IMG/VR virus record: IMGVR_UViG_3300029893_000001
Coordinates: 124,001 to 188,000 of that record
DNA length: 64,000 bases
Strand: one strand, 5' to 3'
Shown here: positions 1-64,000 of the stretch, piece after piece
Layout of the letters: each line of letters starts with the position of its first letter
Numbering within the stretch: the first letter of the stretch is position 1
Translations under genes and position numbers: made by a program
The notes under the pieces: model-generated
What the model saw: only the letters and a program-made list of their open reading frames with translations
Database searches by the model: none
What the model was told of the DNA's origin: nothing

Positions 1-923
1 ACCTTCCGCAGAACCGCGTAGACAGGACCACGAAGCGGATCTACAAAAGCCCGGATTTGCTTCGAAAGCTCCCAAAGCGCCTGAAACCGGGATTTCACGA
101 ATTCGATGAGAGCCTGTGGCTTCTGAATGAAGCCCTGAATAATGCCCTCTTGCATAGTCCTAATCATCAATTCGGCCTTCCGAATTGAGTACGCACTCAC
201 CTCGTCTGGCGCCTTCCCGTCTGCGATTTCCCCATGCGCGTCTACGTTCTGATAGATCGAAAGGGCGAGGTCCGTTACAATCGGCGTCACGTGAATCTCA
301 TACCCATCCACCGAATGACGCTTCACGAGTGTGTTGTAGTAGCTATCCAGAGCGTCAGTAACCAGGTACGCCAGATTCGTCAGATTCTGAGGAAGTGCCT
401 CCAACTCCAAAACAGCGCCCACGAACCGACTCACTGCTTCAGCGTTGAACTGAATCTCCACCATTGCACGCTGGAGATTATCGGGATCGAACAAGTCCCG
501 ATTACGGTCCTTCTTGGGACACAAGAGAAGCTCGCCGGGAGTCAGCCGTTCCACAGCCTCACGAATACGATGAATGCCGTCCTGCATGCCGCCCATGATT
601 GAAATCACAAGGCGAATGAAGTTGTTACCAGTCACCGCCGACAATTCCGAAAACGGATCGCTATCGAACTCCTGTGTCGATGCGAATGGATTCCGCCTGC
701 GCTGCGAGTTATGCAACTCTTCAGTAAGAGCCCTCCCCAACTGCTTGAGGGTGTGTACGTCATCGTCGAAATCATCGACGGTCTTATTGAGAACGATGCT
801 AATGTCCTCAAGCTGAGGGCCGAGTTCACCGTTCGTCAACAAGCCTTGCATCAGGTCTGCAAGAGCGTAAAAATCGGTGGGACGAATGTGGACCGTGCTC
901 GGATCTTTCAAGTTCTGAAGCAT
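1..923 (-). CDS. hypothetical protein, runs off the left edge of the window (>307 aa, MLQNLKDPSTVHIRPTDF...)
   Basis: Hand translation from the ATG at 923 stays open to position 1. Absent from the ORF track because no stop lies in the window. Confidence 0.75.
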   Translation of the reverse strand, partial: MLQNLKDPSTVHIRPTDFYALADLMQGLLTNGELGPQLEDISIVLNKTVDDFDDDVHTLKQLGRALTEELHNSQRRRNPFASTQEFDSDPFSELSAVTGNNFIRLVISIMGGMQDGIHRIREAVERLTPGELLLCPKKDRNRDLFDPDNLQRAMVEIQFNAEAVSRFVGAVLELEALPQNLTNLAYLVTDALDSYYNTLVKRHSVDGYEIHVTPIVTDLALSIYQNVDAHGEIADGKAPDEVSAYSIRKAELMIRTMQEGIIQGFIQKPQALIEFVKSRFQALWELSKQIRAFVDPLRGPVYAVLRK

Positions 924-967
924 TGAACCTAGCCTTCTTCTGAGTCTGAATTTTGAAGGACTGAAAA

Positions 968-1042
968 CGAGGGCGATGGGATTTGAACCCACGATCTCCG
1001 GCGTGACAGGCCGGTGTCCACTCCAGGCTGGACCGCGCCCCC
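968..1042 (-). tRNA. tRNA-Asp(GTC)
   Basis: Cloverleaf GGGGGCG/CGCCCTC, anticodon loop CTGTCAC, T-loop GGTTCAAATCC; no CCA encoded. Confidence 0.95.
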
Positions 1043-1280
1043 AGAACCGAGGAGTAGAAGCCCGCTGCCTAGGATGAGCGTCGCTCCTCGTGTAGTTGGA
1101 TTAGTCGGTTAGCCCCACACACGCTACCGACCACAGCTCCCCTACCATGGAGCTTTACCATCCTCACCAGCTCAAACAAAAGGCCGCATGCTGGATTGCG
1201 AATCCAGCCCTTCTATTTGAGTGCCAGCTATGGAACGTCTCTACATTCTACCGGCCGGATAGTGTAGAGTTCAAAACGAA

Positions 1281-1466
1281 GCGGTGACAGGTTTTCGACC
1301 GAGTCTTATGTGGCCTCTCTTACTGTGCCTAAAACATCGTAGGTTAACAGCAGTGAGCATGGGTGTTTTGTTACCTACGCACCCTGGCTAGTCCACCTTT
1401 CCGAAGAAAGGGAGGAACATCGCTGTCTTAGGGCCGTTAGTGTAGACCGCAGTCTGCATTCACCGC
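1281..1466 (-). ncRNA. Y RNA-like ncRNA (Ro-binding-type terminal stem plus a non-tRNA structured payload)
   Basis: GCGGTGA-ATGC-AGACTG(C)GGTCT-ACA ... AGACT-CGGTCG-AAAACCTG-TCACCGC, the same bulged stem as 2367-2430 and 2728-2876. Confidence 0.65.
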
Positions 1467-1477
1467 GAGATATGATC

Positions 1478-1628
1478 TCAGTCTTATAGGTAACTGCTGC
1501 TTTATGCGGGGAGCTTTCACGATTTGCCCTTGGCTTTCACGGTTGCCCGTAAACACGAGTCCAGCGCGCTAGACATGGTGCCGCTCCCTCACAAGGGCCG
1601 CCTAAAACATAGTTACCTATAAGACTGA
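1478..1628 (-). ncRNA. orphan structured RNA closed by a perfect 18-bp helix
   Basis: Inverted repeat 1478-1495/1611-1628; internal GCCCTTG/CAAGGGC and GGGAGC/GCTCCC pairings; GCAA tetraloop. Confidence 0.5.
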
Positions 1629-1637
1629 AACCAGATC

Positions 1638-1883
1638 TCAACCTTTCCTAACATGTATTTCAGCGTCGGCGTCACCATCTATTACGTGATAGTGGGTAAC
1701 AGCGGTCACACAGAACTTCTTAGGTTCATCCCGCTGGGGATGTGTTGCAGCCCCAGAGTTGGGGAGAACGACAAACTCACCCACACAAGGTACACGACTG
1801 AAACAGATAGGAACTGAATCCCACTTGCGTAAGCTTAGTTCGTCCTCAACAACAACCAAAATCTTAGCACCGATTTTACTCAT
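1638..1883 (-). CDS. hypothetical protein
   Basis: 81-aa ORF in the dominant orientation. Confidence 0.6.
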   Translation of the reverse strand: MSKIGAKILVVVEDELSLRKWDSVPICFSRVPCVGEFVVLPNSGAATHPQRDEPKKFCVTAVTHYHVIDGDADAEIHVRKG

Positions 1884-1900
1884 CCTGTTTGCTCTTTACA

Positions 1901-1973
1901 CTCCGACTCCTGGATTCGAACCAGGGACCCGCGAGTTAACAGCTCGCCGCTCTGACCGCTGAGCTAAGTCGGA
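1901..1973 (-). tRNA. tRNA-Asn(GTT)
   Basis: TCCGACT/AGTCGGA acceptor, CTGTTAA anticodon loop, GGTTCGAATCC. Confidence 0.95.
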
Positions 1974-2311
1974 ACAACACCTACTAAACCTGCATGAACT
2001 TCTGCATGACAATTTGAGCAGAGTAATACGCATTTGTCTAGTTCATCCTTCACCTTACTCCAAGCTCTGCACGCACCAACGGCAGAAACGCCAAAGTCCT
2101 TCTCCTCTGGGTCCAAGTGATGGAATACTAAGGCGCCGTAACAACGAGAATACCCACACAGTTGACATTTGCCTCCTTTGTAGGAAACTGCTCGTTCCTT
2201 ACGCCTTCTTCGAAAGAGAATGATATTACATCCACTGCACACTGTTCTGCGGTGGCCCTTCGCGCGATCGTATTCATATCTTCTACCACAATTCTTACAT
2301 GTGCTCGACAT
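1964..2311 (-). CDS. HNH endonuclease
   Basis: CxxC pairs, FHHLDP...CVLLCSNCHAEVH; stop codon lies inside tRNA-Asn. Confidence 0.85.
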   Translation of the reverse strand: MSSTCKNCGRRYEYDRAKGHRRTVCSGCNIILFRRRRKERAVSYKGGKCQLCGYSRCYGALVFHHLDPEEKDFGVSAVGACRAWSKVKDELDKCVLLCSNCHAEVHAGLVGVVPT

Positions 2312-2366
2312 GTAAGATAGGTAAGCTGCGGTTATCGACTGTTGATAACCGCTACCTCGGAAAAGT

Positions 2367-2430
2367 GCGGCGACAGGTTTACATCGAGAGGTTACAGTTT
2401 GCGGATGTACTCCCGAATGGCATTCGCCGC
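2367..2430 (-). ncRNA. minimal Y RNA-like ncRNA (stem only)
   Basis: GCGGCGA-ATGC-CAT(T)CGGGAG-TACAT ... CTCTCG-ATG-TAAACCTG-TCGCCGC; matches the GNCGAAN(0-1)G motif. Confidence 0.65.
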
Positions 2431-2437
2431 GAAAGTT

Positions 2438-2480
2438 GCCGGTGGGCAGGAGCGCTGGGTAGCGTCCTTTCCCTTCGACC
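2438..2480 (-). ncRNA. possible fourth minimal Y RNA-like hairpin
   Basis: GGTCGAAGGG-AA-AGGA-CGCT-ACCC-AGCG-C-TCCT-G-CCC-A-CCGGC; GTCGAAGG fits GNCGAANG. Confidence 0.35.
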
Positions 2481-2594
2481 GAAATCAGGCGTCCGGCACA
2501 CCTTGGGACTCGTCTTTAAAATAGACACAGGCAGCGCAAGTCATTCTGCGTCACACCCGCGCACGGGTGTCTGTGAATGGACGTAGTTCTTAAA

Positions 2595-2727
2595 TTTGTG
2601 GACTGCTGGGATACCACGGCCATCTACCCAACCAGCCCCTAGCAACCACTAGATGGTACGTACGTTATTACGCCCGCACGCTGGCGGAGGGAGTATTGTT
2701 GGAGGGAACTCCCACAGAACCCACAAA
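2595..2727 (-). ncRNA. orphan structured RNA
   Basis: Closing helix TTTGTGG..CTG.GGGA/TCCC.GCAG.CCACAAA; internal GGGAGT/ACTCCC and CCATCTA/TAGATGG helices. Confidence 0.4.
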
Positions 2728-2876
2728 GTGACGACAGGATTTGTCAGGGACGCTTTTGAGGTGCGACCGTATCACTACAGTTGTGTCTACCAATTTCCAC
2801 CACAGCAGCCAAGTGGCTGCTGACGGGATTCGAACCCGCATGCACTTGTATGTAGTCCCGTGACAGCATTCGTCAC
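2728..2876 (-). ncRNA. YrlA-type Y RNA (Ro-binding stem plus circularly permuted tRNA mimic)
   Basis: GTGACGA-ATGC-TGTCA(C)GGGAC-TACAT stem encloses a T-arm GCGGGTTCGAATCCCGT, a looped acceptor CAGCAGCCA/TGGCTGCTG and a D-arm TGGTGGAAATTGGTAGACAC, in T-acceptor-D order. Confidence 0.8.
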
Positions 2877-2917
2877 GAATTTGGCTTTCCGTATTCAGTT
2901 GTCAATCAACCACCCCT

Positions 2918-2933
2918 AGTATCGGGAGGGTTC
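2918..2933 (-). promoter_or_regulatory. phage promoter-like motif GAACCCTCCCGATACT
   Basis: 1 of 10 copies; directly upstream of the Y RNA-like cluster. Confidence 0.7.
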
Positions 2934-3094
2934 GACAACTGGGTCGGGGTCAGCCCAGCGTCCCCTGCCGCTCCATCAGCGAGCAGGCGCCCTCGCGGGA
3001 ATGGCAATTATATCCATTCCCGAGGACGGTATCGCTAATGCTGGCAGGCAGGAGTCGCATGAGAGACCGTAGCGTAGCACGTGCCACAAGGACG

Positions 3095-3946
3095 TCAAGC
3101 ACTTTTCTCTGGGCGCTCTACCAGCTCCCACGGAGGGTGGGGCGAGACGAACGCTGAGGCCCCTTGGTGACCACCCCCACCGAACATCTCTGCAAGTTTG
3201 GCAGCGTCGAAGTTTCCGTTGGATCGTACAGAGTACTTGAACGTCCCGTTCGAGCGCTGAAACCAGCCCACAGCAAAGTAATTCGCCGGGGCTAGTTCAT
3301 TCAAAAGTGAGCTGATATTGATCCCAGAGGCATTCACTACAGGGACGTCATGGTAGCCCGCAAACTTAGCAAGCCTCACATTCTTCTTGCAGTCTGTGAT
3401 TGCAATGCGCTCTGCCCGCAAAACTGCCTCACCAACCGTAAGTACCGATGTCATGTTGTTCTCGATCTGAGAAGCCAGCCATGACCACGTCTGAAAATCC
3501 CCAAGAGGATAACTAAAGATGGCAGCGCTGACGATGTGGGAATTTGGCATGGTCCAACGCCAAATGTCCCGATCTTCAACATAGTCAACGAGCAAAGGTC
3601 TCTTCTGGCCTGGATGAAAGAAATCCCACGCCATACCAGCGCCACTACGATTCATGTCAAAGAGACAGAAGTCCAGACCGTGGCATCTAGCCTCATTTGT
3701 CTTATGGTGATCGATGACGGTGAGCTTTCGAGCCCTGGCCGCGTAATCAACCAACTCGTTGCGAGTTGGACAATAGTCTATGATGTAGACTTCTCGTCCA
3801 TCCACGTCGAAGACATCTGTAGGCCAATAGTTCGCAGGGACATATTCCGCAGCGCCTCCGAACTTGCGCCATGCTGCCCACGCGGCAGTCCATCCGTCAG
3901 CGCAGTCACCGTGGTATACAACCAAAATGTTCTTACGATCAGTCAT
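3095..3946 (-). CDS. DHH/DHHA1 family phosphoesterase
   Basis: YHGDCADG, IID, DHH, SGA and GGGGH motifs. Confidence 0.9.
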   Translation of the reverse strand: MTDRKNILVVYHGDCADGWTAAWAAWRKFGGAAEYVPANYWPTDVFDVDGREVYIIDYCPTRNELVDYAARARKLTVIDHHKTNEARCHGLDFCLFDMNRSGAGMAWDFFHPGQKRPLLVDYVEDRDIWRWTMPNSHIVSAAIFSYPLGDFQTWSWLASQIENNMTSVLTVGEAVLRAERIAITDCKKNVRLAKFAGYHDVPVVNASGINISSLLNELAPANYFAVGWFQRSNGTFKYSVRSNGNFDAAKLAEMFGGGGHQGASAFVSPHPPWELVERPEKSA

Positions 3947-4266
3947 GAACGACTCGATTCCTTCGACTCCAACAACTCCTCAACGACGCACCATCCTTCT
4001 ACCCACGAGACGTACTCATTCCAGGAAAACCCAAGGAATTCGTGCAATGGCTTTGTACTATTTGAGTTGTGCCAAGCGTCGATGGCCGTATCAAGCACTT
4101 CGTCCAAATCTTGACCCTCGAACTCTCCAGCCAACGCACGAGTTACGAAGCTACGAGAGCTAAAGTCGACTCGCGGGCTCCGCACCACAAACATGAGAAG
4201 CTTGAGAACTCTAGGAGTAATCCAAGACAGCATGACGTCCTCTTTAAAAAGAGGCGAGGCCAGCAT
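3943..4266 (-). CDS. hypothetical protein
   Basis: ORF whose stop overlaps the DHH start (ATGA); start uncertain. Confidence 0.6.
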   Translation of the reverse strand: MLASPLFKEDVMLSWITPRVLKLLMFVVRSPRVDFSSRSFVTRALAGEFEGQDLDEVLDTAIDAWHNSNSTKPLHEFLGFSWNEYVSWVEGWCVVEELLESKESSRS

Positions 4267-4344
4267 AGCCTTGCCGGCCCCGCCGAGTTTTGCTGTATTC
4301 TATGAATACGGCATCCTGTCCATTCTATCACACCAACGGCGTTT

Positions 4345-4728
4345 AATCTCGTGTATTAGATCTGAGTGTCTGCGTCATTCTGTTAGACCACCTCTCCGCA
4401 CGTAGCTCAATCCAGGAGGGGATTAGGGGAGGGGTCAAGATTGAGCTACGTGCGGAAAGGGCTGGATTCGCACCAGCATTTCAGACATGTCATCACGAGA
4501 ATTCGAGATGGTGATCGGACAAGACCTCCAAACTTAGGGAATAGCCTCAGCTTTACGTCTAAGTCCGAAGTAGCGCTGCCTCTTCCAGTTGGGCTACCTC
4601 CCCATACTCAGCGGGGAAGGAAGGATTCGAACCTCCACTGTAGCGTCTTCAGATCAGTTTGATTCTGAGTTTGGTCCCTACGGAAATCCCAAGGGAAACC
4701 CGAGTACAAGTCGGAACCCCGGGGAACT
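4345..4728 (-). ncRNA. ncRNA with two circularly permuted tRNA-like domains
   Basis: Domain 1 at 4564-4653 and domain 2 at about 4345-4503, each in T-arm / closed acceptor / D-arm order; G-U pairs only work on the minus strand; own promoter motif at 4736-4751. Confidence 0.75.
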
Positions 4729-4735
4729 GTAACCT

Positions 4736-4751
4736 ACTATCGACAGGGTTC
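4736..4751 (-). promoter_or_regulatory. phage promoter-like motif GAACCCTGTCGATAGT
   Basis: Repeat motif between the 246-aa gene stop and the ncRNA. Confidence 0.7.
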
Positions 4752-4778
4752 GCTGCCCTCAATAGTAGGCGTTAGCTC

Positions 4779-5519
4779 TTACTGGTTGCTCTCAGCAAAC
4801 ACGTAGCCAAAAAGGCTATCAGCAATCTGCTCGCGACGAATCTCGTACGAGTTCGCCTCTTCTCGCGCAAACTTAACTGCGTTTTGAAGCTTCGCAATGC
4901 GGGCCAAAAGGTCGTCCTTGCGATCCTGCGTGAGGGCGGCGGAATAGTGAATCGTTTTCCAGTATCCAACGACCACATCTTCCGAGACCTCCTTCACCTG
5001 AGCGGGATGCTCCTTAGTTGCCTCATAGAGAACAACCGGCTTGATGGTCTTCTTTGTCTTCGCCGACTCAGAGGGCTGAGTGCGGTAAGCAGACTGCCCC
5101 GGATCCCAATCCCACGTTTGTGAAGGGTCAAGAACGGGAAGCTTCGACACGAAAGTGTGCAAGTCTACGAGCTGCTTCTCTAGAAAGAGCAAGTAGGTTA
5201 CCGGAACGTCGGACACAAGGACTTTTCCGTCTACAACGACGTTCGCAGTAGCCTTGAGGTTTGCCTTGTCCTTCGTGAAGGTGATGTCAAACATCTCGGC
5301 CAAACACGTCTGCACGTCATTCAGAACGTTCTTTGCACGTAGCTGAATCTTCTGCGACTCGGGAGGAAAGCGTTCGCCATCCTCGTTGGTTGGCGAGTAA
5401 GTACGCTCGCGTCCTTCATACAGAGAAGGTACCTGAGACTTCTTGTGGAGGTCGGTTAGAGACCGGTTCGAAGATGCCTTCACGCCCTTCTCAATTGCAA
5501 GGATCTGGTTGAGTTTCAT
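4779..5519 (-). CDS. conserved uncharacterised coiled-coil protein (MKLNQILAIEKGVK..; recalled as DUF7873-like)
   Basis: 246 aa, good RBS (GGAG), helical N- and C-termini around a beta-rich insert. The family name is from memory only. Confidence 0.8.
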   Translation of the reverse strand: MKLNQILAIEKGVKASSNRSLTDLHKKSQVPSLYEGRERTYSPTNEDGERFPPESQKIQLRAKNVLNDVQTCLAEMFDITFTKDKANLKATANVVVDGKVLVSDVPVTYLLFLEKQLVDLHTFVSKLPVLDPSQTWDWDPGQSAYRTQPSESAKTKKTIKPVVLYEATKEHPAQVKEVSEDVVVGYWKTIHYSAALTQDRKDDLLARIAKLQNAVKFAREEANSYEIRREQIADSLFGYVFAESNQ

Positions 5520-5633
5520 TTTCAGTCTCCTGGAACTTTAGCAAAAGAAGCAAGTGGCCACTCGAACACGTGAGTGGGCTTAGTGCCCAATTTGGGCAAA
5601 TTTCTACCCAAAGTGGGTAGGAATTTCTACAAG

Positions 5634-5705
5634 CACCCGCGGAGAGGATCGAACTCCCATCCCTGGTTCCGTAGACCAGTGCTCTATCCGTTGAGCTACG
5701 CGGGC
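5634..5705 (-). tRNA. tRNA-Arg(ACG)
   Basis: GCCCGCG/CGCGGGT acceptor, CTACGGA loop. Confidence 0.93.
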
Positions 5706-5848
5706 AACGCCGGGCAGGGGAATTGCGATCGAGCCCCTACCCCACACCAGAAACCCATCTCTGGCACGGTCCTGCGACCGTTTTTGACAGACGACCACCT
5801 TCTGTCGGGTTCTAAGAAGACAAGGAAGAAAGCTAGTTTAGTAAGAAC

Positions 5849-6142
5849 TCAGGAGTTGTCAACAACTCCGATGATCTCTTCCTCAGCGAGGACAAGATGC
5901 TTCTTGCCTCCAAGCTCAATTTCCGTCCCTGCATACTTTGGCAGAAGTACTACATCGCCTCTCTTAACGTGAGGTTCGATGAGTCTGCCATGTTCGGTCA
6001 CCCGACCTGGTCCTACAGCAACCACAGTGCCACGATTCGACTTTTCCTGTGCCATCTGCGGGATGATTAGACCGCTCTCTGTCCTTTCCTGAACTTCGCT
6101 GAGTAGAACAAGGACTCGATCGCCTAACGGACGAAAATTCAT
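5849..6142 (-). CDS. groES: co-chaperonin GroES
   Basis: PLGDRVLV, TESGLIIP, VVAVGPG, VKRGDVVL, KYAGTEI motifs. Confidence 0.97.
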   Translation of the reverse strand: MNFRPLGDRVLVLLSEVQERTESGLIIPQMAQEKSNRGTVVAVGPGRVTEHGRLIEPHVKRGDVVLLPKYAGTEIELGGKKHLVLAEEEIIGVVDNS

Positions 6143-6158
6143 GATATTCTCCTTTTAC

Positions 6159-6632
6159 CTACAACACTTCAGCGTAGGACTGACCACGCCTAATTCTACC
6201 AACGCAACTATGTGCGTGTCCAGTCTGCCGCGCAACTTCGCGATCAGAGAGACCGCGAGATAGTAACGCCCTAATTTTCCTAACCTCAGATGCGAGAAGC
6301 AATCTTCTTCTACTAGGCCGAGAGGATGACAAGGCCTTGTCTATCTGACGTTGCCGTCTCATTCCCATAAGAGGGTACAATCGCTGCATTAGATCAACGG
6401 CAGGAAAACCCTTGACAGTGAAGAAAAACACACGTTTCCATCTTGGGTTCTTCTTGTCCTGGTAGGACCCTACGGTCCCGTGCCCAACAATCAGCCGTAC
6501 CTTTTGTACCACATCTTCATCCGTCATTTGAACAGAAATGCGTGGAGAAGACGGATCGGAAGGAGGCCCCCTCAAAAATGAACCTTCTCCCTCAAGAAGG
6601 CCTGCCAACCAAGATAAATCAGTATCAGTCAT
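6159..6632 (-). CDS. LAGLIDADG homing endonuclease with C-terminal HTH
   Basis: WLAGLLEGEGSF, ISVQMTD, C-terminal GLSDREVARQTG. Confidence 0.85.
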   Translation of the reverse strand: MTDTDLSWLAGLLEGEGSFLRGPPSDPSSPRISVQMTDEDVVQKVRLIVGHGTVGSYQDKKNPRWKRVFFFTVKGFPAVDLMQRLYPLMGMRRQRQIDKALSSSRPSRRRLLLASEVRKIRALLSRGLSDREVARQTGHAHSCVGRIRRGQSYAEVL

Positions 6633-6643
6633 ATGGTGGGTAA

Positions 6644-7041
6644 TGGACCCGCTGGTATCGAAACCAGGTCCTCGAACGCCTAACTGACTCCGCTACGTGT
6701 GTAGTCTCATTTACCCGCAGATTACGCGCTGCAGGAAGCCGAGACAAGCACCGCGAGGGGCACAACGGCCCTCCACCACTAACCCTTTAGACTTAGCTCG
6801 GTCGGGTCAGAAACCGAGGTGCAACCCGAGTCGATGAGCCGCAGAGGACTATCGGGTGTCCTCCCCTGCGACACCTCACGCCGCGAGGGGCAGAGGCTCG
6901 GCGGTGCCATTGTCGTTAGCAACGACATTGCCGAAGAGGGAAACTACGTTGTTCGCAGTTCTTCATGGGCTTTTAACGAGGCCAGCCCACCTCGACACGC
7001 AGAATCAGGTCGGTTCGTCCGAGTCGAAGCCTTTCGGGCCC
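6644..7041 (-). ncRNA. ssrA: tmRNA; tag reading frame 6956-6876 encodes ANNVVSLFGNVVANDNGTAEPLPLAA*
   Basis: Acceptor GGGCCCG/CGGGTCC-A with the G3:U70 pair, GGCTTCGAC, PK1 (GAGG-TGGGC..CCTC..GCCCA), GACTACACACGTAG, tag ending in LAA. Confidence 0.92.
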
Positions 7042-7180
7042 GGACGCTGCCTTTCGGCAGCTAACTGATGGTATGTGTAGAGAAACACATACCAACAGAA
7101 AGGTACAAAGCTAAGCCAGCTATCACTGAGCCAGTGACGAAGAGCGAGAGAAAAGTATCTCTCGCAAAGCTTTATACGGT

Positions 7181-8164
7181 TCACTGACATAGTCCAGAAA
7201 CCGTTTTCACCAAAAGGCCCGGCTCACTAAGATCGTCTTCATACTCAAAGACAGCGCCAGCAGGGCCCAGAGCATCCTTTACAGAGTCGAGAATAGACTG
7301 CATGACACCACCGTCTTTTTCTCTACCGTACACCCTAAAGAGAACCTGAAAGCCCCCGTCCTGTCGGTCAAAGACGTTCCACGTAAGAACGGGACGGTCC
7401 ATGCGTTGGTGCTTCTGAAAAGCAGAGGCTAACATGACTTGAACGCCCTCATCTTGATAAGTGCTAGCCACTTGGTTCGCAATCTGCGCCCCGATGCGCG
7501 CCACGTCATTAAACACGAGATTCTTTGCTAGAATCTCTAGGCGTGATGAAGCCTTTTTCTTGTTGTCATCCCCATACTGGGACTTACCTGGTTCGGACTT
7601 GACTTCTCCGTTTTCTCGTTGCTTCCCAGTATTTTTCAAGTGGTGTTTCCTGCAAAGTAGCCGGCACTTCTTGACTTCTCGTTTGAATTCCGCCTCGGGC
7701 ACGGACCAGAGTTTCGTGATTGTGAAGCTCTTATCACTCGGGTTCTTATGGTCCAATTCCAAGTTCTCGGTAGAGCCGCAAGTCACACACTTGCCCCCGA
7801 GCATCTTGATCGCTTGCTTTTTGCGTTCGTGGTACCGGTTCTTCTGGTACTTACGCTGATACTCATTCCTAGAGGGATCGTGCTTGGCTTCTCTTGGAGG
7901 CTCCGCCTGGAGAGCCTTTTCGACAAGGGCACGGTCCCCAAAGAGATATTCGTAGTTCTTACGACCCGCATGGTGAAAGTCTAGGACGTGGAAGAAATAA
8001 TCCACAGGACTAGCAAACAATCGAAGGGGCTCTCCATTGAAGTCTACGTTTTTACCGCTCCTGAGAACGCGGAGAAGCTGGTTAACGCCGTCAGCAATCA
8101 TCTCTCGCCGCAAGAGTGGATAACGTGCGCAAAGTACTTGAACTAGAGCTTCTGTCCTGGACAT
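7181..8164 (-). CDS. protein with an internal HNH endonuclease domain
   Basis: LGGKCVTCGSTENLELDHKNP...CRLLCRKHH in the middle of a 327-aa protein. Confidence 0.75.
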   Translation of the reverse strand: MSRTEALVQVLCARYPLLRREMIADGVNQLLRVLRSGKNVDFNGEPLRLFASPVDYFFHVLDFHHAGRKNYEYLFGDRALVEKALQAEPPREAKHDPSRNEYQRKYQKNRYHERKKQAIKMLGGKCVTCGSTENLELDHKNPSDKSFTITKLWSVPEAEFKREVKKCRLLCRKHHLKNTGKQRENGEVKSEPGKSQYGDDNKKKASSRLEILAKNLVFNDVARIGAQIANQVASTYQDEGVQVMLASAFQKHQRMDRPVLTWNVFDRQDGGFQVLFRVYGREKDGGVMQSILDSVKDALGPAGAVFEYEDDLSEPGLLVKTVSGLCQ

Positions 8165-8180
8165 ACGTCCATCAGATAAG

Positions 8181-8252
8181 TCGGCGGGACAGGATTTGAA
8201 CCTGCGACCACCGGTGTGTAAAACCGGCGCTCTACCCCTGAGCTACCCGCCG
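8181..8252 (-). tRNA. tRNA-Val(TAC)
   Basis: CGGCGGG/CCCGCCG acceptor, TTTACAC loop. Confidence 0.95.
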
Positions 8253-8274
8253 AAGAAACGTTCCTATTCCGTTT

Positions 8275-8991
8275 TCAACTTTGCTTGCGCTCTAACAACG
8301 CTAGCAAACCTCTATATGCAGCGGAGATTTGCTTGAACTTTTCTGCTGCATCTAATTCTTTACAGCGATCGGGGTGGTACCGAAAAGCCGCTCTTCTGTA
8401 CGCGGCCTTCAGCTCCCTAATCGTCACTCCAGCCCGAACGTTCAAAACCTTATACCACTCTATGGTATTAGGGTCAATTCGCGATTTGCGGGCGGCCTTT
8501 CGGCGTTCCGACTTCTTCTCCCTCTTTTTGGCTTCCCACCATTTCTTAAGACGCTGCCAATCTTGTTCTTCTATTGAGTAGAAATCCCGTCCGCGACGAG
8601 AGTCCAACGGGTCCCAGTTCCAGTAGGAACTAAAGTCCTCCGGAGACTCCTCAAATTCAACAAAGGGGCTTCGAAAGCTCTGAGACGGATTCGGACGTCG
8701 GAACGACGGTTCTCTCTCACTTTCCTCGTCAGTACAAGGCGATCGTCTTGGAGTAAAGGGCCTAATCTTTAGGGCCCACACCATTTTCGCTTCAGGAAGT
8801 AGAATCTCGTAGGGATCGGGGTTGAGCCGATTCATCACCTTGAACCAGCGACCCCGAACCTCCAAAATTAAGGAACGAACTGGCTCTCCAGACGCAGCAG
8901 ACTCCAGGAATACGATATCGCCTACAGTTAGGCGGTGTGCAGGAATTCGTACAACTCCTGAAGGAAGAGAACCGGGAAAAGGCGGAAGCAC
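8275..8991 (-). CDS. DnaJ-domain protein (C-terminal J domain)
   Basis: WYKVLNV...LKAAYRRAAFRYHPD...EKFKQISAAY. Confidence 0.88.
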   Translation of the reverse strand: MLPPFPGSLPSGVVRIPAHRLTVGDIVFLESAASGEPVRSLILEVRGRWFKVMNRLNPDPYEILLPEAKMVWALKIRPFTPRRSPCTDEESEREPSFRRPNPSQSFRSPFVEFEESPEDFSSYWNWDPLDSRRGRDFYSIEEQDWQRLKKWWEAKKREKKSERRKAARKSRIDPNTIEWYKVLNVRAGVTIRELKAAYRRAAFRYHPDRCKELDAAEKFKQISAAYRGLLALLERKQS

Positions 8992-9000
8992 TCAACTAAT

Positions 9001-9495
9001 CTAGCGACGTTTGGCCGCAAGTCGAAGCGAATTCGACTTTTTCTTCTTGGAAGACTTCTTCCATTCTGCCCAGCGTTGCCAGCTACGGAAAATCTTCCAG
9101 AGTCTCTTTTGTTCGAATTCGATGGCTCGTCTGTAATCGGGGTGCTTCTGCTCCATGCACATGAAACGGATGCTATGAGGATGCCCATAACCATCTTCGC
9201 TGAACTGCTGTGGCCCATGCTGGAGATGGAGCATTTCATGATAGACCACGAAATCCAAATACCACAAAGGAACCCTGGAGTCATCCATTATCGAGCTTAC
9301 CTTAATCAGTCGCTCATCAAAGACGCACACAGCTTGAAGGGGCTGATACGAAGCGTCTATCTCTTTCTTGCTCAAAGGAAATGTCCGCCAGCCAATTCCG
9401 CCGCAAACAAGCCCGCCGAAGTACTCTAGATTTATCTTGTCAAACCTCTTCAGGAGGTTCGTTTTGCGCGTTTTGGGTTCCCTGGGCTTCCGCAT
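9001..9495 (-). CDS. SprT-like zinc metalloprotease domain protein
   Basis: FDKINLEYF, HEMLH...H motif; GGAGGAGG RBS before ATG 9495. Confidence 0.75.
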   Translation of the reverse strand: MRKPREPKTRKTNLLKRFDKINLEYFGGLVCGGIGWRTFPLSKKEIDASYQPLQAVCVFDERLIKVSSIMDDSRVPLWYLDFVVYHEMLHLQHGPQQFSEDGYGHPHSIRFMCMEQKHPDYRRAIEFEQKRLWKIFRSWQRWAEWKKSSKKKKSNSLRLAAKRR

Positions 9496-9612
9496 TCGAC
9501 AACCTCCTCCGTATCTCAGATAAGGCGGTCTATGCCAGAATTTGACCCGGCCAAGGTCGCACAAAACGTAACGATATCAATACGTTACAAACAGGTACAA
9601 AATTGCCACAGA

Positions 9613-9684
9613 TGGGTCGTGCAGGGATCGAACCTGCGACCGTCGGGTTAAAAGCCCGCTGCTCTACCGCTGAGCTAACGACCC
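9613..9684 (-). tRNA. tRNA-Lys(TTT)
   Basis: GGGTCGT/ACGACCC acceptor, CTTTTAA loop. Confidence 0.96.
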
Positions 9685-9688
9685 GGCT

Positions 9689-9895
9689 TCAAGCCCCGCA
9701 TTGTGTTACACACAACAGCAGGACTAAGAAGGCAAGGATTGCCGAAGCCACAAAGATTCGCGAAGGCCAAATAGGACGAGACGCCAACATTGCATCGTAC
9801 TCTGCCTGAAGCTCTGGATTATCCAGAAGCTCGTCGTAGGAGTACTGCTGCCAATTCAACGTTTGGGTTTGAGTCTCATCTTGGTCCATCTTCAT
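9689..9895 (-). CDS. small membrane protein
   Basis: C-terminal hydrophobic helix; coupled to the upstream gene. Confidence 0.6.
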   Translation of the reverse strand: MKMDQDETQTQTLNWQQYSYDELLDNPELQAEYDAMLASRPIWPSRIFVASAILAFLVLLLCVTQCGA

Positions 9896-10203
9896 CCTAC
9901 CTGTGCCAGCATAAGTAACTGGTAGCGGTAGGAGTTCGATTCTCGGTGAGTCTTACGCTTGTGACAGTTAGAGCATAGAACTTGGCACTTGTCAAGTTCT
10001 AAGCTGAGCTGCTCCCACGTGCAGTTTGATTGGATCAGCTTTGAGATGTCAGCCCGTTTGCTGTGAAGGTGGTCGAATTCGAGAACCAGGGGATCGTCTT
10101 CTCCGCATATCGCGCATTCTCGCTCGCAGAGGTAGGAGAAGATTTGTTGCTTTTTGTCATATACCTGACGCTTCCGATCAGCTCTCGTTTTACCCACGCT
10201 CAC
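9892..10203 (-). CDS. HNH endonuclease
   Basis: CAICGEDDPLVLEFDH...CQVLCSNCH. Confidence 0.85.
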   Translation of the reverse strand: MSVGKTRADRKRQVYDKKQQIFSYLCERECAICGEDDPLVLEFDHLHSKRADISKLIQSNCTWEQLSLELDKCQVLCSNCHKRKTHRESNSYRYQLLMLAQVG

Positions 10204-10277
10204 TCCTTCGAGTGGGACACAAAGTAGATAAGTGGCCTTTCTACTTTCGTATTTGTGGGTCGAACGAAAATACGGGG

Positions 10278-10607
10278 TCAGGTAGCTGCGGAAGAGGCTC
10301 TAAGTGCGGCGGCCTTTTCGCGCTCCTGCCGAGCCTGGCGGTCGCGCAAGATTTCAACTCCTTTGGGAGTTAGTTCCACGGAGGCAGGCTTTACAAGCTG
10401 CACACCACCACCGGTTGCGTCCACGGGCTTTACGAACTTCGTCTTGAAGACCTTCTTGATGTGCCTGCATGGCTCGTCGCGATTGTCCTTGAAAAAGAAA
10501 TCAAGACAAGTGCACTCAAACCGACTTCCTCTACGGATGACGATGTGACGCTTTGTCCGATCACGTGTCGAATCGACATACGCAACAGTCGTACGCTTCA
10601 TGTTCAA
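10278..10607 (-). CDS. SWIM zinc-finger protein
   Basis: CTCLDF...PCRHI (CxC..CxH). Confidence 0.75.
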   Translation of the reverse strand: MNMKRTTVAYVDSTRDRTKRHIVIRRGSRFECTCLDFFFKDNRDEPCRHIKKVFKTKFVKPVDATGGGVQLVKPASVELTPKGVEILRDRQARQEREKAAALRASSAAT

Positions 10608-10813
10608 ATCCTCCTCGAACGGGCAAGAGCAGTAATAGCTAGGTCCAAATGTGCTTTGGCTTCGCTGAGGTCATAAAGCTCTTCGTCCAAGCCATAGTTC
10701 TCCAGAAGCGAAATCTGTGAAGCCATTTCCTCAGCCGCTTCTCTTAGCTTGTGCTTCGTTGGTTTAAGAGCGTCACGCACGAGATGTTTTACTGCAAGAC
10801 TCACTGCCTCCAC
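10604..10813 (-). CDS. hypothetical protein
   Basis: Small helical ORF coupled to the next gene. Confidence 0.55.
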   Translation of the reverse strand: MEAVSLAVKHLVRDALKPTKHKLREAAEEMASQISLLENYGLDEELYDLSEAKAHLDLAITALARSRRI

Positions 10814-10822
10814 CCTTAAACT

Positions 10823-10861
10823 AAGAAGGGCACCCCTCTTTTACAGAAGGGCGCCCTTCTT
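10823..10861 (-). terminator. hairpin, probable terminator
   Basis: AAGAAGGGCGCCC/GGGTGCCCTTCTT after the ParB-like gene. Confidence 0.55.
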
Positions 10862-10877
10862 ACGATCCTACAGCCTA

Positions 10878-11804
10878 TCAGATGGCCTTAGGGACATCTC
10901 CACGCTTGTAGTAGCGGATGTGCTTGATGTCACGGCCCTCACGGTACGCGTTCCAGGCGTGAATGCAGCGCACGACGGTCTCACGACGAATCGCGTGGCC
11001 TCCACCGTTGTGGTGGTTGTTGATCAGCCAGTCCGCCAAGAGCTTGAGCTGCGGAACGATCTGGCTGTTGATGTCGTAGCGGTTCTGAAGAACCGCGTTG
11101 AAGAACCCGAACGCATCGGGGCGAGCGTTCGGCACGCGCATGCAGCGAATAGCCGCCGCAATGACAGGCGTCGAGGCGATCTTGACGCCACGACGCGGCT
11201 GCGAAAGCTCGATCACCTCATCGAGGAACGGGTGATTGTCGACGATCTCGTTACGCTGCAGCTTCGAGATATTGGCCTTCGCATCGAAGTCACGGAACTC
11301 GTAGAGAATTCCTCCGATCGCCTTCGCAGGCACCTGACGACGTCCCGTCATCTTGCGCAGGTCATTCACCGTGCGGCTCTTGCCGGTGTCGACCACGTCC
11401 AGCGCAGCGCGATCCTTCAGAACAACGATGGTCATATCGCGAAGTACGAACGTCTTCGCCGTGGTCGAAGTGACGTAAGCAGTCAACCGATGCTGCCCAT
11501 CGACCAGCGTTCCGACCTGGGTCAGGCGAATGGGGTCGCCGGTGTTGAGCCACTTACCGGCCTCGATGTCAGCACGGATCTCCGCAACACGGCTTGCGGA
11601 AATCCGACGCTGCTGAGCGTCTCGATGCCCGAGAAGCATCTCAGCGAATTCGCGATCGACGTCGACCGTATACTCGAAACGACCGTCGAGATCACGGCTG
11701 TCATTCGCCGCCTTCATGAGCGCGGCGATGACATCGGGTAGGCGGTTCGTCATAGGCATGACATCCCCCGCAAGAGTCGAAAGCTGAGTAACAGGGCTGT
11801 TCAT
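10878..11804 (-). CDS. ParB/Srx-like N-terminal domain protein
   Basis: QRRIS..RV, GKW...GDPI, LVDGQHRL, DTGKSRT motifs. Confidence 0.75.
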   Translation of the reverse strand: MNSPVTQLSTLAGDVMPMTNRLPDVIAALMKAANDSRDLDGRFEYTVDVDREFAEMLLGHRDAQQRRISASRVAEIRADIEAGKWLNTGDPIRLTQVGTLVDGQHRLTAYVTSTTAKTFVLRDMTIVVLKDRAALDVVDTGKSRTVNDLRKMTGRRQVPAKAIGGILYEFRDFDAKANISKLQRNEIVDNHPFLDEVIELSQPRRGVKIASTPVIAAAIRCMRVPNARPDAFGFFNAVLQNRYDINSQIVPQLKLLADWLINNHHNGGGHAIRRETVVRCIHAWNAYREGRDIKHIRYYKRGDVPKAI

Positions 11805-11857
11805 GTTTGGGATTTTCCTTTCGCTCGAACAAGCAACTTGCACTAAGGCAAGTCAAC

Positions 11858-11873
11858 ACTATCGAGAGGGTTC
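11858..11873 (-). promoter_or_regulatory. phage promoter-like motif GAACCCTCTCGATAGT
   Basis: Copy of the repeat motif upstream of a gene start. Confidence 0.7.
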
Positions 11874-13091
11874 GGGGTGGAGAGGCCGGACCATTCCAGC
11901 CAGATTTGTCTCGACCAACCAAACGTCTCCAACGTTGTATTGATTGAATGTCCGTAGAGTATCGGGCCGATAACTCCAGGTCTCGCCGTCCTGCGAGAAC
12001 ACTACAGTATAGTCCTCTGACGTCACGATTCGCTGGGGAATAGATCTATCTGCGCGCAAACGCGTACCCCATCGCACAGAGTGGTCATTTCCTGAGGTAA
12101 CCTCGCGGTCTCTTCTTTCCCACTCATGGTAGTTGTACGTGCACCAATTGTCGTAAACCGGACACGTATCGTAGCAGGTGTCGTATTCGGTACGGTAACA
12201 GGTTTCGTAACAGGTATCGCAAGTTTCAGAACAAGATGCGTACCCATTGTTGAGATTCCTGCAGGACGTTCGGCACCGACAATCATGCGGCCGACAATCG
12301 TAAGAAACTTGATGAGGGTTACAATCATGAGGGTTACAATTTCTCGTCCCCCGTTGTCTTGACTCACAATGAGTGTTAAACGCACCAGGGGGCGCTCCCC
12401 ACCCACTTCCGCTTCGAGTAAAGCGTTGTTCGAGGGTTCTCGTGTACTGCCAGCGAATTGAAGATACTCGTGCCTCGTGTTCATGAGGCATGAAAACCCA
12501 AATAAGGACTCCGACAGCACCCAACACAAGAAGAACAACCAACGAAATCGTGAGTGTCTTTGTCCACGAACGCTGTACGTACACCTCCCCCTGAAGGTCT
12601 TCCCACGATTCCGCCCTGGGCTTCGGAGGGGGAGGACGAACAGTCTCTTTTACCTGGGGAGCATTCCGATAATCTCCTCCAGTGAACTCCCGTTCGATTT
12701 GGGACTCAGGTGTATTTTCAGGGAAAAATACACACCCATGAAGCAAGTCAGTCGCAGCCGGACAGGTAGTCAAGCCACACGTCGCACAACGTGGAGGACC
12801 GTCCTCCAACGCATCGGGATTGCTTGCACCACACTGTTTACACGAAGCAAAAACTTCGCGATTGTGATACGCACAGTAGTCGCACTCCCAATTAGGACCT
12901 GCTTTGGCTTGGGCCAGCAGACCAGGATCCGTTACTGCCGCCGCGCTAGTTGCGCGCGACATGTCGTACTTCTCGCTATTGTCTTTAGGATTACCGCATT
13001 CGACGCACTTCATGTCGCGTCCGCGATTTTCCTTGCCGCAAGATGAACACTTCCAACTAACTTCAACAGTCCACGAACGCCGTCCCGCCAT
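11859..13091 (-). CDS. RanBP2-type zinc-finger, single-pass membrane protein with a Cys-rich external domain
   Basis: WKCSSC..KCVECG and WECDYC..SCKQCG, a TM helix, then many Cys. Confidence 0.75.
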   Translation of the reverse strand: MAGRRSWTVEVSWKCSSCGKENRGRDMKCVECGNPKDNSEKYDMSRATSAAAVTDPGLLAQAKAGPNWECDYCAYHNREVFASCKQCGASNPDALEDGPPRCATCGLTTCPAATDLLHGCVFFPENTPESQIEREFTGGDYRNAPQVKETVRPPPPKPRAESWEDLQGEVYVQRSWTKTLTISLVVLLVLGAVGVLIWVFMPHEHEARVSSIRWQYTRTLEQRFTRSGSGWGAPPGAFNTHCESRQRGTRNCNPHDCNPHQVSYDCRPHDCRCRTSCRNLNNGYASCSETCDTCYETCYRTEYDTCYDTCPVYDNWCTYNYHEWERRDREVTSGNDHSVRWGTRLRADRSIPQRIVTSEDYTVVFSQDGETWSYRPDTLRTFNQYNVGDVWLVETNLAGMVRPLHPEPSR

Positions 13092-13101
13092 GGTGGTCCC
13101 C

Positions 13102-13117
13102 ACTATCGACAGGGTTC
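13102..13117 (-). promoter_or_regulatory. phage promoter-like motif GAACCCTGTCGATAGT
   Basis: Motif copy 10 nt upstream of ATG 13091. Confidence 0.7.
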
Positions 13118-13616
13118 ACTTCTTACGCTTTCGAAGCACTTTCTCAATAAAGCGCCGCTTATGCCGACTAAGGTGGTCTATCATCAACTTACCGTCCAGG
13201 TGCTCTCCTTCATGCTGAACGCATTGAGATGCAAGTCCTGTGTAGTGAAAGTTGAAGGCATTCCCGTTTCGGTCTAAAGCCTTCCCGGTCACCCATTCAT
13301 ACCGTGGAATAGACTCCACGATTCCCGGAAACGACAAACACCCCTCGTCGCGCATCAAGACCAACTTCTCAGGAGTTTGAAGAACTTCGTGGTTAACCAG
13401 GACTTCCAGTTTCGACTGGTCTGAAGATGTGTCCATTACGAATACACGAAGAGGTATTCCCACCTGAGTGGCTGCCAGCCCAGCTCCGCGATGAGCGTAC
13501 ATGGTCTCAGCCATGTCGTCCACGATACGCTGAAAATCAGCCCCAAACTCACTCACTGGGCTGGCAACGACGCGCAGCTCGGGATCGGGCCAAATCCTAA
13601 TTCGAAGCCGTGTCAT
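13116..13616 (-). CDS. def: peptide deformylase
   Basis: GAGLAATQ, EGCLS, QHEGEHLDG motifs. Confidence 0.95.
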   Translation of the reverse strand: MTRLRIRIWPDPELRVVASPVSEFGADFQRIVDDMAETMYAHRGAGLAATQVGIPLRVFVMDTSSDQSKLEVLVNHEVLQTPEKLVLMRDEGCLSFPGIVESIPRYEWVTGKALDRNGNAFNFHYTGLASQCVQHEGEHLDGKLMIDHLSRHKRRFIEKVLRKRKK

Positions 13617-13672
13617 ACCCATTAAACGAAAAGGGCCGAGCCTCACCGCTCGGCCCTTTTCGTTTAATGGGT
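13617..13672. repeat. perfect 25-bp inverted repeat (hairpin/terminator)
   Basis: 13617-13641 is the reverse complement of 13648-13672. Confidence 0.85.
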
Positions 13673-14422
13673 TCAGCTCTTCGAAGGAGTGTCGGAAGAC
13701 GTCTGATTATCTGTATTAGGTGTCACGGACGACTTCAGACGCTCCGCAAAGTCAACATCCTTTAGATCGTCGACATGTGCAGAGCAGAAGAAGTCATAGG
13801 ACGCATCCTGAGCATCCAGACCACGTACAGCACCAAGCCCACGACTCACCACGTTATACGCCGCGCCGATCCCCTTCGACGAAGCAGTGTAGCCGATGGC
13901 GTTCGACGAACGGATTCCGATAGCCGAAGACTCGGCAAACGCGTCAACATTTGCACCCAAGTAGAGGAAGTTCCACTTATAGACCTCCTCCTGATGCTTG
14001 ATCATTTCGGCGATCTTTGCCTTGCTCCACTCTCGCGAGGAGTTCTCCTCCCCATCCGTGATCACGAGGAACAAAACCTTCCCAGGTCTCTTGTCCTCGG
14101 GGAGCCGCTGAAGATCGTTTTTGAGATCCGTGATACACTTCCCCATTGCGTCCAAAAGAGCCGTTCCACCTCCAGGACGGTATGAGATAGAGGTGAGAGG
14201 CTCCACAGAGCTGATATCCAGCATCGAACAAAGAATCTGGTACCCTGGATACCGTCCATGAGAACTGGAGAATTTGCATACGGTCATCGTGGCTTTGCCG
14301 TCGATGGCTTGCTGCTCCTCTAGGAACGAGTTGAATCCGCCCCTCGTGTCTTCTGCCAAGGAACCCATCGAACCGGATTCGTCCAGAAGAACAGTAATGT
14401 GGGTGTAATTTGCGTCAGTCAT
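13673..14422 (-). CDS. von Willebrand factor A domain protein
   Basis: LLDESGSM MIDAS, TALLDA, ITDGEENSS. Confidence 0.9.
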   Translation of the reverse strand: MTDANYTHITVLLDESGSMGSLAEDTRGGFNSFLEEQQAIDGKATMTVCKFSSSHGRYPGYQILCSMLDISSVEPLTSISYRPGGGTALLDAMGKCITDLKNDLQRLPEDKRPGKVLFLVITDGEENSSREWSKAKIAEMIKHQEEVYKWNFLYLGANVDAFAESSAIGIRSSNAIGYTASSKGIGAAYNVVSRGLGAVRGLDAQDASYDFFCSAHVDDLKDVDFAERLKSSVTPNTDNQTSSDTPSKS

Positions 14423-14439
14423 CTTTCTTTTGCCTTCCT

Positions 14440-15117
14440 CTAGCCCAAAGCTAGGTTGGAAACCTCTACGTTGGTCCGGTCCCCGTCCACGTAGACGATC
14501 GGGGTGGAGTCGCTCAACCGACTTCCCTCCTTTACAGAAAGAAGGTAACGAGCGTATTCCATCTCCCTCTTAGAGGAGGCTCCAGAATGCATGAGTAGAA
14601 CAGTCCAAGCCCTTTTCTTATGGTCCCACCACGGACCACGAAGAAGGTACTGGTCGAAGGGAGGCTCTGCCGCCCTCGTCCGCTTCACATTCTGCGCCGA
14701 CTCCAACCGAACCTTGGGCCAAAGGCTACGGTGTTTGGGGCAGCGCACATAATCTGGCCTCGTATTTACTAAGACCAAAACATCGACGTCACAATGAACG
14801 CAGGGGCGTACGACCTTAGCTGTTCGCGGCACAGCCTTCAAAACACAACTCGGACTACAATAGTCCTTGGGCGTGTTTCGCTTTGTCATCGCTTGAATGG
14901 CATTCCCACAAACAACGCAGCATCGGGCTAGCCCCTGAAGAGCAGAAATCTGGGTGCGCTTGGCTGCAAGCAACTCATCATGCAGAGCCTTAAAGTACGC
15001 GTCGACGCAAGTCGAAGAGCAAAACTCTAGGTCCTCGTCCGAAGTTTCGAAGGAAATATTGCAGCACTTACAAGTGCGCGAAACCTGCTCAGCCAATGGT
15101 CCAAACCTTTCTTCCAA
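14440..15117 (-). CDS. Cys-rich zinc-ribbon protein with a degenerate HNH_3-like C-terminus
   Basis: CxxC...FCS repeats; IVYVDGDRTNVEVSNL lacks the catalytic His; start moved outside the tRNA. Confidence 0.6.
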   Translation of the reverse strand: MEERFGPLAEQVSRTCKCCNISFETSDEDLEFCSSTCVDAYFKALHDELLAAKRTQISALQGLARCCVVCGNAIQAMTKRNTPKDYCSPSCVLKAVPRTAKVVRPCVHCDVDVLVLVNTRPDYVRCPKHRSLWPKVRLESAQNVKRTRAAEPPFDQYLLRGPWWDHKKRAWTVLLMHSGASSKREMEYARYLLSVKEGSRLSDSTPIVYVDGDRTNVEVSNLALG

Positions 15118-15190
15118 TATGCCCGGTCGGACTCGAACCGACAACGTCCCGGTTATGAGCCGGAGGCTCTAACCATTGAGCTACGGGCAT
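15118..15190 (-). tRNA. tRNA with CAT anticodon (probably Ile2, otherwise Met)
   Basis: ATGCCCG/CGGGCAT acceptor; CCGGCTCATAACCGG arm resembles Ile2; no initiator GGG/CCC. Confidence 0.85.
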
Positions 15191-15227
15191 ATGTATTCTG
15201 TGGGCACGTAGCCCACCATCACTGTTC

Positions 15228-15255
15228 TAAGATAGAGAACCACCAAGGAAAGTCA
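15228..15255 (-). promoter_or_regulatory. sigma70-like promoter for the tRNA
   Basis: TTGACT-16 nt-TATCTT. Confidence 0.4.
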
Positions 15256-15349
15256 AGAACTACCCTTGATATTTTGGGTTGTGAGGTTCCTCACTTATCG
15301 ATCGCAAGCCAAAACACTGTATTGGCTAGGGACCAACAAGGAGGTTCGA

Positions 15350-15517
15350 GTGGAGAAGATCAGCCCGGAGGATGCTCGCAAGCGACTGGAGAACCGGCGA
15401 GCACGGCTCGCACGCCTAATCGAGCTAGACGCACCCCCGTTCCTCATCGAGAAGGAGCGCGAACTCATCGCCGACGCGATCTATGCCCTGGAAACGGGGC
15501 AGCTCCGTCAACGGTGA
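15350..15517 (+). CDS. small helical protein, the only plus-strand gene
   Basis: AAGGAGG RBS then GTG; 55 aa; followed by a hairpin. Confidence 0.7.
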   Translation: MEKISPEDARKRLENRRARLARLIELDAPPFLIEKERELIADAIYALETGQLRQR

Positions 15518-15520
15518 CAT

Positions 15521-15536
15521 AGTATCGGCAGGGTTC
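15521..15536 (-). promoter_or_regulatory. phage promoter-like motif GAACCCTGCCGATACT
   Basis: Motif copy pointing antisense into the plus-strand gene. Confidence 0.65.
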
Positions 15537-15572
15537 AAGCCCTGGCGTCCCCAAACAGGGACGTCAGGGCTT
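15537..15572. terminator. bidirectional terminator-like hairpin
   Basis: AAGCCCTGGCGTCCC/GGGACGTCAGGGCTT between convergent genes. Confidence 0.7.
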
Positions 15573-15574
15573 GT

Positions 15575-16603
15575 TTACCTGTCCCACTCGTTGAACTCGA
15601 CCTTCTTCGTCATCCAGTGTTCGTCTGTCTGCACGTGATGACTCCGCACGTATTTGCCTACGACGTGCCGAAACTCACTATAACGAAACGAGTCGGCCAC
15701 CCTAACTACGTGGCCTTCGCACTGGTTTCCTTGGAATTCAGCTTCATACAAGCTGCGAATCTGGGTCTCATCCCATTCTCCATCATAGAGTACAGGAACG
15801 GTTTTTAGACCAAGCATATCGCAGTAACTGACTGTGTCGTCCCAAGACAGACACACATTCCACTCGTTCCAGATGCTAAAGACCTGAAAGAAGTGAGGGA
15901 GATTCTTGTAGCGAATCGAATGTACCGCCGATAGATTCTCGCCGCAAATCCTCCAGCGCTCAGGAATCTCGTGCGAAAACTGCTGCCAAAACGCCTTCAT
16001 CATCCCCCTAGACTCATGGGTCGTGTAGCTCAAAGCCCGAGCATGGATGAAGTCGCGGTACAATGATGTGTTCTCTCCGTCCATCTTGACGGTTGCAATT
16101 ACCCGGCGCCCCTCAAAACCTCTCGTAGACGACATAATCTTGTCGTCGCTAGTAGCTCCGGGGGACCAAGGGAGATGAAAGGTTCTCGGGTACTTCACAA
16201 TATGTGTGAAGTCCATCAATACAGGAGCGAGAATCGACTGAACAGACTCCTCATGAAACAGCTCCCCTGGAGTCCTTCGAGACGATTTTTCGTCCAGGTA
16301 TGGGTTGCCCCACTTGTCATAACGACCAGAAGAATCAAGATGGGGAGGAAGTAGAATCTTCTCGATTTTGCAGAGACGCCGAAGCTCCTCACATGAAACT
16401 AGCGTCTGCTCAGCCTTGTAGTGACACGGCTCGCATACCGAAGCCCCGTTGTCAAGATAGTAACCACCATCTGGCCAAAGGCGCCGTTCAATGATGTGAT
16501 GAGCATCGACCGCAGGAGCCCCACAGACGACGCACTTGTACGAATCCCGAGAAAATACAGCCTCTCGGAATTCATCTCGGGTAAGAAGTCTGTGGATTGA
16601 CAT
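15575..16603 (-). CDS. RNA ligase (ATP-dependent, Rnl2-like family) with an N-terminal HNH domain
   Basis: KYPRTFHLPWSPG..DDK, KMDGEN, ICGEN, EGHVVR, KYVR; N-terminal CVVC..DAHH..CEPCH. Confidence 0.85.
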   Translation of the reverse strand: MSIHRLLTRDEFREAVFSRDSYKCVVCGAPAVDAHHIIERRLWPDGGYYLDNGASVCEPCHYKAEQTLVSCEELRRLCKIEKILLPPHLDSSGRYDKWGNPYLDEKSSRRTPGELFHEESVQSILAPVLMDFTHIVKYPRTFHLPWSPGATSDDKIMSSTRGFEGRRVIATVKMDGENTSLYRDFIHARALSYTTHESRGMMKAFWQQFSHEIPERWRICGENLSAVHSIRYKNLPHFFQVFSIWNEWNVCLSWDDTVSYCDMLGLKTVPVLYDGEWDETQIRSLYEAEFQGNQCEGHVVRVADSFRYSEFRHVVGKYVRSHHVQTDEHWMTKKVEFNEWDR

Positions 16604-16606
16604 TGT

Positions 16607-16936
16607 TCACCCCTCAACGTCCTCGTGATAACAGACGTACTCGTCAAATTCAGGAGTCCCCAGAAGAAAGGTATCCCTAATCCCAGCGCTCCAGTGTTCG
16701 ATCACAACTAAGTCCGGGTAAGAAATACGGGGAATCCGCAGCTCAGCCCAACGAAACCGAAGAAACAGCCGAATTTTCTCACAAAACGTGAGGGGCTGCG
16801 TATATGGCCTAGGACGGCGTAGTACGAGTCTCATACCCCGTCTTCCTTCCGTCAACCAGTAGTAATCGTCGCCTTGCTGTAAGTCCACCCCGTTCAAAGA
16901 AACGTAGATGTCTCTTTCCGAAAGAAGGCTGTTCAC
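16607..16936 (-). CDS. hypothetical protein
   Basis: Coupled ORF. Confidence 0.6.
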   Translation of the reverse strand: MNSLLSERDIYVSLNGVDLQQGDDYYWLTEGRRGMRLVLRRPRPYTQPLTFCEKIRLFLRFRWAELRIPRISYPDLVVIEHWSAGIRDTFLLGTPEFDEYVCYHEDVEG

Positions 16937-17238
16937 GAGGCCTTTCCCTTGTACGACTGAGGCCCAGGTACATACGTAATCCCTGGCAAAACGCCATCTG
17001 CAGGAAGAAATCCATGCTGGATGTAGTAGAGCACCTGAGCTTTGCCATAGTGCTCATTCACGATTCGAAGCCAAGATCGGGCTGTCTGATCGTCCCGATA
17101 ACGGCCCTCGCGACGAGAGTACATTGAGTACACAACATTGCAGGTCTCGACGCATTTCTCGTACTCCTCTTGCATCCTAGCTTCCAGCCCGGCGATGCAG
17201 CACTCCAAAACTGCAAGTCTACTTTCAAGGCTTTTCAT
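16933..17238 (-). CDS. hypothetical protein
   Basis: Coupled ORF. Confidence 0.6.
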   Translation of the reverse strand: MKSLESRLAVLECCIAGLEARMQEEYEKCVETCNVVYSMYSRREGRYRDDQTARSWLRIVNEHYGKAQVLYYIQHGFLPADGVLPGITYVPGPQSYKGKAS

Positions 17239-18179
17239 ACAGCCCTCAAGTATTCCTCAACAATCGACACACAAAGCTCGTCTAGCTTGTGGACAGGAGG
17301 TGTATGACGAAGAGTAGAAGTCGCGTAGAGAGTGTCAGCCTGCTTTTCTAGCTTGTCTGCTTCTTCCAAGAGTCGCTCATACGTCCAAGCCCCGTTCCGA
17401 ATTGCCAAAAGCTCGTCAGCATCGGGGCGCTTGACCAGGACACCCTTTCCTTCAAGGATTTCAACGCACATGCGCATTAGACGCATTAAGTGCATGCCGT
17501 GCTTGGTATCGTAACCATACTTCGCCTCCAACGCAGCACGGTCCTTATTCCGGGTCGCCTCCCAATTCTTGTACTGCTTCCAATGCTGGAGGGCTGCAGC
17601 ATATTGCTTTTCTCGCTGAATGGCGGTCATGACTTCTCCACCAAAGGAGTACCCAGACGCCGAAAGCTCGTCAAAAGCTCCCATGATGGAGCCGCTGACT
17701 ACTTTGTTACCCTCATCCGGAAGCCCAAAGTCCGCCCGACTCGGCTTTTCCCTTGGAGGGTTTAGCAACCAACTCCGGTGTGTCCGAATCCTCTTGAGCT
17801 GGGCATGGGCGTAACCGGAAAACGTGAATTTCGCTTTCTTTGAAAGAAAGAGATCCTTGGCCTCCAACAGCCTCTCACCAAGCTTATTCACGAAAACATG
17901 GTCAGACTCATGAGTGTGCAGCACCTCGATGATATTAGGGTTGCAGTCGGCCGCCAGCTTGATGAACTTTCGAATGTCGAACACGACCTTGTCATGAGGG
18001 TGGCCGTTGGACACCAGCTCTTCGGACTGCTCAAAGTTAAAGGCGTACCCCAGGAAATACTGCTTCGGGGGAATAGCCACACCTTTGTAGTCGGTATCCG
18101 AAGTGGGCGTGCTAGTGCCATACGCACGGCTGCCGTGTACGGTTAGGTAGATCGTGTGCTCTTTGATGTTGAATTGCAT
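17235..18179 (-). CDS. DNA polymerase beta-superfamily nucleotidyltransferase (RlaP-like)
   Basis: GSRAYGTSTPTSDTDYKG, NPNIIE, YDTKHGMHLMRL, LLAIRNG. Confidence 0.88.
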   Translation of the reverse strand: MQFNIKEHTIYLTVHGSRAYGTSTPTSDTDYKGVAIPPKQYFLGYAFNFEQSEELVSNGHPHDKVVFDIRKFIKLAADCNPNIIEVLHTHESDHVFVNKLGERLLEAKDLFLSKKAKFTFSGYAHAQLKRIRTHRSWLLNPPREKPSRADFGLPDEGNKVVSGSIMGAFDELSASGYSFGGEVMTAIQREKQYAAALQHWKQYKNWEATRNKDRAALEAKYGYDTKHGMHLMRLMRMCVEILEGKGVLVKRPDADELLAIRNGAWTYERLLEEADKLEKQADTLYATSTLRHTPPVHKLDELCVSIVEEYLRAV

Positions 18180-18186
18180 GTAAGCC

Positions 18187-18651
18187 TCAGAAATCGTAGA
18201 CAGTCACATCAAGCCCCTTCAAGGTGTTCAAAACGATTGGCTCCATGCGGTCCCACGAACCACCAGCTAACCCACAACCCATCCGAGGCATGTGAATCGT
18301 AGCGTCCAACCTCTTGGCGTACTTAGCAACCGACCGCAGCCCAGTCTCGATTGCAGAGTAGCGGATGGGGCTGGGATTAGCCGGGCCTAGAAGACCCTTC
18401 TGGCCAATTAGATTGGCTACAGTGATCTGTTCATCGTGCTCGGATTCAACCGAAACGAATTGAACGTCCCCTAACTTAAGCTGACCCCGTGTAAGAGAGT
18501 CAACGTAAGCCGCCTCGGGCTCGGGCCACCGTCGCGACAGAGCCAAAACGAATCCGGCGCCCCAGGCGCCGAGGTCGTTGCAACAGTGCACGATGATCTT
18601 ATGTCCCTTACCCCGAGGATAAGTAGCGTCACCCTTCACGTAGCGAATCAT
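18187..18651 (-). CDS. macro domain (Appr-1-p processing) protein
   Basis: YVKGDAT, HCCNDLGAWGAGF, MPRMGCGLAGGSW. Confidence 0.92.
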   Translation of the reverse strand: MIRYVKGDATYPRGKGHKIIVHCCNDLGAWGAGFVLALSRRWPEPEAAYVDSLTRGQLKLGDVQFVSVESEHDEQITVANLIGQKGLLGPANPSPIRYSAIETGLRSVAKYAKRLDATIHMPRMGCGLAGGSWDRMEPIVLNTLKGLDVTVYDF

Positions 18652-19069
18652 CCTTGAGTTCTTCTTTCTCTGCTTGGGCTTCGAGCTGAACAATTAGAGA
18701 GGTGAGGTTTTGAATCACAGCCTGAACCTCGGCCACAGTGATCTTCACGACCTTGTCAGCATCCACAGTCCTTTCAATCGTGTGCCGGATAGGAGTCTCG
18801 CTAAACAGCGGAGCGTCCCTTACACGCCGAATTACCAAAAGCGGAGGTAACTCGTCTCCAGGCTTGAAGCCTCGGGCCAACAAAGAGGGATTGTTGAACA
18901 ACTCATGGTCCATCAAGATCCTGGAGTGAAACTCTCGAATCTCGTAGATGTGAGGACGATCTCCGTCAGTGACAAGACAGACAAAATCCCCCTGACGAAT
19001 AGAGGGATCCCAATGTTTTCCCGCTAATGCCTGCGGCGGCCTCTCCAGTCTCTTACGCCTTCGACGCAT
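18629..19069 (-). CDS. hypothetical protein
   Basis: ORF; start trimmed to limit overlap. Confidence 0.6.
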   Translation of the reverse strand: MRRRRKRLERPPQALAGKHWDPSIRQGDFVCLVTDGDRPHIYEIREFHSRILMDHELFNNPSLLARGFKPGDELPPLLVIRRVRDAPLFSETPIRHTIERTVDADKVVKITVAEVQAVIQNLTSLIVQLEAQAEKEELKDDSLREG

Positions 19070-19640
19070 CAACGCCCCGATAAATGCATTGAACCGAAAG
19101 ACCGATGACATTCTTCGCCATATCGGCTCGAATCCGGAAAGGCTGTACAGAAAAGGACGAAAGCTCATCCTTTAGGTCACGTACCACACGTGCTGCAACT
19201 TCCTCTCGTGCCTTGTCGGCCGTAACAGTCCCTGCTCCAGGAGAAATTCGAGCAGTATGAATCCTACCCACCAAGACGAACTTCACCAAAAAGTGACCAC
19301 TGGAGGCAACCTTCGACTCTTTAGAGTGAAAGACGAGCCCAGTAACTTCTTCTAGTATGGGAGCAATCAACCTACTCTTGTCATCCTCTGGGACTGGAGC
19401 CGGGCTGCGCGTCTGGGGTACGTCGGGCGACGTAGGAATTAGCGTGAAGGTATACCGACGAACCTTATTACGGGTCATGGAACGCTTGAGCCGTAATACC
19501 TTTTTCATCGTCGGATGTGAAGAACTATACCCGTGAACGCGGAGAGCCGCCTGGATCGCGAGCAGACAACGTTCTGCATCCGTCTCCATCGTGTAGCTAG
19601 AAAACGTTAGGTTGCCAAAAGGCCTATCCTCCGCAGTCAT
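19053..19640 (-). CDS. hypothetical protein, local paralogue family (GY..H..M..L..L..YTF domain)
   Basis: Shares a ~45-aa N-terminal motif with three neighbours. Confidence 0.7.
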   Translation of the reverse strand: MTAEDRPFGNLTFSSYTMETDAERCLLAIQAALRVHGYSSSHPTMKKVLRLKRSMTRNKVRRYTFTLIPTSPDVPQTRSPAPVPEDDKSRLIAPILEEVTGLVFHSKESKVASSGHFLVKFVLVGRIHTARISPGAGTVTADKAREEVAARVVRDLKDELSSFSVQPFRIRADMAKNVIGLSVQCIYRGVDASKA

Positions 19641-19677
19641 TGCTGTCCCTCAATCCTAATGGCGGCTCGGCAGCGCT

Positions 19678-20130
19678 TTACTTAGCCGGCTGTGCCTGCT
19701 TCAGTTCCTGAACGTATTCGATGATCGCTTGTCGAACACGATTGTCCGTCAACCTCTTGGCATTTGTAGCCACAACAAAATGGCTTCCCTTGTGGGCAAC
19801 AATCTTCGTCTTCCACCCATCGATCTTAGAAAAGACAGACGTGATGACAGTAGAATCGAATTCGTTTCGTGTCCTGAAAGCCCGCACGATGGGTGCATCA
19901 GAAGAATGATCGGTCGCAGTGTCTGCAGCCTTGGTGGAAACCTCGTCCTGGTCGGGGTCGTTCTTCTGAGAACGATCCGTAGTCCCAAACGTGAATCCAT
20001 CATTTTTGAGTGCCTTCAACAGGCGCCGTGCCGTCTTCATAACCTGAGAGTCAGACGGGAAGCCATCTTCCTGAAGCTGATTCTCTAAGTCTCGAAAGTG
20101 ACGCTCTACGTCATTTGCATTCTCAGCCAT
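19678..20130 (-). CDS. hypothetical protein, local paralogue family
   Basis: ERHFRDLENQLQEDGF...RRLLKALKNDGFTF. Confidence 0.7.
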   Translation of the reverse strand: MAENANDVERHFRDLENQLQEDGFPSDSQVMKTARRLLKALKNDGFTFGTTDRSQKNDPDQDEVSTKAADTATDHSSDAPIVRAFRTRNEFDSTVITSVFSKIDGWKTKIVAHKGSHFVVATNAKRLTDNRVRQAIIEYVQELKQAQPAK

Positions 20131-20308
20131 TGCTCGACTCCATCTGTTCAACGGGCCTGAAAGTGTATCCATTCGCCCGCAACGCCTTACGAAGGCGAGC
20201 AAGCTTTTGCAGGGCTGCATGGCTCCTGTCATAGCCTTGCTTCAACATCAGACGACGAAGGCGTTCGAAATGCTTTTCAGTAGCAGTTTGGTAAGTCATG
20301 TTCGTCAC
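20123..20308 (-). CDS. hypothetical protein, local paralogue family (domain only)
   Basis: EKHFERLRRLMLKQGY...ARLRKALRANGYTF. Confidence 0.7.
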   Translation of the reverse strand: MTNMTYQTATEKHFERLRRLMLKQGYDRSHAALQKLARLRKALRANGYTFRPVEQMESSNG

Positions 20309-20496
20309 CTCGTAAGGCCAGAAATGCGCTCTGCTTGAGCCACCAATCGGTCCAAAACAGACTTCTTAGTAGCTACGCTCATGTCCATCAACAACTTGTC
20401 GGAGCTGCGATTCTCCAACTGTGAAAGTACATTGGAAAGAGACTCGAAAAACTTCAAGTCTTCTCCAACAGGACCACCACGGCAACACGTACTCAT
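20305..20496 (-). CDS. hypothetical protein
   Basis: Coupled ORF. Confidence 0.55.
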   Translation of the reverse strand: MSTCCRGGPVGEDLKFFESLSNVLSQLENRSSDKLLMDMSVATKKSVLDRLVAQAERISGLTR

Positions 20497-20912
20497 TTTG
20501 CCTCCGACGTTGGAGGCAACCTCATCTCTCGAAACAGAGAGACCAGCTCCGAAACACTCAAGTCAGTTCGTCGGTATCCGCGACCGGTCTCGTCTCGTCG
20601 CCGCTCAGCAAGCTCAGCATCGTCCAAAAGACGAGACAAGAAAGGCATATACTCACCTGTGAGGTATAGCTGGTCTTCGATTTCTGCAAGCTCCGGAACT
20701 TTGTCAGCAGCCTCATCAATGAGGTCAACAATTCGATTCTTGACTTCTTTGCTCAACAAAAGAGGCCTACGATCGATATAAGGAACAAATTGGACGTTCC
20801 CACAAATGCACGCAGTACACGCCAAAGAAACCTTACAGCATTGGCTACACAACCAATGATGGCGCTGCTCTACGTTCGAAACCGGCAAAGTTAGATCACT
20901 GAGGTCGAACAA
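20493..20912 (-). CDS. hypothetical zinc-binding protein
   Basis: Cys cluster; AAGGAGG RBS. Confidence 0.65.
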   Translation of the reverse strand: MFDLSDLTLPVSNVEQRHHWLCSQCCKVSLACTACICGNVQFVPYIDRRPLLLSKEVKNRIVDLIDEAADKVPELAEIEDQLYLTGEYMPFLSRLLDDAELAERRRDETGRGYRRTDLSVSELVSLFREMRLPPTSEAK

Positions 20913-20938
20913 GGGTCCTCCTTTAGGGTCAGCATTTT

Positions 20939-20954
20939 ACTATCGGCAGGGTTC
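20939..20954 (-). promoter_or_regulatory. phage promoter-like motif GAACCCTGCCGATAGT
   Basis: Motif copy just downstream of a terminator. Confidence 0.72.
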
Positions 20955-20977
20955 GCCGTCTCCAAAAGCAAAAGCAA

Positions 20978-21003
20978 AAAGCCTCCAACAATGTGGAGGC
21001 TTT
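20978..21003 (-). terminator. intrinsic terminator
   Basis: AAAGCCTCCA/TGGAGGCTTT hairpin followed by a U-rich run on the minus strand. Confidence 0.7.
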
Positions 21004-21023
21004 GCTTCTGGAGTCAACGACCG

Positions 21024-21791
21024 TCAGTCGTCCTCGTCATCCCAATCATCGAACGAGTCGTCATCTTCATCGTCGTCCTCAGGCGGAGGAGCTGGCTTCT
21101 TGGCCGGCGAAACAGCGACCTTTTTCTTGGGAGGGGGAGGAAGATCATCCTCGTCCTCCTCGTCCTCATCCTCGTCGTCATCATCGTCGTCGGACGGCGG
21201 GACGGGCTTCTTGGCGGGTTTGGTGGGTGCCTTTTTCTTGGGAGGGGGAGGAAGATCATCCTCGTCCTCATCCTCCTCGTCGTCATCATCGTCGTCATCA
21301 TCGTCAGGCGGAGGAGTAGGCTTTTTAGAAAGCGCAGGCTTCTTTGGCGTGGGTGCCTCGTCCTCGTCATCCTCGTCATCCTCGTCGTCGTCATCGTCGG
21401 GCGGCGGAGGAGGTGCTTTCTTAGGCGCAGCAGTTTTGGGAGGGGGCATCGTTGCCTCCTCGTCGTCATCCTCATCGCCGTTACCAGACTCTTCCGATTC
21501 GGGGGGAGGAACAGGAACTGGATTCTTTCTCGGTCGCCCTGGCCCACGCTTCACAGGAGCGGTCGTTGACGACGTTGTTGTCGGGGTGGGCTCCGCCTTC
21601 GTAGGCTCGCACCCCGGATTCCAACTAATAGTAACAGCGTCAGCGCTGTCCATCTCAAGCGCAATGATCATCCCGCGAATGACATCGTCAGAAACGCCAG
21701 ATCCCTTAACGATTACCTCGCCGGACCTACGCACAAGAATGTCTAGAAGATGCTGCACCAACATCTTCTGCTCGGTCTTAGAAAAAGCCAT
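21024..21791 (-). CDS. AT-hook protein with alternating acidic and Pro/Lys repeats (HMGA/histone-chaperone-like)
   Basis: KRGPGRPRK followed by repeated PPP-D/E(n)-LPPPPKKK blocks. Confidence 0.75.
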   Translation of the reverse strand: MAFSKTEQKMLVQHLLDILVRRSGEVIVKGSGVSDDVIRGMIIALEMDSADAVTISWNPGCEPTKAEPTPTTTSSTTAPVKRGPGRPRKNPVPVPPPESEESGNGDEDDDEEATMPPPKTAAPKKAPPPPPDDDDDEDDEDDEDEAPTPKKPALSKKPTPPPDDDDDDDDDEEDEDEDDLPPPPKKKAPTKPAKKPVPPSDDDDDDEDEDEEDEDDLPPPPKKKVAVSPAKKPAPPPEDDDEDDDSFDDWDDEDD

Positions 21792-21810
21792 AAGCTTCTG
21801 GTCTCCTTGT

Positions 21811-22032
21811 TCAGACTAGGTTATCGAGAGCCTCACTGAAGGTCTCTTCGCTGCCTTTGTCCCTGGAACGAGCCTTTACAGGACTAGCGGCTGTGACCGC
21901 AAAGGAGTAGCCAGAGGCCTCCAAAGAACTGCGGAGTGTCTTAATCAGACGCATTGCACGATGCGTTCCTTTGTACCCGTCTTTGCGAAGCTGTGCTTCA
22001 AGTTCAGCTAATGATGTGACGACCTTGGACAT
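21811..22032 (-). CDS. hypothetical protein, local paralogue family
   Basis: LAELEAQLRKDGYKGTHRAMRLIKTLRSSLEASGYSF. Confidence 0.7.
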   Translation of the reverse strand: MSKVVTSLAELEAQLRKDGYKGTHRAMRLIKTLRSSLEASGYSFAVTAASPVKARSRDKGSEETFSEALDNLV

Positions 22033-22066
22033 GTAATTCTCCCTAAGAACGTTGTTTACAGTCGAT

Positions 22067-22399
22067 TCAGTTCATTTGAACTGTACCGCAAGACAAAGCA
22101 AGCAAGGATGCGCAAACCGCCTCGACCTTGCTCTCATCGTATACTACTGCAAGATCGCACACGCTCATGAGCGCTTCGTATAGCGTGGCTAATTCAGCTT
22201 CAGGCGTCGGAAGGTCGTCAAACTTATCCCTGACCGCCAAGAAAGTAACAGAATCAGCCTCTGACGTCAAAAGAGCGTCTATCGTCATTGACAGTGTGAT
22301 GATAGATCCCCTCTCAATTCCAGAGAGAAATCGAATAGCCAACTCTCCAGTAGAAAGAGAGATTCTGCGCAAAAGTTCTCTCTGGTTGGAATCAAGCAC
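22067..22399 (-). CDS. hypothetical protein
   Basis: Start moved to GTG 22399, outside tRNA-Pro. Confidence 0.55.
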   Translation of the reverse strand: MLDSNQRELLRRISLSTGELAIRFLSGIERGSIITLSMTIDALLTSEADSVTFLAVRDKFDDLPTPEAELATLYEALMSVCDLAVVYDESKVEAVCASLLALSCGTVQMN

Positions 22400-22416
22400 C
22401 CCTATACATAACGTAG

Positions 22417-22490
22417 TCAGCGTGGAGGGATTTGAACCCCCGACATCGAGCACCCAAAGCTCGTGCACTACCAGACTGTGCTACACGCTG
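22417..22490 (-). tRNA. tRNA-Pro(TGG)
   Basis: Cloverleaf, TTTGGGT loop. Confidence 0.95.
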
Positions 22491-22493
22491 AAA

Positions 22494-22568
22494 TCGGTGT
22501 GGCGGGATTCGAACCCACGACCCCCAGACCCCCAGTCTGGTGCGCTAACCAGGCTGCGCTACACACCG
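22494..22568 (-). tRNA. tRNA-Pro(GGG)
   Basis: Cloverleaf, CTGGGGG loop. Confidence 0.95.
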
Positions 22569-22584
22569 TTGTGTTTTCAATTAA

Positions 22585-22659
22585 TCGGGGTAGCAGGATT
22601 TGAACCTGCGGACCTCTCGGTCCCGAACCGAACGCTCTACCAAACTGAGCTATACCCCG
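22585..22659 (-). tRNA. tRNA-Pro(CGG)
   Basis: Cloverleaf, TTCGGGA loop. Confidence 0.95.
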
Positions 22660-22675
22660 CTCTTTGTCAAGCGGA

Positions 22676-22748
22676 TGACCCCAACGGGATTTGAACCCGT
22701 GTTCTCGGCGTGAAAGGCCGGCGTCCTGGGCCGCTAGACGATGGGGCC
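22676..22748 (-). tRNA. tRNA-Glu(TTC)
   Basis: GGCCCCA/TGGGGTC acceptor, CTTTCAC loop. Confidence 0.95.
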
Positions 22749-22755
22749 GAAGGAA

Positions 22756-23043
22756 TCAACTGTACACTACTTCGAGAGTTAAGTCCAGCGCCGGACCATG
22801 TGTCGCGTCCACTATTTCAGTTTTACCCGTCACCCGGACAAACGTATAGCGACACAAGTGAGGAAAAGGTTCCTCTGGAAACATGTCGAGAAAGACCAGA
22901 ATCCCAGGGTCGTCGGAGTCCGGAGTAAAAGATCCCCTAAATACTGGGCGTCCTCGTGAGTCGGTCACTGCCGACATTTTCAGTAATGACCGACTCACGA
23001 ATACCCGCGTTTCGCTCCCAAGGAGCTTCTTCCGAGTTGACAT
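22756..23043 (-). CDS. hypothetical protein
   Basis: ORF in the dominant orientation. Confidence 0.6.
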   Translation of the reverse strand: MSTRKKLLGSETRVFVSRSLLKMSAVTDSRGRPVFRGSFTPDSDDPGILVFLDMFPEEPFPHLCRYTFVRVTGKTEIVDATHGPALDLTLEVVYS

Positions 23044-23046
23044 GCC

Positions 23047-24150
23047 CTAATTATACTCCGTACCGTCCTTACGCAGCAAATAATCCGCACTGACGGATTT
23101 GAGCTGAACACGTCCGATCTCGTTGGACCGGCGCTCCTTCAAAGGCCGAACAATTACTCCCTCACGAATGTGCATCTGCTTACCAGAGACCGATTCCTTA
23201 CCGTCCGTCCACTGTGCCAAGATTTCCTTGCTAAATGGCCCTCGATATAGGACAGGAACTCTGGGAAGATCAAGAAGGTTCAAGAAAGCGTCCAGCTCAT
23301 CATCGTCCAAATACCGGGCCTCAGGAGAGCCGGGCCGTCCTACAAAGACATCGAACACGCGAAACCCTAAGGTGTTATCCTGACCACTGCTTGCACCGTA
23401 GGCCAAATCTTGAACTCCTCTACCGAAAACCTCTCCAAGAACGTACACGGGGTAGCCGTCAAGAAGATAGCCTGCGCCGCTGCAATGCTCACGAAGTTTC
23501 TCAATAACACGGTTTGCCCGAGCAGCCCGCATGTACAGATTTTTCTCGTTCTTCTCATTAGGCTTAAGTGCGAGCCCCTGGGAACTCATGCCTTTTGAGG
23601 AGATGAGAATATCTCCGTACTTTTCATGAGCCATCGTGGACGGCAAAACACCTATCATGCACCAAGTACCGTGAATTTTCTCAGTGAAAACAACGGGCTC
23701 ACCTTCTCGGATAATCTCTGGGTATCGCTTGAAGTTCTCGATATCGTATTTCAAGCACTTATCCTGCCCCGCTGCGTACACCTCACCTGAGAGGTGAGCG
23801 GGTACGGGAGGAACGTACTTGATGACTCCGAGTTCCTCAACAACATTTTGGCCTTCCGTCCAATGTGGACGACAAGGATAGCAAAGCCCCTGAGACAGAA
23901 TTCCACGCAGGCGGACTGCCTTTACACGGTCATGATTTGACCCCGCGAGCCGTCCCTCCAAACCCATCTCCCGAATCAAATCGATCGGAAGTATGGACTG
24001 CTCTGGAATGTAAGCAGCGAGATCGCCAGTCTTGTATTGACCCTTGCGAACGATTGAGAGATAGTCGCCGATCCGTGCAAGTTCTAATGCATCAGCATTA
24101 GGGTGTTCCTCGATCGTAAGGCGAACTACTTCGACCTTGTGCTCAGACAT
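23047..24150 (-). CDS. RNA ligase, DRB0094/Rnl5-like, with an N-terminal OB fold
   Basis: HPNADALEL, EKIHGT, LGEVFG, FRVFDV, REGVIVR, LKSVSADYL; GGAGG RBS before ATG 24150. Confidence 0.9.
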   Translation of the reverse strand: MSEHKVEVVRLTIEEHPNADALELARIGDYLSIVRKGQYKTGDLAAYIPEQSILPIDLIREMGLEGRLAGSNHDRVKAVRLRGILSQGLCYPCRPHWTEGQNVVEELGVIKYVPPVPAHLSGEVYAAGQDKCLKYDIENFKRYPEIIREGEPVVFTEKIHGTWCMIGVLPSTMAHEKYGDILISSKGMSSQGLALKPNEKNEKNLYMRAARANRVIEKLREHCSGAGYLLDGYPVYVLGEVFGRGVQDLAYGASSGQDNTLGFRVFDVFVGRPGSPEARYLDDDELDAFLNLLDLPRVPVLYRGPFSKEILAQWTDGKESVSGKQMHIREGVIVRPLKERRSNEIGRVQLKSVSADYLLRKDGTEYN

Positions 24151-24177
24151 GGTAAGCCTCCAAGTTTGGAGTGCATC

Positions 24178-24193
24178 ACTATCGTTAGGGTTC
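24178..24193 (-). promoter_or_regulatory. phage promoter-like motif GAACCCTAACGATAGT
   Basis: Motif copy upstream of the RNA ligase. Confidence 0.7.
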
Positions 24194-24202
24194 AGCGGTC
24201 CG

Positions 24203-24784
24203 TTATTGTCCGTCAAAAGGCAAGGTCAACTCGTAAAACCTACGTAGAAATCTATACCTCGCCACTTCAGGCGTCCACGGCTCAATACCTAGTTCACTAT
24301 TCCAAATGTGGAGGCCCTCAGGAGGCTCGACATTGATCTGCTCAAATTTGGGCTCTCCAAATGGAGCCAGGAGATCACGAGCTTCAGCCTTAAGAACAGC
24401 TAAGTCAGCCCACCTAACAGAAGACGGCAGCTCGAATTCCAGTTCAAACTTATCGCATATGGTACGCCATACCTCTTCCTCCAGGCTCTCAAAATCCCGA
24501 AGGTACTTTTTGATTGGCGTAATGACATCCCCTACGTATGCTTCAGTGGCATCGTGCATTAGGGCAGCGAACGCAAACTCCTCAGGAACTACCTCAGAAC
24601 AGTGTACCGAGTGCTCTGCCACAGAGTAGAACTTGTGGCAGTGTCCGCTAAACCGACACAGGTTAGACAGAGACAATGCGATATCTTCGATATGAATGTC
24701 CTCAACGCGTGGAGCAAATGGTCGAAACCTTCGTCCGCTTGCCAGCGTAAACCAACTTTCAGCGCGAGTGTCGAGGATACTCAT
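24203..24784 (-). CDS. HD-domain phosphohydrolase (YfdR/5'-deoxynucleotidase-like)
   Basis: IEDIA..LS..CRF.GH, YSVAEHS, LMHDATEAY.GD. Confidence 0.9.
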   Translation of the reverse strand: MSILDTRAESWFTLASGRRFRPFAPRVEDIHIEDIALSLSNLCRFSGHCHKFYSVAEHSVHCSEVVPEEFAFAALMHDATEAYVGDVITPIKKYLRDFESLEEEVWRTICDKFELEFELPSSVRWADLAVLKAEARDLLAPFGEPKFEQINVEPPEGLHIWNSELGIEPWTPEVARYRFLRRFYELTLPFDGQ

Positions 24785-24799
24785 ACCGACCTTCCTTCT

Positions 24800-26083
24800 T
24801 CATTCCAACTCTTCAGGCCATTTTGCGTAGTCAAACACAAAAGCCATCGGCTTGTACTTCAACACAGTCTGAAGTTGTGGAAGGGACGCATCGAACTTCG
24901 CTGCTGCTTCAGCAGGTGTTACTCCGACATAGTAGGAGTAGTAACAAAACGCCTTCCAAATAGCCTGACTCGTTGGGTCTTCTCGGATGAAGCGGCTTAC
25001 AGCCACCACATCCTTCTTCACTGCTCCTTGGTTTACAGACTGACGGCGTGCCCCACCAAAAACCTTACCATCTACCAAGCCACACAGGTACGCACACGCA
25101 ATTCGAGAAAAGTCGGTTGAGCCTGTGCTCTTATCAATCTTGGATAAGACACCGTCTAGGTCGAATCCCGAATCGTCTAGCTTAGCCATTTCTTTCTCCA
25201 ACTCTTCTCCCGCAATCCCAGAGATAGTCATCGAACTACCCTGAGGAACCATCTTCTTGAGCCTGCGGACTTTACGCTTCTTTTTGAAGACCAGTGGCTT
25301 CTCTCGTGGGTCCCTAACATACTTTAGTCCCTTTTTGGCTCCAATGTGCGAGACAAGGAACCCTAGGTCTTGTTCGTCCGCTTCAAACTGGGCGGCGGCG
25401 TCTTTCAGGGGAACGCCCCCTTCAGCGTGCTCAAAGTACGCTCTCCACAGCATTTCTGCGGAAGGTGAGGTCTCGATGAATTTCTCCAACTCCGCCATTC
25501 GCTCGACGCTAATTCCAGCGTTGAGTGCGGGCTTTTGCACCCTAGAGACCCACGAACGTTTTTGTAACGCCCCTACTGCGTACAGACAGATGTTGGAAAC
25601 AAAATCCTCGTCAGAGAGATCTCTATCAGCCACAACCGTCTGAACTAACTCCCTTAGCGTCACGTCATCCCTAAGAGATGCCATCGCTTCAAGCGCCTGT
25701 GGAGTGAAGGAAAACGAGCCCCTCTTAAGGAGAGCGGCATTCAACGTTTCCGGGCGAATCATCACCTTTCGAAAGCCAGCATACTTAGGGTCCGGTTCGG
25801 CATCCAATAGATTGACCCCGTTGATTTCGGATAGAACCCGAGGATCTTCAGAGAGAATAAATGAATGCACTCCCTCTACATCCGAGATTCGCATCAAGTC
25901 TGCAGCCGAGTCTACGAGTACAACAGGCAGACGCTCGTCTGCCTCCTGCAGAAAGGCATGAAGTTCAGATGGCTTGTTTTGGTAGAAATGCACTCTAAAT
26001 CTAGTGCGATCGATTACCATCACAGCGATAGGAGGCGAAGTAAACGCCAAGCCAACGAGATTAGTCATATTTCTATCAACCAT
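24800..26083 (-). CDS. hypothetical protein with a duplicated ~100-aa helical/HTH-like domain
   Basis: Two LW(R/K)A...G....AAA.F.A repeats. Confidence 0.7.
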   Translation of the reverse strand: MVDRNMTNLVGLAFTSPPIAVMVIDRTRFRVHFYQNKPSELHAFLQEADERLPVVLVDSAADLMRISDVEGVHSFILSEDPRVLSEINGVNLLDAEPDPKYAGFRKVMIRPETLNAALLKRGSFSFTPQALEAMASLRDDVTLRELVQTVVADRDLSDEDFVSNICLYAVGALQKRSWVSRVQKPALNAGISVERMAELEKFIETSPSAEMLWRAYFEHAEGGVPLKDAAAQFEADEQDLGFLVSHIGAKKGLKYVRDPREKPLVFKKKRKVRRLKKMVPQGSSMTISGIAGEELEKEMAKLDDSGFDLDGVLSKIDKSTGSTDFSRIACAYLCGLVDGKVFGGARRQSVNQGAVKKDVVAVSRFIREDPTSQAIWKAFCYYSYYVGVTPAEAAAKFDASLPQLQTVLKYKPMAFVFDYAKWPEELE

Positions 26084-28358
26084 CGAGGTAAAGGCGGCTC
26101 GTATGATTTAGCATCCGCACAGTCCAAACTTGATCGTACTTCTTGGGCGCGTTCATGTCCTGGTCGTGAGAGGTGACCAAGATCGTCCCCATGTCAAAGT
26201 CCCGCAATAGTTCAAAACAAGCCTCGCGGCCTTTCCGATCCAAGTCTCTGAAAGGCTCATCGCAGATCAAAAGATTTGTCGTGTTGCGACCCATCTTAGC
26301 AAACGAAAAAACGATGGCGATTCCTACTCTCTTGGCCTGCCCGCCGCTAATCAACGTTAGCGGTATCGACTTCCCACCCTTGTTGAACATCAAGTCAAAG
26401 CCATCCAAATCATCGGTCGCTGAGAGCTTAATCGACCCATCTGGGAATAATTGATCGAGGTACAGAGGCAATACATTACTCAAGAGCTGCGTGGATTCTC
26501 TGAGAGACATCTTCTTCAGCTCTTCCAAAGTTACTGTCAGATAGCGAAGGACGCGATGCCGCTGCTTCTCCAAAGAAGTCGAGTTGAGTGTTGCAGAAAG
26601 GTCAGATTTCTGCTTCTTCAAGGCTCGAAATCGCGTAAGCTTTTCTTGCGCAGAGAGAAGCTTTTGGTTTAGTTCTTCGAGCTGAGTTGAAAACAGAGTG
26701 ACGCTTCCTTGTACACGCTGTAACGCGTGTGGGTCAAACTGAAGGTCGCCGTGCTGCAGCATCCATTGATAAGCCTCCTCTAGAATTTCGAGCTTGGACT
26801 CTTGGCGTTCCAACAACTCCTCAAGGTCTTCTGCCAAACCTGGAGGCTCCGGAATCTCCGCTAACTGCTCACGAATCGCCTGAACACGTCCTACCTGTGC
26901 GCTCAACTTCTGCACCCGAAGCTGCTCTCGGCGCACTGAGTCAATATTTTCCTGGAGTTCTGTGGGAGATCCCTCCGGGAGGAGTTCCATTTGAGACAGG
27001 ATATCCGTGCGCTTCTGCAAAATCTGCAAGCGTTGAGAATAATGGTCTAGAGCCTCCTGAGCCTTCTCTAGCATGCCTCGGAGACGTTCCATCGCCTCCT
27101 CACGTTCAGAGAGCATCTCTTCTTTCTCATGAGAAGCGATGGGTCGAAGGCAGGTATAACAGACGTCTCCTACACTTCTGAGCTTTTTGACCTCCGACCT
27201 GACGGCCGAAAGACGATTTCGGACTTCATCTAGTTTTCCTTTCCACTTTTCAGTCCGAGCTTCCAGGACTTCTAGGACTTCGTGCTCTTCGTCAAGAGAC
27301 TGCAATTGCTTGGATAGCTTCTCTCTCCGCTCTACTCCAGGCAATTCCCGCTCAAGACGAGAAAGCTTACGAGACAAGGTCTCCAAAAGCGTGTCCAAGT
27401 CCTCTGGCAGCTCTGGAAGCTCGCCCTCGGCAGAAAGTTTGGCTTCTAGACTCGCACGCTTCTGGGCAGCGCTTAGATTCTCTCGAAGAGATGAAACAGT
27501 CTTTCGCTTCTTCCGAAGCGCATCCTTAACCTGATCCAGCTCGAATTCCAATCCAAGCTTTGATTCCAGCATCCTGGCCCATCGCCGTCGCTCCGCATCT
27601 GCTCCTCGGGCCGCCTCCTGCTGAGAAAGCTCCACCTTAAGGTCAACTAGTTTTTGCTGCAAGGCGGATTGACTAGTCGTCAATGAATCGAATTCCGACT
27701 CCAAGGCGGACTCGTCCCCTAACGCCTCCAGATCTTGTTCAACCCCATCCAAAAGGCCTCGAAGCTGAGTTTCATCAGGCAGGGGAATGCCGTTCAGCCG
27801 TTTTGTTGTTTCCTTCACCATCACGTCTAGCGTACCCCACCCAAAACAACGACTTAAGTAGTCTCGTTTTTGTGCCGGAGTACCGTCAATCATCATGTGA
27901 AGGTGGCGCTGACTAAGATAAACTCGGCCTAGATACTCGTTCCAACTCAACCCAACGAGGCGTGACAACTCTTTCCGAACTTCTCGGGGGTCGTCTGGCG
28001 TAATGTTTACTCCTGCCCTAGAAATGGAAAGACCCGTTCCTCGCTTTGAGTGAGCGCGGAATTCATCTGCCTGGTAATCTTCGCCTTCTGAACTAAAGTC
28101 GAGGCGTACCAGGAAATCCTTAGGTCGGTAGACGTTCTGGAGGTCTGCCTTCTTGACCCTTCGATCCGTCTTCGTAATCTTCCCGTACAGCAAATGAGCC
28201 ATGAGTTCGAACAAAGTCGACTTGCCCGCTCCGTTCGAGTCTCCTTCGTCCAGGTTTTCTCCTCGGATAAGGACAAGTCCTTGATCGTCGAGCGGCATAT
28301 CAGCCGCTGCGAAGCTCAAGGCATTTTTCACTCTCAAGCGCTTGAACCTGGTTTTCAT
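26076..28358 (-). CDS. SbcC/Rad50-like ATPase (gp46-like)
   Basis: NGAGKST, coiled coil with CYTC zinc hook, ISGGQ, CDEP, SHD. Confidence 0.93.
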   Translation of the reverse strand: MKTRFKRLRVKNALSFAAADMPLDDQGLVLIRGENLDEGDSNGAGKSTLFELMAHLLYGKITKTDRRVKKADLQNVYRPKDFLVRLDFSSEGEDYQADEFRAHSKRGTGLSISRAGVNITPDDPREVRKELSRLVGLSWNEYLGRVYLSQRHLHMMIDGTPAQKRDYLSRCFGWGTLDVMVKETTKRLNGIPLPDETQLRGLLDGVEQDLEALGDESALESEFDSLTTSQSALQQKLVDLKVELSQQEAARGADAERRRWARMLESKLGLEFELDQVKDALRKKRKTVSSLRENLSAAQKRASLEAKLSAEGELPELPEDLDTLLETLSRKLSRLERELPGVERREKLSKQLQSLDEEHEVLEVLEARTEKWKGKLDEVRNRLSAVRSEVKKLRSVGDVCYTCLRPIASHEKEEMLSEREEAMERLRGMLEKAQEALDHYSQRLQILQKRTDILSQMELLPEGSPTELQENIDSVRREQLRVQKLSAQVGRVQAIREQLAEIPEPPGLAEDLEELLERQESKLEILEEAYQWMLQHGDLQFDPHALQRVQGSVTLFSTQLEELNQKLLSAQEKLTRFRALKKQKSDLSATLNSTSLEKQRHRVLRYLTVTLEELKKMSLRESTQLLSNVLPLYLDQLFPDGSIKLSATDDLDGFDLMFNKGGKSIPLTLISGGQAKRVGIAIVFSFAKMGRNTTNLLICDEPFRDLDRKGREACFELLRDFDMGTILVTSHDQDMNAPKKYDQVWTVRMLNHTSRLYLDG

Positions 28359-28711
28359 CTCAACGTCTTGCGGACTTTTCCATACTTCAATGAAGGGGTA
28401 ATTCTAGTGTCTGTCCTGCAGGAGTAAAAGTCGCAGACAAAAGGCTTGTCTTCGTATGTGGAGCACCCTTTTCCGTGTACGTAATAGACGCAGTACCCGT
28501 CTTCAGGGCGTCGCTTTAGGATTTTCTTCACACCCTCAGCAAACGAATAGTCCTCGTGCTCAAAACGCTCAACTTCATCTGGTCGCAGTTCCACCAAAAG
28601 CTGACAGCACGGAGAGCGACAATAACTGCAATCCGTAGCGGCCTCCTCTTTTGTACGGTACATCGTCTTAGGAGACGCCAGCGTCTGAAGTACTGGGAGA
28701 TGAATCGGCAC
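28355..28711 (-). CDS. YkgJ-family cysteine-cluster protein
   Basis: CSYC..PCC...CVYY....CSTYEDKPFVC. Confidence 0.85.
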   Translation of the reverse strand: MPIHLPVLQTLASPKTMYRTKEEAATDCSYCRSPCCQLLVELRPDEVERFEHEDYSFAEGVKKILKRRPEDGYCVYYVHGKGCSTYEDKPFVCDFYSCRTDTRITPSLKYGKVRKTLR

Positions 28712-28712
28712 G

Positions 28713-29807
28713 TCAGCCCCCTAGAACCTTCACCGATTTCAAGATAGCCAAGTCTAGAGCATCCAACGGATCGGTAGACCGCGTCTTCACTCGTTCCTGG
28801 GCGTCTAGATGGATCTCGAAGATTGAGGTTAAAACGTCGGGAGTGACCTTCTTCTTGAACTGAGTTCCTTTGGCAAAACTAGCAAGGGCACTGTTGTCTA
28901 CCATCTTAGGTTCGATGAAGTAGATCGTCAGCTCCTTCAAGAATTTCAGAATTAGAGACAAGAAGTACTCTGGGTTCTCCACCTTTCGGAGGTAAACCAT
29001 CGGGACTATCGTCCCGTCCAACAGCTTGTGGACGTACTTAGGAACCATTACGTCGGGAGCTGCACCCAAAATGCCCTCGGCAATTTCGGGGAGAGCCTCC
29101 TTAGCTTCCTCCAACGACATGGAAGAGGAAGACGCACCTAATTGCTCCAACATAGTGAGAGCGTCACGGGCATGCCCTCCGGACATTTCTGCAATATAGA
29201 GCAGGACTTCCTTTGGAAAGGAAAGTCCCTCTGCCTTGCAAACCCGATATAGGAGTCGGGCTGTGTCTCTCGGGGGAAGCTCCGCAAGTTTAACCCAGGC
29301 GCTACGACTGCGAATCGTGGGAAGAAGCTTGTATGGCTCAGTGGTGCACAAGATGAACGACGTCTTCTTTGGCGGTTCCTCTAACGCTTTAAGGAAAGCC
29401 TGAGCGGCAGGCCCGGTAAGCTGATGAAGCTCATCGAGAATGAACACACGTGCTTTGTAACGAGCGCTGAGCTTGGATACGTCCAAGAGCGTCCGAACGT
29501 CTTCGATACCACGCGAATCTGCGGCGTTGATTTCCTTGATGTCAGGATGACTGTCTATGCTAAGCTTGCAGCTAGGACATTCGCCACACGGGTCAATGCC
29601 CCCGACAGAGCAGTTCACCGCCCTAGCCAAAATCCGTCCGATGGACGTCTTTCCTGTCCCAAAGGGACCAGAAAGAAGAATTGTGTTCCCCATCACTTTT
29701 CCGTTCTGGAGAAGTCCAGTCAACTGCGAGACAGCCTTGTTCTGCCCGTGAACATCAGCGAGCTTTTGAGGCCTATATCGGTCAACAAAACGTTCAGACG
29801 TAGACAT
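28713..29807 (-). CDS. dnaX: DNA polymerase III gamma/tau clamp-loader subunit
   Basis: YRPQ, GPFGTGKTS, zinc module, DELH, LKALEEPP, TIRSR. Confidence 0.92.
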   Translation of the reverse strand: MSTSERFVDRYRPQKLADVHGQNKAVSQLTGLLQNGKVMGNTILLSGPFGTGKTSIGRILARAVNCSVGGIDPCGECPSCKLSIDSHPDIKEINAADSRGIEDVRTLLDVSKLSARYKARVFILDELHQLTGPAAQAFLKALEEPPKKTSFILCTTEPYKLLPTIRSRSAWVKLAELPPRDTARLLYRVCKAEGLSFPKEVLLYIAEMSGGHARDALTMLEQLGASSSSMSLEEAKEALPEIAEGILGAAPDVMVPKYVHKLLDGTIVPMVYLRKVENPEYFLSLILKFLKELTIYFIEPKMVDNSALASFAKGTQFKKKVTPDVLTSIFEIHLDAQERVKTRSTDPLDALDLAILKSVKVLGG

Positions 29808-29815
29808 GCGTCTCC

Positions 29816-30880
29816 TCAGGCAACCTGATTCTTGTACGACTTGTAGCGCTCTCGAAGATGGTCAGAGACCTGCTTTGTCGAGAGATCTAAGTACTTGCAC
29901 AGCAGCTTTACAAGACGTCTGGGATTCTCAACTAGCGAGTCAGCACTCACACTGTGTTGCTCCGCCAACCAAGCCTCGAACTCATCGTCGGTACCTACTC
30001 CGAACACGAAGTCAACGACGCGCTGGACCTCCGGGCTGGCTCCCTCTCTGAGGGAGTCAAGAAGGCTCTGATTCGCAATGCGATCTTCGGCTTCTGACTT
30101 GACCTTTCCGAGTGATCCCAGGGCAAGCCCTTCCATGCTCAGAGTAGTCACTCTGTAATCGGCGACCGCCTGAGGACACCGCTGCGGCTTCTCAGTGAGG
30201 CAGAATATGCAAGTACCACAACCAACTGTTGCATTCTTCACGCAGGCCCTGGCCTCACTCGTAAAATGTTGGATGAGGTTAATGGCGTGGTTCTGAATCG
30301 ACGCCTTTGCGTAGTTTTCGATCATTTTCAGGTCCTTCGTGTGTTCATACAACCGAACTACCTGAATTCCATGAGCTAACAATTCTGCCCGCAGATCAGC
30401 CAAATCAAACGAATTATCGTTGTCGCTGAGGAACCGCAGCTTAAGATAGCTCACCTTTCCGCAGTACTTGTCCAACTTTCCAACGAGGTCCCTCATTTCC
30501 TCTTTGGAAAGAAAGCCGTACTCGTCTTCTTTTGAAGATGCTTCAATGTGTTGCTTATCACCTTCGCTAAGCGCGGCCCAAACGAGTGTCATACCCTCCA
30601 GATCTGCAGTGAACTTGGTAGCAGATTCCTGGAAATTCGTTCCCGTATTCAACGAATACCGCACTGCGCGCCAAATCTTCCGACACTCAAAAGAAGCCTT
30701 CACGAAGTTTCGAACTTCTTTGTAGAAGAGGTCATACGCAGGCTTGCTAAGGGCCTTAATCCGGTCGCGATACTCCTTATACTCGTTGGCCAGGATAAAG
30801 TGGGAGACAGCACGAAGGGCAATTCGCTTCTCCTCACGGGAAAGGTTCTTGAAGAAAGGTTTCAGGCTCTCGCGAAGCAT
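29816..30880 (-). CDS. hypothetical protein, candidate divergent sigma factor
   Basis: Region 2-like DLRAEL...NYAKASIQNHAINLI; C-terminal HTH-like CKYLDLSTKQV. Confidence 0.45.
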   Translation of the reverse strand: MLRESLKPFFKNLSREEKRIALRAVSHFILANEYKEYRDRIKALSKPAYDLFYKEVRNFVKASFECRKIWRAVRYSLNTGTNFQESATKFTADLEGMTLVWAALSEGDKQHIEASSKEDEYGFLSKEEMRDLVGKLDKYCGKVSYLKLRFLSDNDNSFDLADLRAELLAHGIQVVRLYEHTKDLKMIENYAKASIQNHAINLIQHFTSEARACVKNATVGCGTCIFCLTEKPQRCPQAVADYRVTTLSMEGLALGSLGKVKSEAEDRIANQSLLDSLREGASPEVQRVVDFVFGVGTDDEFEAWLAEQHSVSADSLVENPRRLVKLLCKYLDLSTKQVSDHLRERYKSYKNQVA

Positions 30881-31420
30881 CTAGGACTCCTTCGAAAGAA
30901 GTTGGCTATAGTCTACGACGTAGAGAGGATTTCCATTCTGGTCGGTTCCTCGTTTCGAACAAAACGCCGTAGGAACCGAAGACAAGAAAAGACTGCCCGT
31001 CAGCCCAACTGCAGAAAAATCTGCAACTGTAGGCGCAGCAATCACATGGGTAAAGCGATAGGACGAGGGCAGCGCCAGAGACGCTGAAGAAAATATGAAG
31101 TGCAAGCCTTGTTTCGAGTAGCTTGACTTCAGCGCAGGCAGCATCAACCTCGCTGATTCAACGGGCCAAGCTCCAAGAGTCCTAACTCGGTCTCTATAGA
31201 ATTCGACAGCGAGTCGAGGCCCCTCGCCTTTCTTGGCTGAGAGTACCAGGACAACGTGAACTTGCGTAAAAGGAGCGTAAGGTAGGGGCTGCCATGCAAC
31301 AATCGCCGACCCGATATTTTGCTGCAGGTCAGTTTCAGAAATAGCCAGAAACAGCCCCTGACCGCGATTCGCGCGGCGAGCGCTATTCAGCGCCTTCAAG
31401 TCTGGACTGGACAGTAACAA
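30881..31420 (-). CDS. hypothetical protein
   Basis: Abutting ORF. Confidence 0.6.
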   Translation of the reverse strand: MLLSSPDLKALNSARRANRGQGLFLAISETDLQQNIGSAIVAWQPLPYAPFTQVHVVLVLSAKKGEGPRLAVEFYRDRVRTLGAWPVESARLMLPALKSSYSKQGLHFIFSSASLALPSSYRFTHVIAAPTVADFSAVGLTGSLFLSSVPTAFCSKRGTDQNGNPLYVVDYSQLLSKES

Positions 31421-31426
31421 GGTGAC

Positions 31427-32701
31427 TTAAACGTCGAGTATCTCGTCGACTTCAAAATGAGCCGATAGGGGCTCGCTTGTCAGTAAGCATTGCAAGTACG
31501 TCTTCAGTTCCACACGGTCCCAGGTTACAGGAACCAATCGAGCGTCACTCTCGTCTGCCGCAAGGGATAGATACTGCACAACTCCCTCCGCAACGAGGGC
31601 TGAATATGTGTCGCTGTCAAGTTTCCCCTCGCTGTGCATTTCGACAAGACGAGAAAGAAAAGAATAGACTTCCGATGCCTCGGTGCATGTCTGGATCCTG
31701 CTCTTTACAGTACCAAGCCAAGCGTGCCTGTCGAGTACTTTTGAGTTCAAGAGAGGCAGAAGTCCGGATGTGGTGACCAGGGGGTCACCCAACCTGAACC
31801 CAGACAGAGTCCGTGTGATGTGGCTCTGTACCACAGAATCGCTGATCGTCGATCGGCACATCCCGGACAATTCGGGAAGTAGTGACATCAATAGAGAAGT
31901 CTTCATTTTCTCAGTGAACTTCAGCGAAGGCTCTACTCGACACAACGCTTCGCACGCCAAAAGCAACCGCACCATAGCGCGCCCCTGCCGGGCCGACACA
32001 TGCACAGGAGGATGAGGCTCCGTACGTAGGGTTAGCATGAGGCTACGCACGACGCCACGGACTTTCGCCTGGTCTTCTTCAGAGAACGTATAGCTGCGAG
32101 CCGCGTCGATCGTTTGCCTAAAGCGGAGTAGTGCCTCGGGACAGACCCGCTCGTCTAAACCGTCGGGCAAAGAGAGTACGGTGTCAAGGTCAGGGCCGGA
32201 CAGGCAATCTGGAACTCGAACAATCGAAAATCGAGATGCAACTGCTGGATCTAGATAAACTGTGTCGTACACTCCTCCTGGAGGATTTGCAGACGCAAAG
32301 ACTAACTCCAAAACGAGAGAGCGCCCCATTACCTTCTTCGTACGGACTATTTCCATCGTCTTGGACGCGATGAAAGGATTCACTCGATTGAATTCGTCCA
32401 GAAGAACGCTTTTTGCGCCCCAAATTGAAATCTCAGTATGAGCATAAGTTACCAAACCACCCTCCCGAAGGGAGGCCGGATTCGCATACCCCAAAAGGTC
32501 ATCCTGATGAATAAGTCGTGTGTCATACGACTGAAATCGGGCATCTCTTCCAAGGGTCGCATACGTCAAGATCTCTGCGCCTTCTGTCTTATTGGCGCCG
32601 TGACTTCCGACAAGCATCAAAGGATATCGTGCAACGAGAGCGGAAAGAACAGTTGCTTCGATATCCCTCCAGCCGATGATTCCGATGTTTTCGAGCATCA
32701 A
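31427..32701 (-). CDS. MoxR-type AAA+ ATPase
   Basis: GSHGANKT, LLDEFNR, ASANP, LDPAVASRF. Confidence 0.85.
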   Translation of the reverse strand: MMLENIGIIGWRDIEATVLSALVARYPLMLVGSHGANKTEGAEILTYATLGRDARFQSYDTRLIHQDDLLGYANPASLREGGLVTYAHTEISIWGAKSVLLDEFNRVNPFIASKTMEIVRTKKVMGRSLVLELVFASANPPGGVYDTVYLDPAVASRFSIVRVPDCLSGPDLDTVLSLPDGLDERVCPEALLRFRQTIDAARSYTFSEEDQAKVRGVVRSLMLTLRTEPHPPVHVSARQGRAMVRLLLACEALCRVEPSLKFTEKMKTSLLMSLLPELSGMCRSTISDSVVQSHITRTLSGFRLGDPLVTTSGLLPLLNSKVLDRHAWLGTVKSRIQTCTEASEVYSFLSRLVEMHSEGKLDSDTYSALVAEGVVQYLSLAADESDARLVPVTWDRVELKTYLQCLLTSEPLSAHFEVDEILDV

Positions 32702-34218
32702 TCCCCCAGAGTCGGGATCGTAATTACCTTTGTCGCGAGAGCGTTAAATCCACGCTTGACGCCCTCTTGTGTTTGAATCAAGTACAGATACTGCAACTGC
32801 TTCTTCAGCTTGGAGATGAGTGCTGAACTAAGCGTGTCAGTGTTATCGGTGAGGACAATAGCCTCCTTGCATCCCGAACGCAGCATGTGCTCCCCTACTG
32901 CATGATAATTCGTTCCTCCGGTGCTGAAGATGTAATCCTCATCCGGATTCACAACGACGACCGTATCCGAAAACTGAAGATGCTCGTCGACAAATTCAGC
33001 AAGGTAACGATGGATAAGCAGCATGACATGCATGAAACTCCACATCGAACCAGAAACGTCAACGTACAACTTTAGAGTATGTTTTGTAACCGGTAGGTCC
33101 ACAGTCCAAAGAGTCACGTCATAGCCTGAAGCTACCAAAAACATGTCTCTGCGATGCAAGCCTTGAAACTGTGCGCTCTTGCCTTGATACACCTCGTCGC
33201 CCTGTTTTCTCGCCAGGACATCACCTACCAAATCAGCGACGATGGTATCTTCAATCTCCATCTTCAAGTTCATCTCCGCAAAGAGAGACTGGAATTCCGG
33301 AGGGCATTCGTTGGGGGAAAACGACTGAAGTACCTGCCGAAGCGCTGGTGGTAATTCTTTGGGCGAGCTTACCCTGTGCCCAGGAACGGCCTCTCCGTTG
33401 ACATCACAACGAGAGACGCCAGTACCATAATCTATTTCGATCAAGTCACCTAGAGGTGAGACTTGAGTACGAATTGGACAAGAAGGGGCGTCACGATCGT
33501 CGATGAGATCCCCCAGCAGATCACCAGAAACTATTGAACCTAAAACATCAGCCCGTTCAGTATCCGAAAGCAGCCCTTTTTCCACAAGGATCCCGATTTC
33601 CATCCACTCCGAATACGTGATCTTTTGAGTGAAAAACTCGGCTCCTAGTGCTACTTCGCGAAGTAAGTGCATCCAACGAGGACCCACATAAAACCGTAGC
33701 CATTCATGATTTTCGGCCACCCAACGCGTGAATTGCTGACATAAAAGCGAACGGAAGAACTTGTGCGAGTCACTATACACTCGCTCACACAGGTCAGAAT
33801 TCATCAGGAACAAAATCGTGTTGTTGATGTAGACGTCCTCCCAAAGGTTCGCAAATTTGCGTTCCTTGAACGCAGGCATCTGCGAGCCATACACCAGTGA
33901 AATGAGTACGTGACCTCGCTCGTGAAGAAGTATGAAAAGCAAATCGCCAAAGCTTTCCGCGGCACTCAGAAAAAACTCAGTGCCTATCGTGAGCACGCGA
34001 TTTTCAAGATTTACGTGCGCTGTCTTTTCGGCAGTATCAAATCTAAGACCGCTTACGAAAGACAACGTGTGATGAACGGTCCGTGCGGACGGCAGCCGTA
34101 CAATTTCGGCCCAATAGTCAAGCGCTTCGCTGCAGTACAACGAATCCAACAGCGCCTGTTGGGCTCGTTGGAGGTCGCCAGACCTAAGCGCCTCCCGAAT
34201 CGGTTCTAGAAGAGTCAC
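32698..34218 (-). CDS. HExxH metallopeptidase-like plus C-terminal vWA protein (MoxR partner)
   Basis: LLHERGH, YVDVSGSM, GGTN, VLTD. Confidence 0.8.
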   Translation of the reverse strand: MTLLEPIREALRSGDLQRAQQALLDSLYCSEALDYWAEIVRLPSARTVHHTLSFVSGLRFDTAEKTAHVNLENRVLTIGTEFFLSAAESFGDLLFILLHERGHVLISLVYGSQMPAFKERKFANLWEDVYINNTILFLMNSDLCERVYSDSHKFFRSLLCQQFTRWVAENHEWLRFYVGPRWMHLLREVALGAEFFTQKITYSEWMEIGILVEKGLLSDTERADVLGSIVSGDLLGDLIDDRDAPSCPIRTQVSPLGDLIEIDYGTGVSRCDVNGEAVPGHRVSSPKELPPALRQVLQSFSPNECPPEFQSLFAEMNLKMEIEDTIVADLVGDVLARKQGDEVYQGKSAQFQGLHRRDMFLVASGYDVTLWTVDLPVTKHTLKLYVDVSGSMWSFMHVMLLIHRYLAEFVDEHLQFSDTVVVVNPDEDYIFSTGGTNYHAVGEHMLRSGCKEAIVLTDNTDTLSSALISKLKKQLQYLYLIQTQEGVKRGFNALATKVITIPTLGD

Positions 34219-34780
34219 TTACGTACGCACTATCAGAAGGGTTCGAGAACACCGGGCAAAAAAACAGCGACAGCCCCAAAAGGCGAGAAGGTGAAGTATC
34301 CTGGGTTGTCAGGTCATATATCAGGTCCATGCCCTGCTTGAACCGCGAAAGCTCAGAAGAGTCCACCGAATGCATCGTCCAGTCATCGTAAATAGGAACC
34401 CGACCCGGGCCCAACAAATCGTAGGCGCATCTAAGCGTACGCCCTCCCGGGGTCTGGACTTCTGCCGCGAGTAAAGCAGCGTCACCAGGAGAAGCCACGG
34501 AGTTTACTTCGGACAGCAAAACAGCCCGTCGTGCCTGCAAATGCCTTACCTCGTACTTAACCTGCTCCAGGAAAGCACCAGGTGTGGGGTGCGAAAACCC
34601 AAGAACAAAAGACCCCTCCGTCTCCCCGAAAACAAATGCACACGGAGGTACTGCCGCCTGCTTTTGGTTGTGGTACTGCCAAGCAAATTCACGAAGACGA
34701 GGATCCAGATAATCCAACACGTCGTCTTCGTGAAATTTGTGGATATTGCGGAAGGGGGATTCTACGAGCAGGAAACGCAT
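34184..34780 (-). CDS. hypothetical protein
   Basis: ORF. Confidence 0.6.
   Translation of the reverse strand: MRFLLVESPFRNIHKFHEDDVLDYLDPRLREFAWQYHNQKQAAVPPCAFVFGETEGSFVLGFSHPTPGAFLEQVKYEVRHLQARRAVLLSEVNSVASPGDAALLAAEVQTPGGRTLRCAYDLLGPGRVPIYDDWTMHSVDSSELSRFKQGMDLIYDLTTQDTSPSRLLGLSLFFCPVFSNPSDSAYVSDSSRTDSGGA
34229..34244 (-). promoter_or_regulatory. phage promoter-like motif GAACCCTTCTGATAGT
   Basis: Motif copy 10 nt upstream of GTG 34218. Confidence 0.65.
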
Positions 34781-35092
34781 TTAGCGGATCTTTACCATCC
34801 TGAACAAGGACCCGCCAGACAACTTCCGACGCAGCTTCTTCTGAACCTCGTTAGGAAAAACGAAGTTGTCTCCGAACCCTTGATTTCTGGCAAAAACAGT
34901 GTATCGAAGATTCCTAAACTGCTGAAGTTTACGATCCCAAAGAATTGAAGAGACTGCTTTTCCGTTCAGGTAAATTCGAAAAAAGTTGTTCCCGCGCTCA
35001 TCGTCGCCAAGATACAATGCGGCGTAATGGCGCTGATCGATTGTAGCTTGCACAGCCACAATATTCAAAGTGAGTCGCCTAATATCCGCCAT
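34781..35092 (-). CDS. hypothetical protein
   Basis: ORF. Confidence 0.65.
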   Translation of the reverse strand: MADIRRLTLNIVAVQATIDQRHYAALYLGDDERGNNFFRIYLNGKAVSSILWDRKLQQFRNLRYTVFARNQGFGDNFVFPNEVQKKLRRKLSGGSLFRMVKIR

Positions 35093-35115
35093 GATTCTTT
35101 CGTAGATAACGACGC

Positions 35116-35586
35116 TTACGGAACGTGTTTATGCAAGTGAGCCAGAACGACACGTGCTACGTAGTCCGAAATACTGATGCGCTTTTTGTTTCCAAGGCGA
35201 TACTCAGAAACCAACAGTTTCAGCTTTGCATACTCCTCTCGCGGGATAGGAACTTCAACCGTTATCTCTGCTCGCCCGGCACCGACTTCCTGAGCCTCTA
35301 GCGAAGAGCGGACTTCAGTATTCACGATTTCCATGAATCGCTGCCGCTGGGCCGGGGAGGGATAGGAAATCATAGCCAAGTCAGCCGCCTGGCTCCTTCG
35401 TCCCGCCTTAATCATCTGAGCAGCTCTGTGGACTAACTGGTGAGCATTTGCACTCAACCAAATCAAGTTCGAAGCAGCGTCGGATCCTCCTGCATGTTGA
35501 GGATTTTTATGGTGGATGTGACACGTCGCACGAGGGTATGTCTTACCCTCGATATAGCACACCACCAATTCAGTAGGCTCCGTCAC
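35116..35586 (-). CDS. HNH-like domain plus possible ribbon-helix-helix
   Basis: HIHHKNP..AGGSD..SNLIWLSANAHQLVH. Confidence 0.65.
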   Translation of the reverse strand: MTEPTELVVCYIEGKTYPRATCHIHHKNPQHAGGSDAASNLIWLSANAHQLVHRAAQMIKAGRRSQAADLAMISYPSPAQRQRFMEIVNTEVRSSLEAQEVGAGRAEITVEVPIPREEYAKLKLLVSEYRLGNKKRISISDYVARVVLAHLHKHVP

Positions 35587-35834
35587 CCCTCGTCTACGAT
35601 CTTCAAGTGCCCGTTATTGAATAAGTCCTTTAGATTTGGCGACTTACGAAGCTGAGCAACACTTGCGAACTGCAACAGGTCTACCTTCGAGCCGGGACGA
35701 ACAACAAGGTGCTGCATACGTTTCTTATCGTCTTTCCAATAAACGATCACCTCAGACGTAGAACGGTTGAAGACCGTGCAGTGCCCACTAGCTAACGACT
35801 TGAGAAGCTTTGCCGACATATTCCTTATCCTCAC
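35583..35834 (-). CDS. hypothetical protein
   Basis: Coupled ORF. Confidence 0.6.
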   Translation of the reverse strand: MRIRNMSAKLLKSLASGHCTVFNRSTSEVIVYWKDDKKRMQHLVVRPGSKVDLLQFASVAQLRKSPNLKDLFNNGHLKIVDEG

Positions 35835-38311
35835 CCACCTAGGCCAAACTGGTCTAGAATCCGAGCCTCCGATGAGTTGTGATGGGCAATAACCTCGCCC
35901 ATGTTTTTGATTTTCATTCGAACGGTCATAACTGCCTCTCCTGAAGAGTCAACCGTTACTTCGCCAGACCCCGCCGCCTCCATCTCCCCAGGAGCACCAC
36001 CAACATGCTTCAACTGAGCACGGTCGTACATTGTACGAACGTTTGGCCCAGAGGGCGCCGTAGCGGTTGCTTTCCGGGCCATTTCCACGCCAGCGGTTCG
36101 GCCCTCCTCTCCCTCGTCAGATCCAAACAGACCGCCAAAGGTCTCACTAATACTATCTCCTAGGGCGCTCAATCCGGCAGTAGCGTAGTCACCAATCGTA
36201 GAAATGATGCCCTCACCCTGCTGCTCCGGTTGAGGCACTTTCTTACGGCGCGCAGGAGACTCTTCGCCTCCCCCGGTCAAGCGTTCGTATTGCTCTCGAA
36301 CGCGCTCTAGCTCACCCTGCTTTTTTGAGTTCTCCTCAAGAGCTGCAGCAATTCTGTCCAGGTCGGCTTTCCTACGGTCGCGGGCGCCTTCTGTATCCGC
36401 GTCCACCATCGCCCTCTGAGCTTCAGCAAACTCCTCAATCAGCTTCTTACGCTCTGCCTCAGTTGCTTCCAGCCCAGCCTCAACGGCTGATGTAGCGTAA
36501 TCCTGCTTAAGAGACTCACCTGTCATATCCTCGTAAAGACCGGCAACCCCACCAAGCCCTGGAATGTTTGAGATCATCTTTACGATATTGCTGACGTTCA
36601 ACATGATGCTCTTCAAGAAGTCTTTGATGTTGAAGAGCTGCTGGATTGGGTCTTTGAATGACAGCACCGCTGTCAGCGCGGATGATGTCATTTCCTTCAT
36701 GCCCTCAGCCTTTTCCATGGCTTCCTTTTGAAGCCTAGCAATCTCCTCCGCAGCAGCGCCTGAGCCCTCTTTCATGAGGATATCAGCCATAAGGCGCTTC
36801 TGTGACGTGGTGAGTTCCTCAAAGCCATTGATCGACGAAAGTAGTCTAGACGAAACAGAAGTGTCGTCAATTTTTGAGATGCCCAGTCTATTCATCTGGG
36901 CATCAAGGTCGGCTTTGATAGCGGCCGTGGTACCCGCAAGAAGGTTGCGCATATCAAGAGCGCCCATGCCTTCTCCAAGAGTCGAAATACCCTGCTTCAA
37001 AGCTAACCTATTCTCGTCCATGGCCGTAATGCCCATCGTTCCATAGGCCATGTCCTCTAGCATTCTCTGTTGTTCTTCCGTAGCCTTTTCGTACCGGACC
37101 CCCAATGCCTCTTCCGCATCTTTCAATGCCTTAGAGAGCTGCGCCTGAAGTTGCTGGCCTGACAGGAATCCTGCGGCGTCTTGCCTCTCCTTAAAGAACA
37201 TTCCAGCAAAGGCTTTAGACACCTTTTCAGTTCCTTCTGCACTCAATCCATACTCAGCGGCTTTCTTAGCTGCGTAAGCATACGCAGCACCAACATTCTC
37301 AATCGAAACCACTTGAGAGTCAAGATTTCGAGTAGCGTCTGCAATAGCCCGGACAAAGTCGTCGCGCACAGTAAAGGCGAAGCCCTGAAGAACATTATCC
37401 GTATTGCTGAGGCTTTCACGTAAAATATCAACTTGGGCTGTAACTTGCTCGATGTCCTCAGCGCTATCCTCGAACGAGCGACCCGACTTTCTGGAACGTT
37501 CGACGAGGAGCCCTAGGGCAGTATCCGTTGCAACACCCTGCGCCTCTAAGTACTTCAAAGAGTCGGTTACGGCAGTGATCTGTTTAATCGCACCTGGGGC
37601 TATGACGTCTGTTTTCGATAGATGAATGAACTGCTGCGCCAGCTTTTCGGTCTCCTCAGAAGCGTCAGCATACTTGACCTTCAATCCCTTCAGCTCTGCG
37701 TCCAACTCTACTATCGCAGTCCTATATTCCCAGACGGTGGGTGCTACGTCGACCATTGCGCGGCCAAGATCTTCGGCCGCGCCTGCGCTTCGTTCGATAG
37801 ATCCCGTCACATCATCAAAATCAACTGCCGTCTGCCGGATAGGTTTGGTCACCTGTGGAAGGTTGCCAAACTTCAGCATGTTATCGATACCCGCCTTGAA
37901 AGGCTGGACAATGCTGCCCAGCAAAGTACGAGTGTCGTCAGAATCTTCTTGAATTTCCCGAAGAGCTTGTTTGATTCCCTCGTAGCGCTGCAACAGCGAT
38001 TGCGAGCGTTCCATCTCTTCACGATGGTACCGCTCACGCAATGTATCGAGTTGCTTTAGAGTTGTACCTTGAGCAGAAAGCAAGCCCGATGTGCGCGTCA
38101 GCTCTCGTTCATATGCTGCCGCGTCACGTGAACGGGCTTGCATAGCAGCCGAGTGCGCCGCAGCCAATCCTGCAACTGCACGCTCCTCCCCCTTCATTGT
38201 AGAAATCAGACGCTTCCGAGCCTGCTCGTACGCCCGGACCGCCCGCGCCTGCTCAGCGATGTTCTTGTCGTCGCCGCGCGAACCGATTCCTCCGAAGGGA
38301 TTCGAGGGCAT
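35831..38311 (-). CDS. probable tail tape measure protein
   Basis: 826 aa, Ala-rich and helical; directly follows the frameshifted chaperone pair. Confidence 0.7.
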   Translation of the reverse strand: MPSNPFGGIGSRGDDKNIAEQARAVRAYEQARKRLISTMKGEERAVAGLAAAHSAAMQARSRDAAAYERELTRTSGLLSAQGTTLKQLDTLRERYHREEMERSQSLLQRYEGIKQALREIQEDSDDTRTLLGSIVQPFKAGIDNMLKFGNLPQVTKPIRQTAVDFDDVTGSIERSAGAAEDLGRAMVDVAPTVWEYRTAIVELDAELKGLKVKYADASEETEKLAQQFIHLSKTDVIAPGAIKQITAVTDSLKYLEAQGVATDTALGLLVERSRKSGRSFEDSAEDIEQVTAQVDILRESLSNTDNVLQGFAFTVRDDFVRAIADATRNLDSQVVSIENVGAAYAYAAKKAAEYGLSAEGTEKVSKAFAGMFFKERQDAAGFLSGQQLQAQLSKALKDAEEALGVRYEKATEEQQRMLEDMAYGTMGITAMDENRLALKQGISTLGEGMGALDMRNLLAGTTAAIKADLDAQMNRLGISKIDDTSVSSRLLSSINGFEELTTSQKRLMADILMKEGSGAAAEEIARLQKEAMEKAEGMKEMTSSALTAVLSFKDPIQQLFNIKDFLKSIMLNVSNIVKMISNIPGLGGVAGLYEDMTGESLKQDYATSAVEAGLEATEAERKKLIEEFAEAQRAMVDADTEGARDRRKADLDRIAAALEENSKKQGELERVREQYERLTGGGEESPARRKKVPQPEQQGEGIISTIGDYATAGLSALGDSISETFGGLFGSDEGEEGRTAGVEMARKATATAPSGPNVRTMYDRAQLKHVGGAPGEMEAAGSGEVTVDSSGEAVMTVRMKIKNMGEVIAHHNSSEARILDQFGLGG

Positions 38312-38913
38312 TATCTACGCCGTCCTCCGCCAATCGGCCGCGCACGGCTCTCGGTGAAGCCGCCCTTGGGACGTTGGCTTTGAGCAAAAGGATCCACATT
38401 CGATTTCTCGAAGTCATCCTGAACGGCAGCAGTAGCTCCCATTCGACGTAAGAACTCCTCTTTCGAACTACCGTATAGGCTGGTGGCATCCTTCGGGACG
38501 TGAGACATCCCAAATAGTCCACCCGTAGTCGGCAACGCATGCTCCTGGAGGTTTTTCAGAAGCTCAGGACGCACTAAGAGACTAAGCGGATAGCGTAGCA
38601 CTCGACGAGCTTCGTCCTCCACGGGAGGGGCGTTCTCAAGTTGTTCCGCAGTCATGTTGCCGCTCTGTTGTGCCTCAGATTGTCGTGCAAGAACTTCAAG
38701 ATCTTCCGGGGTCCAAACAAGACCAAGCATTCGTTCCCATCGATAGAACCAATGGTCCTCTTCCCACTGGAGGAAGAGATATGTGATCTCTAATTCAGCA
38801 ACTGAGGCATCAATCAGACGGGGGTCGTTGACTGTAGTGCGGAGCTTAGCGGCGACACTGCCTCTGAGCCAGATTTCCCAATCTAGCTCCCGGAGCCGTT
38901 CTGCGTTAAAGGG
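38311..38913 (-). CDS. tail assembly chaperone, -1 frameshift extension (gpGT-like)
   Basis: The -1 frame is open from CCCTTTA (38913-38907) through ORF 38311-38730. Confidence 0.7.
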   Translation of the reverse strand, partial: PFNAERLRELDWEIWLRGSVAAKLRTTVNDPRLIDASVAELEITYLFLQWEEDHWFYRWERMLGLVWTPEDLEVLARQSEAQQSGNMTAEQLENAPPVEDEARRVLRYPLSLLVRPELLKNLQEHALPTTGGLFGMSHVPKDATSLYGSSKEEFLRRMGATAAVQDDFEKSNVDPFAQSQRPKGGFTESRARPIGGGRRR

Positions 38914-39743
38914 CCAGGGGAGCCCTCCTCATCTTTCTTCTTATCCACCTTCTTCGCTAGGTAATTCGAATCTACCTTCTCCTCGTAGGCAGCGTAAAGG
39001 TGCTCCACAGTGTCAAACAGGGAAGTACGAAGTTCCTCGCAAAAAGCCTCTGCCGCCTGAAATCTCAGGCCAATGTGGGGATACATTGGGTCACGAATAT
39101 GATCCGGATTTTCAGGCTCAAAACCCAGCACCTGCCAAATTGGCTCCTTGTCGATGGCAGCAACGCCCATTGACATGAAAGCAATCTTCCAAGCAAAAGT
39201 AGCCAACGCTGGATTCTGCATCAGCTCTTGGGTCTTCTCTAGAACCCACTGGTAATCCTCGTAGTTGATACCTCGAAGACCAAACACCATCTCAGCGTTC
39301 TGAGTCAAATCATCAGGATCTCGACGAACAAGGGGCGCATCAACCACCTTGATTCGTTGAAGACCAAACACTTCCCGGAAACGACGAAGTGTCTTTGTCT
39401 CTTTTCGGGTGGCTTTTGCAGTGGGAGGAACGGGCCTCACTCCCCTTGGTTCTGGCGGCTTTGCTCCGCTACCGCCCCCGGGGGACTGTGATGTGGGCTG
39501 CGCCTGCCGCTGCGCTTGCTGTGCTTCAGAGAGAGGGTCCCTCAGTGTTCCGTCGGAATTAGGATCGTAGGAAGTCTCAGCTCCCAGACGACGAGTTCCG
39601 GGAGAGGTAGCCGATCCTTGGAATGGCTGATCTACGCCGGAAGCGCTACGCCACGGATCATGAGGATGTGGCAACGAACCTTGGATAGGGGTATCTGAGA
39701 TTTCCGCTACCGACACACGCTCCCCAAATCTATCGTCAGTCAT
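38883..39743 (-). CDS. tail assembly chaperone (gpG-like)
   Basis: Position upstream of the tape measure; slippery heptamer near its 3' end. Confidence 0.7.
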   Translation of the reverse strand: MTDDRFGERVSVAEISDTPIQGSLPHPHDPWRSASGVDQPFQGSATSPGTRRLGAETSYDPNSDGTLRDPLSEAQQAQRQAQPTSQSPGGGSGAKPPEPRGVRPVPPTAKATRKETKTLRRFREVFGLQRIKVVDAPLVRRDPDDLTQNAEMVFGLRGINYEDYQWVLEKTQELMQNPALATFAWKIAFMSMGVAAIDKEPIWQVLGFEPENPDHIRDPMYPHIGLRFQAAEAFCEELRTSLFDTVEHLYAAYEEKVDSNYLAKKVDKKKDEEGSPGPLTQNGSGS

Positions 39744-39818
39744 GCTTTTTTACTCCTAAGTGAGATTTTACTGAGGATTACCCAGTCAGGATAACATAGG
39801 TAGCCCTGACATCAATGT

Positions 39819-39856
39819 ACAGAACCCCGGTAGGAGATATCCTACCGGGGTTCTGT
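39819..39856. terminator. perfect 17-bp hairpin
   Basis: ACAGAACCCCGGTAGGA/TCCTACCGGGGTTCTGT. Confidence 0.7.
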
Positions 39857-39878
39857 CACGTGATCTCGAAAGCGAAGG

Positions 39879-41102
39879 TCACTTCTTGGCGAGCTTAGCT
39901 ACACGAGCAGCAAGGCCCTTCTCGCCCTTAGCCGCAAGCTTTTTGGCAAGAGAGACCATCTTTGCCTTATCCGCTGCCGAGAACTTGAGGCCACCACCCA
40001 TGGGGCCGCTGACCTCAAGGTTCGGGAGAAGGTCCATCCCCTCCATGTCGGAGTCGTCGTCCATCGACATTTCCTCGTCGGACATCTCCTCCTCTTCCTC
40101 GCCCATGGCGGGAGGCATCTCAGACTCCTCATCCAACATTTCCTCTTCCTCGTCCGCCTCGTACATACGGTCCGAGGAAGCCTCCATGTCTTCTGCGTCC
40201 ATGGCCTCCATCATAGCAGCCAGCTCGTCCTCGCCGTCACCTAGATCAAGGCCACTGAGGTCCAAATCGTCAGCGTCCTCGCCGCCTTCATCGGACATCT
40301 CCTCACCCTCGTCTAGACCGCCGAGATCTAGGTCACCGGAGTCCTCGTCAGAGTCCTCAGACTCTTCTGACTCCTCGGCGCCTTCATCTCCCTCCTCAGA
40401 AAGATCCATCTCCTCGTCGGCGTCTTCGGCTCCCTCATCGCCGCCTCCGAGATCCAGCTCCTCTTCCGCGCTGCTCTCATCTTCCTCCATCGCGAGACGG
40501 ATGAGCGAATCAAGCTGCTTATCGAAAGCAGACTGCTTGGGATAACCCTCGCCGTCTTCACCAAAGGGAAGTTCCAGATCTTCCTTCTCTTCGGAATCCA
40601 TCTTCGCATCAGGCTTGTTTGCCTTCTCGCGGTCAAAACGCTTGGAGGCGTCTCCCTTGCTCTCCGGAGAACTGTGCTTGCCAGTGGTCGAGTAGTCGTA
40701 GTCCGAATCAAGGTCCTCAGCGATCTTAAGAACCTCAAGAGCGGCCTTCTTCTCGCCCTCCTTTAGCAGCTCAGCAGCAATATCCTCTAGCTCAGCAACC
40801 TGAGCACGAGCAATCTTACGCATAGCAGAAGCAATTCGTGCACGGCGAGAACCGTAGTTCGTCTCCGCTTCCTTCTTTGCGGGCTTCTTGTTCTTCTTAG
40901 AACGGGCCTTCGCAGAAGGCTTTTCCTTCTTATCTTCCTTCTGCTTCTTCTTGGCAGAAACCCGGCGTCGCTGCGAAGTCATAAGTTCTGCAGAAACCTC
41001 ATCAACAAGGGTTGCGAGATCTGCATTACCGGTCTTCTCCAGCTCCTGGGCGATGTCGTCCAGTTCAGAGACGACGGGGTCATTTACATACGGATGCGCC
41101 AT
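39879..41102 (-). CDS. highly acidic, low-complexity, probably virion-associated protein
   Basis: Long D/E tracts and a repeated (EL)EDIA.EL...G helix; lies in the structural module. Confidence 0.7.
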   Translation of the reverse strand: MAHPYVNDPVVSELDDIAQELEKTGNADLATLVDEVSAELMTSQRRRVSAKKKQKEDKKEKPSAKARSKKNKKPAKKEAETNYGSRRARIASAMRKIARAQVAELEDIAAELLKEGEKKAALEVLKIAEDLDSDYDYSTTGKHSSPESKGDASKRFDREKANKPDAKMDSEEKEDLELPFGEDGEGYPKQSAFDKQLDSLIRLAMEEDESSAEEELDLGGGDEGAEDADEEMDLSEEGDEGAEESEESEDSDEDSGDLDLGGLDEGEEMSDEGGEDADDLDLSGLDLGDGEDELAAMMEAMDAEDMEASSDRMYEADEEEEMLDEESEMPPAMGEEEEEMSDEEMSMDDDSDMEGMDLLPNLEVSGPMGGGLKFSAADKAKMVSLAKKLAAKGEKGLAARVAKLAKK

Positions 41103-41129
41103 GGCTATTGACCTCTTTATAGGTTCTCG

Positions 41130-41462
41130 TTAGGGGTTACTCGGACGCTTCCTCAGCCATTCACGGTTCGCCAAGCGACGAATTGCGCGACGAGCGTCGG
41201 AAAGTGAAGATGCCGCCTGACGAATCAGGCCAGCGTCATCGCTGTCGAAATAAGTCAGGGCAGACGTTGAATTAATATCCTGGAAGACGTGATTTAGCTC
41301 TTCCAGAGCTGTGTAGTAGTCTGCGAGTGCTGTCCGGAGCCGGTCCTTTTGCCTACGTGAGTGAGAAGGTGACACACCCGAGTCACCTGCCTCTGCCTCT
41401 TTAGCACGGGCATGTACAAGAGCCGAAATTTCAGCCAACCGGTCGCGGACTTTTGAGTCCAT
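41130..41462 (-). CDS. hypothetical protein
   Basis: ORF. Confidence 0.65.
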   Translation of the reverse strand: MDSKVRDRLAEISALVHARAKEAEAGDSGVSPSHSRRQKDRLRTALADYYTALEELNHVFQDINSTSALTYFDSDDAGLIRQAASSLSDARRAIRRLANREWLRKRPSNP

Positions 41463-41464
41463 AC

Positions 41465-41983
41465 TTAGACAGCCCTCGTCCGAGAAACGAATGCGATTTG
41501 ACCATCGACAATGGTCTTTGCGTCACCCTCAGCAGTAAATCCTTGCTCGTTACGACCAGTGAACCAGCAACCAGAGTAAAGCCAGACACGGTATACTGCA
41601 GATCCCCTAAAGAGGTATTCCTGCATAGAGAAAGGCCTATTCTGGTCAATCAAGTCCGCCCAAACTGCCGGGTAACCAAGAGCAATTTCAAACTCCTGGC
41701 TCCAAACCTCAACGCGAGAGACGCTGATGTTGTAGTTTGTATTGATGCTGGGGACGTAGTCAACTGGCCGTCCAAACGTCAAGTGATTCAACTCGTAGAC
41801 GTGAGAACCATTACGAGAGTACATCTGGGGATTCCAGGACTGAATACGGCCTACAATCCGTCCGTTCACCACGATCGAAATCCCGTGGTAGGTCTTGATA
41901 GTAGGAGCCCCGGGTGCATCAAAGTCCAGAAGACGGACTCGAACTCCGTGGGGATTAGCTGCATACGGGGTGGGGGATGCCAT
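41465..41983 (-). CDS. tail tube protein
   Basis: 172 aa, beta-rich, VGRIQSW..YEL..YVP..YSGCWF pattern; near the sheath gene. Confidence 0.75.
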   Translation of the reverse strand: MASPTPYAANPHGVRVRLLDFDAPGAPTIKTYHGISIVVNGRIVGRIQSWNPQMYSRNGSHVYELNHLTFGRPVDYVPSINTNYNISVSRVEVWSQEFEIALGYPAVWADLIDQNRPFSMQEYLFRGSAVYRVWLYSGCWFTGRNEQGFTAEGDAKTIVDGQIAFVSRTRAV

Positions 41984-42033
41984 GTATTCTCCTGTTACCG
42001 ATATTTATGCGGAGAGACGTTACAGTCTAATCC

Positions 42034-42510
42034 TTAGTCTACCTTTTCGGCTCCATCCAAGTGATGCGAAGCCGCCTGCTTTAGCTTCAGATAACGCCTA
42101 ACATCCGATTCGGTAATATTGGCTCTAACCGCTCTCGATACATAAGATGTCTCGACTCGCTCCCGAAGCGCCTTTGCTGTAAGCAGTAGGTTGATCCTGG
42201 AGACAGAAGACATCGCCGCTTTGTTGATGAAATATGCGGACTGCTCATCAACACGGTTATCGACTTCTTTGAAAGGAACCGGACGATACTGGTGTTCGGC
42301 CGCGAATTCTGTAATCGAGAGAAACCCAGAAGTTTGTAAGTACCGAATGTACTGCAGAACAAGCCTTTCTGCAGTGTCAAGGTCCTCAACGAGGATACCC
42401 CGCGAAAGGTACTTATGATTTCGGTTGTAGAGAAGAATCTTTCCCTCCTGCTTACGAGCCATGAGGCCAGAAGAGGACAAAAGCTTTCCCAATCGCTTAA
42501 GGTTAGCCAT
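42034..42510 (-). CDS. hypothetical protein
   Basis: ORF. Confidence 0.65.
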   Translation of the reverse strand: MANLKRLGKLLSSSGLMARKQEGKILLYNRNHKYLSRGILVEDLDTAERLVLQYIRYLQTSGFLSITEFAAEHQYRPVPFKEVDNRVDEQSAYFINKAAMSSVSRINLLLTAKALRERVETSYVSRAVRANITESDVRRYLKLKQAASHHLDGAEKVD

Positions 42511-43557
42511 TTACGCAACCTCCTGAAGGCGATCGATGACCTCAGGAAGAATTTCCTTGTACTGCTTGGCCAACTCAGGGTCTTTTGCTTCTAAAGTAGC
42601 CAACAACGCGTCAGGGGAAATCTCTTTCTCTCGAATGAGAGCAACAGATTTCTCAATGAGAGACTTTTTCTCCTGAAGAGAAAGCCGACTCTTCTCCTCA
42701 TGTTCTTGGTCTGCCTCAGAAAGAAGGCGGTCAAAAGCGGCGTAAAGAGCCCCTTCGCTTTTCAAGTACACAGAAGAGTACTTGACATAGATGGTATATT
42801 CTCTGAACTTGGGAAAGTTCCTAGAACTTACTGGAGTCCCTCGCGTAAGTTGGTTAAGAACCAAAGACGCTTCTTCTGCCGACCTGAAGACCGCAGGCCT
42901 GTATGGGTCCAAATCTGGGTTCTTCACAAGTTGCGCGAGGATCTTTGGATTCTCGTAGTAAGCTACCTGCCCGTCTTTGGGCCCGCCATTATGAACGACT
43001 CTCCACGCCCGAGTACCTAGATCTTTATCGTAGGCGTGCTCTATTCTGAATGGTCGATCCGAGAGGTCTCGAACATCTGCAGTAAGTAGCTTTACTTGAG
43101 GTAATACCCCACCGAATACCGCAGTGACAACCTCCTGAAGTTTTTCCAGGGGAAAGAGACCTCTTGTTGGATTTCCAGGAGTGAATACGGTCTTTGAGCT
43201 AATCGCTCCAAGGTCGCCATCTTGTTCCAAGAGGACAAGTGGACCAAAAATGAGGTCTACCCGGATACCGTCACCCTGCCCCGGCACAACCGTTCGGGCA
43301 GCTAGAACCTTCTGAACACTTGGAACCGGGGTACGGCGTGACGACGAACTTCCGGGAGCCGCAGACTCAAAAGGAGTAGAAGTAAAGTACTGAATAAGCT
43401 TCCGAACTCGATTGCCCTGTGCGTGGTCAAGAGCAAGTGTCGCTCTAGCAGGGTCCAGAGGACGCTTGGAAGCCTTCATTACACGAATTGCCAGTTTGTA
43501 GAGTAGACTGGCAATTCGTGTACGGGTCTCCGTATCGAGTGTTTCGAGGCGGGCCAT
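42511..43557 (-). CDS. hypothetical protein (structural module)
   Basis: Start trimmed to ATG 43557. Confidence 0.65.
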   Translation of the reverse strand: MARLETLDTETRTRIASLLYKLAIRVMKASKRPLDPARATLALDHAQGNRVRKLIQYFTSTPFESAAPGSSSSRRTPVPSVQKVLAARTVVPGQGDGIRVDLIFGPLVLLEQDGDLGAISSKTVFTPGNPTRGLFPLEKLQEVVTAVFGGVLPQVKLLTADVRDLSDRPFRIEHAYDKDLGTRAWRVVHNGGPKDGQVAYYENPKILAQLVKNPDLDPYRPAVFRSAEEASLVLNQLTRGTPVSSRNFPKFREYTIYVKYSSVYLKSEGALYAAFDRLLSEADQEHEEKSRLSLQEKKSLIEKSVALIREKEISPDALLATLEAKDPELAKQYKEILPEVIDRLQEVA

Positions 43558-43564
43558 CCAACAG

Positions 43565-44530
43565 TTACAGCGAAATAAGATTCGCTGCCATTCGCATGAG
43601 GTGCTTCGAGCGAGAGAACTCTTCGTCAAGCTTAGAAATCATATGAGCGCCCTGAACCAGGCTAGCATACTTCTCGGAAGAAGCCTGCTTTGCAGACAAT
43701 GTTCCCATCAGCTTCCTAATTGTAGCACCCAAAGGCACAATCTCACCCTTTGTGACTTGTTGAATCTTGGTGAGAAGGAATGCTAACGCACCCTTCACTT
43801 TCTGAAGGTTGTTGCCCATGATGGCGTCCTCCAGCATGTCGTTTGCCTGCTGAAGCTGTTGAGTCATGAGTGGGACAAGCTTCTTTGCTTGTTCCAGAAC
43901 CTGGGCTGCGGGTACACGCTGCTTCTTTGACGCCTGGTCCGTAATGTCCTGAAGATCACTAGACTCTAATTCGGTGGTGTCCAGGTTCTCAATCTCTTCA
44001 CTTGTAAGAGCCTTCTTTAGTTCGGCGATCTTTGCTCTTCGCCAATCTCGCTGCTCTGCGGCAGAAAGCTTTGGCTTGGGTGTCTTCTTGAGGCCCGGCG
44101 TTTCAGACGTAAGCTCTTTGCGCTTTTTGTCTGCGTCGTTTAATGCCTTCTGCTTCGACTTCTTGGAATCGCTCTTGGGTTTTCCGGACCCAATACCGCC
44201 CTGAGTATCCCCTGAAAACGGATAACCAACAGGTTCTGCATCGCCCGTTGACTTATCCAGTTTCGACTCGTCCTTCTTGCCCTTAGGCTTTGGTTGGACT
44301 TTCTTGCGATCATACTTCTCAGAAGCCGTAGCACCTGGCTTCTTGCCCTTGCCGTCGTCCTTGTCCTTTGACTTGGACTTAACTGCCTGCTTCAGCTCTG
44401 CTTCAAGCTCTGCAATCTTCTGTCGACGAGGCGACACTGCATTGCCTTCAAGCTCTGCAATCTTCTTTTTCCGGGCCGCCGCCTGAACTCGACGGATGCG
44501 GCTCGCCATGTTCTTACTAGTCATCGTCAT
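43565..44530 (-). CDS. Lys-rich hypothetical protein (structural module)
   Basis: Repeated R.KIAELE helix; GAGG RBS. Confidence 0.7.
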   Translation of the reverse strand: MTMTSKNMASRIRRVQAAARKKKIAELEGNAVSPRRQKIAELEAELKQAVKSKSKDKDDGKGKKPGATASEKYDRKKVQPKPKGKKDESKLDKSTGDAEPVGYPFSGDTQGGIGSGKPKSDSKKSKQKALNDADKKRKELTSETPGLKKTPKPKLSAAEQRDWRRAKIAELKKALTSEEIENLDTTELESSDLQDITDQASKKQRVPAAQVLEQAKKLVPLMTQQLQQANDMLEDAIMGNNLQKVKGALAFLLTKIQQVTKGEIVPLGATIRKLMGTLSAKQASSEKYASLVQGAHMISKLDEEFSRSKHLMRMAANLISL

Positions 44531-44537
44531 CTACCTC

Positions 44538-47500
44538 TTAGACCTGTTCTCCGAAGAATCTCCGGTCTACAGAGTAGAGACCGAAGAGGCGCTTGATGGG
44601 ATACCTAGCATTCCACCAGTACTGGAAGTTGTAGGCGGTCCGGGAATCCCTAGCCCTGAAAACTCGAACGTCCTCATCAGGGTCAATCGGACGTGCATTT
44701 CCAGATTCATCCGTGTAGGGCCCGATAATGCCCTGAGCAACCAAGTTGGTTAGAATGTCCACAAGGAATGTCTGAATGATGGCGACGCCAGCCTGCTCCG
44801 ATGGGGGCACGATAGAAATCAGTGCGTTGTCCATTTGGTCGCGGATGACACGAGTCGTGTACTCCTTCTGATTGATGGCAACGCTGATTTCGCTGTTGTC
44901 GTCACTGCTGCGATCGACCGTTGTGCTTTCCTCGATTCGGAACACAGGAGCTACATCATCGCCCACGTTAGTGACGTAGACAATACCAGCACCAATTAGC
45001 TGGAGCTGCTCAGGCTCTCCGTAGCCCTCAATCGAATCGAACCCAAAGAGATTCTTCCTAAGAAGAGTCTCACCAGGATCGGAGAAGCTGGCATTCCGGG
45101 CCGCAAATGCACCAGCGATGAAAGAACCATCGAGAGTCACAACGACCTGTGTCCCATCGGTGAGAACGATCGTCTTTGTGGCTTCCGTGTTTCCGATCAA
45201 AACGCGCTTACCATGTGCCGGATTTTCACCGAACACCTGTAGAGTACGGCGAGCAAGGAAGATCAGGGTTCCAGCCGTATTGTCGTCACCAATAGCAGTT
45301 CCAATGGGCGCACCGACCCAAAGTGCCCGCTCACCACGTTCAAAAGGATCGTTCATCTTCTCGTTGTTAGCCAACGCCGCAGAGAGTGCGCCGAAAGTGT
45401 TCAAAACAACGACGTCTGTCAGATTTCGTTCCTCTTCTGTCGCCTCGATAGCGGTGATGACGTCCACATTTGTAATGACGCCGTCACCGTCTGAGTCCGC
45501 AGCTTGGCAGAAGTAAGCCCCCGGCGCGTCGTTGTCCTCCAACGCAATTTGGGCCATGATGAGAAGATCATTCGTGGTCGCACTGGGACCTAGGAGACGA
45601 GCAGCCTCCTCGTACGAGAGGGCACGAATTGGAGTGTTGAACAGCTCAGTAGGACGAACGGTGTTCGCCGTGATGTAGTACAGCGCGGAAGGAGCAGGCT
45701 CCGGACCGATCGTTTCGTAACGAATCTCGATGGGGTTTGTCGGAGCCGTAGTAAACGCAACATAGGGCTGCGTAGTCGACGGGAGTGAGTACGAAGTAAT
45801 TAGTGCGCCTGTGACTGTGTCCCGGATGTATCGCACGTCCGTAGGCACATCGCTTAGTACGACATACTTGAGACCGACAGTACCAGTGATCACACCCAAA
45901 GTGTCTGTATAGACCTGAGTAGGGTCAATCGTCTCTGTCTGAAGAGTAGTCAGCGACCAATCCAACACATCATCATTAACCGTGTCCCAAGTCCACTGGT
46001 CCCCAATTTGATAACGGTTGGCATCCGTAGTAATGGATCCAATGTTCCGGGCCCACAGATTGATAACACCAGGGAAGAAAAGCTGTCCAGCAGGACCCGT
46101 AGACTGGAGTAGGCCGAAGCTGCCCTCCGGGGTACCAGTCTGGTACGAGAAAGTGACCTGGTTGTTACTTCCCGACGTTCCAACTGCTGAAACATCTAGC
46201 ACAAATTCGCGGTCATCCTTTGCGGTAATGAAAGAACGTGCGGCGTTAGCCTGGAACCAGAATGTATCGTTCACCGCGAAGTTAGATGCCCCGAAGCTCA
46301 AGCTGATAAGAACACCGTCTCCTAGGTCGACGCTATCGTTGGTTCCGGTGGCTTCCGAAATCGAGAACGTACGACCAGCGCCATTGTACAACAGGTCTCC
46401 AAACTCTCCCCATGCTTGCCAGACAAACGTAGCAGTACGGGCTCCTGGTGCGCCGACAGAAGCTGTACAAATTAGAGCATAACGCTTGTTAGCCAAACCT
46501 GTGAATTCGGCGTCATCTCTAATAGAGATTGTGCCAGTACCAGCAACTGCACCGCCGACTGTAGTTGAATAGTTCGGAGCGACTGCTGTCTGAGTTACAG
46601 CGCCAGACCCAACCGCAGAGAAGCTGGAATGCTGACGGGTGTTGTTGACGGCAGAGTCAACCTCAATGAAAGAGGGACCCACCTGAGTAACTTCGTAAAC
46701 CTCATCACCAGTGATGACACCACCTGTGTCGTCGACAATGATGGAAATCGTATCCCCAGTAATGTCTGTGAAGTTCACTGGCGTAGACACGCCGGCCGGA
46801 GCATCAAATTCGACACTGACAGCAGGAGAAGTCAAACCAGTGTGGAACGGAAGCTGAGGCTGGGCTCCAGATGCAGTTGAGCCAAACATCTGAGCTGCCG
46901 TAAGAGAAGCGCCGGGGGCAACTTCAGGAAGGGCGGACCCAGAATCCTCAAATACTTCAATCGTCCCAGGAATGGTCAATCCGGGAGCGCCAAAGCTTAC
47001 ACGAATACGACGATTGTATCTGTGATTCGAGCTAGACGTTCCCTGAACACCCACAACGGGAGAGCCGGTACCACTAACCTTTCGAAAGAATCCCGCAGTA
47101 GTATAGGTGGCCGCAACCATGGCAGCCGAAGGGAATTGAAGGCCAGTTGTTCCAAGGATGGCATTGGCAGTGCCTGCCGAAACAAGAACGCGTGAAACAC
47201 CAGGGTCGAAGCTGTTTGAACGAAGAGTGATGAATCCGCCAGAGGTCTCAATAGCAGTTCCCTGCGCAGAGACTACAGCGTTGATTGTAGCCACAACCTG
47301 TGCTGTGGTGAACGTGCCCGCAGTAAAATTCACCGCAAAAGCGGTTCCATTGAACGAGACGTTCAATACTTCACCGCCAGCAAAGATGTATGGTCCAGCA
47401 ATTGTAGAGGTTACCTGTGCCGGCTGAAATCCTCGGGCCGTTGACGCTGAGTAGGCATTTCCTACATCTGCTGTCGGTGTTGTAATGGACACCGGAACGA

Positions 47501-48008
47501 AGTAGTGGACGTACTCTTCGTACCGATCCTGGTTCTCGGTGTCTCCCACGAAGCGCACCTCACGAATGTCATCGAAAGGTAGCGCGTCTCGAATAGTCCT
47601 AGACGTGGACTGATAGTCAAGTTCGTAAGTCACACTGAGATCAAATGCCTCAGGTGCAAGAAGAACAGTGTCGAACGTCCCGCTGCCTGGCGTTGACTCG
47701 ATGAACTGCCACTTGGACGCGGGGACGATAATACCATCCGAACGGAAAAGCCGAGCAACTGTCTGATCATTTAGTGCCGGCTGGGCGAGCGTCACAACGT
47801 GAGGCGCCACGGAAGGAAAGGGAAGGTTGACGTCTGAGAGGTAACTACGCCGAATTGGCTGGTTGAACACCGTTCGAAGACGGCTACCACGGCCTACGTA
47901 GCAAGGAAGACGAACAAAACCAGTAAGACCAGTAGGAGCGACTCGGTTGACACGGCCGATGTATACACCAGGCTTGGTCACACGAGTTGTTACTAATACG
48001 TCAGCCAT
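44538..48008 (-). CDS. contractile tail sheath protein with large inserted domains
   Basis: N-terminal KPGVYI; C-terminal sheath fold (EISV...YPIKRL); 1156 aa. Confidence 0.85.
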   Translation of the reverse strand: MADVLVTTRVTKPGVYIGRVNRVAPTGLTGFVRLPCYVGRGSRLRTVFNQPIRRSYLSDVNLPFPSVAPHVVTLAQPALNDQTVARLFRSDGIIVPASKWQFIESTPGSGTFDTVLLAPEAFDLSVTYELDYQSTSRTIRDALPFDDIREVRFVGDTENQDRYEEYVHYFVPVSITTPTADVGNAYSASTARGFQPAQVTSTIAGPYIFAGGEVLNVSFNGTAFAVNFTAGTFTTAQVVATINAVVSAQGTAIETSGGFITLRSNSFDPGVSRVLVSAGTANAILGTTGLQFPSAAMVAATYTTAGFFRKVSGTGSPVVGVQGTSSSNHRYNRRIRVSFGAPGLTIPGTIEVFEDSGSALPEVAPGASLTAAQMFGSTASGAQPQLPFHTGLTSPAVSVEFDAPAGVSTPVNFTDITGDTISIIVDDTGGVITGDEVYEVTQVGPSFIEVDSAVNNTRQHSSFSAVGSGAVTQTAVAPNYSTTVGGAVAGTGTISIRDDAEFTGLANKRYALICTASVGAPGARTATFVWQAWGEFGDLLYNGAGRTFSISEATGTNDSVDLGDGVLISLSFGASNFAVNDTFWFQANAARSFITAKDDREFVLDVSAVGTSGSNNQVTFSYQTGTPEGSFGLLQSTGPAGQLFFPGVINLWARNIGSITTDANRYQIGDQWTWDTVNDDVLDWSLTTLQTETIDPTQVYTDTLGVITGTVGLKYVVLSDVPTDVRYIRDTVTGALITSYSLPSTTQPYVAFTTAPTNPIEIRYETIGPEPAPSALYYITANTVRPTELFNTPIRALSYEEAARLLGPSATTNDLLIMAQIALEDNDAPGAYFCQAADSDGDGVITNVDVITAIEATEEERNLTDVVVLNTFGALSAALANNEKMNDPFERGERALWVGAPIGTAIGDDNTAGTLIFLARRTLQVFGENPAHGKRVLIGNTEATKTIVLTDGTQVVVTLDGSFIAGAFAARNASFSDPGETLLRKNLFGFDSIEGYGEPEQLQLIGAGIVYVTNVGDDVAPVFRIEESTTVDRSSDDNSEISVAINQKEYTTRVIRDQMDNALISIVPPSEQAGVAIIQTFLVDILTNLVAQGIIGPYTDESGNARPIDPDEDVRVFRARDSRTAYNFQYWWNARYPIKRLFGLYSVDRRFFGEQV

Positions 48009-48083
48009 TTTTCCTCTTCTTCACTCTGTACTCTGATTATTGATTATCAGTAGGCAGAGATTCGATTTATTGGAATTCCAGAA

Positions 48084-48557
48084 TCACTCACCGAGGTCCA
48101 GTGCAATTTCATCCAAGGTCTCATCCTCAGAAGGTGTAGGTGTTGCCGCCGGAGCAGCCTCCTCTTCGCCTTCTGGGGGAAGCTCCTGCCCACCAGCAGC
48201 CGACGGATCCATGTCCATCTTTTGGCTAGCGATATCTCGAAGAGTACGATAGAACTCATGTAAGTCCTTTTCGTGCTTCTCTGCATCGCGAACGAGTTTT
48301 TTGACCAGTCTAACCTGCTCACTGTCCGGGCCATACTGGTCCATAAAAATGTAGATCAGATTTTGGCCACGGTTGTTGTTCCACCAATTGAGGAAGTCCG
48401 GCCAGGACTCAACCTCAATGTTAGACTCTTTCGCGGCCTCACGAATTGAACTCGCCCGAAGTTCCCGAAGGGCTCGTGTGATACCGGCAGATACGCTGTC
48501 CAGGCCCCGTCGTTCTGCAACAGCAGCCATCTTCATGAGGTTGGCTTCGATATCCAT
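48084..48557 (-). CDS. hypothetical protein
   Basis: ORF upstream of the sheath gene. Confidence 0.65.
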   Translation of the reverse strand: MDIEANLMKMAAVAERRGLDSVSAGITRALRELRASSIREAAKESNIEVESWPDFLNWWNNNRGQNLIYIFMDQYGPDSEQVRLVKKLVRDAEKHEKDLHEFYRTLRDIASQKMDMDPSAAGGQELPPEGEEEAAPAATPTPSEDETLDEIALDLGE

Positions 48558-48680
48558 ATTTGGTCGACCTTAGGTTGGTTTCGAAATAAGCAGGCCTTGC
48601 AAAGTTCTGAACTTGAACTTTCGAGCTTTTAGCACGTGGCAATCAGTAGATAAGAGAAGCGGTTGAAGGTTTAAGTGACA

Positions 48681-48711
48681 AAAGGCCCACGAGGACATCC
48701 TCGGGGGCCTT
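48681..48711. terminator. terminator-like hairpin
   Basis: AAAGGCCC.CGAGGA/TCCTCG.GGGCCTTT. Confidence 0.65.
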
Positions 48712-48716
48712 TGAAC

Positions 48717-49304
48717 TTAGCGTTGCTGTTCTCTCCTAGAATCCCAGCTCAGGCCGTCCGACCCGAGATCCGTCTGGGCATAAGCACTGCGCTCGTGCTC
48801 GCTATCACGATAAGCAACTCCCAGAAACAAATCCCGAAAAAACTTCTTCAGCTTTTGGAAGAAGGGGCCTTCAGTAGGCCAGCTCACATGGTGACCGTAA
48901 CGAAGCATTGCCATCACGAAATTGGGAAGTTGCCACATCCCTCCGGATGCCCACAGCAAAAACCCCAACAACACGTTTCCAGTACTGATTGCAACAACAA
49001 TCCCTATGGTAAGACTGAGAAACATGAGATCCTCAATTTGATCCAGGTGGATTTGCTCATGGCGCTCACTGGAGGCCTTATGACCAGGGAGCCAGATAAT
49101 CGCACGACCTATGGTTGTGGAAAACGGGTATACCTTCCGCACCCAGGGTCTCCACTCAGATGTGAGGACTCCAGCTCCGTGAAATCTAAGCTTTCGAATG
49201 TCCGCCAGGAAAAGAAGGCAACAGCAAACACACCAAAGCCAGCCAACTAGAGACCAAGGCGCCGTAAAGGCAAACCTTACCCAAGCAAGTACTGTCTTCA
49301 ACAT
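48717..49304 (-). CDS. membrane protein with an HExxH motif
   Basis: TM segments, RHEQIH, E..AY. Confidence 0.65.
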   Translation of the reverse strand: MLKTVLAWVRFAFTAPWSLVGWLWCVCCCLLFLADIRKLRFHGAGVLTSEWRPWVRKVYPFSTTIGRAIIWLPGHKASSERHEQIHLDQIEDLMFLSLTIGIVVAISTGNVLLGFLLWASGGMWQLPNFVMAMLRYGHHVSWPTEGPFFQKLKKFFRDLFLGVAYRDSEHERSAYAQTDLGSDGLSWDSRREQQR

Positions 49305-50182
49305 TAACGACTCCTGTTGACTGGGCGTACAAAACGGATGTCATGCCCAGAATCACGATAAGGCGTGAACCGCTTTTTCATTACTCGGGCAGCGTCAGGA
49401 TTGTTGTCGATCAGTATAAATCTTCGACCAAGGCGAAGAGCTGCTTCACCTGTAGTACCGCTCCCGGCAAAGCAGTCCAAAACTAATCCCTCCAGAGGAC
49501 TTGAAGCTCGAACTATACGCTCCAGTACCGAAATCGGCTTCTGCGTCGGATAGCCTGTTTTTTCCTTCCCAGTTGGAGACACAATTGTGTGCCACCAGAC
49601 GTCAGTGGGCAATTTCCCTCTGGCTGCTTTTTCCTTGCTTACCATCCCAGGAGCCATGTAGGGCTCCCGATCAATATCGTCGACGTTGAATACATGCACC
49701 CCGTTCTGCTTTGCCCAGACCAAAATGTTGTCGTGCTTAGCAGGCCATCGATTCTTTGGTTTGGCTCCATAATCGTAAGCCCAAATGATCTCGTTCAGAA
49801 AGTTGTCCCTGCCAAAGATCTGGTCGCCGATAAATCTGGCGTAGTGGACTTCACGATAGTCGAGGTGCAAGTAGAGAGACCCGGAAGGCTTTAACACTCG
49901 ATGTAAGTGAAGGAGTCGCATACGCAGAAAACTCAAGTATGCCCGCTCTTCAAACGTGTCCTCGTAAGAAAAGAGGTCCCCCAGACCTTCCGTAACATAC
50001 TGATTGCCCCCAAATCCCTGACGGTCACCGTCCCTCTCAACCTTGCGCATTTTTGCATTTTGTCTTGTGCGCTTCCTACCGGTATTAAACGGCGGGTCTA
50101 TATAGACCAAGTCTACTGACTCGTCGGGAATCTTGGACAGGATCTCAAGATTGTCCGCTAAATACACTTTGCTATGTGACAT
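49304..50182 (-). CDS. DNA methyltransferase (N6-A/N4-C, beta class)
   Basis: YIDPPF, YPTQKP, DCFAGSGTTG. Confidence 0.95.
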   Translation of the reverse strand: MSHSKVYLADNLEILSKIPDESVDLVYIDPPFNTGRKRTRQNAKMRKVERDGDRQGFGGNQYVTEGLGDLFSYEDTFEERAYLSFLRMRLLHLHRVLKPSGSLYLHLDYREVHYARFIGDQIFGRDNFLNEIIWAYDYGAKPKNRWPAKHDNILVWAKQNGVHVFNVDDIDREPYMAPGMVSKEKAARGKLPTDVWWHTIVSPTGKEKTGYPTQKPISVLERIVRASSPLEGLVLDCFAGSGTTGEAALRLGRRFILIDNNPDAARVMKKRFTPYRDSGHDIRFVRPVNRSR

Positions 50183-51234
50183 CAGGAAGGAATAACCTTG
50201 ACGTTCCAGGTCCCCAGAATTTTGGGGCCATTACTCGCGCCAGGCGTCTCCTCGATGAGTTTTACAGCAAAAGTACCCAGTCTCTTCGGGACAATCGCAC
50301 ACGTTCTAGGATCGATCAGGGCCACGCGCGGATTGTCAGAGATAAATGAAGCACGCGCAGGAATCCATGGCGCCTCAATTAGTGCGTGCTGTGAAAGCCG
50401 GACTGTCTGTGGAACCCGAATGTTGTCCACCGAAGGAGCGGTAGACAAAGGAACCGCCTGCCCCGTGTCTAGGCGAAACCCAATCGGTACTCTACTGTCA
50501 AACGCACTCTCAACCTTGTGCAAGTCAGGATGAACTTGATTGTCAAACCCGACACGGATCAAACCCTCAAAAACTGGAGTAAGAGAAATCGTTGTCATCC
50601 AGAGGCTGTCCTTCTGGTCCTCTGGAAGGTTACGTCGCTCCAATCCAGATGACTGCAGGTCTAATGGCAGCCGAACTTCCCATTTGTCTTCTGGGCGTTT
50701 GCTTCGAATGACGTGCCCCTTGTTAGCGTGAGACAGGGGCCCGAGAATGTAGACCAAAATGTCGCGAATATCGCCACAAGTAGTTTCATCCATAGCAGCA
50801 ATTCGAAGCTCAAGAGGAATGTTCGCCAGCATTGTGAGCTGAATGGACGACGTATTGATATTAATAGGCCACGAGTCCGTTATTCCACCAAGTCCAGGAT
50901 TTTCGTATTCGAATCCGCTATCAATGATCAGGATGCAAGGCAATCTCTGACGTAGTTCTGTCCAGTACTTCTGAAGCTGAACCTCGAAGATCGTCGGGTC
51001 GTCCTCGTCACGAGCACCCTTGATTCGGGTCTCAAATTGAACCGAAAAGTGAGCAGTCAAATTCAACAGTCGACGATGAATGCCGTCAGGAGCCAGAAAT
51101 AGACTAAGATAGGACTGGATTGCGCTCTTAACGGTTTCAGTTACACGAGCTTCCGCATCCCTCGCAACGGCTTCGCGCTTCGAGCGCGGGACCGCGTTGT
51201 AGATGAAGTCCTCTGGCTTCTGCTCTTCTGCCAT
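50182..51234 (-). CDS. probable virion structural (neck/tail-completion-like) protein
   Basis: RLPCILI motif and an Ig-like C-terminus; function inferred. Confidence 0.5.
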   Translation of the reverse strand: MAEEQKPEDFIYNAVPRSKREAVARDAEARVTETVKSAIQSYLSLFLAPDGIHRRLLNLTAHFSVQFETRIKGARDEDDPTIFEVQLQKYWTELRQRLPCILIIDSGFEYENPGLGGITDSWPININTSSIQLTMLANIPLELRIAAMDETTCGDIRDILVYILGPLSHANKGHVIRSKRPEDKWEVRLPLDLQSSGLERRNLPEDQKDSLWMTTISLTPVFEGLIRVGFDNQVHPDLHKVESAFDSRVPIGFRLDTGQAVPLSTAPSVDNIRVPQTVRLSQHALIEAPWIPARASFISDNPRVALIDPRTCAIVPKRLGTFAVKLIEETPGASNGPKILGTWNVKVIPS

Positions 51235-51269
51235 GCCAGAGCCAGATAAGCGGACTGAAGGCCAGAGTT

Positions 51270-51314
51270 AAAGCAAAAGGGCTCGGAGCAGCCAGCCCCG
51301 AGCCCTTTTGCTTT
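51270..51314. terminator. terminator-like hairpin
   Basis: AAAGCAAAAGGGCTCGG/CCGAGCCCTTTTGCTTT. Confidence 0.7.
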
Positions 51315-51340
51315 TGTGGGAAGGTAACCTTCGCCTAATT

Positions 51341-51823
51341 TTAGTCGTCCTCGATGGAGTCGAGGAAGTTACGCAAGTCTGTCGCAGACTTAACGTTCTT
51401 CGGCACCGGTTTCCTGCCCAGGTAGGCCATGTCCTCTACAGACAAGTACATCGCGGGGCCGCGTGTTCCGGGGTGATCAATCACAAAGTGTGTGATCTCC
51501 TCCATCTTGCTCACCAGAATACGACGAGCGATTTTGAGGAGGCCAACCTGAAGGACCTCCACACGCCCGTTCGCATCCTTATGCGTTCTCCGCGGTAGCT
51601 GATATAGATTCTTGACCGCCTCAGGATTCCGCATGTAGCAGTATTTCATTGCGGATTCCTTAGACGTCCAAATGAGGACAACGTACTTGCCCGTCGTGAT
51701 GTCCAGCTCTACAGCAGGGATTCCAACGTCACTTCGTTCGTTGATCGCCCAAAAATACTGGGCGTTCAGATCGAGCTTGACTTGCTTCTCATCGGCACTT
51801 TCCGGTGCGTCGGCTACTGTCAT
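51341..51823 (-). CDS. hypothetical protein
   Basis: GAGGAG RBS; coupled ORF. Confidence 0.65.
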   Translation of the reverse strand: MTVADAPESADEKQVKLDLNAQYFWAINERSDVGIPAVELDITTGKYVVLIWTSKESAMKYCYMRNPEAVKNLYQLPRRTHKDANGRVEVLQVGLLKIARRILVSKMEEITHFVIDHPGTRGPAMYLSVEDMAYLGRKPVPKNVKSATDLRNFLDSIEDD

Positions 51824-52617
51824 GATGGCTCCTCTTCACTGGAAGGTGATGAGGGTACAGCCAGGCTACGAAGCCTGTCACGCCAACGCACAACGTTACG
51901 ATAGTAACGGTAGTTGAAGCGTTGAGGACTGTTGTGCTGCACCCAGTAACCCTCCAAACAGGGGATAGAATAACGCACCGTGCGAACGGTGCCATCCCTT
52001 CTATTTACCAAGTGCACGCCCCGAAATTCACGAACAGTGTCACAAATCGTCCGATAACGTCGCATCGAAACGGCCAGCATGTGAATGCTTGTACGAGCAT
52101 CCAACAGATCACCAGCATCCTCTAGGCCTACCCGGGCAGCAACGACACCAGGCCAACGAAACTGGACCAAGCCCGCGTCGAATGACGTAGACACTCCCAT
52201 GCGAGAGCGCCATGCACGATTTCGAAGCAGCCGAACCAAGTCGGCCTCGCGAGGCTCATGACCGTACTGCTGAACAAAATGCTCGGTGAAAAGATTCCGG
52301 GCCCCACGAGAAATGGCGCACCTATTGAAGCTGCTCTCTTGCATGGCAATTGATGCTCCAATCCATGGGTTAAACCCGGGATCACTCGCATGCTCTGCAG
52401 TCAAGAAACGAGCGTATTCCTGAGAACGCAGAAGAGCCTCGTCAGCACTTAGATAGCTACCGCATTCGCGCCAGCGCAGAGTGCCCCTTTCTCCGGTCTT
52501 CAACCTGTGAATAGCCCTTGCCAACCCTTCTTCGTCCGGAGACATGGTTTGCGCAAGCGCAGGACACACGCCTAGAGTCGCGAGAAGAATGAGCAGAATG
52601 GAAAAAATCTTGTCCAT
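51820..52617 (-). CDS. secreted lytic transglycosylase-like protein
   Basis: Signal peptide, IAMQESSF, DAGLVQ, HN..Y pattern. Confidence 0.6.
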   Translation of the reverse strand: MDKIFSILLILLATLGVCPALAQTMSPDEEGLARAIHRLKTGERGTLRWRECGSYLSADEALLRSQEYARFLTAEHASDPGFNPWIGASIAMQESSFNRCAISRGARNLFTEHFVQQYGHEPREADLVRLLRNRAWRSRMGVSTSFDAGLVQFRWPGVVAARVGLEDAGDLLDARTSIHMLAVSMRRYRTICDTVREFRGVHLVNRRDGTVRTVRYSIPCLEGYWVQHNSPQRFNYRYYRNVVRWRDRLRSLAVPSSPSSEEEPS

Positions 52618-52797
52618 AAAAACGCCTAAGGGGCAAGCCGAGAAGCTCGCCCCACATTGGTTGGTTTGTTGTCGGTTCAGTGAGGCAGGATTTCCTGCCT
52701 AGGACTGCACCACGAGTTTACTTCATCTCGTCGTACATTTAGCTGATCGAGTGTGTTTTTCTTTCTCTTGCCTTCCCTAAAAGGATGACCGCTAAAA

Positions 52798-53457
52798 TTA
52801 GCGGTGAAGAATCTCCTCCATCACTTGGTCCAAACATAGGAACAGGTGCTCCTTAGAGGAGTTGTTGTCGATAACGAAATCAAACGACTCCAGAGGAATT
52901 CCTTCTAGCTCTAGTTCCGAAGGATGGGTCGACGTTCTTTCTCCACGGAGAAGTCGAATGACTACACCCCCAGCACCCTGAATCGAGGTCAACTCATTTA
53001 CGAACCTCACATCAGGGATCGCGTGACGGTCATCGCCTGTTTGGCGAATGTAGTTCAAACACGCCGCTACCCAAATGTTGGGGCAAATCCGACGCCCCCA
53101 TTCGGTGCCGAGTGACTGCAAGGCGAGCCTTGGGCTAATAAACTGAGGAAAAAACTCCCCGTCTGAGCCCCGCTGCCAAAACCTGGAGGTGTCGAGGGCC
53201 ACCTTATCTAAAGGCATGCCATCGACAGGATCAAGTCCTGAAAATGGGTACCTCTCGTCTGGACGCTCCCTAAGCTCGCTGGGCCCCCACAGGTGGTCCT
53301 TGGGGAAGGCAAAGATCTCGTGGCAAACCCTCTTGATAGGGTCTGCAAGCGACACCTTAGCGTATCCATACTTGGATACGAGGTAGTCCGCGGCCGTGTC
53401 TTTGCCTGAGCCCTTAAATCCGCAAAGGCCTACTGTTCGAGTTAGAGAATCCAGCAT
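52798..53457 (-). CDS. deoxynucleoside monophosphate kinase
   Basis: GFKGSGKDT, LADPIK, PRLALQSLGTE, DVRFVNE, HPSE. Confidence 0.92.
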   Translation of the reverse strand: MLDSLTRTVGLCGFKGSGKDTAADYLVSKYGYAKVSLADPIKRVCHEIFAFPKDHLWGPSELRERPDERYPFSGLDPVDGMPLDKVALDTSRFWQRGSDGEFFPQFISPRLALQSLGTEWGRRICPNIWVAACLNYIRQTGDDRHAIPDVRFVNELTSIQGAGGVVIRLLRGERTSTHPSELELEGIPLESFDFVIDNNSSKEHLFLCLDQVMEEILHR

Positions 53458-55628
53458 CCTTTCAGCTCTCCGTTCTTAAGAAGACCGACTGCGTCATCAA
53501 ACGAGACGATGTCGCGACGGTCGTCCTTTACAAGAACGAAGTTCTGTTCGCCAATGGCGAAGAAGCTGGGCTTTCCCTCGAAATATTCGTAGCCATCACA
53601 GGTGACGCAGCGACCTTTCGAATCAAAAAGCTCCGCGCCAGGAGGCAACGAGAAGAGATTAGTGATTTTATCCTTGGCGCTCCCATACTCCGCAGTCGGG
53701 AAGAGCTTCTTACCTCGAACAAACGCACGTGATGTTTCTAGTGTGTCAACGTGCAAAAGCCTTCCGCGTCCGCTAGGGGAGACAAGCGCAAGATACCCGC
53801 CAGGCACAACGCCGACAGCCGATACCAACCCAGTCGCACCCCGCATGACGTTGAAACTCGGACGTGAAGGCGGAGATACAAGTACAATCTTACCTTGAAG
53901 GTCGACCGCAGCGAGCACAACCGCAGCGTCGCTAATAAGCCCTACGGGGGTATGCGAACAAGATTCCTCGGTTAAGAAAGACAACGATAGTGTCTTGGCC
54001 TCGTTGTTTGACAGGACCGCGATAACAGAAGAGGTGCCTCGGGCAATCAATTCAAACTTGTGCCGTCTGCTGGGCTCCTTGTCCTGACGAGAGACCTTAT
54101 TACTTTGGACGATCACATACTTCTCAGACTCCTTAACTGCGAGCTTAGGAGTCGAAACGTCTGAAGCCAGTTTCATTTTTCTCTCATCGGAGAAACGTAC
54201 CAGCTCCTTCAAGTGACGGACGATTACCTGATCGATATTGTTTAGATCCTCCTTGATCGTCGCAATCTCAGAACGAATCTCAGCAATATTGCCTAGCTGA
54301 GACTGTTCATTCATCCTGGAAAGCTGGTGCACTTTCATATCCAATACAATCTGAGCTTGCTTCTCGGACACAGAAAGCGCTTCTGCCATACGCACTCGCA
54401 TGGCATCAAGATTCAGGTGTTTTTCCCTAAGTACCTCATACACCTTGTCTAGGTTCCGGATGGCCGCAAGGATCGCCTTGGCGCGAATAAGCTTGGCTTT
54501 CGAGAGCTTCAGTTCCCGGTGTAGACGGGCTGACTCGATTTCCCTACGGAAATCAAGGAATTCCTGAAACATCCGAAAGAGGCCACCCGCAAATAGGTTG
54601 TCCTCACCAATATCTGCCTCGTCGTCCGTGTTCCGCTTGACAACGTAGAATTGGTAGCTCTGGCTGGTATGCAGTTCCGGTAAGACTCTGTCTTTGATGA
54701 CAGTAGCATCTTTGATACCGATATAGATTCGAATGCCTTGTGCATTCGTCGCGTCAGAACAGTACTCGATTAGCCCCTCTTCCTGCAGCTTCCTCATCTT
54801 CGTGAGGAAATTAGCCATGTTAAATCCAGGAGCGAGGCTCTTGACGACTAAGACACTGCCCTTCTTTTTGTTGGTGTCAAATTCGTACTCACACCTAAAC
54901 TGAAGAGACCCCGCCCCGGATTCATAGAGGGCTTTTACTTCTTCGGGCGGCGATAGTAGAACACCATACCCATAGTCAGGACCGGGGAGGTGCTTAAGGA
55001 CAACGTCTAAGCTCGGATTCTCCCGAGTAATGTAGTAAATCAGAACCTTGATCAATTCGCGCAGATTATGCGGAGGAATCGATGTCCGTAAACCTACGCC
55101 AATTCCCGAAGACCCGTTTAGGAGCAAAAGCGGAATACGGGACGGCAAGACAAGAGGCTCTTGCCGATCGCCCGAATAGTTCGAGACAAATGTCGCAACA
55201 TCAATGTCCTGAAACAAGCCCTCAGCCAGCGGAGCCAGTCGCGCCTCGGTGTAGCGCATTGAAGCCGCTGAGTCCATAGCGGACCCAAAGTTACCGTGGC
55301 CTTCGATCAAGGGGTAGCGGTCGCTAGCCACCATGTTTACGAGAGCGTCATAAATCGCCTTGTCACCATGGGGGTGGAAGTTACCCATGGTGTCTCCGAC
55401 GATCTTTGCGCTCTTCTTAAATCCAGTCCCTTGTTTTCTTAGGGCGTGCAGCGCCCACAAAATACGCCGCTGCACTGGCTTAAGGCCGTCCCGCACATCC
55501 GGGACAGCACGATCCATTAACACGAAGGTGCCATACGTATGCATGGCACGACGAGAATACTCACCGAGAAGAATGTTTGTGATGGGGCCTAGAGAAGAGG
55601 AGGAAGTTCGCTTCTTCTTCACGATCAA
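53442..55628 (-). CDS. gyrA: type IIA topoisomerase subunit A (GyrA/ParC-like)
   Basis: RAVPDVRDGLKPVQRR, HPHGD, ASMRYTE, PPHNL. Confidence 0.9.
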   Translation of the reverse strand: MIVKKKRTSSSSLGPITNILLGEYSRRAMHTYGTFVLMDRAVPDVRDGLKPVQRRILWALHALRKQGTGFKKSAKIVGDTMGNFHPHGDKAIYDALVNMVASDRYPLIEGHGNFGSAMDSAASMRYTEARLAPLAEGLFQDIDVATFVSNYSGDRQEPLVLPSRIPLLLLNGSSGIGVGLRTSIPPHNLRELIKVLIYYITRENPSLDVVLKHLPGPDYGYGVLLSPPEEVKALYESGAGSLQFRCEYEFDTNKKKGSVLVVKSLAPGFNMANFLTKMRKLQEEGLIEYCSDATNAQGIRIYIGIKDATVIKDRVLPELHTSQSYQFYVVKRNTDDEADIGEDNLFAGGLFRMFQEFLDFRREIESARLHRELKLSKAKLIRAKAILAAIRNLDKVYEVLREKHLNLDAMRVRMAEALSVSEKQAQIVLDMKVHQLSRMNEQSQLGNIAEIRSEIATIKEDLNNIDQVIVRHLKELVRFSDERKMKLASDVSTPKLAVKESEKYVIVQSNKVSRQDKEPSRRHKFELIARGTSSVIAVLSNNEAKTLSLSFLTEESCSHTPVGLISDAAVVLAAVDLQGKIVLVSPPSRPSFNVMRGATGLVSAVGVVPGGYLALVSPSGRGRLLHVDTLETSRAFVRGKKLFPTAEYGSAKDKITNLFSLPPGAELFDSKGRCVTCDGYEYFEGKPSFFAIGEQNFVLVKDDRRDIVSFDDAVGLLKNGELKGCWIL

Positions 55629-55645
55629 GACCTTTGGGTAAAACG

Positions 55646-55718
55646 CGCGCCTGGGAGGATTCGAACCTCCGACCGTCAGCTTAGAAGGCTGCTGCTCTAT
55701 CCACTGAGCTACAGGCGC
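55646..55718 (-). tRNA. tRNA-Arg(TCT)
   Basis: GCGCCTG/CAGGCGC acceptor, CTTCTAA loop. Confidence 0.96.
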
Positions 55719-55759
55719 TTAATTTCTAAGTAGTCAAGGGAAGCAGAAATCTTGTCGCT

Positions 55760-56455
55760 TTACTGTTTCACCTGACGCGTAAGGCGATGTGCCTTGATTG
55801 CATCCAAGGTGTAGAAATCCTTGCTGATTCCTGAAGCTACCAAGAAGCAATCCACGTACGGCAGAAATTCCTCAACATTCTCAGGAGTGATGCCAGAAGC
55901 GACAGCAAGTCGAGCATGAGGACCGATAGCCTCTCGAATAATCCGAACCTTCTCAACAGCAGGAGCAGTTCCGGTCGCGATTCCTGACGTAGTCAAGACA
56001 TCAACGTGAGGAACAGCTAAACAAGCTTCTTGTGCAAGAGCGTCCCCGCGGAGGCCCTCCTCCGGCTGATGCTTGAACGCAACTCCACCAAACAACACCA
56101 AGCCTTCGTGTAGCCGATCCTTGAAGTCCTTCACCACCTCGGGGATGCTTTGGTCAGGATGCGTGTTTTTGTAATTGTCGGCCCAAATCATGGGAACCGC
56201 TAACCCTTCACGCTTCCCAAGCGTGTACGCCTGAGAAATACAGGTGCTTGTCGGATAGGCGAGCTGATTTATGCCCAGACTTAAGTGGGTCGCTCTCCTC
56301 ATTTGGAAGTAGATTTCCCACAATGTCTGTGGGGCCACTTCGCCGTGAGAAATCAGGAAAGCACCATCACACCCGGTCTCTTCCGCAATGCGAAGATTGT
56401 GCTCAGCTTGTGGGGCTGTCCTAACGTGAACAACGGCGAAGACTTGCTTGACCAC
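55760..56455 (-). CDS. BtpA/SgcQ-family TIM-barrel protein
   Basis: VVH, GVAFKH, TTSG.ATG, VASGITPENV; start GTG 56455 after GGAGG. Confidence 0.8.
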   Translation of the reverse strand: MVKQVFAVVHVRTAPQAEHNLRIAEETGCDGAFLISHGEVAPQTLWEIYFQMRRATHLSLGINQLAYPTSTCISQAYTLGKREGLAVPMIWADNYKNTHPDQSIPEVVKDFKDRLHEGLVLFGGVAFKHQPEEGLRGDALAQEACLAVPHVDVLTTSGIATGTAPAVEKVRIIREAIGPHARLAVASGITPENVEEFLPYVDCFLVASGISKDFYTLDAIKAHRLTRQVKQ

Positions 56456-56466
56456 GCTTTCCTCCA

Positions 56467-56538
56467 AGCCGACGGTGGGAATTGAACCCACGACCTCCGG
56501 TTTACGAAACCGATGCTCTACCTCTGAGCTACGTCGGC
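56467..56538 (-). tRNA. tRNA-Thr(CGT)
   Basis: GCCGACG/CGTCGGC acceptor, TTCGTAA loop. Confidence 0.95.
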
Positions 56539-56546
56539 TAGTTAAA

Positions 56547-56618
56547 AGCCTGTGGAGGGATTCGAACCCCCGACCGACTGCTTACAAGGCAGTTGCTCTA
56601 CCCCTGAGCTACACAGGC
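56547..56618 (-). tRNA. tRNA-Thr(TGT)
   Basis: GCCTGTG/CACAGGC acceptor, CTTGTAA loop. Confidence 0.95.
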
Positions 56619-56625
56619 AAACTGG

Positions 56626-56991
56626 TCAGCCGTCAACAGGCTCAAACCAGGAATAGTCAAAATCATCTGGAAGTACCTTCCGCTCAAACCAAAACTCATG
56701 CATAGCATGAATGAGGGCCGGTGTCATCTCATAACCGGAGGCATCTCCGATTACCGAATCAATCCCGCACTTTGGGCACAGCGCAGTCTCCTCCGGAATC
56801 GCGTTACGCCTCAACGGCTTGCCTTGGCGACCGTTGACCACCCAGTTCTTGATCTCCCCAGAGGAGAACTCTTCCTTGCAGTAAATACAATAGCAAGCCT
56901 GGCTGCGTTCGATCTCTGCCTTGTTATCGAAGGAATGCTTGTAAATCTCGTTGAGGGCTCCCTTAACAAGGACATAGGAATCCACGGTCAT
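56626..56991 (-). CDS. conserved small zinc-ribbon protein
   Basis: CYCIYC...TALCPKCGIDSVIGDASG. Confidence 0.75.
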   Translation of the reverse strand: MTVDSYVLVKGALNEIYKHSFDNKAEIERSQACYCIYCKEEFSSGEIKNWVVNGRQGKPLRRNAIPEETALCPKCGIDSVIGDASGYEMTPALIHAMHEFWFERKVLPDDFDYSWFEPVDG

Positions 56992-57010
56992 TTCGATACC
57001 TCCGGTCCTT

Positions 57011-57026
57011 AGTATCGACAGGGTTC
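57011..57026 (-). promoter_or_regulatory. phage promoter-like motif GAACCCTGTCGATACT
   Basis: Motif copy upstream of RBS and ATG 56991. Confidence 0.72.
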
Positions 57027-57669
57027 AGTTGTACAGTTCGCGCAGTAGATTTCGGTCTGCGTCTGTGAGACGCGGACGCGTGAGGCGATCCCCGTCTGGA
57101 CGCAACTCCCTGTACATAGCTGAATCGGCAAAATCATCGTGGGCCAATCCTAAGCAATGCCCTAGCTCGTGGACCAAAACCTTGTCGACCATTTCTGCCG
57201 TGCCGTTATTCCAAGTACGAATGACACAAGACAAGCGTCCGTGTTCTCGACGATGTGACGCGTCCCCACCTACGTCACTCATATTGGGATCACCAACAAC
57301 CTGAGTGGTCTCGAAATCAATCCTAATCTCCGAAGAAGGATCGCTGGACACCCTTAGTGCAGTAAACCCGACTCTGGAGTTAATTAGATCTACGGCACTC
57401 TGCGCTGCCTGATGGGGATTTGTTGGAGGATTGGGGTTACTGCTCACCACAAAGACGTCAAGGGGAAGCTGTGAACGCTCCCACTCAACAGGATAACACT
57501 CACCCTGATAGTTCAGGACTCCTGATGGAGTATCACACGCTGTCAGCAACCCAGACTCTCGATGAGTCAGAATCCCGATAGGCAAAAGGACAGCGACCGC
57601 AAGAAAGAGCAAAGCAAGTCCAACGATCATTACTTTGCCTCCGGTGTCAAGCTTCTTATACCATTCCAT
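57025..57669 (-). CDS. membrane-anchored matrixin (M10) metalloprotease
   Basis: HELGHCLGLAH plus SAMY Met-turn; N-terminal TM helix. Confidence 0.88.
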   Translation of the reverse strand: MEWYKKLDTGGKVMIVGLALLFLAVAVLLPIGILTHRESGLLTACDTPSGVLNYQGECYPVEWERSQLPLDVFVVSSNPNPPTNPHQAAQSAVDLINSRVGFTALRVSSDPSSEIRIDFETTQVVGDPNMSDVGGDASHRREHGRLSCVIRTWNNGTAEMVDKVLVHELGHCLGLAHDDFADSAMYRELRPDGDRLTRPRLTDADRNLLRELYN

Positions 57670-57677
57670 ATGTCCTC

Positions 57678-59525
57678 CTAAGACAGGCCAAGCAAGGTCT
57701 TTCTTGCTGACGAGTCAGATCCCATCAGTGACAAAATGATCTCTTTGTCGTTAGGACCCAGCGAAATCTTCCACAGTTTACGACTAGCTGGATCCATAGC
57801 ATAATAGCGAAGTTCTTCAGCACTTGCTTCCCCGTGTCCCTTCAGGCGGGAAACCTGAAGCTGAGAAGCCGGCCTTCCGGAAAGAGACTCCAACTCCTGA
57901 AGGTTGTGGGCGTACCATCTCTGGTCCTTGTACACTCCTACGTACAAAGGACTGTTTACGACATAAAGGTATCCCTTCCGAACGAAATCTGTCAGCCAAG
58001 TGCAGAAGAATGTCAAAACCAAACTAGCAATGTGCGATCCATCCGGGTCGGCGTCCATCAGAAGAAGAACCTTACCAACTCGAACGTTCGACAGGTCAAC
58101 GTCCTTACCTCGGGGGCCCAACTGCACGCCAGTAGCCTTCAAGACCGCAGCGAATTCAGTATTCTGAAGCAGCTTGTCTGGTGAGGACTGAACGGCGTTA
58201 GGGATTTTCCCCTTCAAGGGCAACACTTCTTGATAATCGGGGTCCCTAGCCACCTTGGCGTTACCGCCCGCGGAATCTCCCTCGACAATAAAAAGCTCCC
58301 GATCCTCGGGACGGCAATGCATCGCCTCCACCAATTTGTCAGGTAAAACGCCTCTGGCATCCTTCTTCGTCGAAGTTTGATTGATGACACTACGTAGCTT
58401 TTTATAGCTGTCTCGGGCCTTCTTGATCTGAATAGCGCGAGCGACGATTTTCTCTGCAAGCTTTTTGTTCTGGTCAAAGAATGACTTGAGCTGTGGGTAC
58501 ACGACACCGTATACTTCGTCGCGTACCTCTGCGTTCAGGAGCTTGTCTTTCGTCTGGCTCTTAAATTGAGGCTCAGTTACGAGGACTTGAACTGCAGCGT
58601 AGAGACCATCGACCAGGTCTCTCACATCAACTGCCTTCTTCTTCGCGTAAGGACCGAGTACGTCCGATATCGCGCGCATGGCGCCATCGACATGCTTACC
58701 GCCTTCAGGCGTGGAGCTAGCATTACAGGCGCTAAACCAATTCTCGCCCTCTTCTTCTGTCCAGAGGAAGGCTGCAGATACCTTCCTGTCCTTACTCTCC
58801 AACACAATAGGTTCATGAAGAACCTTAGCTGCGTGCGCCCGGACTTGAACAAGACGCGATAAGCCCTTACTCTCGAAGCAATGATCCTTCCCATCCACTA
58901 AAAGGCGGATTTTGAGACCGGGACAAAGATGACTGGTCTCTTCAAGCCACTGCTTCGTTCGGTCTAGATCGATTTTGTGGCTACCGAAAATTTGAGGGTC
59001 CGGACGAAAGCAAACCTCTGTTCCCGTACGCCCTCGCTTGTTCAGAGCCTTGTTAATTTTAGGCTCCTTTGTCTGAATCTGACCGCGTTCAAATCTCTGC
59101 TCGTAACAAATTCCTGAACGCCACACCCGCGCAAGAAGCCACTCACTCAGTGCGTTCGTTGCCTTCAGTCCTACACCATGAAGGCCAGCAGACACTGCAT
59201 ACGATTGCTTCTCAAATTTGCCTCCGGCCTGAAGATTGGTGAAAACCGTAATGAGCGTGCTCTCGCCGGTTTTCTTGTGTCTTTCTACAGGAATTCCGCG
59301 TCCGTCATCCAACACACGAAACGTATTCTCTTTCGTATCAACCTCGACCTCAATTAGGGTCGCATGACCTGCAAGCCACTCGTCGATTGAATTATCGACG
59401 ACTTCCTTGAGGATATGCCTAATTCCGTCCGAATCCTGGCTTCCGATGTACATTCCAGGACGCTTCCGTACATGCTCCAGATCTTCCAGGACCTGGATTG
59501 CATCGGCTCCGTAAGACTTCGTCAT
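57678..59525 (-). CDS. gyrB: type IIA topoisomerase subunit B (GyrB/ParE-like)
   Basis: HVRKRPGMYIG, EVVDNSIDE, DDGRGIP, GLHGVG, VEGDSA, PLKGK, DADPDG. Confidence 0.92.
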   Translation of the reverse strand: MTKSYGADAIQVLEDLEHVRKRPGMYIGSQDSDGIRHILKEVVDNSIDEWLAGHATLIEVEVDTKENTFRVLDDGRGIPVERHKKTGESTLITVFTNLQAGGKFEKQSYAVSAGLHGVGLKATNALSEWLLARVWRSGICYEQRFERGQIQTKEPKINKALNKRGRTGTEVCFRPDPQIFGSHKIDLDRTKQWLEETSHLCPGLKIRLLVDGKDHCFESKGLSRLVQVRAHAAKVLHEPIVLESKDRKVSAAFLWTEEEGENWFSACNASSTPEGGKHVDGAMRAISDVLGPYAKKKAVDVRDLVDGLYAAVQVLVTEPQFKSQTKDKLLNAEVRDEVYGVVYPQLKSFFDQNKKLAEKIVARAIQIKKARDSYKKLRSVINQTSTKKDARGVLPDKLVEAMHCRPEDRELFIVEGDSAGGNAKVARDPDYQEVLPLKGKIPNAVQSSPDKLLQNTEFAAVLKATGVQLGPRGKDVDLSNVRVGKVLLLMDADPDGSHIASLVLTFFCTWLTDFVRKGYLYVVNSPLYVGVYKDQRWYAHNLQELESLSGRPASQLQVSRLKGHGEASAEELRYYAMDPASRKLWKISLGPNDKEIILSLMGSDSSARKTLLGLS

Positions 59526-59533
59526 CGAAACTC

Positions 59534-60103
59534 CTAGAGGTGGGCCTTTATACGCTCAAGAACCCGTTCAGCCCAAATGCGATACGAATAAAACCTGAAA
59601 TGCACGCCGTCAGGGGCATGCAAAAGATCCTCAGTATCGACACGGCTGTTTACCCACTCGACAGTAAGAGGCAACAGCATGGCTTGTCCGTGAGAAGCGA
59701 GTCGATGTCGCTCGTCTACCGCAGGGTGCCTAGAAACTGGAGGACCTAGCCAAACAACGTCGGCAGAACCTACCTGTTGTAGAATCCATTCCAACTCGTC
59801 CAGGTACGAGGAAGAGCGAGTCACTCTCGATCGATCATTACCACCAAGCGAAACTATTACCAAATCGGCTCCCTGAATTCGACGCCGCAAAAGCGAACCC
59901 GAACGTCTGTACGACCGACACGACCATCCCCGTCGTGCGACAACGTGTACAGTGTGACCCTGAGAAGTCAAGGCAGAACGTAGATAAGGCGCCAGTCCTT
60001 CCATATGAGAGTCACCTACCAACGCGATGTCCAAAGCAACAGCACGAACAGGAGCCAACAACAGCGCGAGAGCAATAAGTAGCGAGGACAACGGAGACCA
60101 CAT
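59534..60103 (-). CDS. secreted SGNH/GDSL hydrolase
   Basis: Signal peptide, GDSH, GGND, DGVH. Confidence 0.85.
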   Translation of the reverse strand: MWSPLSSLLIALALLLAPVRAVALDIALVGDSHMEGLAPYLRSALTSQGHTVHVVARRGWSCRSYRRSGSLLRRRIQGADLVIVSLGGNDRSRVTRSSSYLDELEWILQQVGSADVVWLGPPVSRHPAVDERHRLASHGQAMLLPLTVEWVNSRVDTEDLLHAPDGVHFRFYSYRIWAERVLERIKAHL

Positions 60104-60104
60104 T

Positions 60105-60120
60105 ACTATCAGCAGGGTTC
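60105..60120 (-). promoter_or_regulatory. phage promoter-like motif GAACCCTGCTGATAGT
   Basis: Motif copy at a gene junction. Confidence 0.6.
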
Positions 60121-60499
60121 AAGCGGTGAAGACATTTTTGCTGCGGAGGCCCAAGATGTCTCGTAAATACTGAATGTGCAAAAGACCAAATCCCGGCTCT
60201 GATTCATATGACAATACTCCCTTCACGTCAGAAAGGAAACAGTCAGCGAAATTAAGGTCTTTGGGGTCTATGGTGTCCAGCAAAATCAGAAGAGCTGTGA
60301 CAACGCTGAGAGGATGGCATTCTCTATGAAACGTCACCCAAATTTGGGAAGGCTCATCGGAGTACAAAACAGCACAATTAGGGGCAATCCCCACAATGAG
60401 TTTGTCATCCTCTATCGTGATCTGATAATCCGATCTCGCACGAAGTTGCTCCGCAAAGGTCAACAGCCTAGGATCAAGTTCTAGCTCGGGAGTGCTCAT
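60119..60499 (-). CDS. hypothetical protein
   Basis: GGAGG RBS; ORF. Confidence 0.65.
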   Translation of the reverse strand: MSTPELELDPRLLTFAEQLRARSDYQITIEDDKLIVGIAPNCAVLYSDEPSQIWVTFHRECHPLSVVTALLILLDTIDPKDLNFADCFLSDVKGVLSYESEPGFGLLHIQYLRDILGLRSKNVFTA

Positions 60500-60526
60500 C
60501 GGTCTTCCTCCCCTCTAGATAGGGCA

Positions 60527-63412
60527 TCAGGCAGCATTTGCTAGCAACTCTGGATTCTGGAAGCAGGTCTCGCGCCGAGCAATTGCGTTCCATGGCGTAC
60601 CAGATTTTAGCTCCTTATCCCACGAAGCACACTTTTCGACAATTCCAGGAAGTTTTGCTTCAACACCATCAAACCCGAGCATGTGTCCCCACCGAACACC
60701 GAGATCAAAGTCGATCTCCATCGGAACAATCATATCGATTCCAAACTCCTGCTTCAAGAAATCAGGAATTGAATCGACCATCATCTCCTTGAATAACCAG
60801 ATTGCTTCTTGGATCATCTCGAAATCTAGAGGAACCTCAAGAGTGATTGCGTCGTGAACACAGTTGATGACGTAAAAGGGTCGCCCATTCTCCTCAATCC
60901 AATTTTGGATTCGCCAGGCTGCCAACGCCGTAGTGTCCGATGACACCGCCTGAATCGGTGAATTTCGCGCCCTGCGGCGGCCGGCACCCTCATCCAACTC
61001 AAACAAGTCACTAAGGTGACGCCGCCGACCCATCGGGGTCTGCACTATTCCTGTAAGGAGAGCCTGCTTTTCGATTTCCGTGAGCCACTTTCCAGCCTTC
61101 GGGAATTCCTTTACGAACGTCTCCTGGAGAGCAAGTGCCTCGTCTGGGTCGATACCAAGAATTGAAGCGAGCGTCTTGTAGTGCTGCCCATAAATAGATC
61201 CGAAGCAGAGGGCCTTCGCCTTCTGCCGGATATCCTTCGTTACGTCGGCCAACGCCAAGCGGAACATCAGGGAGGCGACCTTCTTGTGAATATCACACTC
61301 CAATTTCACACGCTTGCCTAGATCTGCGTCGCCAGTACGCTGATACTCCTCTCGCAAAGCCTTCATCTCAGCAAAAAGCTTGGCGTATTGCTTGTCGCCG
61401 GATATTTGGGCCCACCACCTAACTTCTGCCTGACCGTAATCGCACTCGATCAAAACATATCCGGGACGTGCTCCATACATCGAACGAATGAAGGCTTTAG
61501 CCGTCCACGGGTCGCCTTTAGGAAGCTGCTGCAGATTCGGGTCAGAACTCGATAGCCGTCCAGTAACAGTTCGAATGGCGTGGAAACCAGCATGAATACG
61601 CCCGTCGGCAGAGTTATCAGGCTTCGAATAGAGAATGTCATCAATACTGTTGAGGTACGAGGTTTGTAGCTTGTACAGACCGCTGTACTCCTGATATAGT
61701 GAAACTAGGTTATGACCCTTGTACTCCTCAAAGTACTGCTTGTTGATAGAAGCTTTCCCGTCCTTACCCCGGTTTAGAGGCTCTAGCCTACAGCTATCAA
61801 CGAATAAATGGATCCGGTGAAGCCTCTTATTGATGTCCAACACCCAGGGCTTCTTCCCGAACAAGGGCCTCATGCCCTTAGTTCGAGAATCCTCGCCTAA
61901 CAAAATGTCGTTGGCCTTCTTTGCTTCTGCGCTTGCATAGATTTGAGTTGGTATCTCCTCCAGGCGAGAAATGATGGGAGACTCGTCTGACTGAAGATAA
62001 GCAAGCTGATCCGGATCCACGGCAAAACCGTTCATTGACATCTTGGTCAAGAGCGGAGAAATCCGGCCATACCACCGAAGTGCGAACCGAAGAGCGCCAT
62101 CGTAGCCCTGTCGCTCTAACCAACGCCTGTAGAAGTAAAACAAGCGGAAGGTGATGTAAGCATCAGTTCCACCGTATTCAGCCAAACGGTCGAGAGACAG
62201 CTCCCAAAGACTGCCTCCGTTCGCGCCGTGGCGGGCCGCCATGGCATCAGAAAGCTCTGTATCATAGAGATAGAACCCTAAGTGCTCTCGGGCCAAATCC
62301 TTGAGACGAAAAGCATTGAAGTCCTTCTTGCCCTTAGAGCCGTCGTCCTCGCCGGCCTGGTTCTCATCCTGCAGGTACGCCAAGAACTGAGTGTCAATGA
62401 CAGGCTTTCCGAATGTCTTGACTCGCAGAAATTTCAGAGCAATTGATATATCGAACTGAGAGTTGTGCGCGATCCAAAAAGGGAACTTAGATGCCCTGGA
62501 GGAGAACAGCTTGAACAGCGCCTTCTTGACGTGCCTCTTCTCTTCTTTGGTAGTCCACGGAGCACCCCAGTGGTCTACGGGAAAAACGTAAGCAAGATCA
62601 GAATCTGCCGAAAGCTGCAGAGTGGCGATTTTGTTCTTTGCCACCCTATTCAAGTTTCTGGTTTCAAAGTCGAACGCAACCGGATGTGTGCACTCGTTCA
62701 TGAAATAGTTGACTGCTTTGTCAACCTTCTCCAGAGTATCACATACGACTACGCGACCCTTACGAGACCACTTCGTCTCCTCTCCCGTTAAAAGCCTGTG
62801 GACGGACTTGATATGGCGAAAGAATCTCCGCTTCTCAGGGCCGTTGTTCGATCGGAGGTAGGCACCGTTGTTCGATCGGAGGTAGGCAGAAGGATGGACC
62901 GTAGCAAGATGAATTCGACCGTTTTTCTCGTAAATCTGGCCCTTGATGGAGCCGATCTTCTTGCCCTTCCATTCAGGGTTGGTAGAAAGCGCCTGAACGG
63001 CTTGATTTCCAACAAAAACTACAATCTTAGGATTGAGTTGCTCAATGTCTTTCTTTATGTAATTCGAGCAGGCTGCCACCTCTTCAATTGTTGGTGGTCG
63101 ATTATTGCCGCTGTCATCCACGGGCCGACAACGAACGGTATTGCCAATAGCATAGGAGTCTGAAACTCCAGCCTTAGAGAGCGCAGCTCGTAGCTCCGCA
63201 CCCGACTCGCCAGCAAAAGGGTAGCCAACTTGGTCTTCTGTTCGTCCTGGAGCCTCCCCTACGAACAGGATATCGACTTTGGGTGTCTCACCGTCTTCGC
63301 CGACGTCGTTGTAGACGACATCAGTAGGCACGTAAGTAGTACGGTGGCGTTTATCGCGGAAGAGGGGACAGCCTTGGCAGAAGTCCTGCTCTTGACGTAG
63401 CAGAGCACGCAT
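60527..63412 (-). CDS. polA: family A DNA polymerase with N-terminal family-4 uracil-DNA glycosylase and 3'-5' exonuclease (SPO1-type architecture)
   Basis: GEAPG, VRCRP, HPS (UDG); FDFET (exonuclease); TGRLSS.PNLQ, DYGQAE, R..AK...FG..YG, VHDA. Confidence 0.95.
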   Translation of the reverse strand: MRALLRQEQDFCQGCPLFRDKRHRTTYVPTDVVYNDVGEDGETPKVDILFVGEAPGRTEDQVGYPFAGESGAELRAALSKAGVSDSYAIGNTVRCRPVDDSGNNRPPTIEEVAACSNYIKKDIEQLNPKIVVFVGNQAVQALSTNPEWKGKKIGSIKGQIYEKNGRIHLATVHPSAYLRSNNGAYLRSNNGPEKRRFFRHIKSVHRLLTGEETKWSRKGRVVVCDTLEKVDKAVNYFMNECTHPVAFDFETRNLNRVAKNKIATLQLSADSDLAYVFPVDHWGAPWTTKEEKRHVKKALFKLFSSRASKFPFWIAHNSQFDISIALKFLRVKTFGKPVIDTQFLAYLQDENQAGEDDGSKGKKDFNAFRLKDLAREHLGFYLYDTELSDAMAARHGANGGSLWELSLDRLAEYGGTDAYITFRLFYFYRRWLERQGYDGALRFALRWYGRISPLLTKMSMNGFAVDPDQLAYLQSDESPIISRLEEIPTQIYASAEAKKANDILLGEDSRTKGMRPLFGKKPWVLDINKRLHRIHLFVDSCRLEPLNRGKDGKASINKQYFEEYKGHNLVSLYQEYSGLYKLQTSYLNSIDDILYSKPDNSADGRIHAGFHAIRTVTGRLSSSDPNLQQLPKGDPWTAKAFIRSMYGARPGYVLIECDYGQAEVRWWAQISGDKQYAKLFAEMKALREEYQRTGDADLGKRVKLECDIHKKVASLMFRLALADVTKDIRQKAKALCFGSIYGQHYKTLASILGIDPDEALALQETFVKEFPKAGKWLTEIEKQALLTGIVQTPMGRRRHLSDLFELDEGAGRRRARNSPIQAVSSDTTALAAWRIQNWIEENGRPFYVINCVHDAITLEVPLDFEMIQEAIWLFKEMMVDSIPDFLKQEFGIDMIVPMEIDFDLGVRWGHMLGFDGVEAKLPGIVEKCASWDKELKSGTPWNAIARRETCFQNPELLANAA
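62841..62888. repeat. 24-bp perfect tandem duplication (AYLRSNNG x2)
   Basis: ccgttgttcgatcggaggtaggca occurs twice in tandem. Confidence 0.9.
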
Positions 63413-63430
63413 CGCGTGACCTTTACATGG

Positions 63431-63796
63431 TCAGAATCCGCGCAATATTTCGCGAAGGAAGCCAAGCTTTATGTTCGACGAAGGTAATGCGGCCTGAAAT
63501 CGAGCCCGCGTTGCCGGCGACAAGAAGATACTCATTAACTTCGTGTTTGCAGCAACAATTGCCTGAGAAAAAGGCCCGCGACAACCAGAGCTGGAGAGAA
63601 GCGACACTACAGGAATATCCGAGCTACGAGGGGCTGTTAGGTACAGCCTACCGTCAGGGCTCACTCGAATAGTAAGGTTATTCCCGTCCGCTTCCACGTT
63701 CGCGCAAAGCGAGCGCGATGCAGTTGTTGTCACAACAGGTTCAACGAAGGCCTTTGGAGAGGCCTTGCGGACTCCCCCACGGCACCCACAACCCAT
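63431..63796 (-). CDS. hypothetical protein
   Basis: MGCGC start; GAGG RBS. Confidence 0.65.
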   Translation of the reverse strand: MGCGCRGGVRKASPKAFVEPVVTTTASRSLCANVEADGNNLTIRVSPDGRLYLTAPRSSDIPVVSLLSSSGCRGPFSQAIVAANTKLMSIFLSPATRARFQAALPSSNIKLGFLREILRGF

Positions 63797-63805
63797 ACTT
63801 ACCTC

Positions 63806-63997
63806 TCAATTTGAGTTGTAGACGAATTGCGTCAGCTCTCTATACTCTGGGTATTTACGGAGTAGCTGTGCCATTCGGACCATGGCCGTGATTTCTTCCT
63901 TAGGGAAGACCTTCTCAATTTCAGCATCAGTAAACCCGACGTCCCGCAGCATCGAAATGTACTCATCAGGATTTCCAATCGTGTACCACGTGTACAC
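63806..63997 (-). CDS. hypothetical protein (may extend beyond the window)
   Basis: ORF at the right edge. Confidence 0.55.
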   Translation of the reverse strand: MYTWYTIGNPDEYISMLRDVGFTDAEIEKVFPKEEITAMVRMAQLLRKYPEYRELTQFVYNSN

Positions 63998-64000
63998 GAT

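Follow-up and report, generated by a model that had tools for sequence, protein, structure and literature searches.

Modular Y-RNA-like genes in the tRNA island of an uncultured phage that encodes Ro60

Three small minus-strand elements, here called A, B and C, lie in a 64,000-nucleotide stretch (the window) of the genome of a 392-kb uncultured phage and are confirmed as members of a family of at least 12 Y-RNA-like genes in that phage. The best explanation, and one that we consider quite probable, is that all of these are small Y RNA genes and that A, B and C give RNA partners of the phage's own Ro60. We infer that A, B and C are expressed, processed and bound by Ro60, and that they have a biological role. 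Conservation of Y RNAs and Ro60 extends from bacteria to humans, and in bacteria the accumulation of Y RNAs falls when Ro60 is absent. The earlier note, made from the window, had described an array of three elements; nine further copies lie outside the window, and the family is spread over a 30-kb tRNA island in which the Y-RNA-like genes are surrounded by about 38 same-strand tRNA genes, with HNH endonuclease genes and tRNAs interspersed among them. In near and distant BLAST searches of the region against 50,697 phage records, tRNA genes alone were matched, and the polymerase of the phage has no relative above 28% identity.

Architecture and covariation of the elements

Element A (2728..2876, 149 nt) is assigned as a YrlA-type Y RNA by the Rfam YrlA model, by our family model R1 and by its fold; element B (2367..2430, 64 nt) as a hairpin-only Y RNA by R1 and fold; and element C (1281..1466, 186 nt) as a Y stem with a non-tRNA payload by R1, an orthologue and comparison with 23S rRNA. 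The common architecture that the earlier note had claimed for them is borne out by exact positions and by folding. Each element folds into a 7-bp terminal stem followed by AUGC, helix 2, UACA or ACA and the payload, and the 3' side runs from the 3' strand of helix 2 through AAxCCUG to the 3' strand of the terminal stem. In A the terminal stem pairs 2876-2870 with 2734-2728, AUGC lies at 2869-2866 and AAUCCUG at 2741-2735; in B an AUGC / AAACCUG loop joins the terminal stem to helix 2, which ends in a short closing loop; and in C the terminal stem pairs 1466-1460 with 1287-1281. A strict descriptor (NNNNNGA followed by ATGC, ACA within 22 nt, and CCTG followed by the perfect 7-nt complement) finds three matches on the minus strand of the window, none on the plus strand and none in 200 dinucleotide-preserving shuffles.

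The payloads are also as first described. That of A (fold z = -3.8 for the element) consists of a T-arm (2839-2823), a closed 8-bp acceptor-like stem-loop (2822-2803), a Leu-type D-arm (about 2802-2782) and one extra hairpin, making a permuted tRNA mimic; its D-arm, GUGGUGGAAAUUGGUAGAC, resembles the D-arms GUGGCGGAAUGGCAGAC of the phage's own tRNA-Leu genes. B has a short loop only. The payload of C, about 130 nt, has no tRNA features and contains a 23S-like block, CUAACGGCCCUAAGACAGCGAUGUUCCU, at about 1440-1413, a UUCG-capped hairpin at about 1416-1392 and, as the remainder, a variable domain.

Two sequence marks put forward for the stem hold in part. The motif GNCGAAN0-1G occurs strictly in A (GACGAAUG) and B (GGCGAAUG), whereas C carries GGUGAAUG, in which the C of the motif has become U and its pairing partner G has become A; C departs from the strict form because the C of CGAA is a base-paired, covarying position. 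The motif is strict in 5 of the 11 full-length copies, and the others vary at the base-paired position. The single bulged pyrimidine of helix 2 is present in A (C), B (U) and C, and is absent from most of their paralogues. A fourth hairpin (2438-2480), which had been added on the strength of its sequence, drops out: the window contains 73 GNCGAAG sites where about 51 would be expected, and the family model gives no match there.

The alignment and the model R1 derive from 11 elements, solely from this phage clade. Among these, 94.5% of the cells in paired positions are paired, against 66% after shuffling, and 23 of the 27 pairs show compensatory changes; the terminal stem is paired throughout (100%), with covariation at 6 of its 7 pairs. 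In a control, sliding the partners by 1-3 columns lowers pairing to 38-48%. The claim that the stems differ in sequence and still pair is thus upheld, as can be seen directly in the terminal stems of A, B and C, which read GUGACGA/UCGUCAC, GCGGCGA/UCGCCGC and GCGGUGA/UCACCGC among the three.

These results bear on the notion that the elements are decayed tRNA debris, or a MITE-like mobile repeat, bearing terminal inverted repeats, that the HNH homing endonucleases in the tRNA island have spread, and have no RNA function. Their position among HNH endonuclease genes and tRNAs speaks for it, as does the fact, already remarked by others, that tandem tRNAs can imitate YrlA matches (PMC4201824). Yet the supposed inverted repeats vary between copies and are always complementary, which argues for selection on RNA pairing and not for a transposase site. 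Positional orthologues of A and C are, moreover, kept in a relative beside the same DHH gene and the same tRNA-Asn and tRNA-Asp genes, the C orthologue lying between those two tRNAs, even though the flanking DHH protein is just 56% identical; and no element overlaps a predicted tRNA, except for an ARAGORN miscall of element I. We therefore regard debris or a mobile repeat as extremely unlikely. On comparison with the phage's own tRNA genes, the tRNA halves of the mimics turn out not to have been copied from them recently.

If A, B and C are Y RNA genes, their RNAs would probably be excised from precursor transcripts of the tRNA island by tRNA-processing enzymes. Upstream of both A and its orthologue there is a conserved 16-nt block containing TTGACA, with no convincing -10 element following it, and sigma-70-like promoters show no excess (one found against 1.2 expected).

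Relation to YrlA and YrlB

Judged by sequence and architecture, A, B and C belong with the bacterial Y RNAs of the YrlA/YrlB kind. YrlA (RF02553) comprises tRNA-mimicking Y RNAs known from Salmonella, Mycobacterium smegmatis and 22 bacteriophages, mycobacteriophages included (Chen et al. 2014, PMC4201824). The covariance search that the earlier note proposed as a check supports its YrlA-like reading of the tRNA mimic: Rfam YrlA scores A at 31.6 bits (E 2.6e-4), and its scores for the tRNA-type copies span 31.6-61.7 bits (E 2e-3 to 4e-12), although no copy reaches the RF02553 gathering score of 69 bits, the best paralogue standing at 61.7, and Rfam gives no match for B or C. R1 matches A at 76.1 bits (E 6e-17) and B at 39.5 bits (E 1.2e-7); its match to C is weak, 19.2 bits through the stem only. 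The broader view, that these Y-RNA-like genes combine exchangeable payloads with a conserved Ro60-type stem, likewise holds.

R1 also recovers canonical YrlA loci. On 68 unrelated viral Ro60 loci it gave 64 matches at E<1e-3; 63 of the 64 share the strand of Ro60, and almost all fall in the roughly 1.5 kb upstream of that gene's start. Canonical YrlA genes occupy this same zone, just upstream of unrelated Ro60 genes.

The likeness to YrlA lies in a terminal stem with (G)NCGAAUGC on its 5' side and AAAxCUUGUCG on its 3' side, followed by T-arm, closed acceptor-like stem and D-arm in permuted order, all on the Ro60 strand. The permuted tRNA-like domain also occurs in paralogues D-I, while the D-arm of K is degenerate; B and C lack the domain and so are not YrlA in the strict sense. 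The phage family differs from YrlA in its scores below the gathering threshold, in its copy number (at least 12 against 1-4), in being scattered across a 30-kb tRNA island and not confined to the 4 kb around Ro60, in D-arms drawn from several tRNA classes (Leu-type for A and F, Glu-type for E) and in acceptor-like stems of 7-10 bp. The hairpin-only YrlB and Yrn2 are known bacterial partners of Ro60 (PMC4201824), and B, J and the short forms of relatives resemble them in having a Ro60-type stem with a small, mostly U-rich loop and in lying beside tRNA-type Y RNAs. They differ in that B has no sequence match to Rfam YrlB and its stem module is that of YrlA.

The phage's own Ro60

The window holds no TROVE/Ro60 gene, as the earlier note had stated: Pfam searches of gene-strand ORFs of at least 292 aa and of the smaller ORFs nearest the elements found no TROVE domain, and tblastn and a TROVE HMM run on the six-frame translation gave nothing significant. 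A 506-aa ORF (32698-34218) beside a MoxR-type ATPase gene, considered as a divergent Ro60, was rejected, having weak vWA-like similarity and no Pfam or PDB match. Searching further afield, as the note had also advised, did yield the gene. It was located by walking along the contig beyond the window; a scan of the viral collection with a TROVE alignment gave 368 relatives, and this contig is not among the best 80 of the 368. The same contig encodes an intact 546-aa Ro60 (L087:11853-13493), lying about 27 kb past the start of the window. Its two Pfam domains both exceed their cut-offs (vWA_Ro60 53.5 bits, TROVE 27.3 bits), and the protein matches PDB 2nvo (Rsr) over its full length (E 2.8e-21; residues 16-532 of the Deinococcus radiodurans protein) and PHROG 850 (E 9e-43), with the MIDAS motif DVSGSM intact.

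Y-RNA-like genes are linked to this Ro60 gene. Four paralogues, H-K, take up the 1 kb immediately upstream, within about 0.9 kb of the gene and on its strand, with the final one ending 71 nt before the start codon, and all 7 of 7 related loci (six distinct phages; Ro60 identity 37-75%) have 1-5 elements beside Ro60. The published YrlA criterion is a position on the same strand within 4 kb of a Ro60 orthologue (PMC4201824); H-K lie within that range, and A, B and C, which share the strand, lie outside it at 28-30 kb upstream. In genomes of this sort, most Y RNA genes escape annotation that stops 4 kb from Ro60.

The earlier note had turned to a host or other-phage Ro60 as the target on which the RNAs act, with the stem-only B serving as a titrating sponge, and the lack of a Ro60 gene in the window and of an effector module in B fits that account. 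The phage nevertheless has its own intact Ro60, with four Y RNAs upstream of it, so that no foreign partner is needed. A sponge role for B is not required either, because hairpin-only Y RNAs such as YrlB and Yrn2 already partner Ro60; they are normal partners in three characterised bacteria, and in four phages of the clade short forms (56-72 nt) are found immediately upstream of Ro60 (J, 72 nt, here; relatives L090, L091 and L095). We consider this account improbable.

It is likewise unlikely, if slightly less so, that the elements are decoys independent of Ro60, whose tRNA- or rRNA-like modules act alone, for instance by soaking up host defence nucleases or modification enzymes, the stem being a clamp, processing signal or terminator. 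Most elements end in U-rich tails and some lie far from Ro60, as such decoys might. A possibly related tRNA-like core at 4555..4650 (minus strand), with T-arm, closed acceptor-like stem and D-arm in permuted order, has no GAAUGC/CCUG Ro60-type stem, and therefore modules can exist stem-free; its R1 match is partial (26.6 bits, model positions 42-111 only), and it is conserved in a relative (L098:7005-7069), where the closing helix differs in sequence and pairs in each. Against decoys, the paralogues share the sequences of the unpaired motifs GAAUGC, UACA and CCUG, which agree with the Rfam YrlA consensus, and a simple clamp would not need such conservation; the same architecture tracks Ro60 genes in unrelated phages; and four copies abut the phage's own Ro60.

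Two other phages offer points of comparison for RNAs that partner a phage Ro60. In Thermus phage phiLo, experiments have shown that the phage Ro60 binds phage Y-like RNAs bearing a CGAA bulge, and a ternary complex of Ro60 and Yrl1/Yrl2 with host PNPase has been demonstrated (PMC12135203). As here, the phage encodes both partners and the RNAs have a stem-bulge-stem form with CGAA; there, by contrast, two RNAs sit immediately upstream of Ro60, modules mimicking tRNA or rRNA are not reported (PMC12135203), and the two Ro60 proteins are distantly related (E 4.5e-12). The Ro60-like gp130 of Escherichia coli phage Bas63, encoded next to a tRNA stretch, counters the Ppl defence system, so that a protein of this kind has already been linked to anti-defence, and the authors suspected that some annotated tRNAs were Y RNAs (PMC11482910). 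The likeness is one of gene context, a Ro60-like gene adjoining a phage tRNA array; the difference is that Y RNAs were not defined in that work (PMC11482910).

C-type elements and the exchangeable modules

Element C aligns with 11 further elements of its type, in a class of at least 13 members for which no description was found in the literature searched. On direct alignment, C appears to belong to a class whose clearer members are a reduced look-alike of helices H69-H71 in domain IV of 23S rRNA (E. coli 1906-1975). Four of these (L171, L198, L201 and L205) carry CCGUAACUAUAACGGUCCUAAGGUAGCGA, identical to E. coli 23S 1908-1936 bar one base in L201, and thereby copy the H69 block with the exact H69 loop; there follows a GUCGG/CCGAC hairpin like H71 and then CUAGCGAUGGC, resembling CUGCACGAAUGGC. 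Collinear similarity to 23S 1886-2008 gives z = 6.1-7.5 for L171, L198, L205 and L174, and none of 200 shuffles reaches the score. C itself has z = 1.9, which is not individually significant, and maps to the same 23S region, its core block being identical at 22 of 28 positions; another C-type element, C', has z = 1.0, maps there too and aligns with the family. The similarity rests on direct alignment; Rfam LSU models gave no match on C-type elements. MAFFT aligns the family poorly at its 3' ends. Compared with 23S rRNA the C-type module is miniaturised, lacking the lower H69 stem's 5' strand and the greater part of H70 and having a shortened H71 loop, and it is fused to the Y stem. C-type elements co-occur with a Ro60 orthologue in L119, L201 and L224, further loci with flanking sequence.

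If the elements are Y RNAs of the phage's own Ro60, the constant end, with the 7-bp terminal stem, asymmetric AUGC / AAxCCUG loop and second helix, is the predicted Ro60-docking module. In bacterial YrlA-type Y RNAs, Ro60 binds this constant-end module. The variable end would be exchangeable: a permuted tRNA look-alike in A, a loop in B and, in the class of C, a reduced H69-H71 look-alike. As inspection of characterised Y RNAs suggests by analogy, it would tether or gate Ro60, along with an exonuclease (e.g., host PNPase), toward tRNA- or rRNA-recognising proteins or RNAs, and the Y RNAs with Ro60 would serve the phage's RNA repair and quality-control toolkit. Such a scheme suggests a means by which large phages may protect or police the translation apparatus during infection. 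The locus resembles a natural experiment on effector choice, in which a dozen Y RNAs of the same stem and different heads go with a single Ro60 in a single phage; if those heads mimic tRNA classes and the ribosomal H69-H71 region, they name directly testable candidate effectors.

More tentatively, we propose that in this group of Ro60-encoding phages the Y RNAs could form a general adaptor platform, in which mimics of translation RNAs (several tRNA identities; a mini H69-H71 in the C-type) are mounted on one Ro60-docking stem, an idea that seems to us possible though short of likely. If it is true, C-type elements would be the first rRNA-mimicking Y RNAs, and a Ro60 particle could engage or divert factors that recognise H69, such as the pseudouridine synthase RluD, the methyltransferase RlmH, recycling or hibernation factors, or host toxins that attack the H69 region of the ribosome. 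Several contigs of this phage group are jumbo-sized.

Ro60 gene of the phage

The phage, for which no close cultured relative was found, encodes its own Ro60. Its contig, IMG/VR 3300029893_000001, has a length of 392,328 bp and contains the window as positions 124001-188000; GenBank has this phage too, as DYGH01000002.1. A search of the window bore out the earlier note's statement that no TROVE/Ro60 gene lies there, while following the contig past the window start led to a gene for a 546-aa protein ~27 kb away (L087:11853-13493, plus strand of this locus; contig ~97149-95509). The protein matches Pfam vWA_Ro60 and TROVE, both above cut-off, aligns over its full length with D. radiodurans Rsr (E 2.8e-21), and retains an intact MIDAS motif. 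The gene starts 29.7 kb downstream of the 5' end of element A, one of the three Y-RNA-like elements in the window. The 1 kb directly upstream of the gene holds four further elements (H, I, J, and K) and a tRNA, the last element ending 71 nt before the start codon; immediately downstream is a tRNA, and the next gene (467 aa) is without a family match. This intact Ro60 on the same contig is the likely partner of the elements, and a Ro60 of the host or of another phage, to be re-tasked or titrated, is unnecessary since the phage has the gene itself. A 506-aa protein, considered as a divergent Ro60, was rejected: it has no Pfam or PDB match, shows only weak vWA-like similarity to Ro60 proteins (E ~1.7), and probably forms a MoxR/vWA pair with the MoxR-type AAA_5 ATPase that precedes it (both in window 31427-34218, minus strand).

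A dispersed family with a YrlA-type stem

Elements A (window 2876-2728, 149 nt), B (2430-2367, 64 nt), and C (1466-1281, 186 nt), all on the minus strand, share a 5' half made of a 7-bp terminal stem with its 5' strand ending in YGA, an unpaired AUGC, a helix 2 with a single bulged pyrimidine, and UACA or ACA; beyond a variable payload, helix 2 is closed by its second strand, an unpaired AAxCCUG follows, and the second strand of the terminal stem comes last. Written as a strict descriptor, the layout matched three times on the minus strand of the window, not at all on the plus strand, and never in 200 dinucleotide-preserving shuffles, which confirms the common architecture described in the earlier note. 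A 16-nt block, GAUUGACAACUGAAUA, which contains TTGACA, is identical upstream of A (window 2899-2914, minus) and of its orthologue in a relative (L098:10063-10078), ending 22 and 19 nt, respectively, from the 5' stem; no convincing -10 element follows it, and it overlaps a hairpin at window 2880-2945 (fold z = -3.1).

The Y-RNA-like identity also held when checked with the Rfam YrlA model, which matches A over its full length (E 2.6e-4), though at 31.6 bits, below the threshold of 69; A and the Rfam alignment share CGAAUGC, CUAC, the T-arm, and AAAxCUUGUCG. For covariation, 11 elements of the tRNA type, drawn from the phage and the relative nearest to it, were aligned and assessed by RNAalifold and an explicit pair count. 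Paired cells made up 94.5%, versus 66% with partners shuffled and 38-48% with partners slid, compensatory double changes occurred in 23 of 27 pairs, and the terminal stem is paired in all 11 sequences although six of its seven pairs change. That the elements are copies of a mobile repeat is contradicted by these stems, which differ between copies and retain complementarity.

With a covariance model built from the 11 elements (R1), the scores are 76 bits for A, 39.5 for B, and 19 for C. The model gives no match to a fourth hairpin (window 2438-2480) that the earlier note had listed beside them, and the motif linking that hairpin to it, GNCGAAG, is commonplace (73 in the window versus ~51 expected), so the hairpin was rejected as a Y-RNA-like element. 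On 68 unrelated viral loci, selected solely because they encode Ro60, R1 gave 64 matches at E<1e-3, of which 63 share the strand of Ro60 and nearly all lie a short way upstream of it. Because these matches sit beside unrelated Ro60 genes, the layout of A, B, and C is the canonical Ro60-linked YrlA architecture and no peculiarity of this genome. A possible role as decoys acting independently of Ro60 is weakened by the unpaired stem motifs, which are conserved in sequence and linked to Ro60 genes.

The contig carries at least twelve elements (A-L), all on the tRNA strand, with D, E, F, G, and a minimal form, L, located between the Ro60-adjacent group and the window. Element L (L083:10934-10969, plus; 36 nt, CGGCGAAUGCAACGGGGACUACCUCCUGUCGCCG), 3 nt before a tRNA gene, has both halves of the Y stem module fused and the payload absent. 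Ro60 proteins 37-75% identical to that of the phage occur in seven further viral loci (six distinct phages), all with one to five Y-RNA-like elements beside the gene. In the closest relative, positional orthologues of A and C stand beside the same DHH, tRNA-Asn, and tRNA-Asp genes, ~18 kb from Ro60, and the dispersal across the tRNA island is therefore conserved. The family of this uncultured 392-kb phage is unusually large, dispersed, and modular.

Exchangeable payloads and a 23S rRNA look-alike class

The modular reading of the earlier note survives in its Y-RNA-like stem and swapped payloads, and loses the fourth hairpin and the need for a host or distant Ro60. On the constant stem are carried a permuted tRNA-like domain in eight copies, the hairpins of B and J, and the non-tRNA domain of C. 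The D-arms of the tRNA-like copies are of different types, those of A and F resembling the phage's tRNA-Leu (F also has a hairpin at the position of a class II variable arm) and that of E tRNA-Glu, with D and G generic. Payloads change even between orthologues, as the orthologue of A retains the T-arm only. B and J are hairpins, as are the short forms that adjoin Ro60 in three relatives, and their small loops are U-rich for the most part; hairpin-only Y RNAs, YrlB and Yrn2, are already known in bacteria. Separately, window 4555-4650 (minus) holds a tRNA-like core in permuted order (T-arm, closed acceptor-like stem, D-arm UAGCCCAACUGGAAGAGGC) without the Ro60-type stem; L098:7005-7069, in a relative, has almost the same core, the closing helix differs in sequence and pairs in each, and neither ARAGORN nor Rfam at gathering threshold calls it. 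Annotation is prone to two traps here: ARAGORN labels part of element I (L087:11286-11360) tRNA-Ile, and tandem tRNA junctions (e.g., L087:7431-7542) give spurious sub-threshold YrlA matches.

The payload of C starts with a block, CCUAAGNNAGCGAUGU, that is kept in its orthologue. Scans for this block in Y-stem context found three more viral elements and about a dozen metagenomic ones in the collections, and one match in 185,579 reference genomes; the scaffold that bears it, 15 kb long with 21 tRNAs and a Ro60, looks like phage DNA. All three further loci of this C-type class with enough flanking sequence have a Ro60 orthologue (45-47% identity). The clearest members (L171, L198, L205, and L201) carry CCGUAACUAUAACGGUCCUAAGGUAGCGA, which in the first three matches E. 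coli 23S rRNA 1908-1936 base for base and in L201 is one base off; that stretch of 23S rRNA comprises the apical part of the helix 69 stem, its entire loop, and the strand that comes next. In these members a GUCGG/CCGAC hairpin like helix 71 follows, and after it CUAGCGAUGGC, resembling CUGCACGAAUGGC. Local alignment to 23S rRNA gives z = 6-7.5 for four members, a score reached by none of 200 shuffles, and all nine elements tested map to the same region. By its sequence, C itself is a drifted member (22/28 identical in the core block), and since it reaches z = 1.9 alone against 23S rRNA, its rRNA likeness rests on class membership. The literature that could be searched yielded no account of such a class, which is not proof of novelty; as a candidate rRNA-mimic class of Y RNAs, it merits experimental follow-up. 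Three large phage contigs with C-type elements (L104, L119, and L159) share the layout of this one: their tRNA arrays are dense, above all in L119 and L159, sub-threshold YrlA matches are present, and L104 and L159 have a tmRNA.

The tRNA island and possible roles

A, B, and C lie in a tRNA island that also holds genes for a DHH phosphoesterase and an HNH endonuclease and small ORFs; the 13 tRNAs of the window and its tmRNA are without exception minus-strand. Near the elements as a whole are ~38 tRNAs, the tmRNA, an RlaP nucleotidyltransferase, an HD hydrolase, and Rnl-type RNA ligases, of which the window has two, a third and weaker match lying beyond it. These surroundings are consistent with elements that help to survey, repair, or protect translation RNAs in the infected cell. 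Most likely, by analogy with known systems, the constant stem would be the docking site of Ro60, which the variable head would tether or gate; one precedent is Rsr, Y RNA, and PNPase of Deinococcus and Salmonella. Further precedents are phiLo, whose Ro60 goes with Yrl RNAs and the PNPase of the host (PMC12135203), a Ro60-like anti-defence protein adjoining the tRNAs of phage Bas63 (PMC11482910), and YrlA, which tRNA enzymes modify and cleave (PMC4201824). Elements F and L, like the orthologues of A and C, lie within 2-4 nt of tRNA genes, and U-rich tails follow most elements, which suggests that RNase P or RNase Z may release them from tRNA precursors.

An HNH-RNA ligase fusion (window 15575-16603), RlaP (17235-18179), the second ligase, with an OB fold (23047-24216, minus), and the tmRNA (6641-7041, minus), which has an unusual 26-residue tag, form a gene set of RNA-repair type close to the elements. 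A tRNA whose anticodon is CUA, an amber suppressor that ARAGORN reports as Pyl, lies ~18 kb past the start of the window (L083 ~21614-21690, plus); no clear sign of TAG recoding was found in the 99.6 kb examined, where TAG ends 16 of 75 long ORFs. A single 961-aa ORF (window 60527-63412, minus) joins uracil-DNA glycosylase, 3'-5' exonuclease, and family A DNA polymerase, the polymerase being at most 28% identical to its nearest phage relatives.

What the first reader, a model, noticed from the sequence alone, without database searches (positions are those of the whole stretch)
2918..60120. Ten copies of a contiguous 16-bp motif GAACCCTNNYGATAST define a phage regulon
SEEN at 2918, 4736, 11858, 13102, 15521, 20939, 24178, 34229, 57011 and 60105, always on the minus strand and at gene junctions. 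Two copies follow terminator hairpins and two sit upstream of ncRNA clusters. The CGATA core resembles the sigma28-type -10 box, but GAACCCT sits only 2 nt upstream rather than at -35. Two copies lie 10 nt from the start codon, implying nearly leaderless mRNAs. INFERENCE: a promoter for a phage-encoded sigma factor or RNA polymerase.
Basis: partly seen in the sequence, partly recalled or inferred. Interest (0 to 1): 0.62.

Follow-up and report, generated by a model that had tools for sequence, protein, structure and literature searches.

The report
Compact phage-specific promoter, many copies
The repeated 16-18-base motif is real and is almost certainly the main early/middle promoter of an uncultured 392-kb phage; related phages carry diverged versions in the same register, and the factor that reads it is probably phage-encoded but is not identified.

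Summary
All ten copies are present, all on the minus strand, against zero expected by chance.

The window lies in a complete 392,328-bp phage record from subsurface metagenomes. The strict motif occurs 31 times genome-wide. A relaxed form, GAACCCNNNYGATANTR, occurs 63 times on the minus strand and never on the plus strand. 58 of 63 copies are intergenic in a genome that is 89% coding. Copies usually lie 16-45 nt before a start codon.

Complete relatives carry diverged versions in the same register: AAAGTCC..CGATAsTA in G002 and CCAACCCTGGCCATACTA in G005. In G005 the motif's orientation follows gene orientation on both strands.

No -35 element accompanies the motif. Start codons without a ribosome-binding site pile up exactly 7 nt after GATAsT. 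That implies a transcription start about 7-8 nt downstream, which is sigma-type -10 geometry and not T7-like.

No phage RNA polymerase was found. Two sigma-like genes were: an RpoD-like one outside the window, and a structurally sigma-like one at window 29816-30880.

My best reading is a one-block, -35-less promoter for host core polymerase plus a phage specificity factor. Which factor reads it is unresolved, and no transcript data exist. Two further promoter-like classes coexist with it.

The parts
2917..2933 (-). Motif copy (GAACCCTCCCGATACTA). It precedes a weak YrlA-like match at 2725-2876 and tRNA genes.
4735..4751 (-). Motif copy. It precedes about 470 nt of non-coding sequence with a T-loop-like stretch, then a 96-aa ORF.
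11857..11873 (-). Motif copy, 53 nt before a 308-aa gene (phrog_5931, function unknown).
13101..13117 (-). Motif copy. Its 5' end overlaps the TGA stop of the upstream gene. An ATG of a 410-aa ORF lies 10 nt after it.
15520..15536 (-). Motif copy directly after a strong hairpin. tRNA-Met lies about 330 nt downstream.
20938..20954 (-). Motif copy 10 nt after a terminator-like hairpin with a T run, and 26 nt before a 139-aa gene.
24177..24193 (-). Motif copy 27 nt before an RNA-ligase-like gene (367 aa).
34228..34244 (-). Motif copy at the head of a gene row: 506-aa protein, AAA/MoxR-like ATPase, 179-aa protein, sigma-like 354-aa protein, clamp loader, SbcC-like protein. Operon structure is not shown; a TTATCTA site at 35103-35109 lies further upstream.
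57010..57026 (-). Motif copy overlapping the upstream TGA stop, 19 nt before a 121-aa gene that has a ribosome-binding site. It lies between the two type II topoisomerase (GyrB-like and GyrA-like) genes.
60104..60120 (-). Motif copy overlapping the upstream TGA stop. An ATG follows 1 nt after it (189-aa ORF; the true start is uncertain).
29816..30880 (-). Candidate reader, unproven: a 354-aa protein homologous to PaBG gp112. Its predicted fold matches sigma domain 2 and, weakly, domains 2-4. It has a conserved CGTCxxC...C motif and sits next to the clamp loader gene.

Best explanation
The motif is a promoter. It is a single contiguous block of about 18 bp with no -35 element, and it drives most early/middle genes, tRNAs and small RNAs of this phage.

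Inferred mechanism:
- A bacterial-type (host core) RNA polymerase uses GATAsT as a -10-like melting element and starts about 7-8 nt downstream of its T.
- The adjoining upstream heptamer (GAACCCT here) is a phage-specific recognition element. It has drifted in related phages while the downstream half stayed the same.
- Specificity most likely comes from a phage-encoded factor. The two visible candidates are the RpoD-like sigma (450 aa, G000 246993-248345, outside the window) and the sigma-like 354-aa protein at window 29816-30880.

Shown: the sites, their strand and position rules, their conservation and divergence in relatives, the spacing peak, and the presence of the sigma-like genes.

Inferred: that transcription starts there, the start position, and which factor reads the motif.

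Rough odds: a promoter of some kind 0.9; sigma-type geometry 0.7; a phage-encoded sigma-like factor gives the specificity 0.55.
For: Copy number and strand: 10 of 10 copies confirmed with 0 expected. There are 31 strict and 63 relaxed copies genome-wide, with none on the opposite strand.

Position: 58 of 63 copies are intergenic and lie mostly 16-45 nt from start codons. Hairpins are enriched just upstream.

Relatives: G001 has 6 copies on one strand, some at orthologous positions where the motif is a conserved island in otherwise diverged spacers. G002 and G005 have same-register variants, with 38 sites found in each.

Orientation: in G005 all 6 minus-strand copies precede minus-strand genes. 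30 of 32 plus-strand copies directly precede plus-strand genes; the other two are ambiguous and none contradicts.

No -35 element: information content is flat upstream of the block.

Spacing: among 145 sites, ATG codons opening ORFs of at least 45 codons peak at exactly 7 nt after the T (7 cases; other offsets of 15 nt or less have 0-2). A second peak at 19 nt has ribosome-binding sites.

Polymerase and sigma genes: no phage RNA polymerase appears in Pfam/PHROG scans of all ORFs of 450 aa or more, nor in catalytic-motif searches. The RpoD-like sigma is conserved in all 8 related records. Its regions 2.3-2.4 and 3.0 are invariant and its region 4.2 is shortened. The second sigma-like protein is described.

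Literature: Iyer et al. 2021 (PMC7824862) place PaBG, this phage's nearest cultured kin, in their group 2 of jumbo phages, which they describe as lacking polymerases and encoding sigma factors of two types.
Against: There are no transcript data of any kind; no RNA run holds this phage.

Nothing ties either sigma-like protein to this motif rather than to the two other promoter-like classes found, TTTAGAC-N17-TTATCTA and TGTAAA-N8/9-ATG.

The RpoD-like sigma's DNA-reading regions are invariant across relatives whose upstream half-motif differs. That fits the invariant classes at least as well as this one.

A contiguous, near-invariant 17-18-bp block that diverges between relatives is the hallmark of single-subunit phage polymerase promoters. 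Many large proteins remain unannotated, including ones of 2813, 1687 and 931 aa.

Dense copies in front of small genes at 356-392 kb look like an early region. A phage sigma would have to be made or injected first.

The gene calls are home-made, and the leaderless peak rests on 7 cases.
Confidence: 0.55

Rival explanations
1. It is a promoter for an unrecognised phage-encoded RNA polymerase (single-subunit or other). As in T7, T3 and SP6, one contiguous block would hold a variable specificity part and a conserved initiation part.
For: The block is contiguous, near-invariant and 17-18 bp long, with no -35 element. The upstream half diverges between relatives while the downstream half is kept. 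The segment AACCCT..nnnATA resembles the T3 promoter from memory. Several very large proteins have no annotation.
Against: PF00940 found nothing, although its control rang nowhere, so this is weak evidence. No T7-type or two-barrel catalytic motif occurs in any plausible candidate. There is no polymerase PHROG or Pfam hit in any ORF of 450 aa or more. The leaderless spacing peak puts the start 7-8 nt beyond the block rather than adjacent to it. The group that holds its nearest cultured kin, PaBG, is described as lacking polymerases (PMC7824862).
Confidence: 0.13
2. It is a promoter read by a host sigma factor without phage help. That would be either the host primary sigma using a -10-only promoter, as in hosts rich in leaderless mRNAs, or a host sigma-28-like factor.
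For: GATAsT fits the nAnnnT pattern of -10 elements. The G000 consensus contains GCCGATA(A), the sigma-28 -10 box as I recall it. Dense copies before small genes look like an early region, which normally uses host holoenzyme. Leaderless starts are frequent in this phage.
Against: The invariant upstream heptamer has no counterpart in host promoter types known to me, and it differs between related phages. There is no TAAA box at the sigma-28 distance. No bacterial genome among 185,579 species holds several exact copies of the 17-mer consensus; only the exact consensus was tested. Classical sigma-70-type sites are depleted in the window.
Confidence: 0.15
3. It is not a promoter. It would instead be an RNA-processing site, an operator for a regulator, or part of a terminator/antiterminator signal at gene junctions.
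For: The element is strand-specific and junctional, which an RNA-level signal would also be. Many early-cluster copies are followed by ATCGGC, making a short inverted repeat with GCCGAT, and one copy (G000 926) has a perfect 12-nt inverted repeat. Hairpins are common just upstream.
Against: The block is asymmetric, without dyad symmetry, so it is unlike a dimer operator. A copy sits in a divergent intergenic region where no upstream same-strand transcript is expected, and it is conserved in G001. Copies precede tRNA genes and gene rows. The fixed 7-nt and 19-nt spacings to start codons fit initiation.
Confidence: 0.07

Closest known systems
T7/T3/SP6-type single-subunit polymerase promoters (from memory)
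   Same: One contiguous block of about 17-23 bp, nearly invariant within a genome and present in tens of copies. The specificity part diverges between related phages while the initiation part is conserved. The AACCCT segment even resembles the T3 promoter.
   Different: No such polymerase gene was found. The inferred start is 7-8 nt beyond the block instead of at its edge. The structural gene block lacks the motif.
T4 late promoters (TATAAATA) read by gp55 with gp33 and the sliding clamp (from memory; group context in PMC7824862)
   Same: Both are -35-less, -10-only promoters read by host core polymerase plus a phage sigma-like protein. The phage shares T4-like genes: rIIA, UvsX, baseplate wedge and clamp loader.
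   Different: The element here is twice as long, with a GC-rich upstream half, and it marks early/middle-looking genes rather than structural ones. The co-resident TGTAAA class resembles the T4 late box more closely.
Sigma cascades of Bacillus phage SPO1 (gp28, gp33/34) and the -35-less promoters of phiEco32 gp36 (from memory)
   Same: Phage-encoded sigma factors redirect host core polymerase to phage-specific promoter classes, giving several classes per genome.
   Different: SPO1 classes are two-block promoters. No sequence similarity of the elements is known to me. Nothing was tested here.
Sigma-28 / FliA -10 box GCCGATAA (from memory)
   Same: The G000 consensus tGCCGATA(a/g/c) matches 7-8 of 8 positions.
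   Different: There is no -35 TAAA box. Relatives have GACGATA or GGCCATA. Fold matches of the 354-aa protein to sigma-28 are no better than its matches to other sigmas.
Pseudomonas phage PaBG (Baikalvirus) and kin, sigma gene 118 and putative sigma gene 112 (PMC7412058)
   Same: PaBG and phage NCTB are the nearest cultured relatives by terminase, at about 32% identity. The gene order small ORF - sigma - SSB, with UvsX and a topoisomerase gene close by, is shared. So are the DNA polymerase I with a UDG domain and a gp112 homologue. CTGTAAA is enriched in intergenic DNA of both.
   Different: PaBG has no GAACCC..GATA-type repeat. Its second enriched element is gcTAATTTAc. The PaBG genome paper read here (PMC7412058) uses the word promoter only once.

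Membership tests
Bacterial-type (sigma-dependent) promoter | A -10-like element with A at position 2 and T at position 6, about 6-8 nt upstream of the start | tested here: inconclusive
   GATAsT has the A and the T. The leaderless ATG peak at 7 nt after the T fits this geometry. No mapped transcription start exists.
Bacterial-type (sigma-dependent) promoter | A -35 element 16-18 nt upstream, or a TGn extended -10 | tested here: not met
   There is no information content at the -35 distance. The bases before GATAsT are t-g-c-Y, one position off TGn.
Bacterial-type (sigma-dependent) promoter | A sigma factor available to read it | tested here: met
   There is an RpoD-like sigma gene and a second sigma-like fold. 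The link to this motif is untested.
T7-like single-subunit polymerase promoter | A single-subunit RNA polymerase gene in the genome | tested here: not met
   PF00940 gave no hit, though its control rang nowhere. No polymerase motifs B or C in any plausible ORF. No hit in Pfam or PHROGs for any ORF of 450 aa or more. A very divergent enzyme is not excluded.
T7-like single-subunit polymerase promoter | Transcription starts at the 3' edge of the conserved block | tested here: inconclusive
   The spacing peak suggests a start 7-8 nt beyond the block. A few ORFs start 1-4 nt after it. There are no RNA data.
Sigma-28 (FliA) promoter | TAAA(GTTT) box 11-15 nt upstream of GCCGATAA | tested here: not met
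   No conserved positions upstream of the block in 63 sites.
Sigma-28 (FliA) promoter | A -10 box GCCGATAA | tested here: inconclusive
   This is the consensus in G000 but not in relatives G002 and G005.
T4-type late promoter | An AT-rich 8-mer (TATAAATA) alone, upstream of late structural genes | tested here: not met
   The motif is absent from the 184-309 kb block that holds the terminase, the portal and several tail and virion proteins, and its upstream half is GC-rich.

The most novel reading that the evidence does not exclude
A new clade of huge subsurface phages runs a three-step sigma cascade with three promoter classes:
- host sigma reads TTTAGAC-N17-TTATCTA, including the operon that holds the RpoD-like phage sigma;
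- that sigma, whose region 4.2 is shortened, reads the one-block GAACCCT..GATAsTA class through a -10 contact plus a new contact at about -16 to -23 that evolves quickly between phages;
- this class expresses a zinc-bearing gp55-like sigma next to the clamp loader, which reads TGTAAA promoters and often produces leaderless mRNAs.
Probability: 0.2. Interest if true: 0.7.

Novelty: new variant of a known kind. Interest (0 to 1): 0.5.

Why it matters
It gives a testable map of how an uncultured 392-kb phage organises transcription. That map has at least 63 copies of one compact promoter, two further promoter-like classes, two sigma-like proteins and frequent leaderless genes.

The same-register divergence of the upstream half between relatives is a natural specificity-swap series. 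If a sigma reads it, the series would show a way of recognising DNA just upstream of the -10 element that is not described for known sigma factors. It could also yield short orthogonal promoter/factor pairs.

It improves annotation of this phage group, because gene starts and operon heads can be placed from the motifs.

Tried and rejected
Close phage relatives: none by DNA.

RNA evidence: the single run search found only DNA metagenomes (subsurface, rock, sludge).

Phage polymerase: the PF00940 scan, catalytic-motif regexes, Pfam/PHROG scans of all ORFs of 450 aa or more, PDB sequence searches of the 2813-, 715- and 826-aa proteins, and an Atlas look-up all found no polymerase. The Atlas placed the 1156-aa protein near tail sheath proteins.

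The only DxDGD-type match is near the N-terminus of a 715-aa protein (phrog_1735, no Pfam or PDB match). I did not pursue it.

The sigma AF2 model was poor (pLDDT 63, region 2 below 50) and was not used.

The profile search of the 354-aa family against PDB sequences and Pfam gave nothing. Only fold comparison pointed to sigma, at middling scores: Foldseek E 0.1-1, VIA Z at most 8.2.

Fragmentary relatives G003, G004 and G006-G008 show no version of the motif. They may simply cover the motif-free block.

An over-represented 8-mer, TGTTCCTG, occurs on both strands with no shared context and is not a promoter.

The genome-contig scan found multiple hits only in one Methanotrichaceae MAG. There the 17-mer lies inside a multicopy repeat of more than 115 bp, so it is a chance match amplified by copy number.

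I looked by eye for residues in either sigma-like protein that are shared by G000 and G005 but differ in G002, as the AACCCT half-site is. I saw none.

No paper contains the motif strings.

Complex prediction was not used, because no protein pair with a claimed contact and a known host partner was available.


Full report
**Observation**

The pattern GAACCCTNNYGATAST occurs at exactly the ten stated positions. All copies are on the minus strand, and shuffled sequence gave none.

The window is bases 124001-188000 of a 392,328-bp virus record that CheckV rates complete. GC content is about 52%. Nearly all genes are on the minus strand, apart from a plus-strand block at about 271-306 kb.

The record is found in subsurface and rock metagenomes only. 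No RNA run holds it.

**Extent and anatomy**

The whole genome has 31 strict copies, all on the minus strand. Allowing the variation actually seen gives GAACCCNNNYGATANTR, with 63 copies on the minus strand and 0 on the plus strand.

Position counts show one contiguous conserved block: y-GAACCC-t-g-c-Y-GATA-s-T-R. Nothing is conserved at a -35 distance or further downstream.

Copies are absent from 184-309 kb. That block holds the terminase, the portal, baseplate, tail-fibre-like and virion proteins and an M23 peptidase giant protein, but also the RNR-sigma-SSB-topoisomerase-UvsX row. Copies are densest at 356-392 kb, in front of many small genes.

**Position rules**

I used a home-made codon-usage gene caller. 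By its calls, 58 of 63 copies are intergenic in a genome that is 89% coding. The distance to the next start codon is mostly 16-45 nt, with a mode at 19-20 nt.

The T before the motif plus its first GA is often the TGA stop of the upstream gene. Strong hairpins lie within 50 nt upstream of 25% of copies, against 5% for other gene starts. Window copies 15521 and 20939 directly follow such hairpins.

The ten window copies precede the following:
- a weak Y-RNA-like match and tRNAs (2918);
- a long non-coding stretch (4736);
- a phrog_5931 gene of unknown function (11858) and a 410-aa ORF (13102);
- tRNA-Met, about 330 nt downstream (15521);
- a 139-aa gene (20939);
- an RNA ligase gene (24178);
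- the row ending in the clamp loader and SbcCD-like genes (34229);
- two small genes near the type II topoisomerase (GyrA/GyrB-like) genes and just downstream of the DNA polymerase gene (57011, 60105).

**Relatives**

An exact-pattern scan of IMG/VR found one other record with several copies. This is G001, 58 kb, with 6 copies all on one strand. It is 64-72% identical in DNA to G000 over most aligned segments and syntenic with G000 288-341 kb. In pairwise alignments of four site-bearing spacers (three clearly orthologous), the motif stands out as a conserved island.

Using the phage's sigma protein as a probe gave seven more records. None has the G000 pattern. The two complete ones carry same-register variants:
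- G002 has c-AAAGTCC-g-a-C-GATA-s-TA, 38 copies, all on one strand.
- G005 has ggCCAACCCTGGCCATACTAGr, 32 copies on plus and 6 on minus.

G005 has genes on both strands and so gives a natural orientation test. All 6 minus copies precede minus genes. 30 of 32 plus copies directly precede plus genes, two are ambiguous and none contradicts.

So the downstream half (ATAsTA) is kept across relatives, while the upstream heptamer differs in G002 and by one base in G005.

**Where transcription would start**

I pooled 145 sites from the four genomes and looked for ATG codons that open ORFs of at least 45 codons. These peak at exactly 7 nt after the T of GATAsT, with 7 cases. Six of the seven have C as the base before the ATG, and none has room for a ribosome-binding site. 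Other offsets of 15 nt or less have 0-2 cases. A second peak at 19 nt has ribosome-binding sites.

I read the first peak as leaderless mRNAs that begin at or next to the A of the ATG. That places the start 7-8 nt downstream of the T, which is the geometry of a -10 element of a bacterial-type polymerase. A T7-like promoter would start at the block's edge.

This inference rests on seven genes, not on a mapped start.

**What could read it**

No phage polymerase was detected:
- PF00940 gave nothing, although its control genomes could not ring.
- Regexes for two-barrel and T7-type catalytic motifs found nothing credible.
- Pfam and PHROG scans of all ORFs of 450 aa or more found replication, recombination, nucleotide-metabolism and virion proteins only.

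One gene has a Pfam sigma-70 region 2 hit. It also matches PHROG 351. In PDB sequences it matches regions 2 to 4 of SigA, SigB and RpoS proteins.

All eight homologues of this sigma keep regions 2.3-2.4 and the region 3.0 segment VSSNTWQHYAKL unchanged. Region 4.2 is shortened, and in G000 the protein ends five residues after an ERLRQ segment. The gene lies in a conserved row: RNR - DUF2400 - small ORFs - sigma - SSB-like, and then, in G000, a 101-aa ORF, a topoisomerase and UvsX. PaBG has the same sigma - SSB core, with UvsX and a topoisomerase gene close by.

A second candidate lies in the window at 29816-30880:
- It is homologous to PaBG gp112, which the PaBG authors flagged as a possible sigma (PMC7412058).
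- It has 29 metagenomic relatives with no annotation.
- Its AF2 model has pLDDT 82.
- Its Foldseek hits are weak (E 0.1-1), but almost all of the top 50 are sigma chains of holoenzyme structures.
- An all-against-all structural search gives sigma domain 2 and sigma-28, sigma-32, sigma-B, ECF sigmas and the T4 gp45-dependent activation complex among many rows at Z 6-8. For helical proteins that level is only suggestive.
- The gene sits directly upstream of the clamp loader gene.

**Other promoter-like classes**

Two further intergenic motifs are strand-coupled to genes and conserved across the clade without change.

The first is TTATCTA, often with TTTAGAC 17 nt upstream. ATG codons peak 5 nt after it. 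It heads the RNR-sigma row in G000, and TTATCTA sites with similar upstream boxes lie upstream of the corresponding rows in G002 and G003.

The second is cTGTAAA followed by ATG at 8-9 nt. There are 42 such cases, counted over six records and both strands. TGTAAA occurs 73 times on the minus strand and 17 on the plus strand in G000. It precedes the DNA polymerase gene in both G000 and G002. CTGTAAA is also enriched in PaBG intergenic DNA, often just after terminators.

Classical sigma-70 consensus sites are fewer than chance in window 1-20000.

With three motif classes and three possible readers (host sigma and two phage sigma-like proteins), a cascade is an attractive model. The assignment is open, however. 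The invariant DNA-reading parts of the RpoD-like sigma fit the invariant classes at least as well as the variable one.

**Comparison with known systems**

The architecture works like a T7/T3/SP6 promoter in form: one block with a variable specificity part. In inferred geometry and gene content it works like a phage-sigma promoter: a -10-type start, no polymerase gene, and sigma genes present.

It fails the sigma-28 test, because there is no TAAA box and relatives differ in the box. It also fails the extended -10 and T4-late definitions.

Iyer et al. 2021 (PMC7824862) describe their group 2 of jumbo phages, which includes PaBG, as lacking polymerases and carrying RpoD-like and minimal sigma factors. 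The PaBG genome paper reports no promoter analysis. No paper contains the motif strings.

**Verdict**

A promoter is by far the best reading.

The reader protein and the start site remain inferred.

I rate it a new variant of a known kind, of moderate interest.

**Limits**

Gene calls are my own rough ones. The host is unknown. There are no RNA data. The structural matches for the second sigma-like protein are of middling strength.

Noticed in passing
window 63422-63427, 22055-22060, 12837-12842, 10840-10845, 2378-2383, 1895-1900 (minus strand); genome-wide in G000, G002, G005 and PaBG: A second strand-biased intergenic motif, cTGTAAA, is often followed by an ATG at 8-9 nt with no ribosome-binding site. 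One copy precedes the DNA polymerase gene. It is unchanged in relatives, enriched in PaBG intergenic DNA, and resembles the T4 late box TATAAATA.
   Followed up: partly
window 48647-48653, 35103-35109, 10225-10231 (minus strand); G000 251942 and others: A third motif, TTATCTA, often has TTTAGAC about 17 nt upstream, and ATG codons peak 5 nt after it. It is conserved across the clade and heads the RNR-to-sigma gene row in G000, with similar sites upstream of that row in G002 and G003.
   Followed up: partly
window 29816-30880 (minus strand): A 354-aa protein homologous to PaBG gp112 has a predicted fold that matches sigma factors weakly. It has a conserved four-cysteine motif and sits directly upstream of the clamp loader gene at 28713-29807.
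   Followed up: partly
window 2725-2876 (minus strand); G000 95509-97185: A weak Y-RNA-like (YrlA) match (31.6 bits, below the gathering score of 69) lies 41 nt downstream of motif copy 2918. The phage also encodes a Ro60/TROVE-like RNA-binding protein (phrog_850).
   Followed up: no
window 6641-7041 (minus strand) and 13 tRNA genes across the window: The phage encodes a tmRNA with an unusually long tag ending in LAA. It also has many tRNAs, including three tRNA-Pro in a row at 22416-22659.
   Followed up: no
window 13116-13118, 57025-57027, 60119-60121 and about ten other sites in G000: The TGA stop codon of the upstream gene is built from the T before the motif plus its first two bases, so the gene end and the next promoter overlap.
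   Followed up: partly
G000 360-392 kb; G000 926: Many early-cluster copies are followed by ATCGGCGAGGAGG, which forms a short inverted repeat (GCCGAT / ATCGGC) across the TAnTA. One copy has a perfect 12-nt inverted repeat of its own upstream half. This could be a regulator site or a shared 5' leader.
   Followed up: no
window 12320-12336 (minus strand): A degenerate copy with 2 mismatches (TAACCCTCATGATTGTA) lies inside the 410-aa ORF. It is probably not functional.
   Followed up: no
window 60527-63412 (minus strand): The DNA polymerase I carries an N-terminal uracil-DNA glycosylase domain. The PaBG paper names the same fusion as a hallmark of that phage group.
   Followed up: no
L142-L145, L154, L156, L157 (Methanotrichaceae MAG contigs): The exact 17-mer consensus lies inside a multicopy repeat of more than 115 bp (7 copies aligned, about 95% alike) in one archaeal MAG. 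The flanks are unrelated to the phage, so this is taken as chance.
   Followed up: partly
PaBG (NC_022096.1), e.g. 165153, 176178, 205262: PaBG intergenic DNA is enriched in gcTAATTTAc, about 25-35 nt before start codons. It is a possible promoter class in a culturable relative.
   Followed up: no
G000 248228-248734 and orthologues: A conserved gene of about 152 aa lies directly upstream of the RpoD-like sigma in all eight related records. It is weakly related to PaBG gp120 and has no family match. It could be a partner of the sigma.
   Followed up: no

What the first reader, a model, noticed from the sequence alone, without database searches (positions are those of the whole stretch)
4535..4680. 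Unpaired hexamer repeats flanking tRNA-mimic domain 1: a possible multimer landing strip
SEEN: between the outer TAGGGA/TCCCTA helix and the tRNA-like domain, both strands carry similar 6-7 nt units: CAAACT-CAGAAT-CAAACT on the 5' side and CGGACT-TAGACG-(T)AAAGCT-GAGGCT on the 3' side (about NARRCT). Apart from the first 3' unit, which overlaps the CTTCGGA helix, they do not pair with each other. INFERENCE: these are periodic single-stranded sites for one subunit each of an oligomer of the upstream protein, as with TRAP or Hfq repeat binding.
Basis: partly seen in the sequence, partly recalled or inferred. Interest (0 to 1): 0.6.

Follow-up and report, generated by a model that had tools for sequence, protein, structure and literature searches.

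The report
Six-base repeats in DUF7873-linked tRNA-mimic RNA
The short repeats are real: they are the most conserved non-tRNA part of a widespread, apparently undescribed RNA with two tRNA look-alike domains that sits directly behind a protein gene of unknown function (DUF7873) in hundreds of bacteria and phages, and they look like a periodic protein-docking track, though binding is untested.

Summary
Read on the minus strand, 4683-4531 is a circularly permuted tRNA-like domain (T arm, 7-bp acceptor closed by a loop, D arm) held in a long stem. That is the topology of bacterial Y RNA (YrlA). It fails YrlA membership: 16 bits against a 69-bit threshold, no Ro60 gene adjacent, no GNCGAA motif.

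The repeats exist. Their family phase is A-R-N-Y-U-N:
- 5' side: AAACUC AGAAUC AAACUG (4672-4655).
- 3' side: AAGCUG AGGCUA (4553-4542).
- After the outer helix: AGUUUG (4534-4529).

The upstream 246-aa gene is DUF7873 (PF25283). The same RNA follows it in 83/84 bacterial and at least 65/82 viral loci, one gene and one strong RNA match in each of five whole genomes. Across 122 non-redundant members A1 and U5 are 86-100% conserved. Lag-6 autocorrelation is 0.43 against about 0.22 background.

The outer helix covaries strongly; the repeats show no covariation. Eight Streptomyces loci keep the repeats but have lost tRNA-like domain 1.

This fits base-specific recognition of largely unpaired units. 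DUF7873 is the obvious candidate and is predicted to form a symmetric homodimer (0.69, controls 0.00). A TRAP- or Hfq-like ring is not shown, and neither family's criteria are met.

The parts
4779..5519 (-). DUF7873 (PF25283) gene, 246 aa: the 'upstream protein'
   Evidence: ORF list. 7498 homologues, all carrying PF25283. No PHROG or NCBIfam match. AF2 model pLDDT 89.7. Homodimer predicted at 0.69 against control 0.00. One 215-nt contig at 5066-5280 in an RNA library.
4675..4680 (-). Outer helix, 5' strand (UAGGGA)
   Evidence: Pairs with 4535-4540. The homologous helix covaries (GGAGCG/YGCUCC in bacteria, AGAGAA/UUCUCU in L102). MI 0.5-1.25 with 82-100% pairable.
4655..4672 (-). 5' array of three A-R-N-Y-U-N units: AAACUC AGAAUC AAACUG, followed by A4654
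   Evidence: Sequence. In 122 non-redundant members, family units 2-4 have A1 at 99/97/61% and U5 at 96/89/86%. Lag-6 autocorrelation is 0.43. Most members have 3-4 units.
4642..4653 (-). Inner stem, 5' strand (UCUGAAG-A-CGCU); continues the tRNA-like 'anticodon' stem
   Evidence: Pairs with 4564-4577. All three differences in L020 keep the pairs.
4578..4641 (-). Permuted tRNA-like core of domain 1. Variable loop ACAGU; T arm 4636-4620 (GGAGG-UUCGAAU-CCUUC); acceptor 3' strand 4619-4613; closing loop 4612-4604; acceptor 5' strand 4603-4597; D arm 4594-4578
   Evidence: Read from the sequence. Sub-threshold Rfam YrlA match of 16.2 bits at 4561-4653. T arm, acceptor and D arm pairs covary in 35 sequences. 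Model R1 scores 99.1 bits.
4564..4577 (-). Inner stem, 3' strand (AGCG-CUA-CUUCGGA)
   Evidence: Complement of 4642-4653.
4542..4553 (-). 3' array of two canonical units: AAGCUG AGGCUA, followed by U4541
   Evidence: Family composition with nothing forced. Penultimate unit: A89 R94 N Y89 U91 C72. Last unit: A92 R95 R93 Y96 U90. Spacer U 87%.
4535..4540 (-). Outer helix, 3' strand (UCCCUA)
   Evidence: See the 5' strand.
4529..4534 (-).
   Evidence: Family composition A95 R99 N Y90 U93 C72 at the first six bases after the helix.
4367..4487 (-). tRNA-like domain 2. Stem UGUCUG 4487-4482 / CAGACA 4372-4367; T arm 4477-4461; acceptor 4460-4454 / 4397-4391, extended by a 15-bp helix with a 26-nt C-rich loop; D arm about 4389-4374
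   Evidence: Sequence. The 401-nt fold has z = -4.65. A homologous second domain is present in bacterial loci.
4245..4284 (-). Intrinsic terminator (13-bp stem, 10 G-C pairs, then UCUUUUU): likely 3' end of the DUF7873 + RNA transcript
   Evidence: No sigma-70-like promoter was found between the gene and the RNA.

Best explanation
The interval is the first module of a roughly 320-nt noncoding RNA that is co-transcribed with, or made just downstream of, a DUF7873 gene.

Architecture of the RNA:
- Two circularly permuted tRNA mimics (T arm, D arm, 7-bp acceptor stem closed by a loop), each held on a stem.
- The first mimic sits inside a large internal loop closed by a covarying outer helix.
- That loop is lined on both strands by units of A-R-N-Y-U-N at an exact 6-nt period: typically four on the 5' strand (three in this phage), two on the 3' strand, and one more just after the helix.

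Proposed mechanism: the units are largely unpaired, base-specific docking sites for a protein. The most likely protein is DUF7873 itself. It would assemble as a two-fold dimer, or several dimers, on the two antiparallel strands that carry the same motif. The array plus outer helix would then play the part that the Ro60-binding stem plays in Y RNAs, and the tRNA mimics would be the presented or effector part.

Shown here: the RNA family, its architecture, the conservation and periodicity of the units, the absence of covariation in them, and the strict gene-RNA linkage.

Inferred: that the units are unpaired in vivo, that DUF7873 is the ligand, and the stoichiometry. The biological role of the particle is unknown.
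For: Architecture:
- Read from the sequence.
- Covariation supports the outer helix, T arm, acceptor and D arm in 35 sequences.
- Model R1 scores 99.1 bits on the window.

Linkage to DUF7873:
- The RNA was found behind DUF7873 in a close phage relative and in Polymorphospora rubra.
- A permuted tRNA-like domain lies downstream in 156/163 loci by my parser.
- R1 hits directly downstream in 83/84 bacterial and at least 65/82 viral loci, a median of 41 nt after the stop.
- There is one gene and one adjacent strong hit in each of 5 genomes from Streptomyces, Sorangium, Myxococcus, Anaerolineales and Blastocatellia.
- Other neighbouring genes are not conserved.

Periodicity and conservation:
- Lag-6 autocorrelation is 0.43 and lag-12 is 0.39, against about 0.22 background.
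- A1 and U5 are 86-100% conserved, while N3 and N6 are free.

Recognition rather than pairing:
- RNAalifold leaves the arrays unpaired.
- Pairability of the variable positions equals the shuffled expectation, for example 0.64 against 0.60.
- The MI scan ranks outer-helix pairs on top. No array-array pair combines high MI with high pairability.
- Strand unit numbers are unequal (4 against 2).

Autonomy of the module: 8 Streptomyces loci keep the helix and arrays but replace tRNA-like domain 1 with a hairpin.

Protein self-association: ipSAE 0.69 against best control 0.00, runs agree in at least 95% of contacts, partner pLDDT at least 87. That mark was reached by 20 of 30 proteins solved as pairs and 1 of 23 solved as single chains.
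Against: - No experiment or computation here shows RNA binding by DUF7873. Its pI is near neutral (5.7-8.5) and its fold matches no known RNA-binding protein.
- The predicted dimer is closed and symmetric, which does not by itself explain 6-7 sites.
- The consensus unit is partly self-complementary (YUNAR pentamers). About 64% of members could form a 4-5 bp mini-helix between the strands, and this window has a perfect 5-bp CUCAG/CUGAG match. Some pairing therefore cannot be excluded.
- Shuffle tests ignore phylogeny.
- The RNA itself was not seen in the one metatranscriptome that holds part of this phage.
- Seventeen viral loci lacked a hit by my distance filter. Some of these are filter artefacts and some may be real absences.
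Confidence: 0.5

Rival explanations
1. The units are structural. The two arrays, and surplus 5' units among themselves, pair through their self-complementary YUNAR/ARNYU cores into an irregular helix that merely spaces the tRNA mimic from the outer helix. No protein reads them.
For: - CUCAG 4669-4665 / CUGAG 4550-4546 is a perfect 5-bp match in the window.
- The U5-A1' and A1-U5' oppositions are pairable in 84-100% of members by consensus.
- Y4:R2' for units 1-2 is slightly enriched over shuffles (0.85 against 0.78).
Against: - The central variable bases do not covary (GC 65, CC 15, and so on; observed 0.64 against expected 0.60).
- R2:Y4' is pairable in only 21-36%, mostly A-C.
- Three different 5' units are equally good partners for one 3' site.
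- Unit numbers differ (4 against 2).
- RNAalifold predicts no pairs there.
- True helices in the same RNA show MI 0.5-1.25.
- A spacer helix would not need invariant A and U.
Confidence: 0.2
2. The units are docking sites for another, host-encoded or phage-encoded factor rather than DUF7873. Candidates are Ro60/Rsr, a KH/S1-domain nuclease such as PNPase, or a tRNA-handling enzyme. DUF7873 would act elsewhere on the RNA or not at all.
For: - The tRNA-mimic topology is that of YrlA, whose known partner is Ro60 (PMC4201824).
- The phage encodes an Rsr orthologue: 2NVO E = 2.8e-21.
- CUGAAG recalls the GNCGAA(N)G Ro60 motif and the CUGAAUGC of this phage's canonical YrlA copies.
Against: - Rsr lies about 31 kb away and has its own five or more YrlA-like RNAs beside it.
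- The RNA is always next to DUF7873, with no other conserved neighbour.
- The window has no GNCGAA between 4680 and 4640.
- Rfam YrlA scores are far below threshold.
Confidence: 0.2
3. The 6-nt period is a coding signal. In frame the 5' array reads as alternating polar and hydrophobic residues (K/R/N/S then L/F/I/V), for example as a tmRNA-like tag or a small peptide.
For: - The N-A-N N-U-N pattern, with the most variation at every third base.
- A tRNA-like domain lies next to it.
- 35/106 members encode ACCA after the acceptor strand.
Against: - No conserved start or stop. The window frame ends at UGA 4653-4651, but the 84%-identical relative L020 reads on through the whole RNA.
- Streptomyces copies use AGA/AGG and never CGN at the 'basic' position.
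- The same motif recurs on the 3' strand and after the helix, out of frame (7 nt apart).
- The window has no G3:U70.
- ARAGORN and Rfam call no tmRNA here, although both find the phage's real tmRNA at 6641-7041.
Confidence: 0.04
4. Chance resemblance among a few short words in one intergenic region.
For: - In the window alone the units are imperfect.
- No strict run of three or more exists.
- The local fold is not better than shuffles (z = -0.81).
Against: Conserved in phase in 122 non-redundant homologues from at least six bacterial phyla and from phages.
Confidence: 0.01

Closest known systems
Bacterial Y RNA of the YrlA type with Ro60/Rsr (Rfam RF02553; Chen et al. 2014, PMC4201824)
   Same: - A permuted tRNA mimic: T arm, D arm, and an acceptor-like stem closed by a loop, with the RNA ends leaving through the anticodon-side stem.
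- A modular build: a protein-binding stem plus a tRNA-like effector part.
- Often two modules in tandem.
- A 7-bp acceptor as in M. smegmatis YrlA, which is cut by RNase P and receives CCA in vivo.
- Found in both bacteria and phages.
   Different: - Scores 16 bits (relatives 30-32) against a gathering score of 69.
- Lies next to DUF7873, not Ro60.
- No GNCGAA(N)G motif.
- In place of the Ro60-binding helix it has an internal loop lined with A-R-N-Y-U-N units at a 6-nt period.
- The same phage carries canonical YrlA copies and Rsr elsewhere, so the two systems coexist.
TRAP bound to the trp leader (Bacillus)
   Same: A short purine-containing word (N-A-R) repeated at a fixed short spacing on single-stranded RNA. 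The idea is one protein subunit per repeat.
   Different: - TRAP needs about 9-11 (G/U)AG triplets with 2-3 nt non-conserved spacers on one strand.
- Here there are 3-4 + 2 + 1 units on two antiparallel strands, an exact 6-nt period and an invariant U in the 'spacer'.
- TRAP is an 11-mer ring of about 75-aa subunits. DUF7873 is 246 aa, unrelated, and predicted to be a closed dimer.
Hfq distal-face (A-R-N)n binding
   Same: The first half of each unit is A-R-N.
   Different: - Only every second triplet is A-R-N; the other is Y-U-N.
- No Sm-fold protein is involved.
Two-piece tmRNA from circularly permuted ssrA genes
   Same: - A permuted gene order: the 3' tRNA half comes before the 5' half.
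- The acceptor-closing segment looks like a trailer plus a leader (A in 85% of members, ACCA in 33%).
   Different: - No alanine identity pair.
- No tag reading frame with a conserved stop.
- A canonical D arm is present.
- Not detected by tmRNA models, which do find the phage's own tmRNA.
Cas7 backbone on crRNA (6-nt periodicity)
   Same: Only the arithmetic: one protein subunit per 6 nt of single-stranded RNA.
   Different: - The Foldseek rows to CasC had probability at or below 0.15, TM about 0.14 and rmsd above 20 A, and were not reproduced by the second aligner.
- There is no evidence of kinship.
- crRNA spacers are not sequence-conserved.

Membership tests
YrlA / bacterial Y RNA (RF02553) | Reaches Rfam's gathering score (69 bits) | tested here: not met
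   16.2 bits, E = 2, at 4561-4653(-). Bacterial relatives score 30-32 bits. This phage's canonical copies score 55-62 bits.
YrlA / bacterial Y RNA (RF02553) | tRNA-like domain with T arm, D arm and an acceptor-like stem closed by a loop, with the ends leaving by the opposite stem | tested here: met
   Read from the sequence. All three elements covary in 35 homologues.
YrlA / bacterial Y RNA (RF02553) | Encoded beside a Ro60/Rsr gene (within about 4 kb in Chen et al. 2014) | tested here: not met
   Rsr lies at genome 95509-97149 and the RNA at 128531-128683, about 31 kb apart. In bacteria the neighbour is DUF7873.
YrlA / bacterial Y RNA (RF02553) | GNCGAA(N0-1)G motif in the 5' strand of the Ro60-binding stem | tested here: not met
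   No G-N-C-G-A-A in 4690-4640 of the minus strand. The phage's canonical copies have (G/A)(C/U)GAAUGC.
YrlA / bacterial Y RNA (RF02553) | Bound by Ro60 in vivo | not testable with these tools
   Needs immunoprecipitation.
TRAP-type repeat RNA | About 9-11 (G/U)AG triplets separated by 2-3 non-conserved bases on one strand | tested here: not met
   3 + 2 + 1 units in the window and 4 + 2 + 1 in the family. The period is exactly 6, with U5 at 86-100% and Y4 conserved.
TRAP-type repeat RNA | A TRAP (MtrB) protein encoded by the organism or locus | tested here: not met
   The linked protein is the 246-aa DUF7873. It has no PDB sequence match (best E = 0.24) and no fold match to TRAP. The rest of the genome was not searched for MtrB.
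Hfq (A-R-N)n site | Runs of consecutive A-R-N triplets | tested here: not met
   A-R-N alternates with Y-U-N.
tmRNA (one- or two-piece) | Detected by tmRNA models; G3:U70; tag frame with a stop | tested here: not met
   ARAGORN and Rfam find only the tmRNA at 6641-7041. The acceptor is GGGGAGG/CUUCCCC with G3-C70. The frame is not conserved in L020.
Circularly permuted tRNA gene (functional tRNA) | A complete anticodon arm after processing | tested here: not met
   In the window the anticodon-side stem runs on into the long stem (4642-4653 / 4564-4577) with no loop.
DUF7873-associated RNA (family defined here, model R1) | Full-length match to R1 directly downstream of a PF25283 gene, with outer helix, A-R-N-Y-U-N arrays and a permuted tRNA-like core | tested here: met
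   99.1 bits, model positions 1-147, at 4531-4683(-). The window sequence is itself one of the 35 seed sequences, so this score is partly by construction. Non-seed members score up to 133 bits.

The most novel reading that the evidence does not exclude
DUF7873 and its downstream RNA form a previously unrecognised ribonucleoprotein, present in thousands of bacteria (Streptomyces, Myxococcus, Sorangium, Chloroflexota, Acidobacteriota) and in many large phages. Copies of DUF7873 would read a 6-nt-periodic single-stranded A-R-N-Y-U-N track on two antiparallel strands and so display one or two tRNA mimics. This would be a Ro60-independent counterpart of Y RNPs with a new mode of periodic RNA recognition.
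Probability: 0.4. Interest if true: 0.85.

Novelty: new variant of a known kind. Interest (0 to 1): 0.72.

Why it matters
- Y-RNA-like tRNA mimics are so far known in bacteria only as partners of Ro60. This one pairs a YrlA-type mimic with a different, uncharacterised protein in a strict one-gene, one-RNA module.
- The module occurs in well-studied genera (Streptomyces, Myxococcus) as well as in large phages that also carry tRNAs, tmRNA and Ro60.
- It gives DUF7873 (about 7,500 sequences) its first functional lead.
- It adds a sizeable structured RNA family that is absent from Rfam 15.
- The exact 6-nt repeat grammar makes the protein-RNA hypothesis directly testable by mutation and footprinting.
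- Loci that have lost the tRNA mimic but kept the repeats offer a natural dissection of the two modules.

Tried and rejected
- Rfam, at gathering and E-value thresholds, on the window and five bacterial loci: only sub-threshold YrlA.
- blastn of the region against GenBank phages: no match.
- A single-protein scan of viral contigs found nothing. The alignment-based scans worked.
- PHROGs and NCBIfam for DUF7873: nothing.
- Fold searches:
  - Foldseek against the PDB gave weak rows to Hsp110 and Cas7/CasC (probability 0.8 and at or below 0.15, TM below 0.2). I reject these as evidence.
  - VIA-align gave only generic helical bundles (Z up to 8.5).
  - The Atlas returned only DUF7873 itself.
  - The profile against PDB sequences gave nothing.
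- Pairing hypotheses tested and not supported by covariation:
  - Each 5' unit against each 3' unit, in both self-complementary registers.
  - Hairpins within the 5' array.
  - 5' unit 1 against the post-helix unit.
- Coding or tmRNA-like reading: rejected (see rivals).
- Expression: the only RNA library holding this phage shows one contig inside the DUF7873 gene and none on the RNA. Contigs cannot show absence.
- Other viral contigs sharing the exact T arm and acceptor (L010, L014-L018) are a related but distinct class: R1 scores 50-59 bits, mostly from the tRNA core, and no DUF7873 lies in the locus.

Full report
**Setting.** The window is bases 124001-188000 of a 392,328-bp IMG/VR virus record. 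On the minus strand it carries 13 tRNA genes and a tmRNA. All features discussed here lie on the minus strand.

**What the interval is.** Read 5' to 3' from 4683 down to 4531, the sequence has these parts:
- Outer helix: UAGGGA (4680-4675) pairs with UCCCUA (4540-4535).
- A 5' single-stranded stretch.
- A stem: UCUGAAG-A-CGCU (4653-4642) pairs with AGCG-CUA-CUUCGGA (4577-4564).
- A five-base variable loop.
- A canonical T arm, GGAGG-UUCGAAU-CCUUC (4636-4620).
- A 7-bp acceptor stem, CUUCCCC (4619-4613) with GGGGAGG (4603-4597), closed by a 9-nt loop.
- U-A, then a D arm (4594-4578).

This is a circularly permuted tRNA mimic whose ends leave through the anticodon side. That is the topology described for bacterial Y RNAs of the YrlA type (PMC4201824). 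Rfam gives only a 16.2-bit YrlA match against a threshold of 69 bits.

A second mimic follows at about 4487-4367. Its acceptor stem is extended by a 15-bp helix. A strong intrinsic terminator lies at 4284-4245. The 401-nt region folds far better than shuffles (z = -4.65). The 163 nt of the finding alone do not (z = -0.81).

**The same phage has the classical system elsewhere.**
- An Rsr/Ro60 orthologue lies at genome 95509-97149. It matches D. radiodurans Rsr (2NVO) at E = 2.8e-21 over its full length.
- At least five much better YrlA-like RNAs (up to 61.7 bits) carry the (C/U)GAAUGC ... CCUGUC stem.
- One of these copies lies in the window at 2725-2876.
- The element under study lacks that motif.

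**The upstream protein.**
- ORF 4779-5519 (246 aa) has no PHROG or NCBIfam match.
- It belongs to Pfam PF25283, DUF7873, with 7498 homologues at about 54% identity in Actinomycetota, Myxococcota and others.
- No paper in the library mentions DUF7873.

**The RNA travels with the protein.**
- In a close phage relative (L020, 84% identical protein) and in the Polymorphospora rubra chromosome (L021), the same permuted tRNA-like RNA follows the gene.
- I fetched 80 bacterial and 80 viral DUF7873 loci. At least 586 and 379 stretches were confirmed in the two collections.
- A simple parser finds a permuted tRNA-like domain within 700 nt of the stop in 156/163 loci.
- A covariance model (R1) built from 35 aligned examples gives full-length matches directly downstream in 83/84 bacterial and at least 65/82 viral loci. 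They start a median of 41 nt after the stop.
- Five whole genomes of 8.5-16.3 Mb from five lineages each hold exactly one DUF7873 gene and one strong R1 match, side by side.
- Other neighbouring genes are not conserved in bacteria.
- Phage relatives share a DHH/DHHA1 phosphoesterase downstream (window 3095-3946).

**The repeats.** Across the family the unit is A-R-N-Y-U-N, with this layout:
- 5' strand: after the outer helix and usually one C come typically four units, for example AAGCUG AACCUG AAGCUU GUCGUG in Streptomyces. This phage has three: AAACUC AGAAUC AAACUG.
- 3' strand: two units, then U, then the helix. Examples are AAUCUC AGACUA U in Streptomyces and AAGCUG AGGCUA U here.
- After the helix: a further unit, AGACUC in Streptomyces and AGUUUG here.

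In 122 non-redundant members the compositions are as follows:

| Unit | Composition |
|---|---|
| 5' unit 2 | A99 R89 N Y89 U96 N |
| 5' unit 3 | A97 R81 N Y81 U89 N |
| 3' penultimate | A89 R94 N Y89 U91 C72 |
| 3' last | A92 R95 R93 Y96 U90 M83 |
| post-helix | A95 R99 N Y90 U93 C72 |

A test free of my pattern gives these autocorrelations:

| Region | Lag 6 | Lag 12 | Note |
|---|---|---|---|
| 5' flank | 0.43 | 0.39 | background about 0.22 |
| 3' flank | 0.38 | 0.29 | background about 0.22 |
| Coding control | – | – | only a period of three |

**Paired or not?** The consensus is partly self-complementary. YUNAR and ARNYU pentamers are palindromic apart from their centre. In this window CUCAG (4669-4665) matches CUGAG (4550-4546), and CCAAACU (4674-4668) matches AGUUUGG (4534-4528). 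The latter even shows a compensatory change in L020.

Across the family the picture is different:
- RNAalifold leaves the arrays unpaired, while it recovers the outer helix, T arm, acceptor and D arm with many double changes.
- For every 5' unit against every 3' unit, in both registers, pairability of the variable positions equals the shuffled expectation. Examples are 0.64 against 0.60 and 0.34 against 0.32. R2:Y4' is mostly A-C.
- Only 9/116 members can form the window's alternative helix.
- In an all-against-all mutual-information scan the outer-helix pairs stand on top (MI 0.5-1.25, 82-100% pairable). No array-array pair combines high MI with high pairability.

The units are therefore conserved as bases, not as pairs.

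**The array is a module of its own.** Eight Streptomyces loci retain the outer helix and both arrays nearly unchanged but replace tRNA-like domain 1 with a 25-40 nt hairpin.

**The tRNA-like end.** In 106 parsed members the base after the acceptor 3' strand is A in 90, followed by CCA in 35. The closing loop ranges from 4 to 88 nt. This resembles M. smegmatis YrlA, which RNase P cuts and which receives CCA in vivo (PMC4201824). The window has G and no CCA. The phage's ordinary tRNA genes that I read likewise do not encode CCA.

**The protein.**
- AlphaFold2 gives a confident model: pLDDT 89.7, four long helices plus a sheet with a long hairpin.
- No trustworthy structural relative was found.
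- Two copies are predicted to bind each other through the same residues on each. Strand 183-196 pairs with strand 34-44 of the partner, with about 230 contacts and ipSAE 0.69 against a best control of 0.00. The runs agree in at least 95% of contacts and partner pLDDT is at least 87. That mark was reached by 20 of 30 proteins solved as pairs and by 1 of 23 solved as single chains. My own alignment was used, so these counts hold only roughly.
- This supports a closed two-fold dimer, not a ring.
- A two-fold protein facing two antiparallel strands that carry the same motif is an attractive fit, but that is inference.

**Coding reading rejected.** In frame the 5' array reads as (K/R/N/S)(L/F/I/V) repeats. 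Four observations argue against a coding signal:
- There is no conserved start or stop. The window stops at UGA 4653-4651, whereas L020 reads through.
- Streptomyces copies use AGA/AGG rather than CGN.
- The 3' and post-helix units are out of frame with each other.
- tmRNA models do not fire here.

**Expression.** The phage DNA occurs in subsurface and rock metagenomes. The one RNA library holding part of it shows a 215-nt contig inside the DUF7873 gene (5066-5280) and nothing on the RNA. With contigs this proves nothing either way.

**Verdict.**
Periodic, base-specific, probably unpaired sites and a tightly linked, self-associating protein are in hand.
- Binding, stoichiometry and any TRAP- or Hfq-like ring are not shown.

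Noticed in passing
G000:C1:95509-97149 (outside the window); window 2725-2876 (-): The phage encodes a Ro60/Rsr orthologue (2NVO E = 2.8e-21) and at least five canonical YrlA-like RNAs with a (C/U)GAAUGC...CCUGUC stem. One of them lies in the window.
   Followed up: partly
window 6641-7041 (-) and 6159-6632 (-): A phage tmRNA (tag ANNVVSLFGNVVANDNGTAEPLPLAA). Immediately downstream is a LAGLIDADG-motif ORF that matches an HNH-endonuclease PHROG family.
   Followed up: no
L010, L014, L016, L017, L018 (IMG/VR contigs); L009, L013: Other viral contigs carry permuted tRNA-like genes. The order is T arm, acceptor strand with encoded ACCA, an AT-rich spacer, then a GGGGAAG 5' half with a complete anticodon arm. 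Their ends lie in the variable-arm region. R1 scores 50-59 bits and no DUF7873 lies in the locus. L009 and L013 have the same tRNA in normal order with an insert of about 65 nt in the variable region.
   Followed up: partly
L027, L036, L046, L050, L075, L080, L091, L100: Eight Streptomyces DUF7873 loci keep the outer helix and hexamer arrays but have a plain hairpin in place of tRNA-like domain 1.
   Followed up: yes
L126:2232-2393 and beyond: In one viral relative the acceptor-closing loop of domain 1 holds a long insertion with an open reading frame. It may be a mobile insertion.
   Followed up: no
window 4245-4284 (-) and ORF 3943-4266 (-): The strong terminator overlaps the first ATG of the listed 107-aa ORF. 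That gene more likely starts at the second ATG (4233).
   Followed up: no
window 4674-4668 and 4534-4528 (-): CCAAACU is complementary to AGUUUGG, which gives an alternative to the outer helix. L020 shows a compensatory change (CCAAGUU/AGCUUGG). The pairing is specific to this lineage: only 9/116 family members can form it.
   Followed up: yes
window 5066-5280: A size-fractionated metatranscriptome from the same subsurface study holds an identical 215-nt contig inside the DUF7873 coding region.
   Followed up: partly
window 3095-3946 (-); L185:9244-10086: A DHH/DHHA1 phosphoesterase gene lies downstream of the DUF7873-RNA module in this phage and in a 71%-identical relative. An RNA ligase gene lies nearby in L185.
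   Followed up: no
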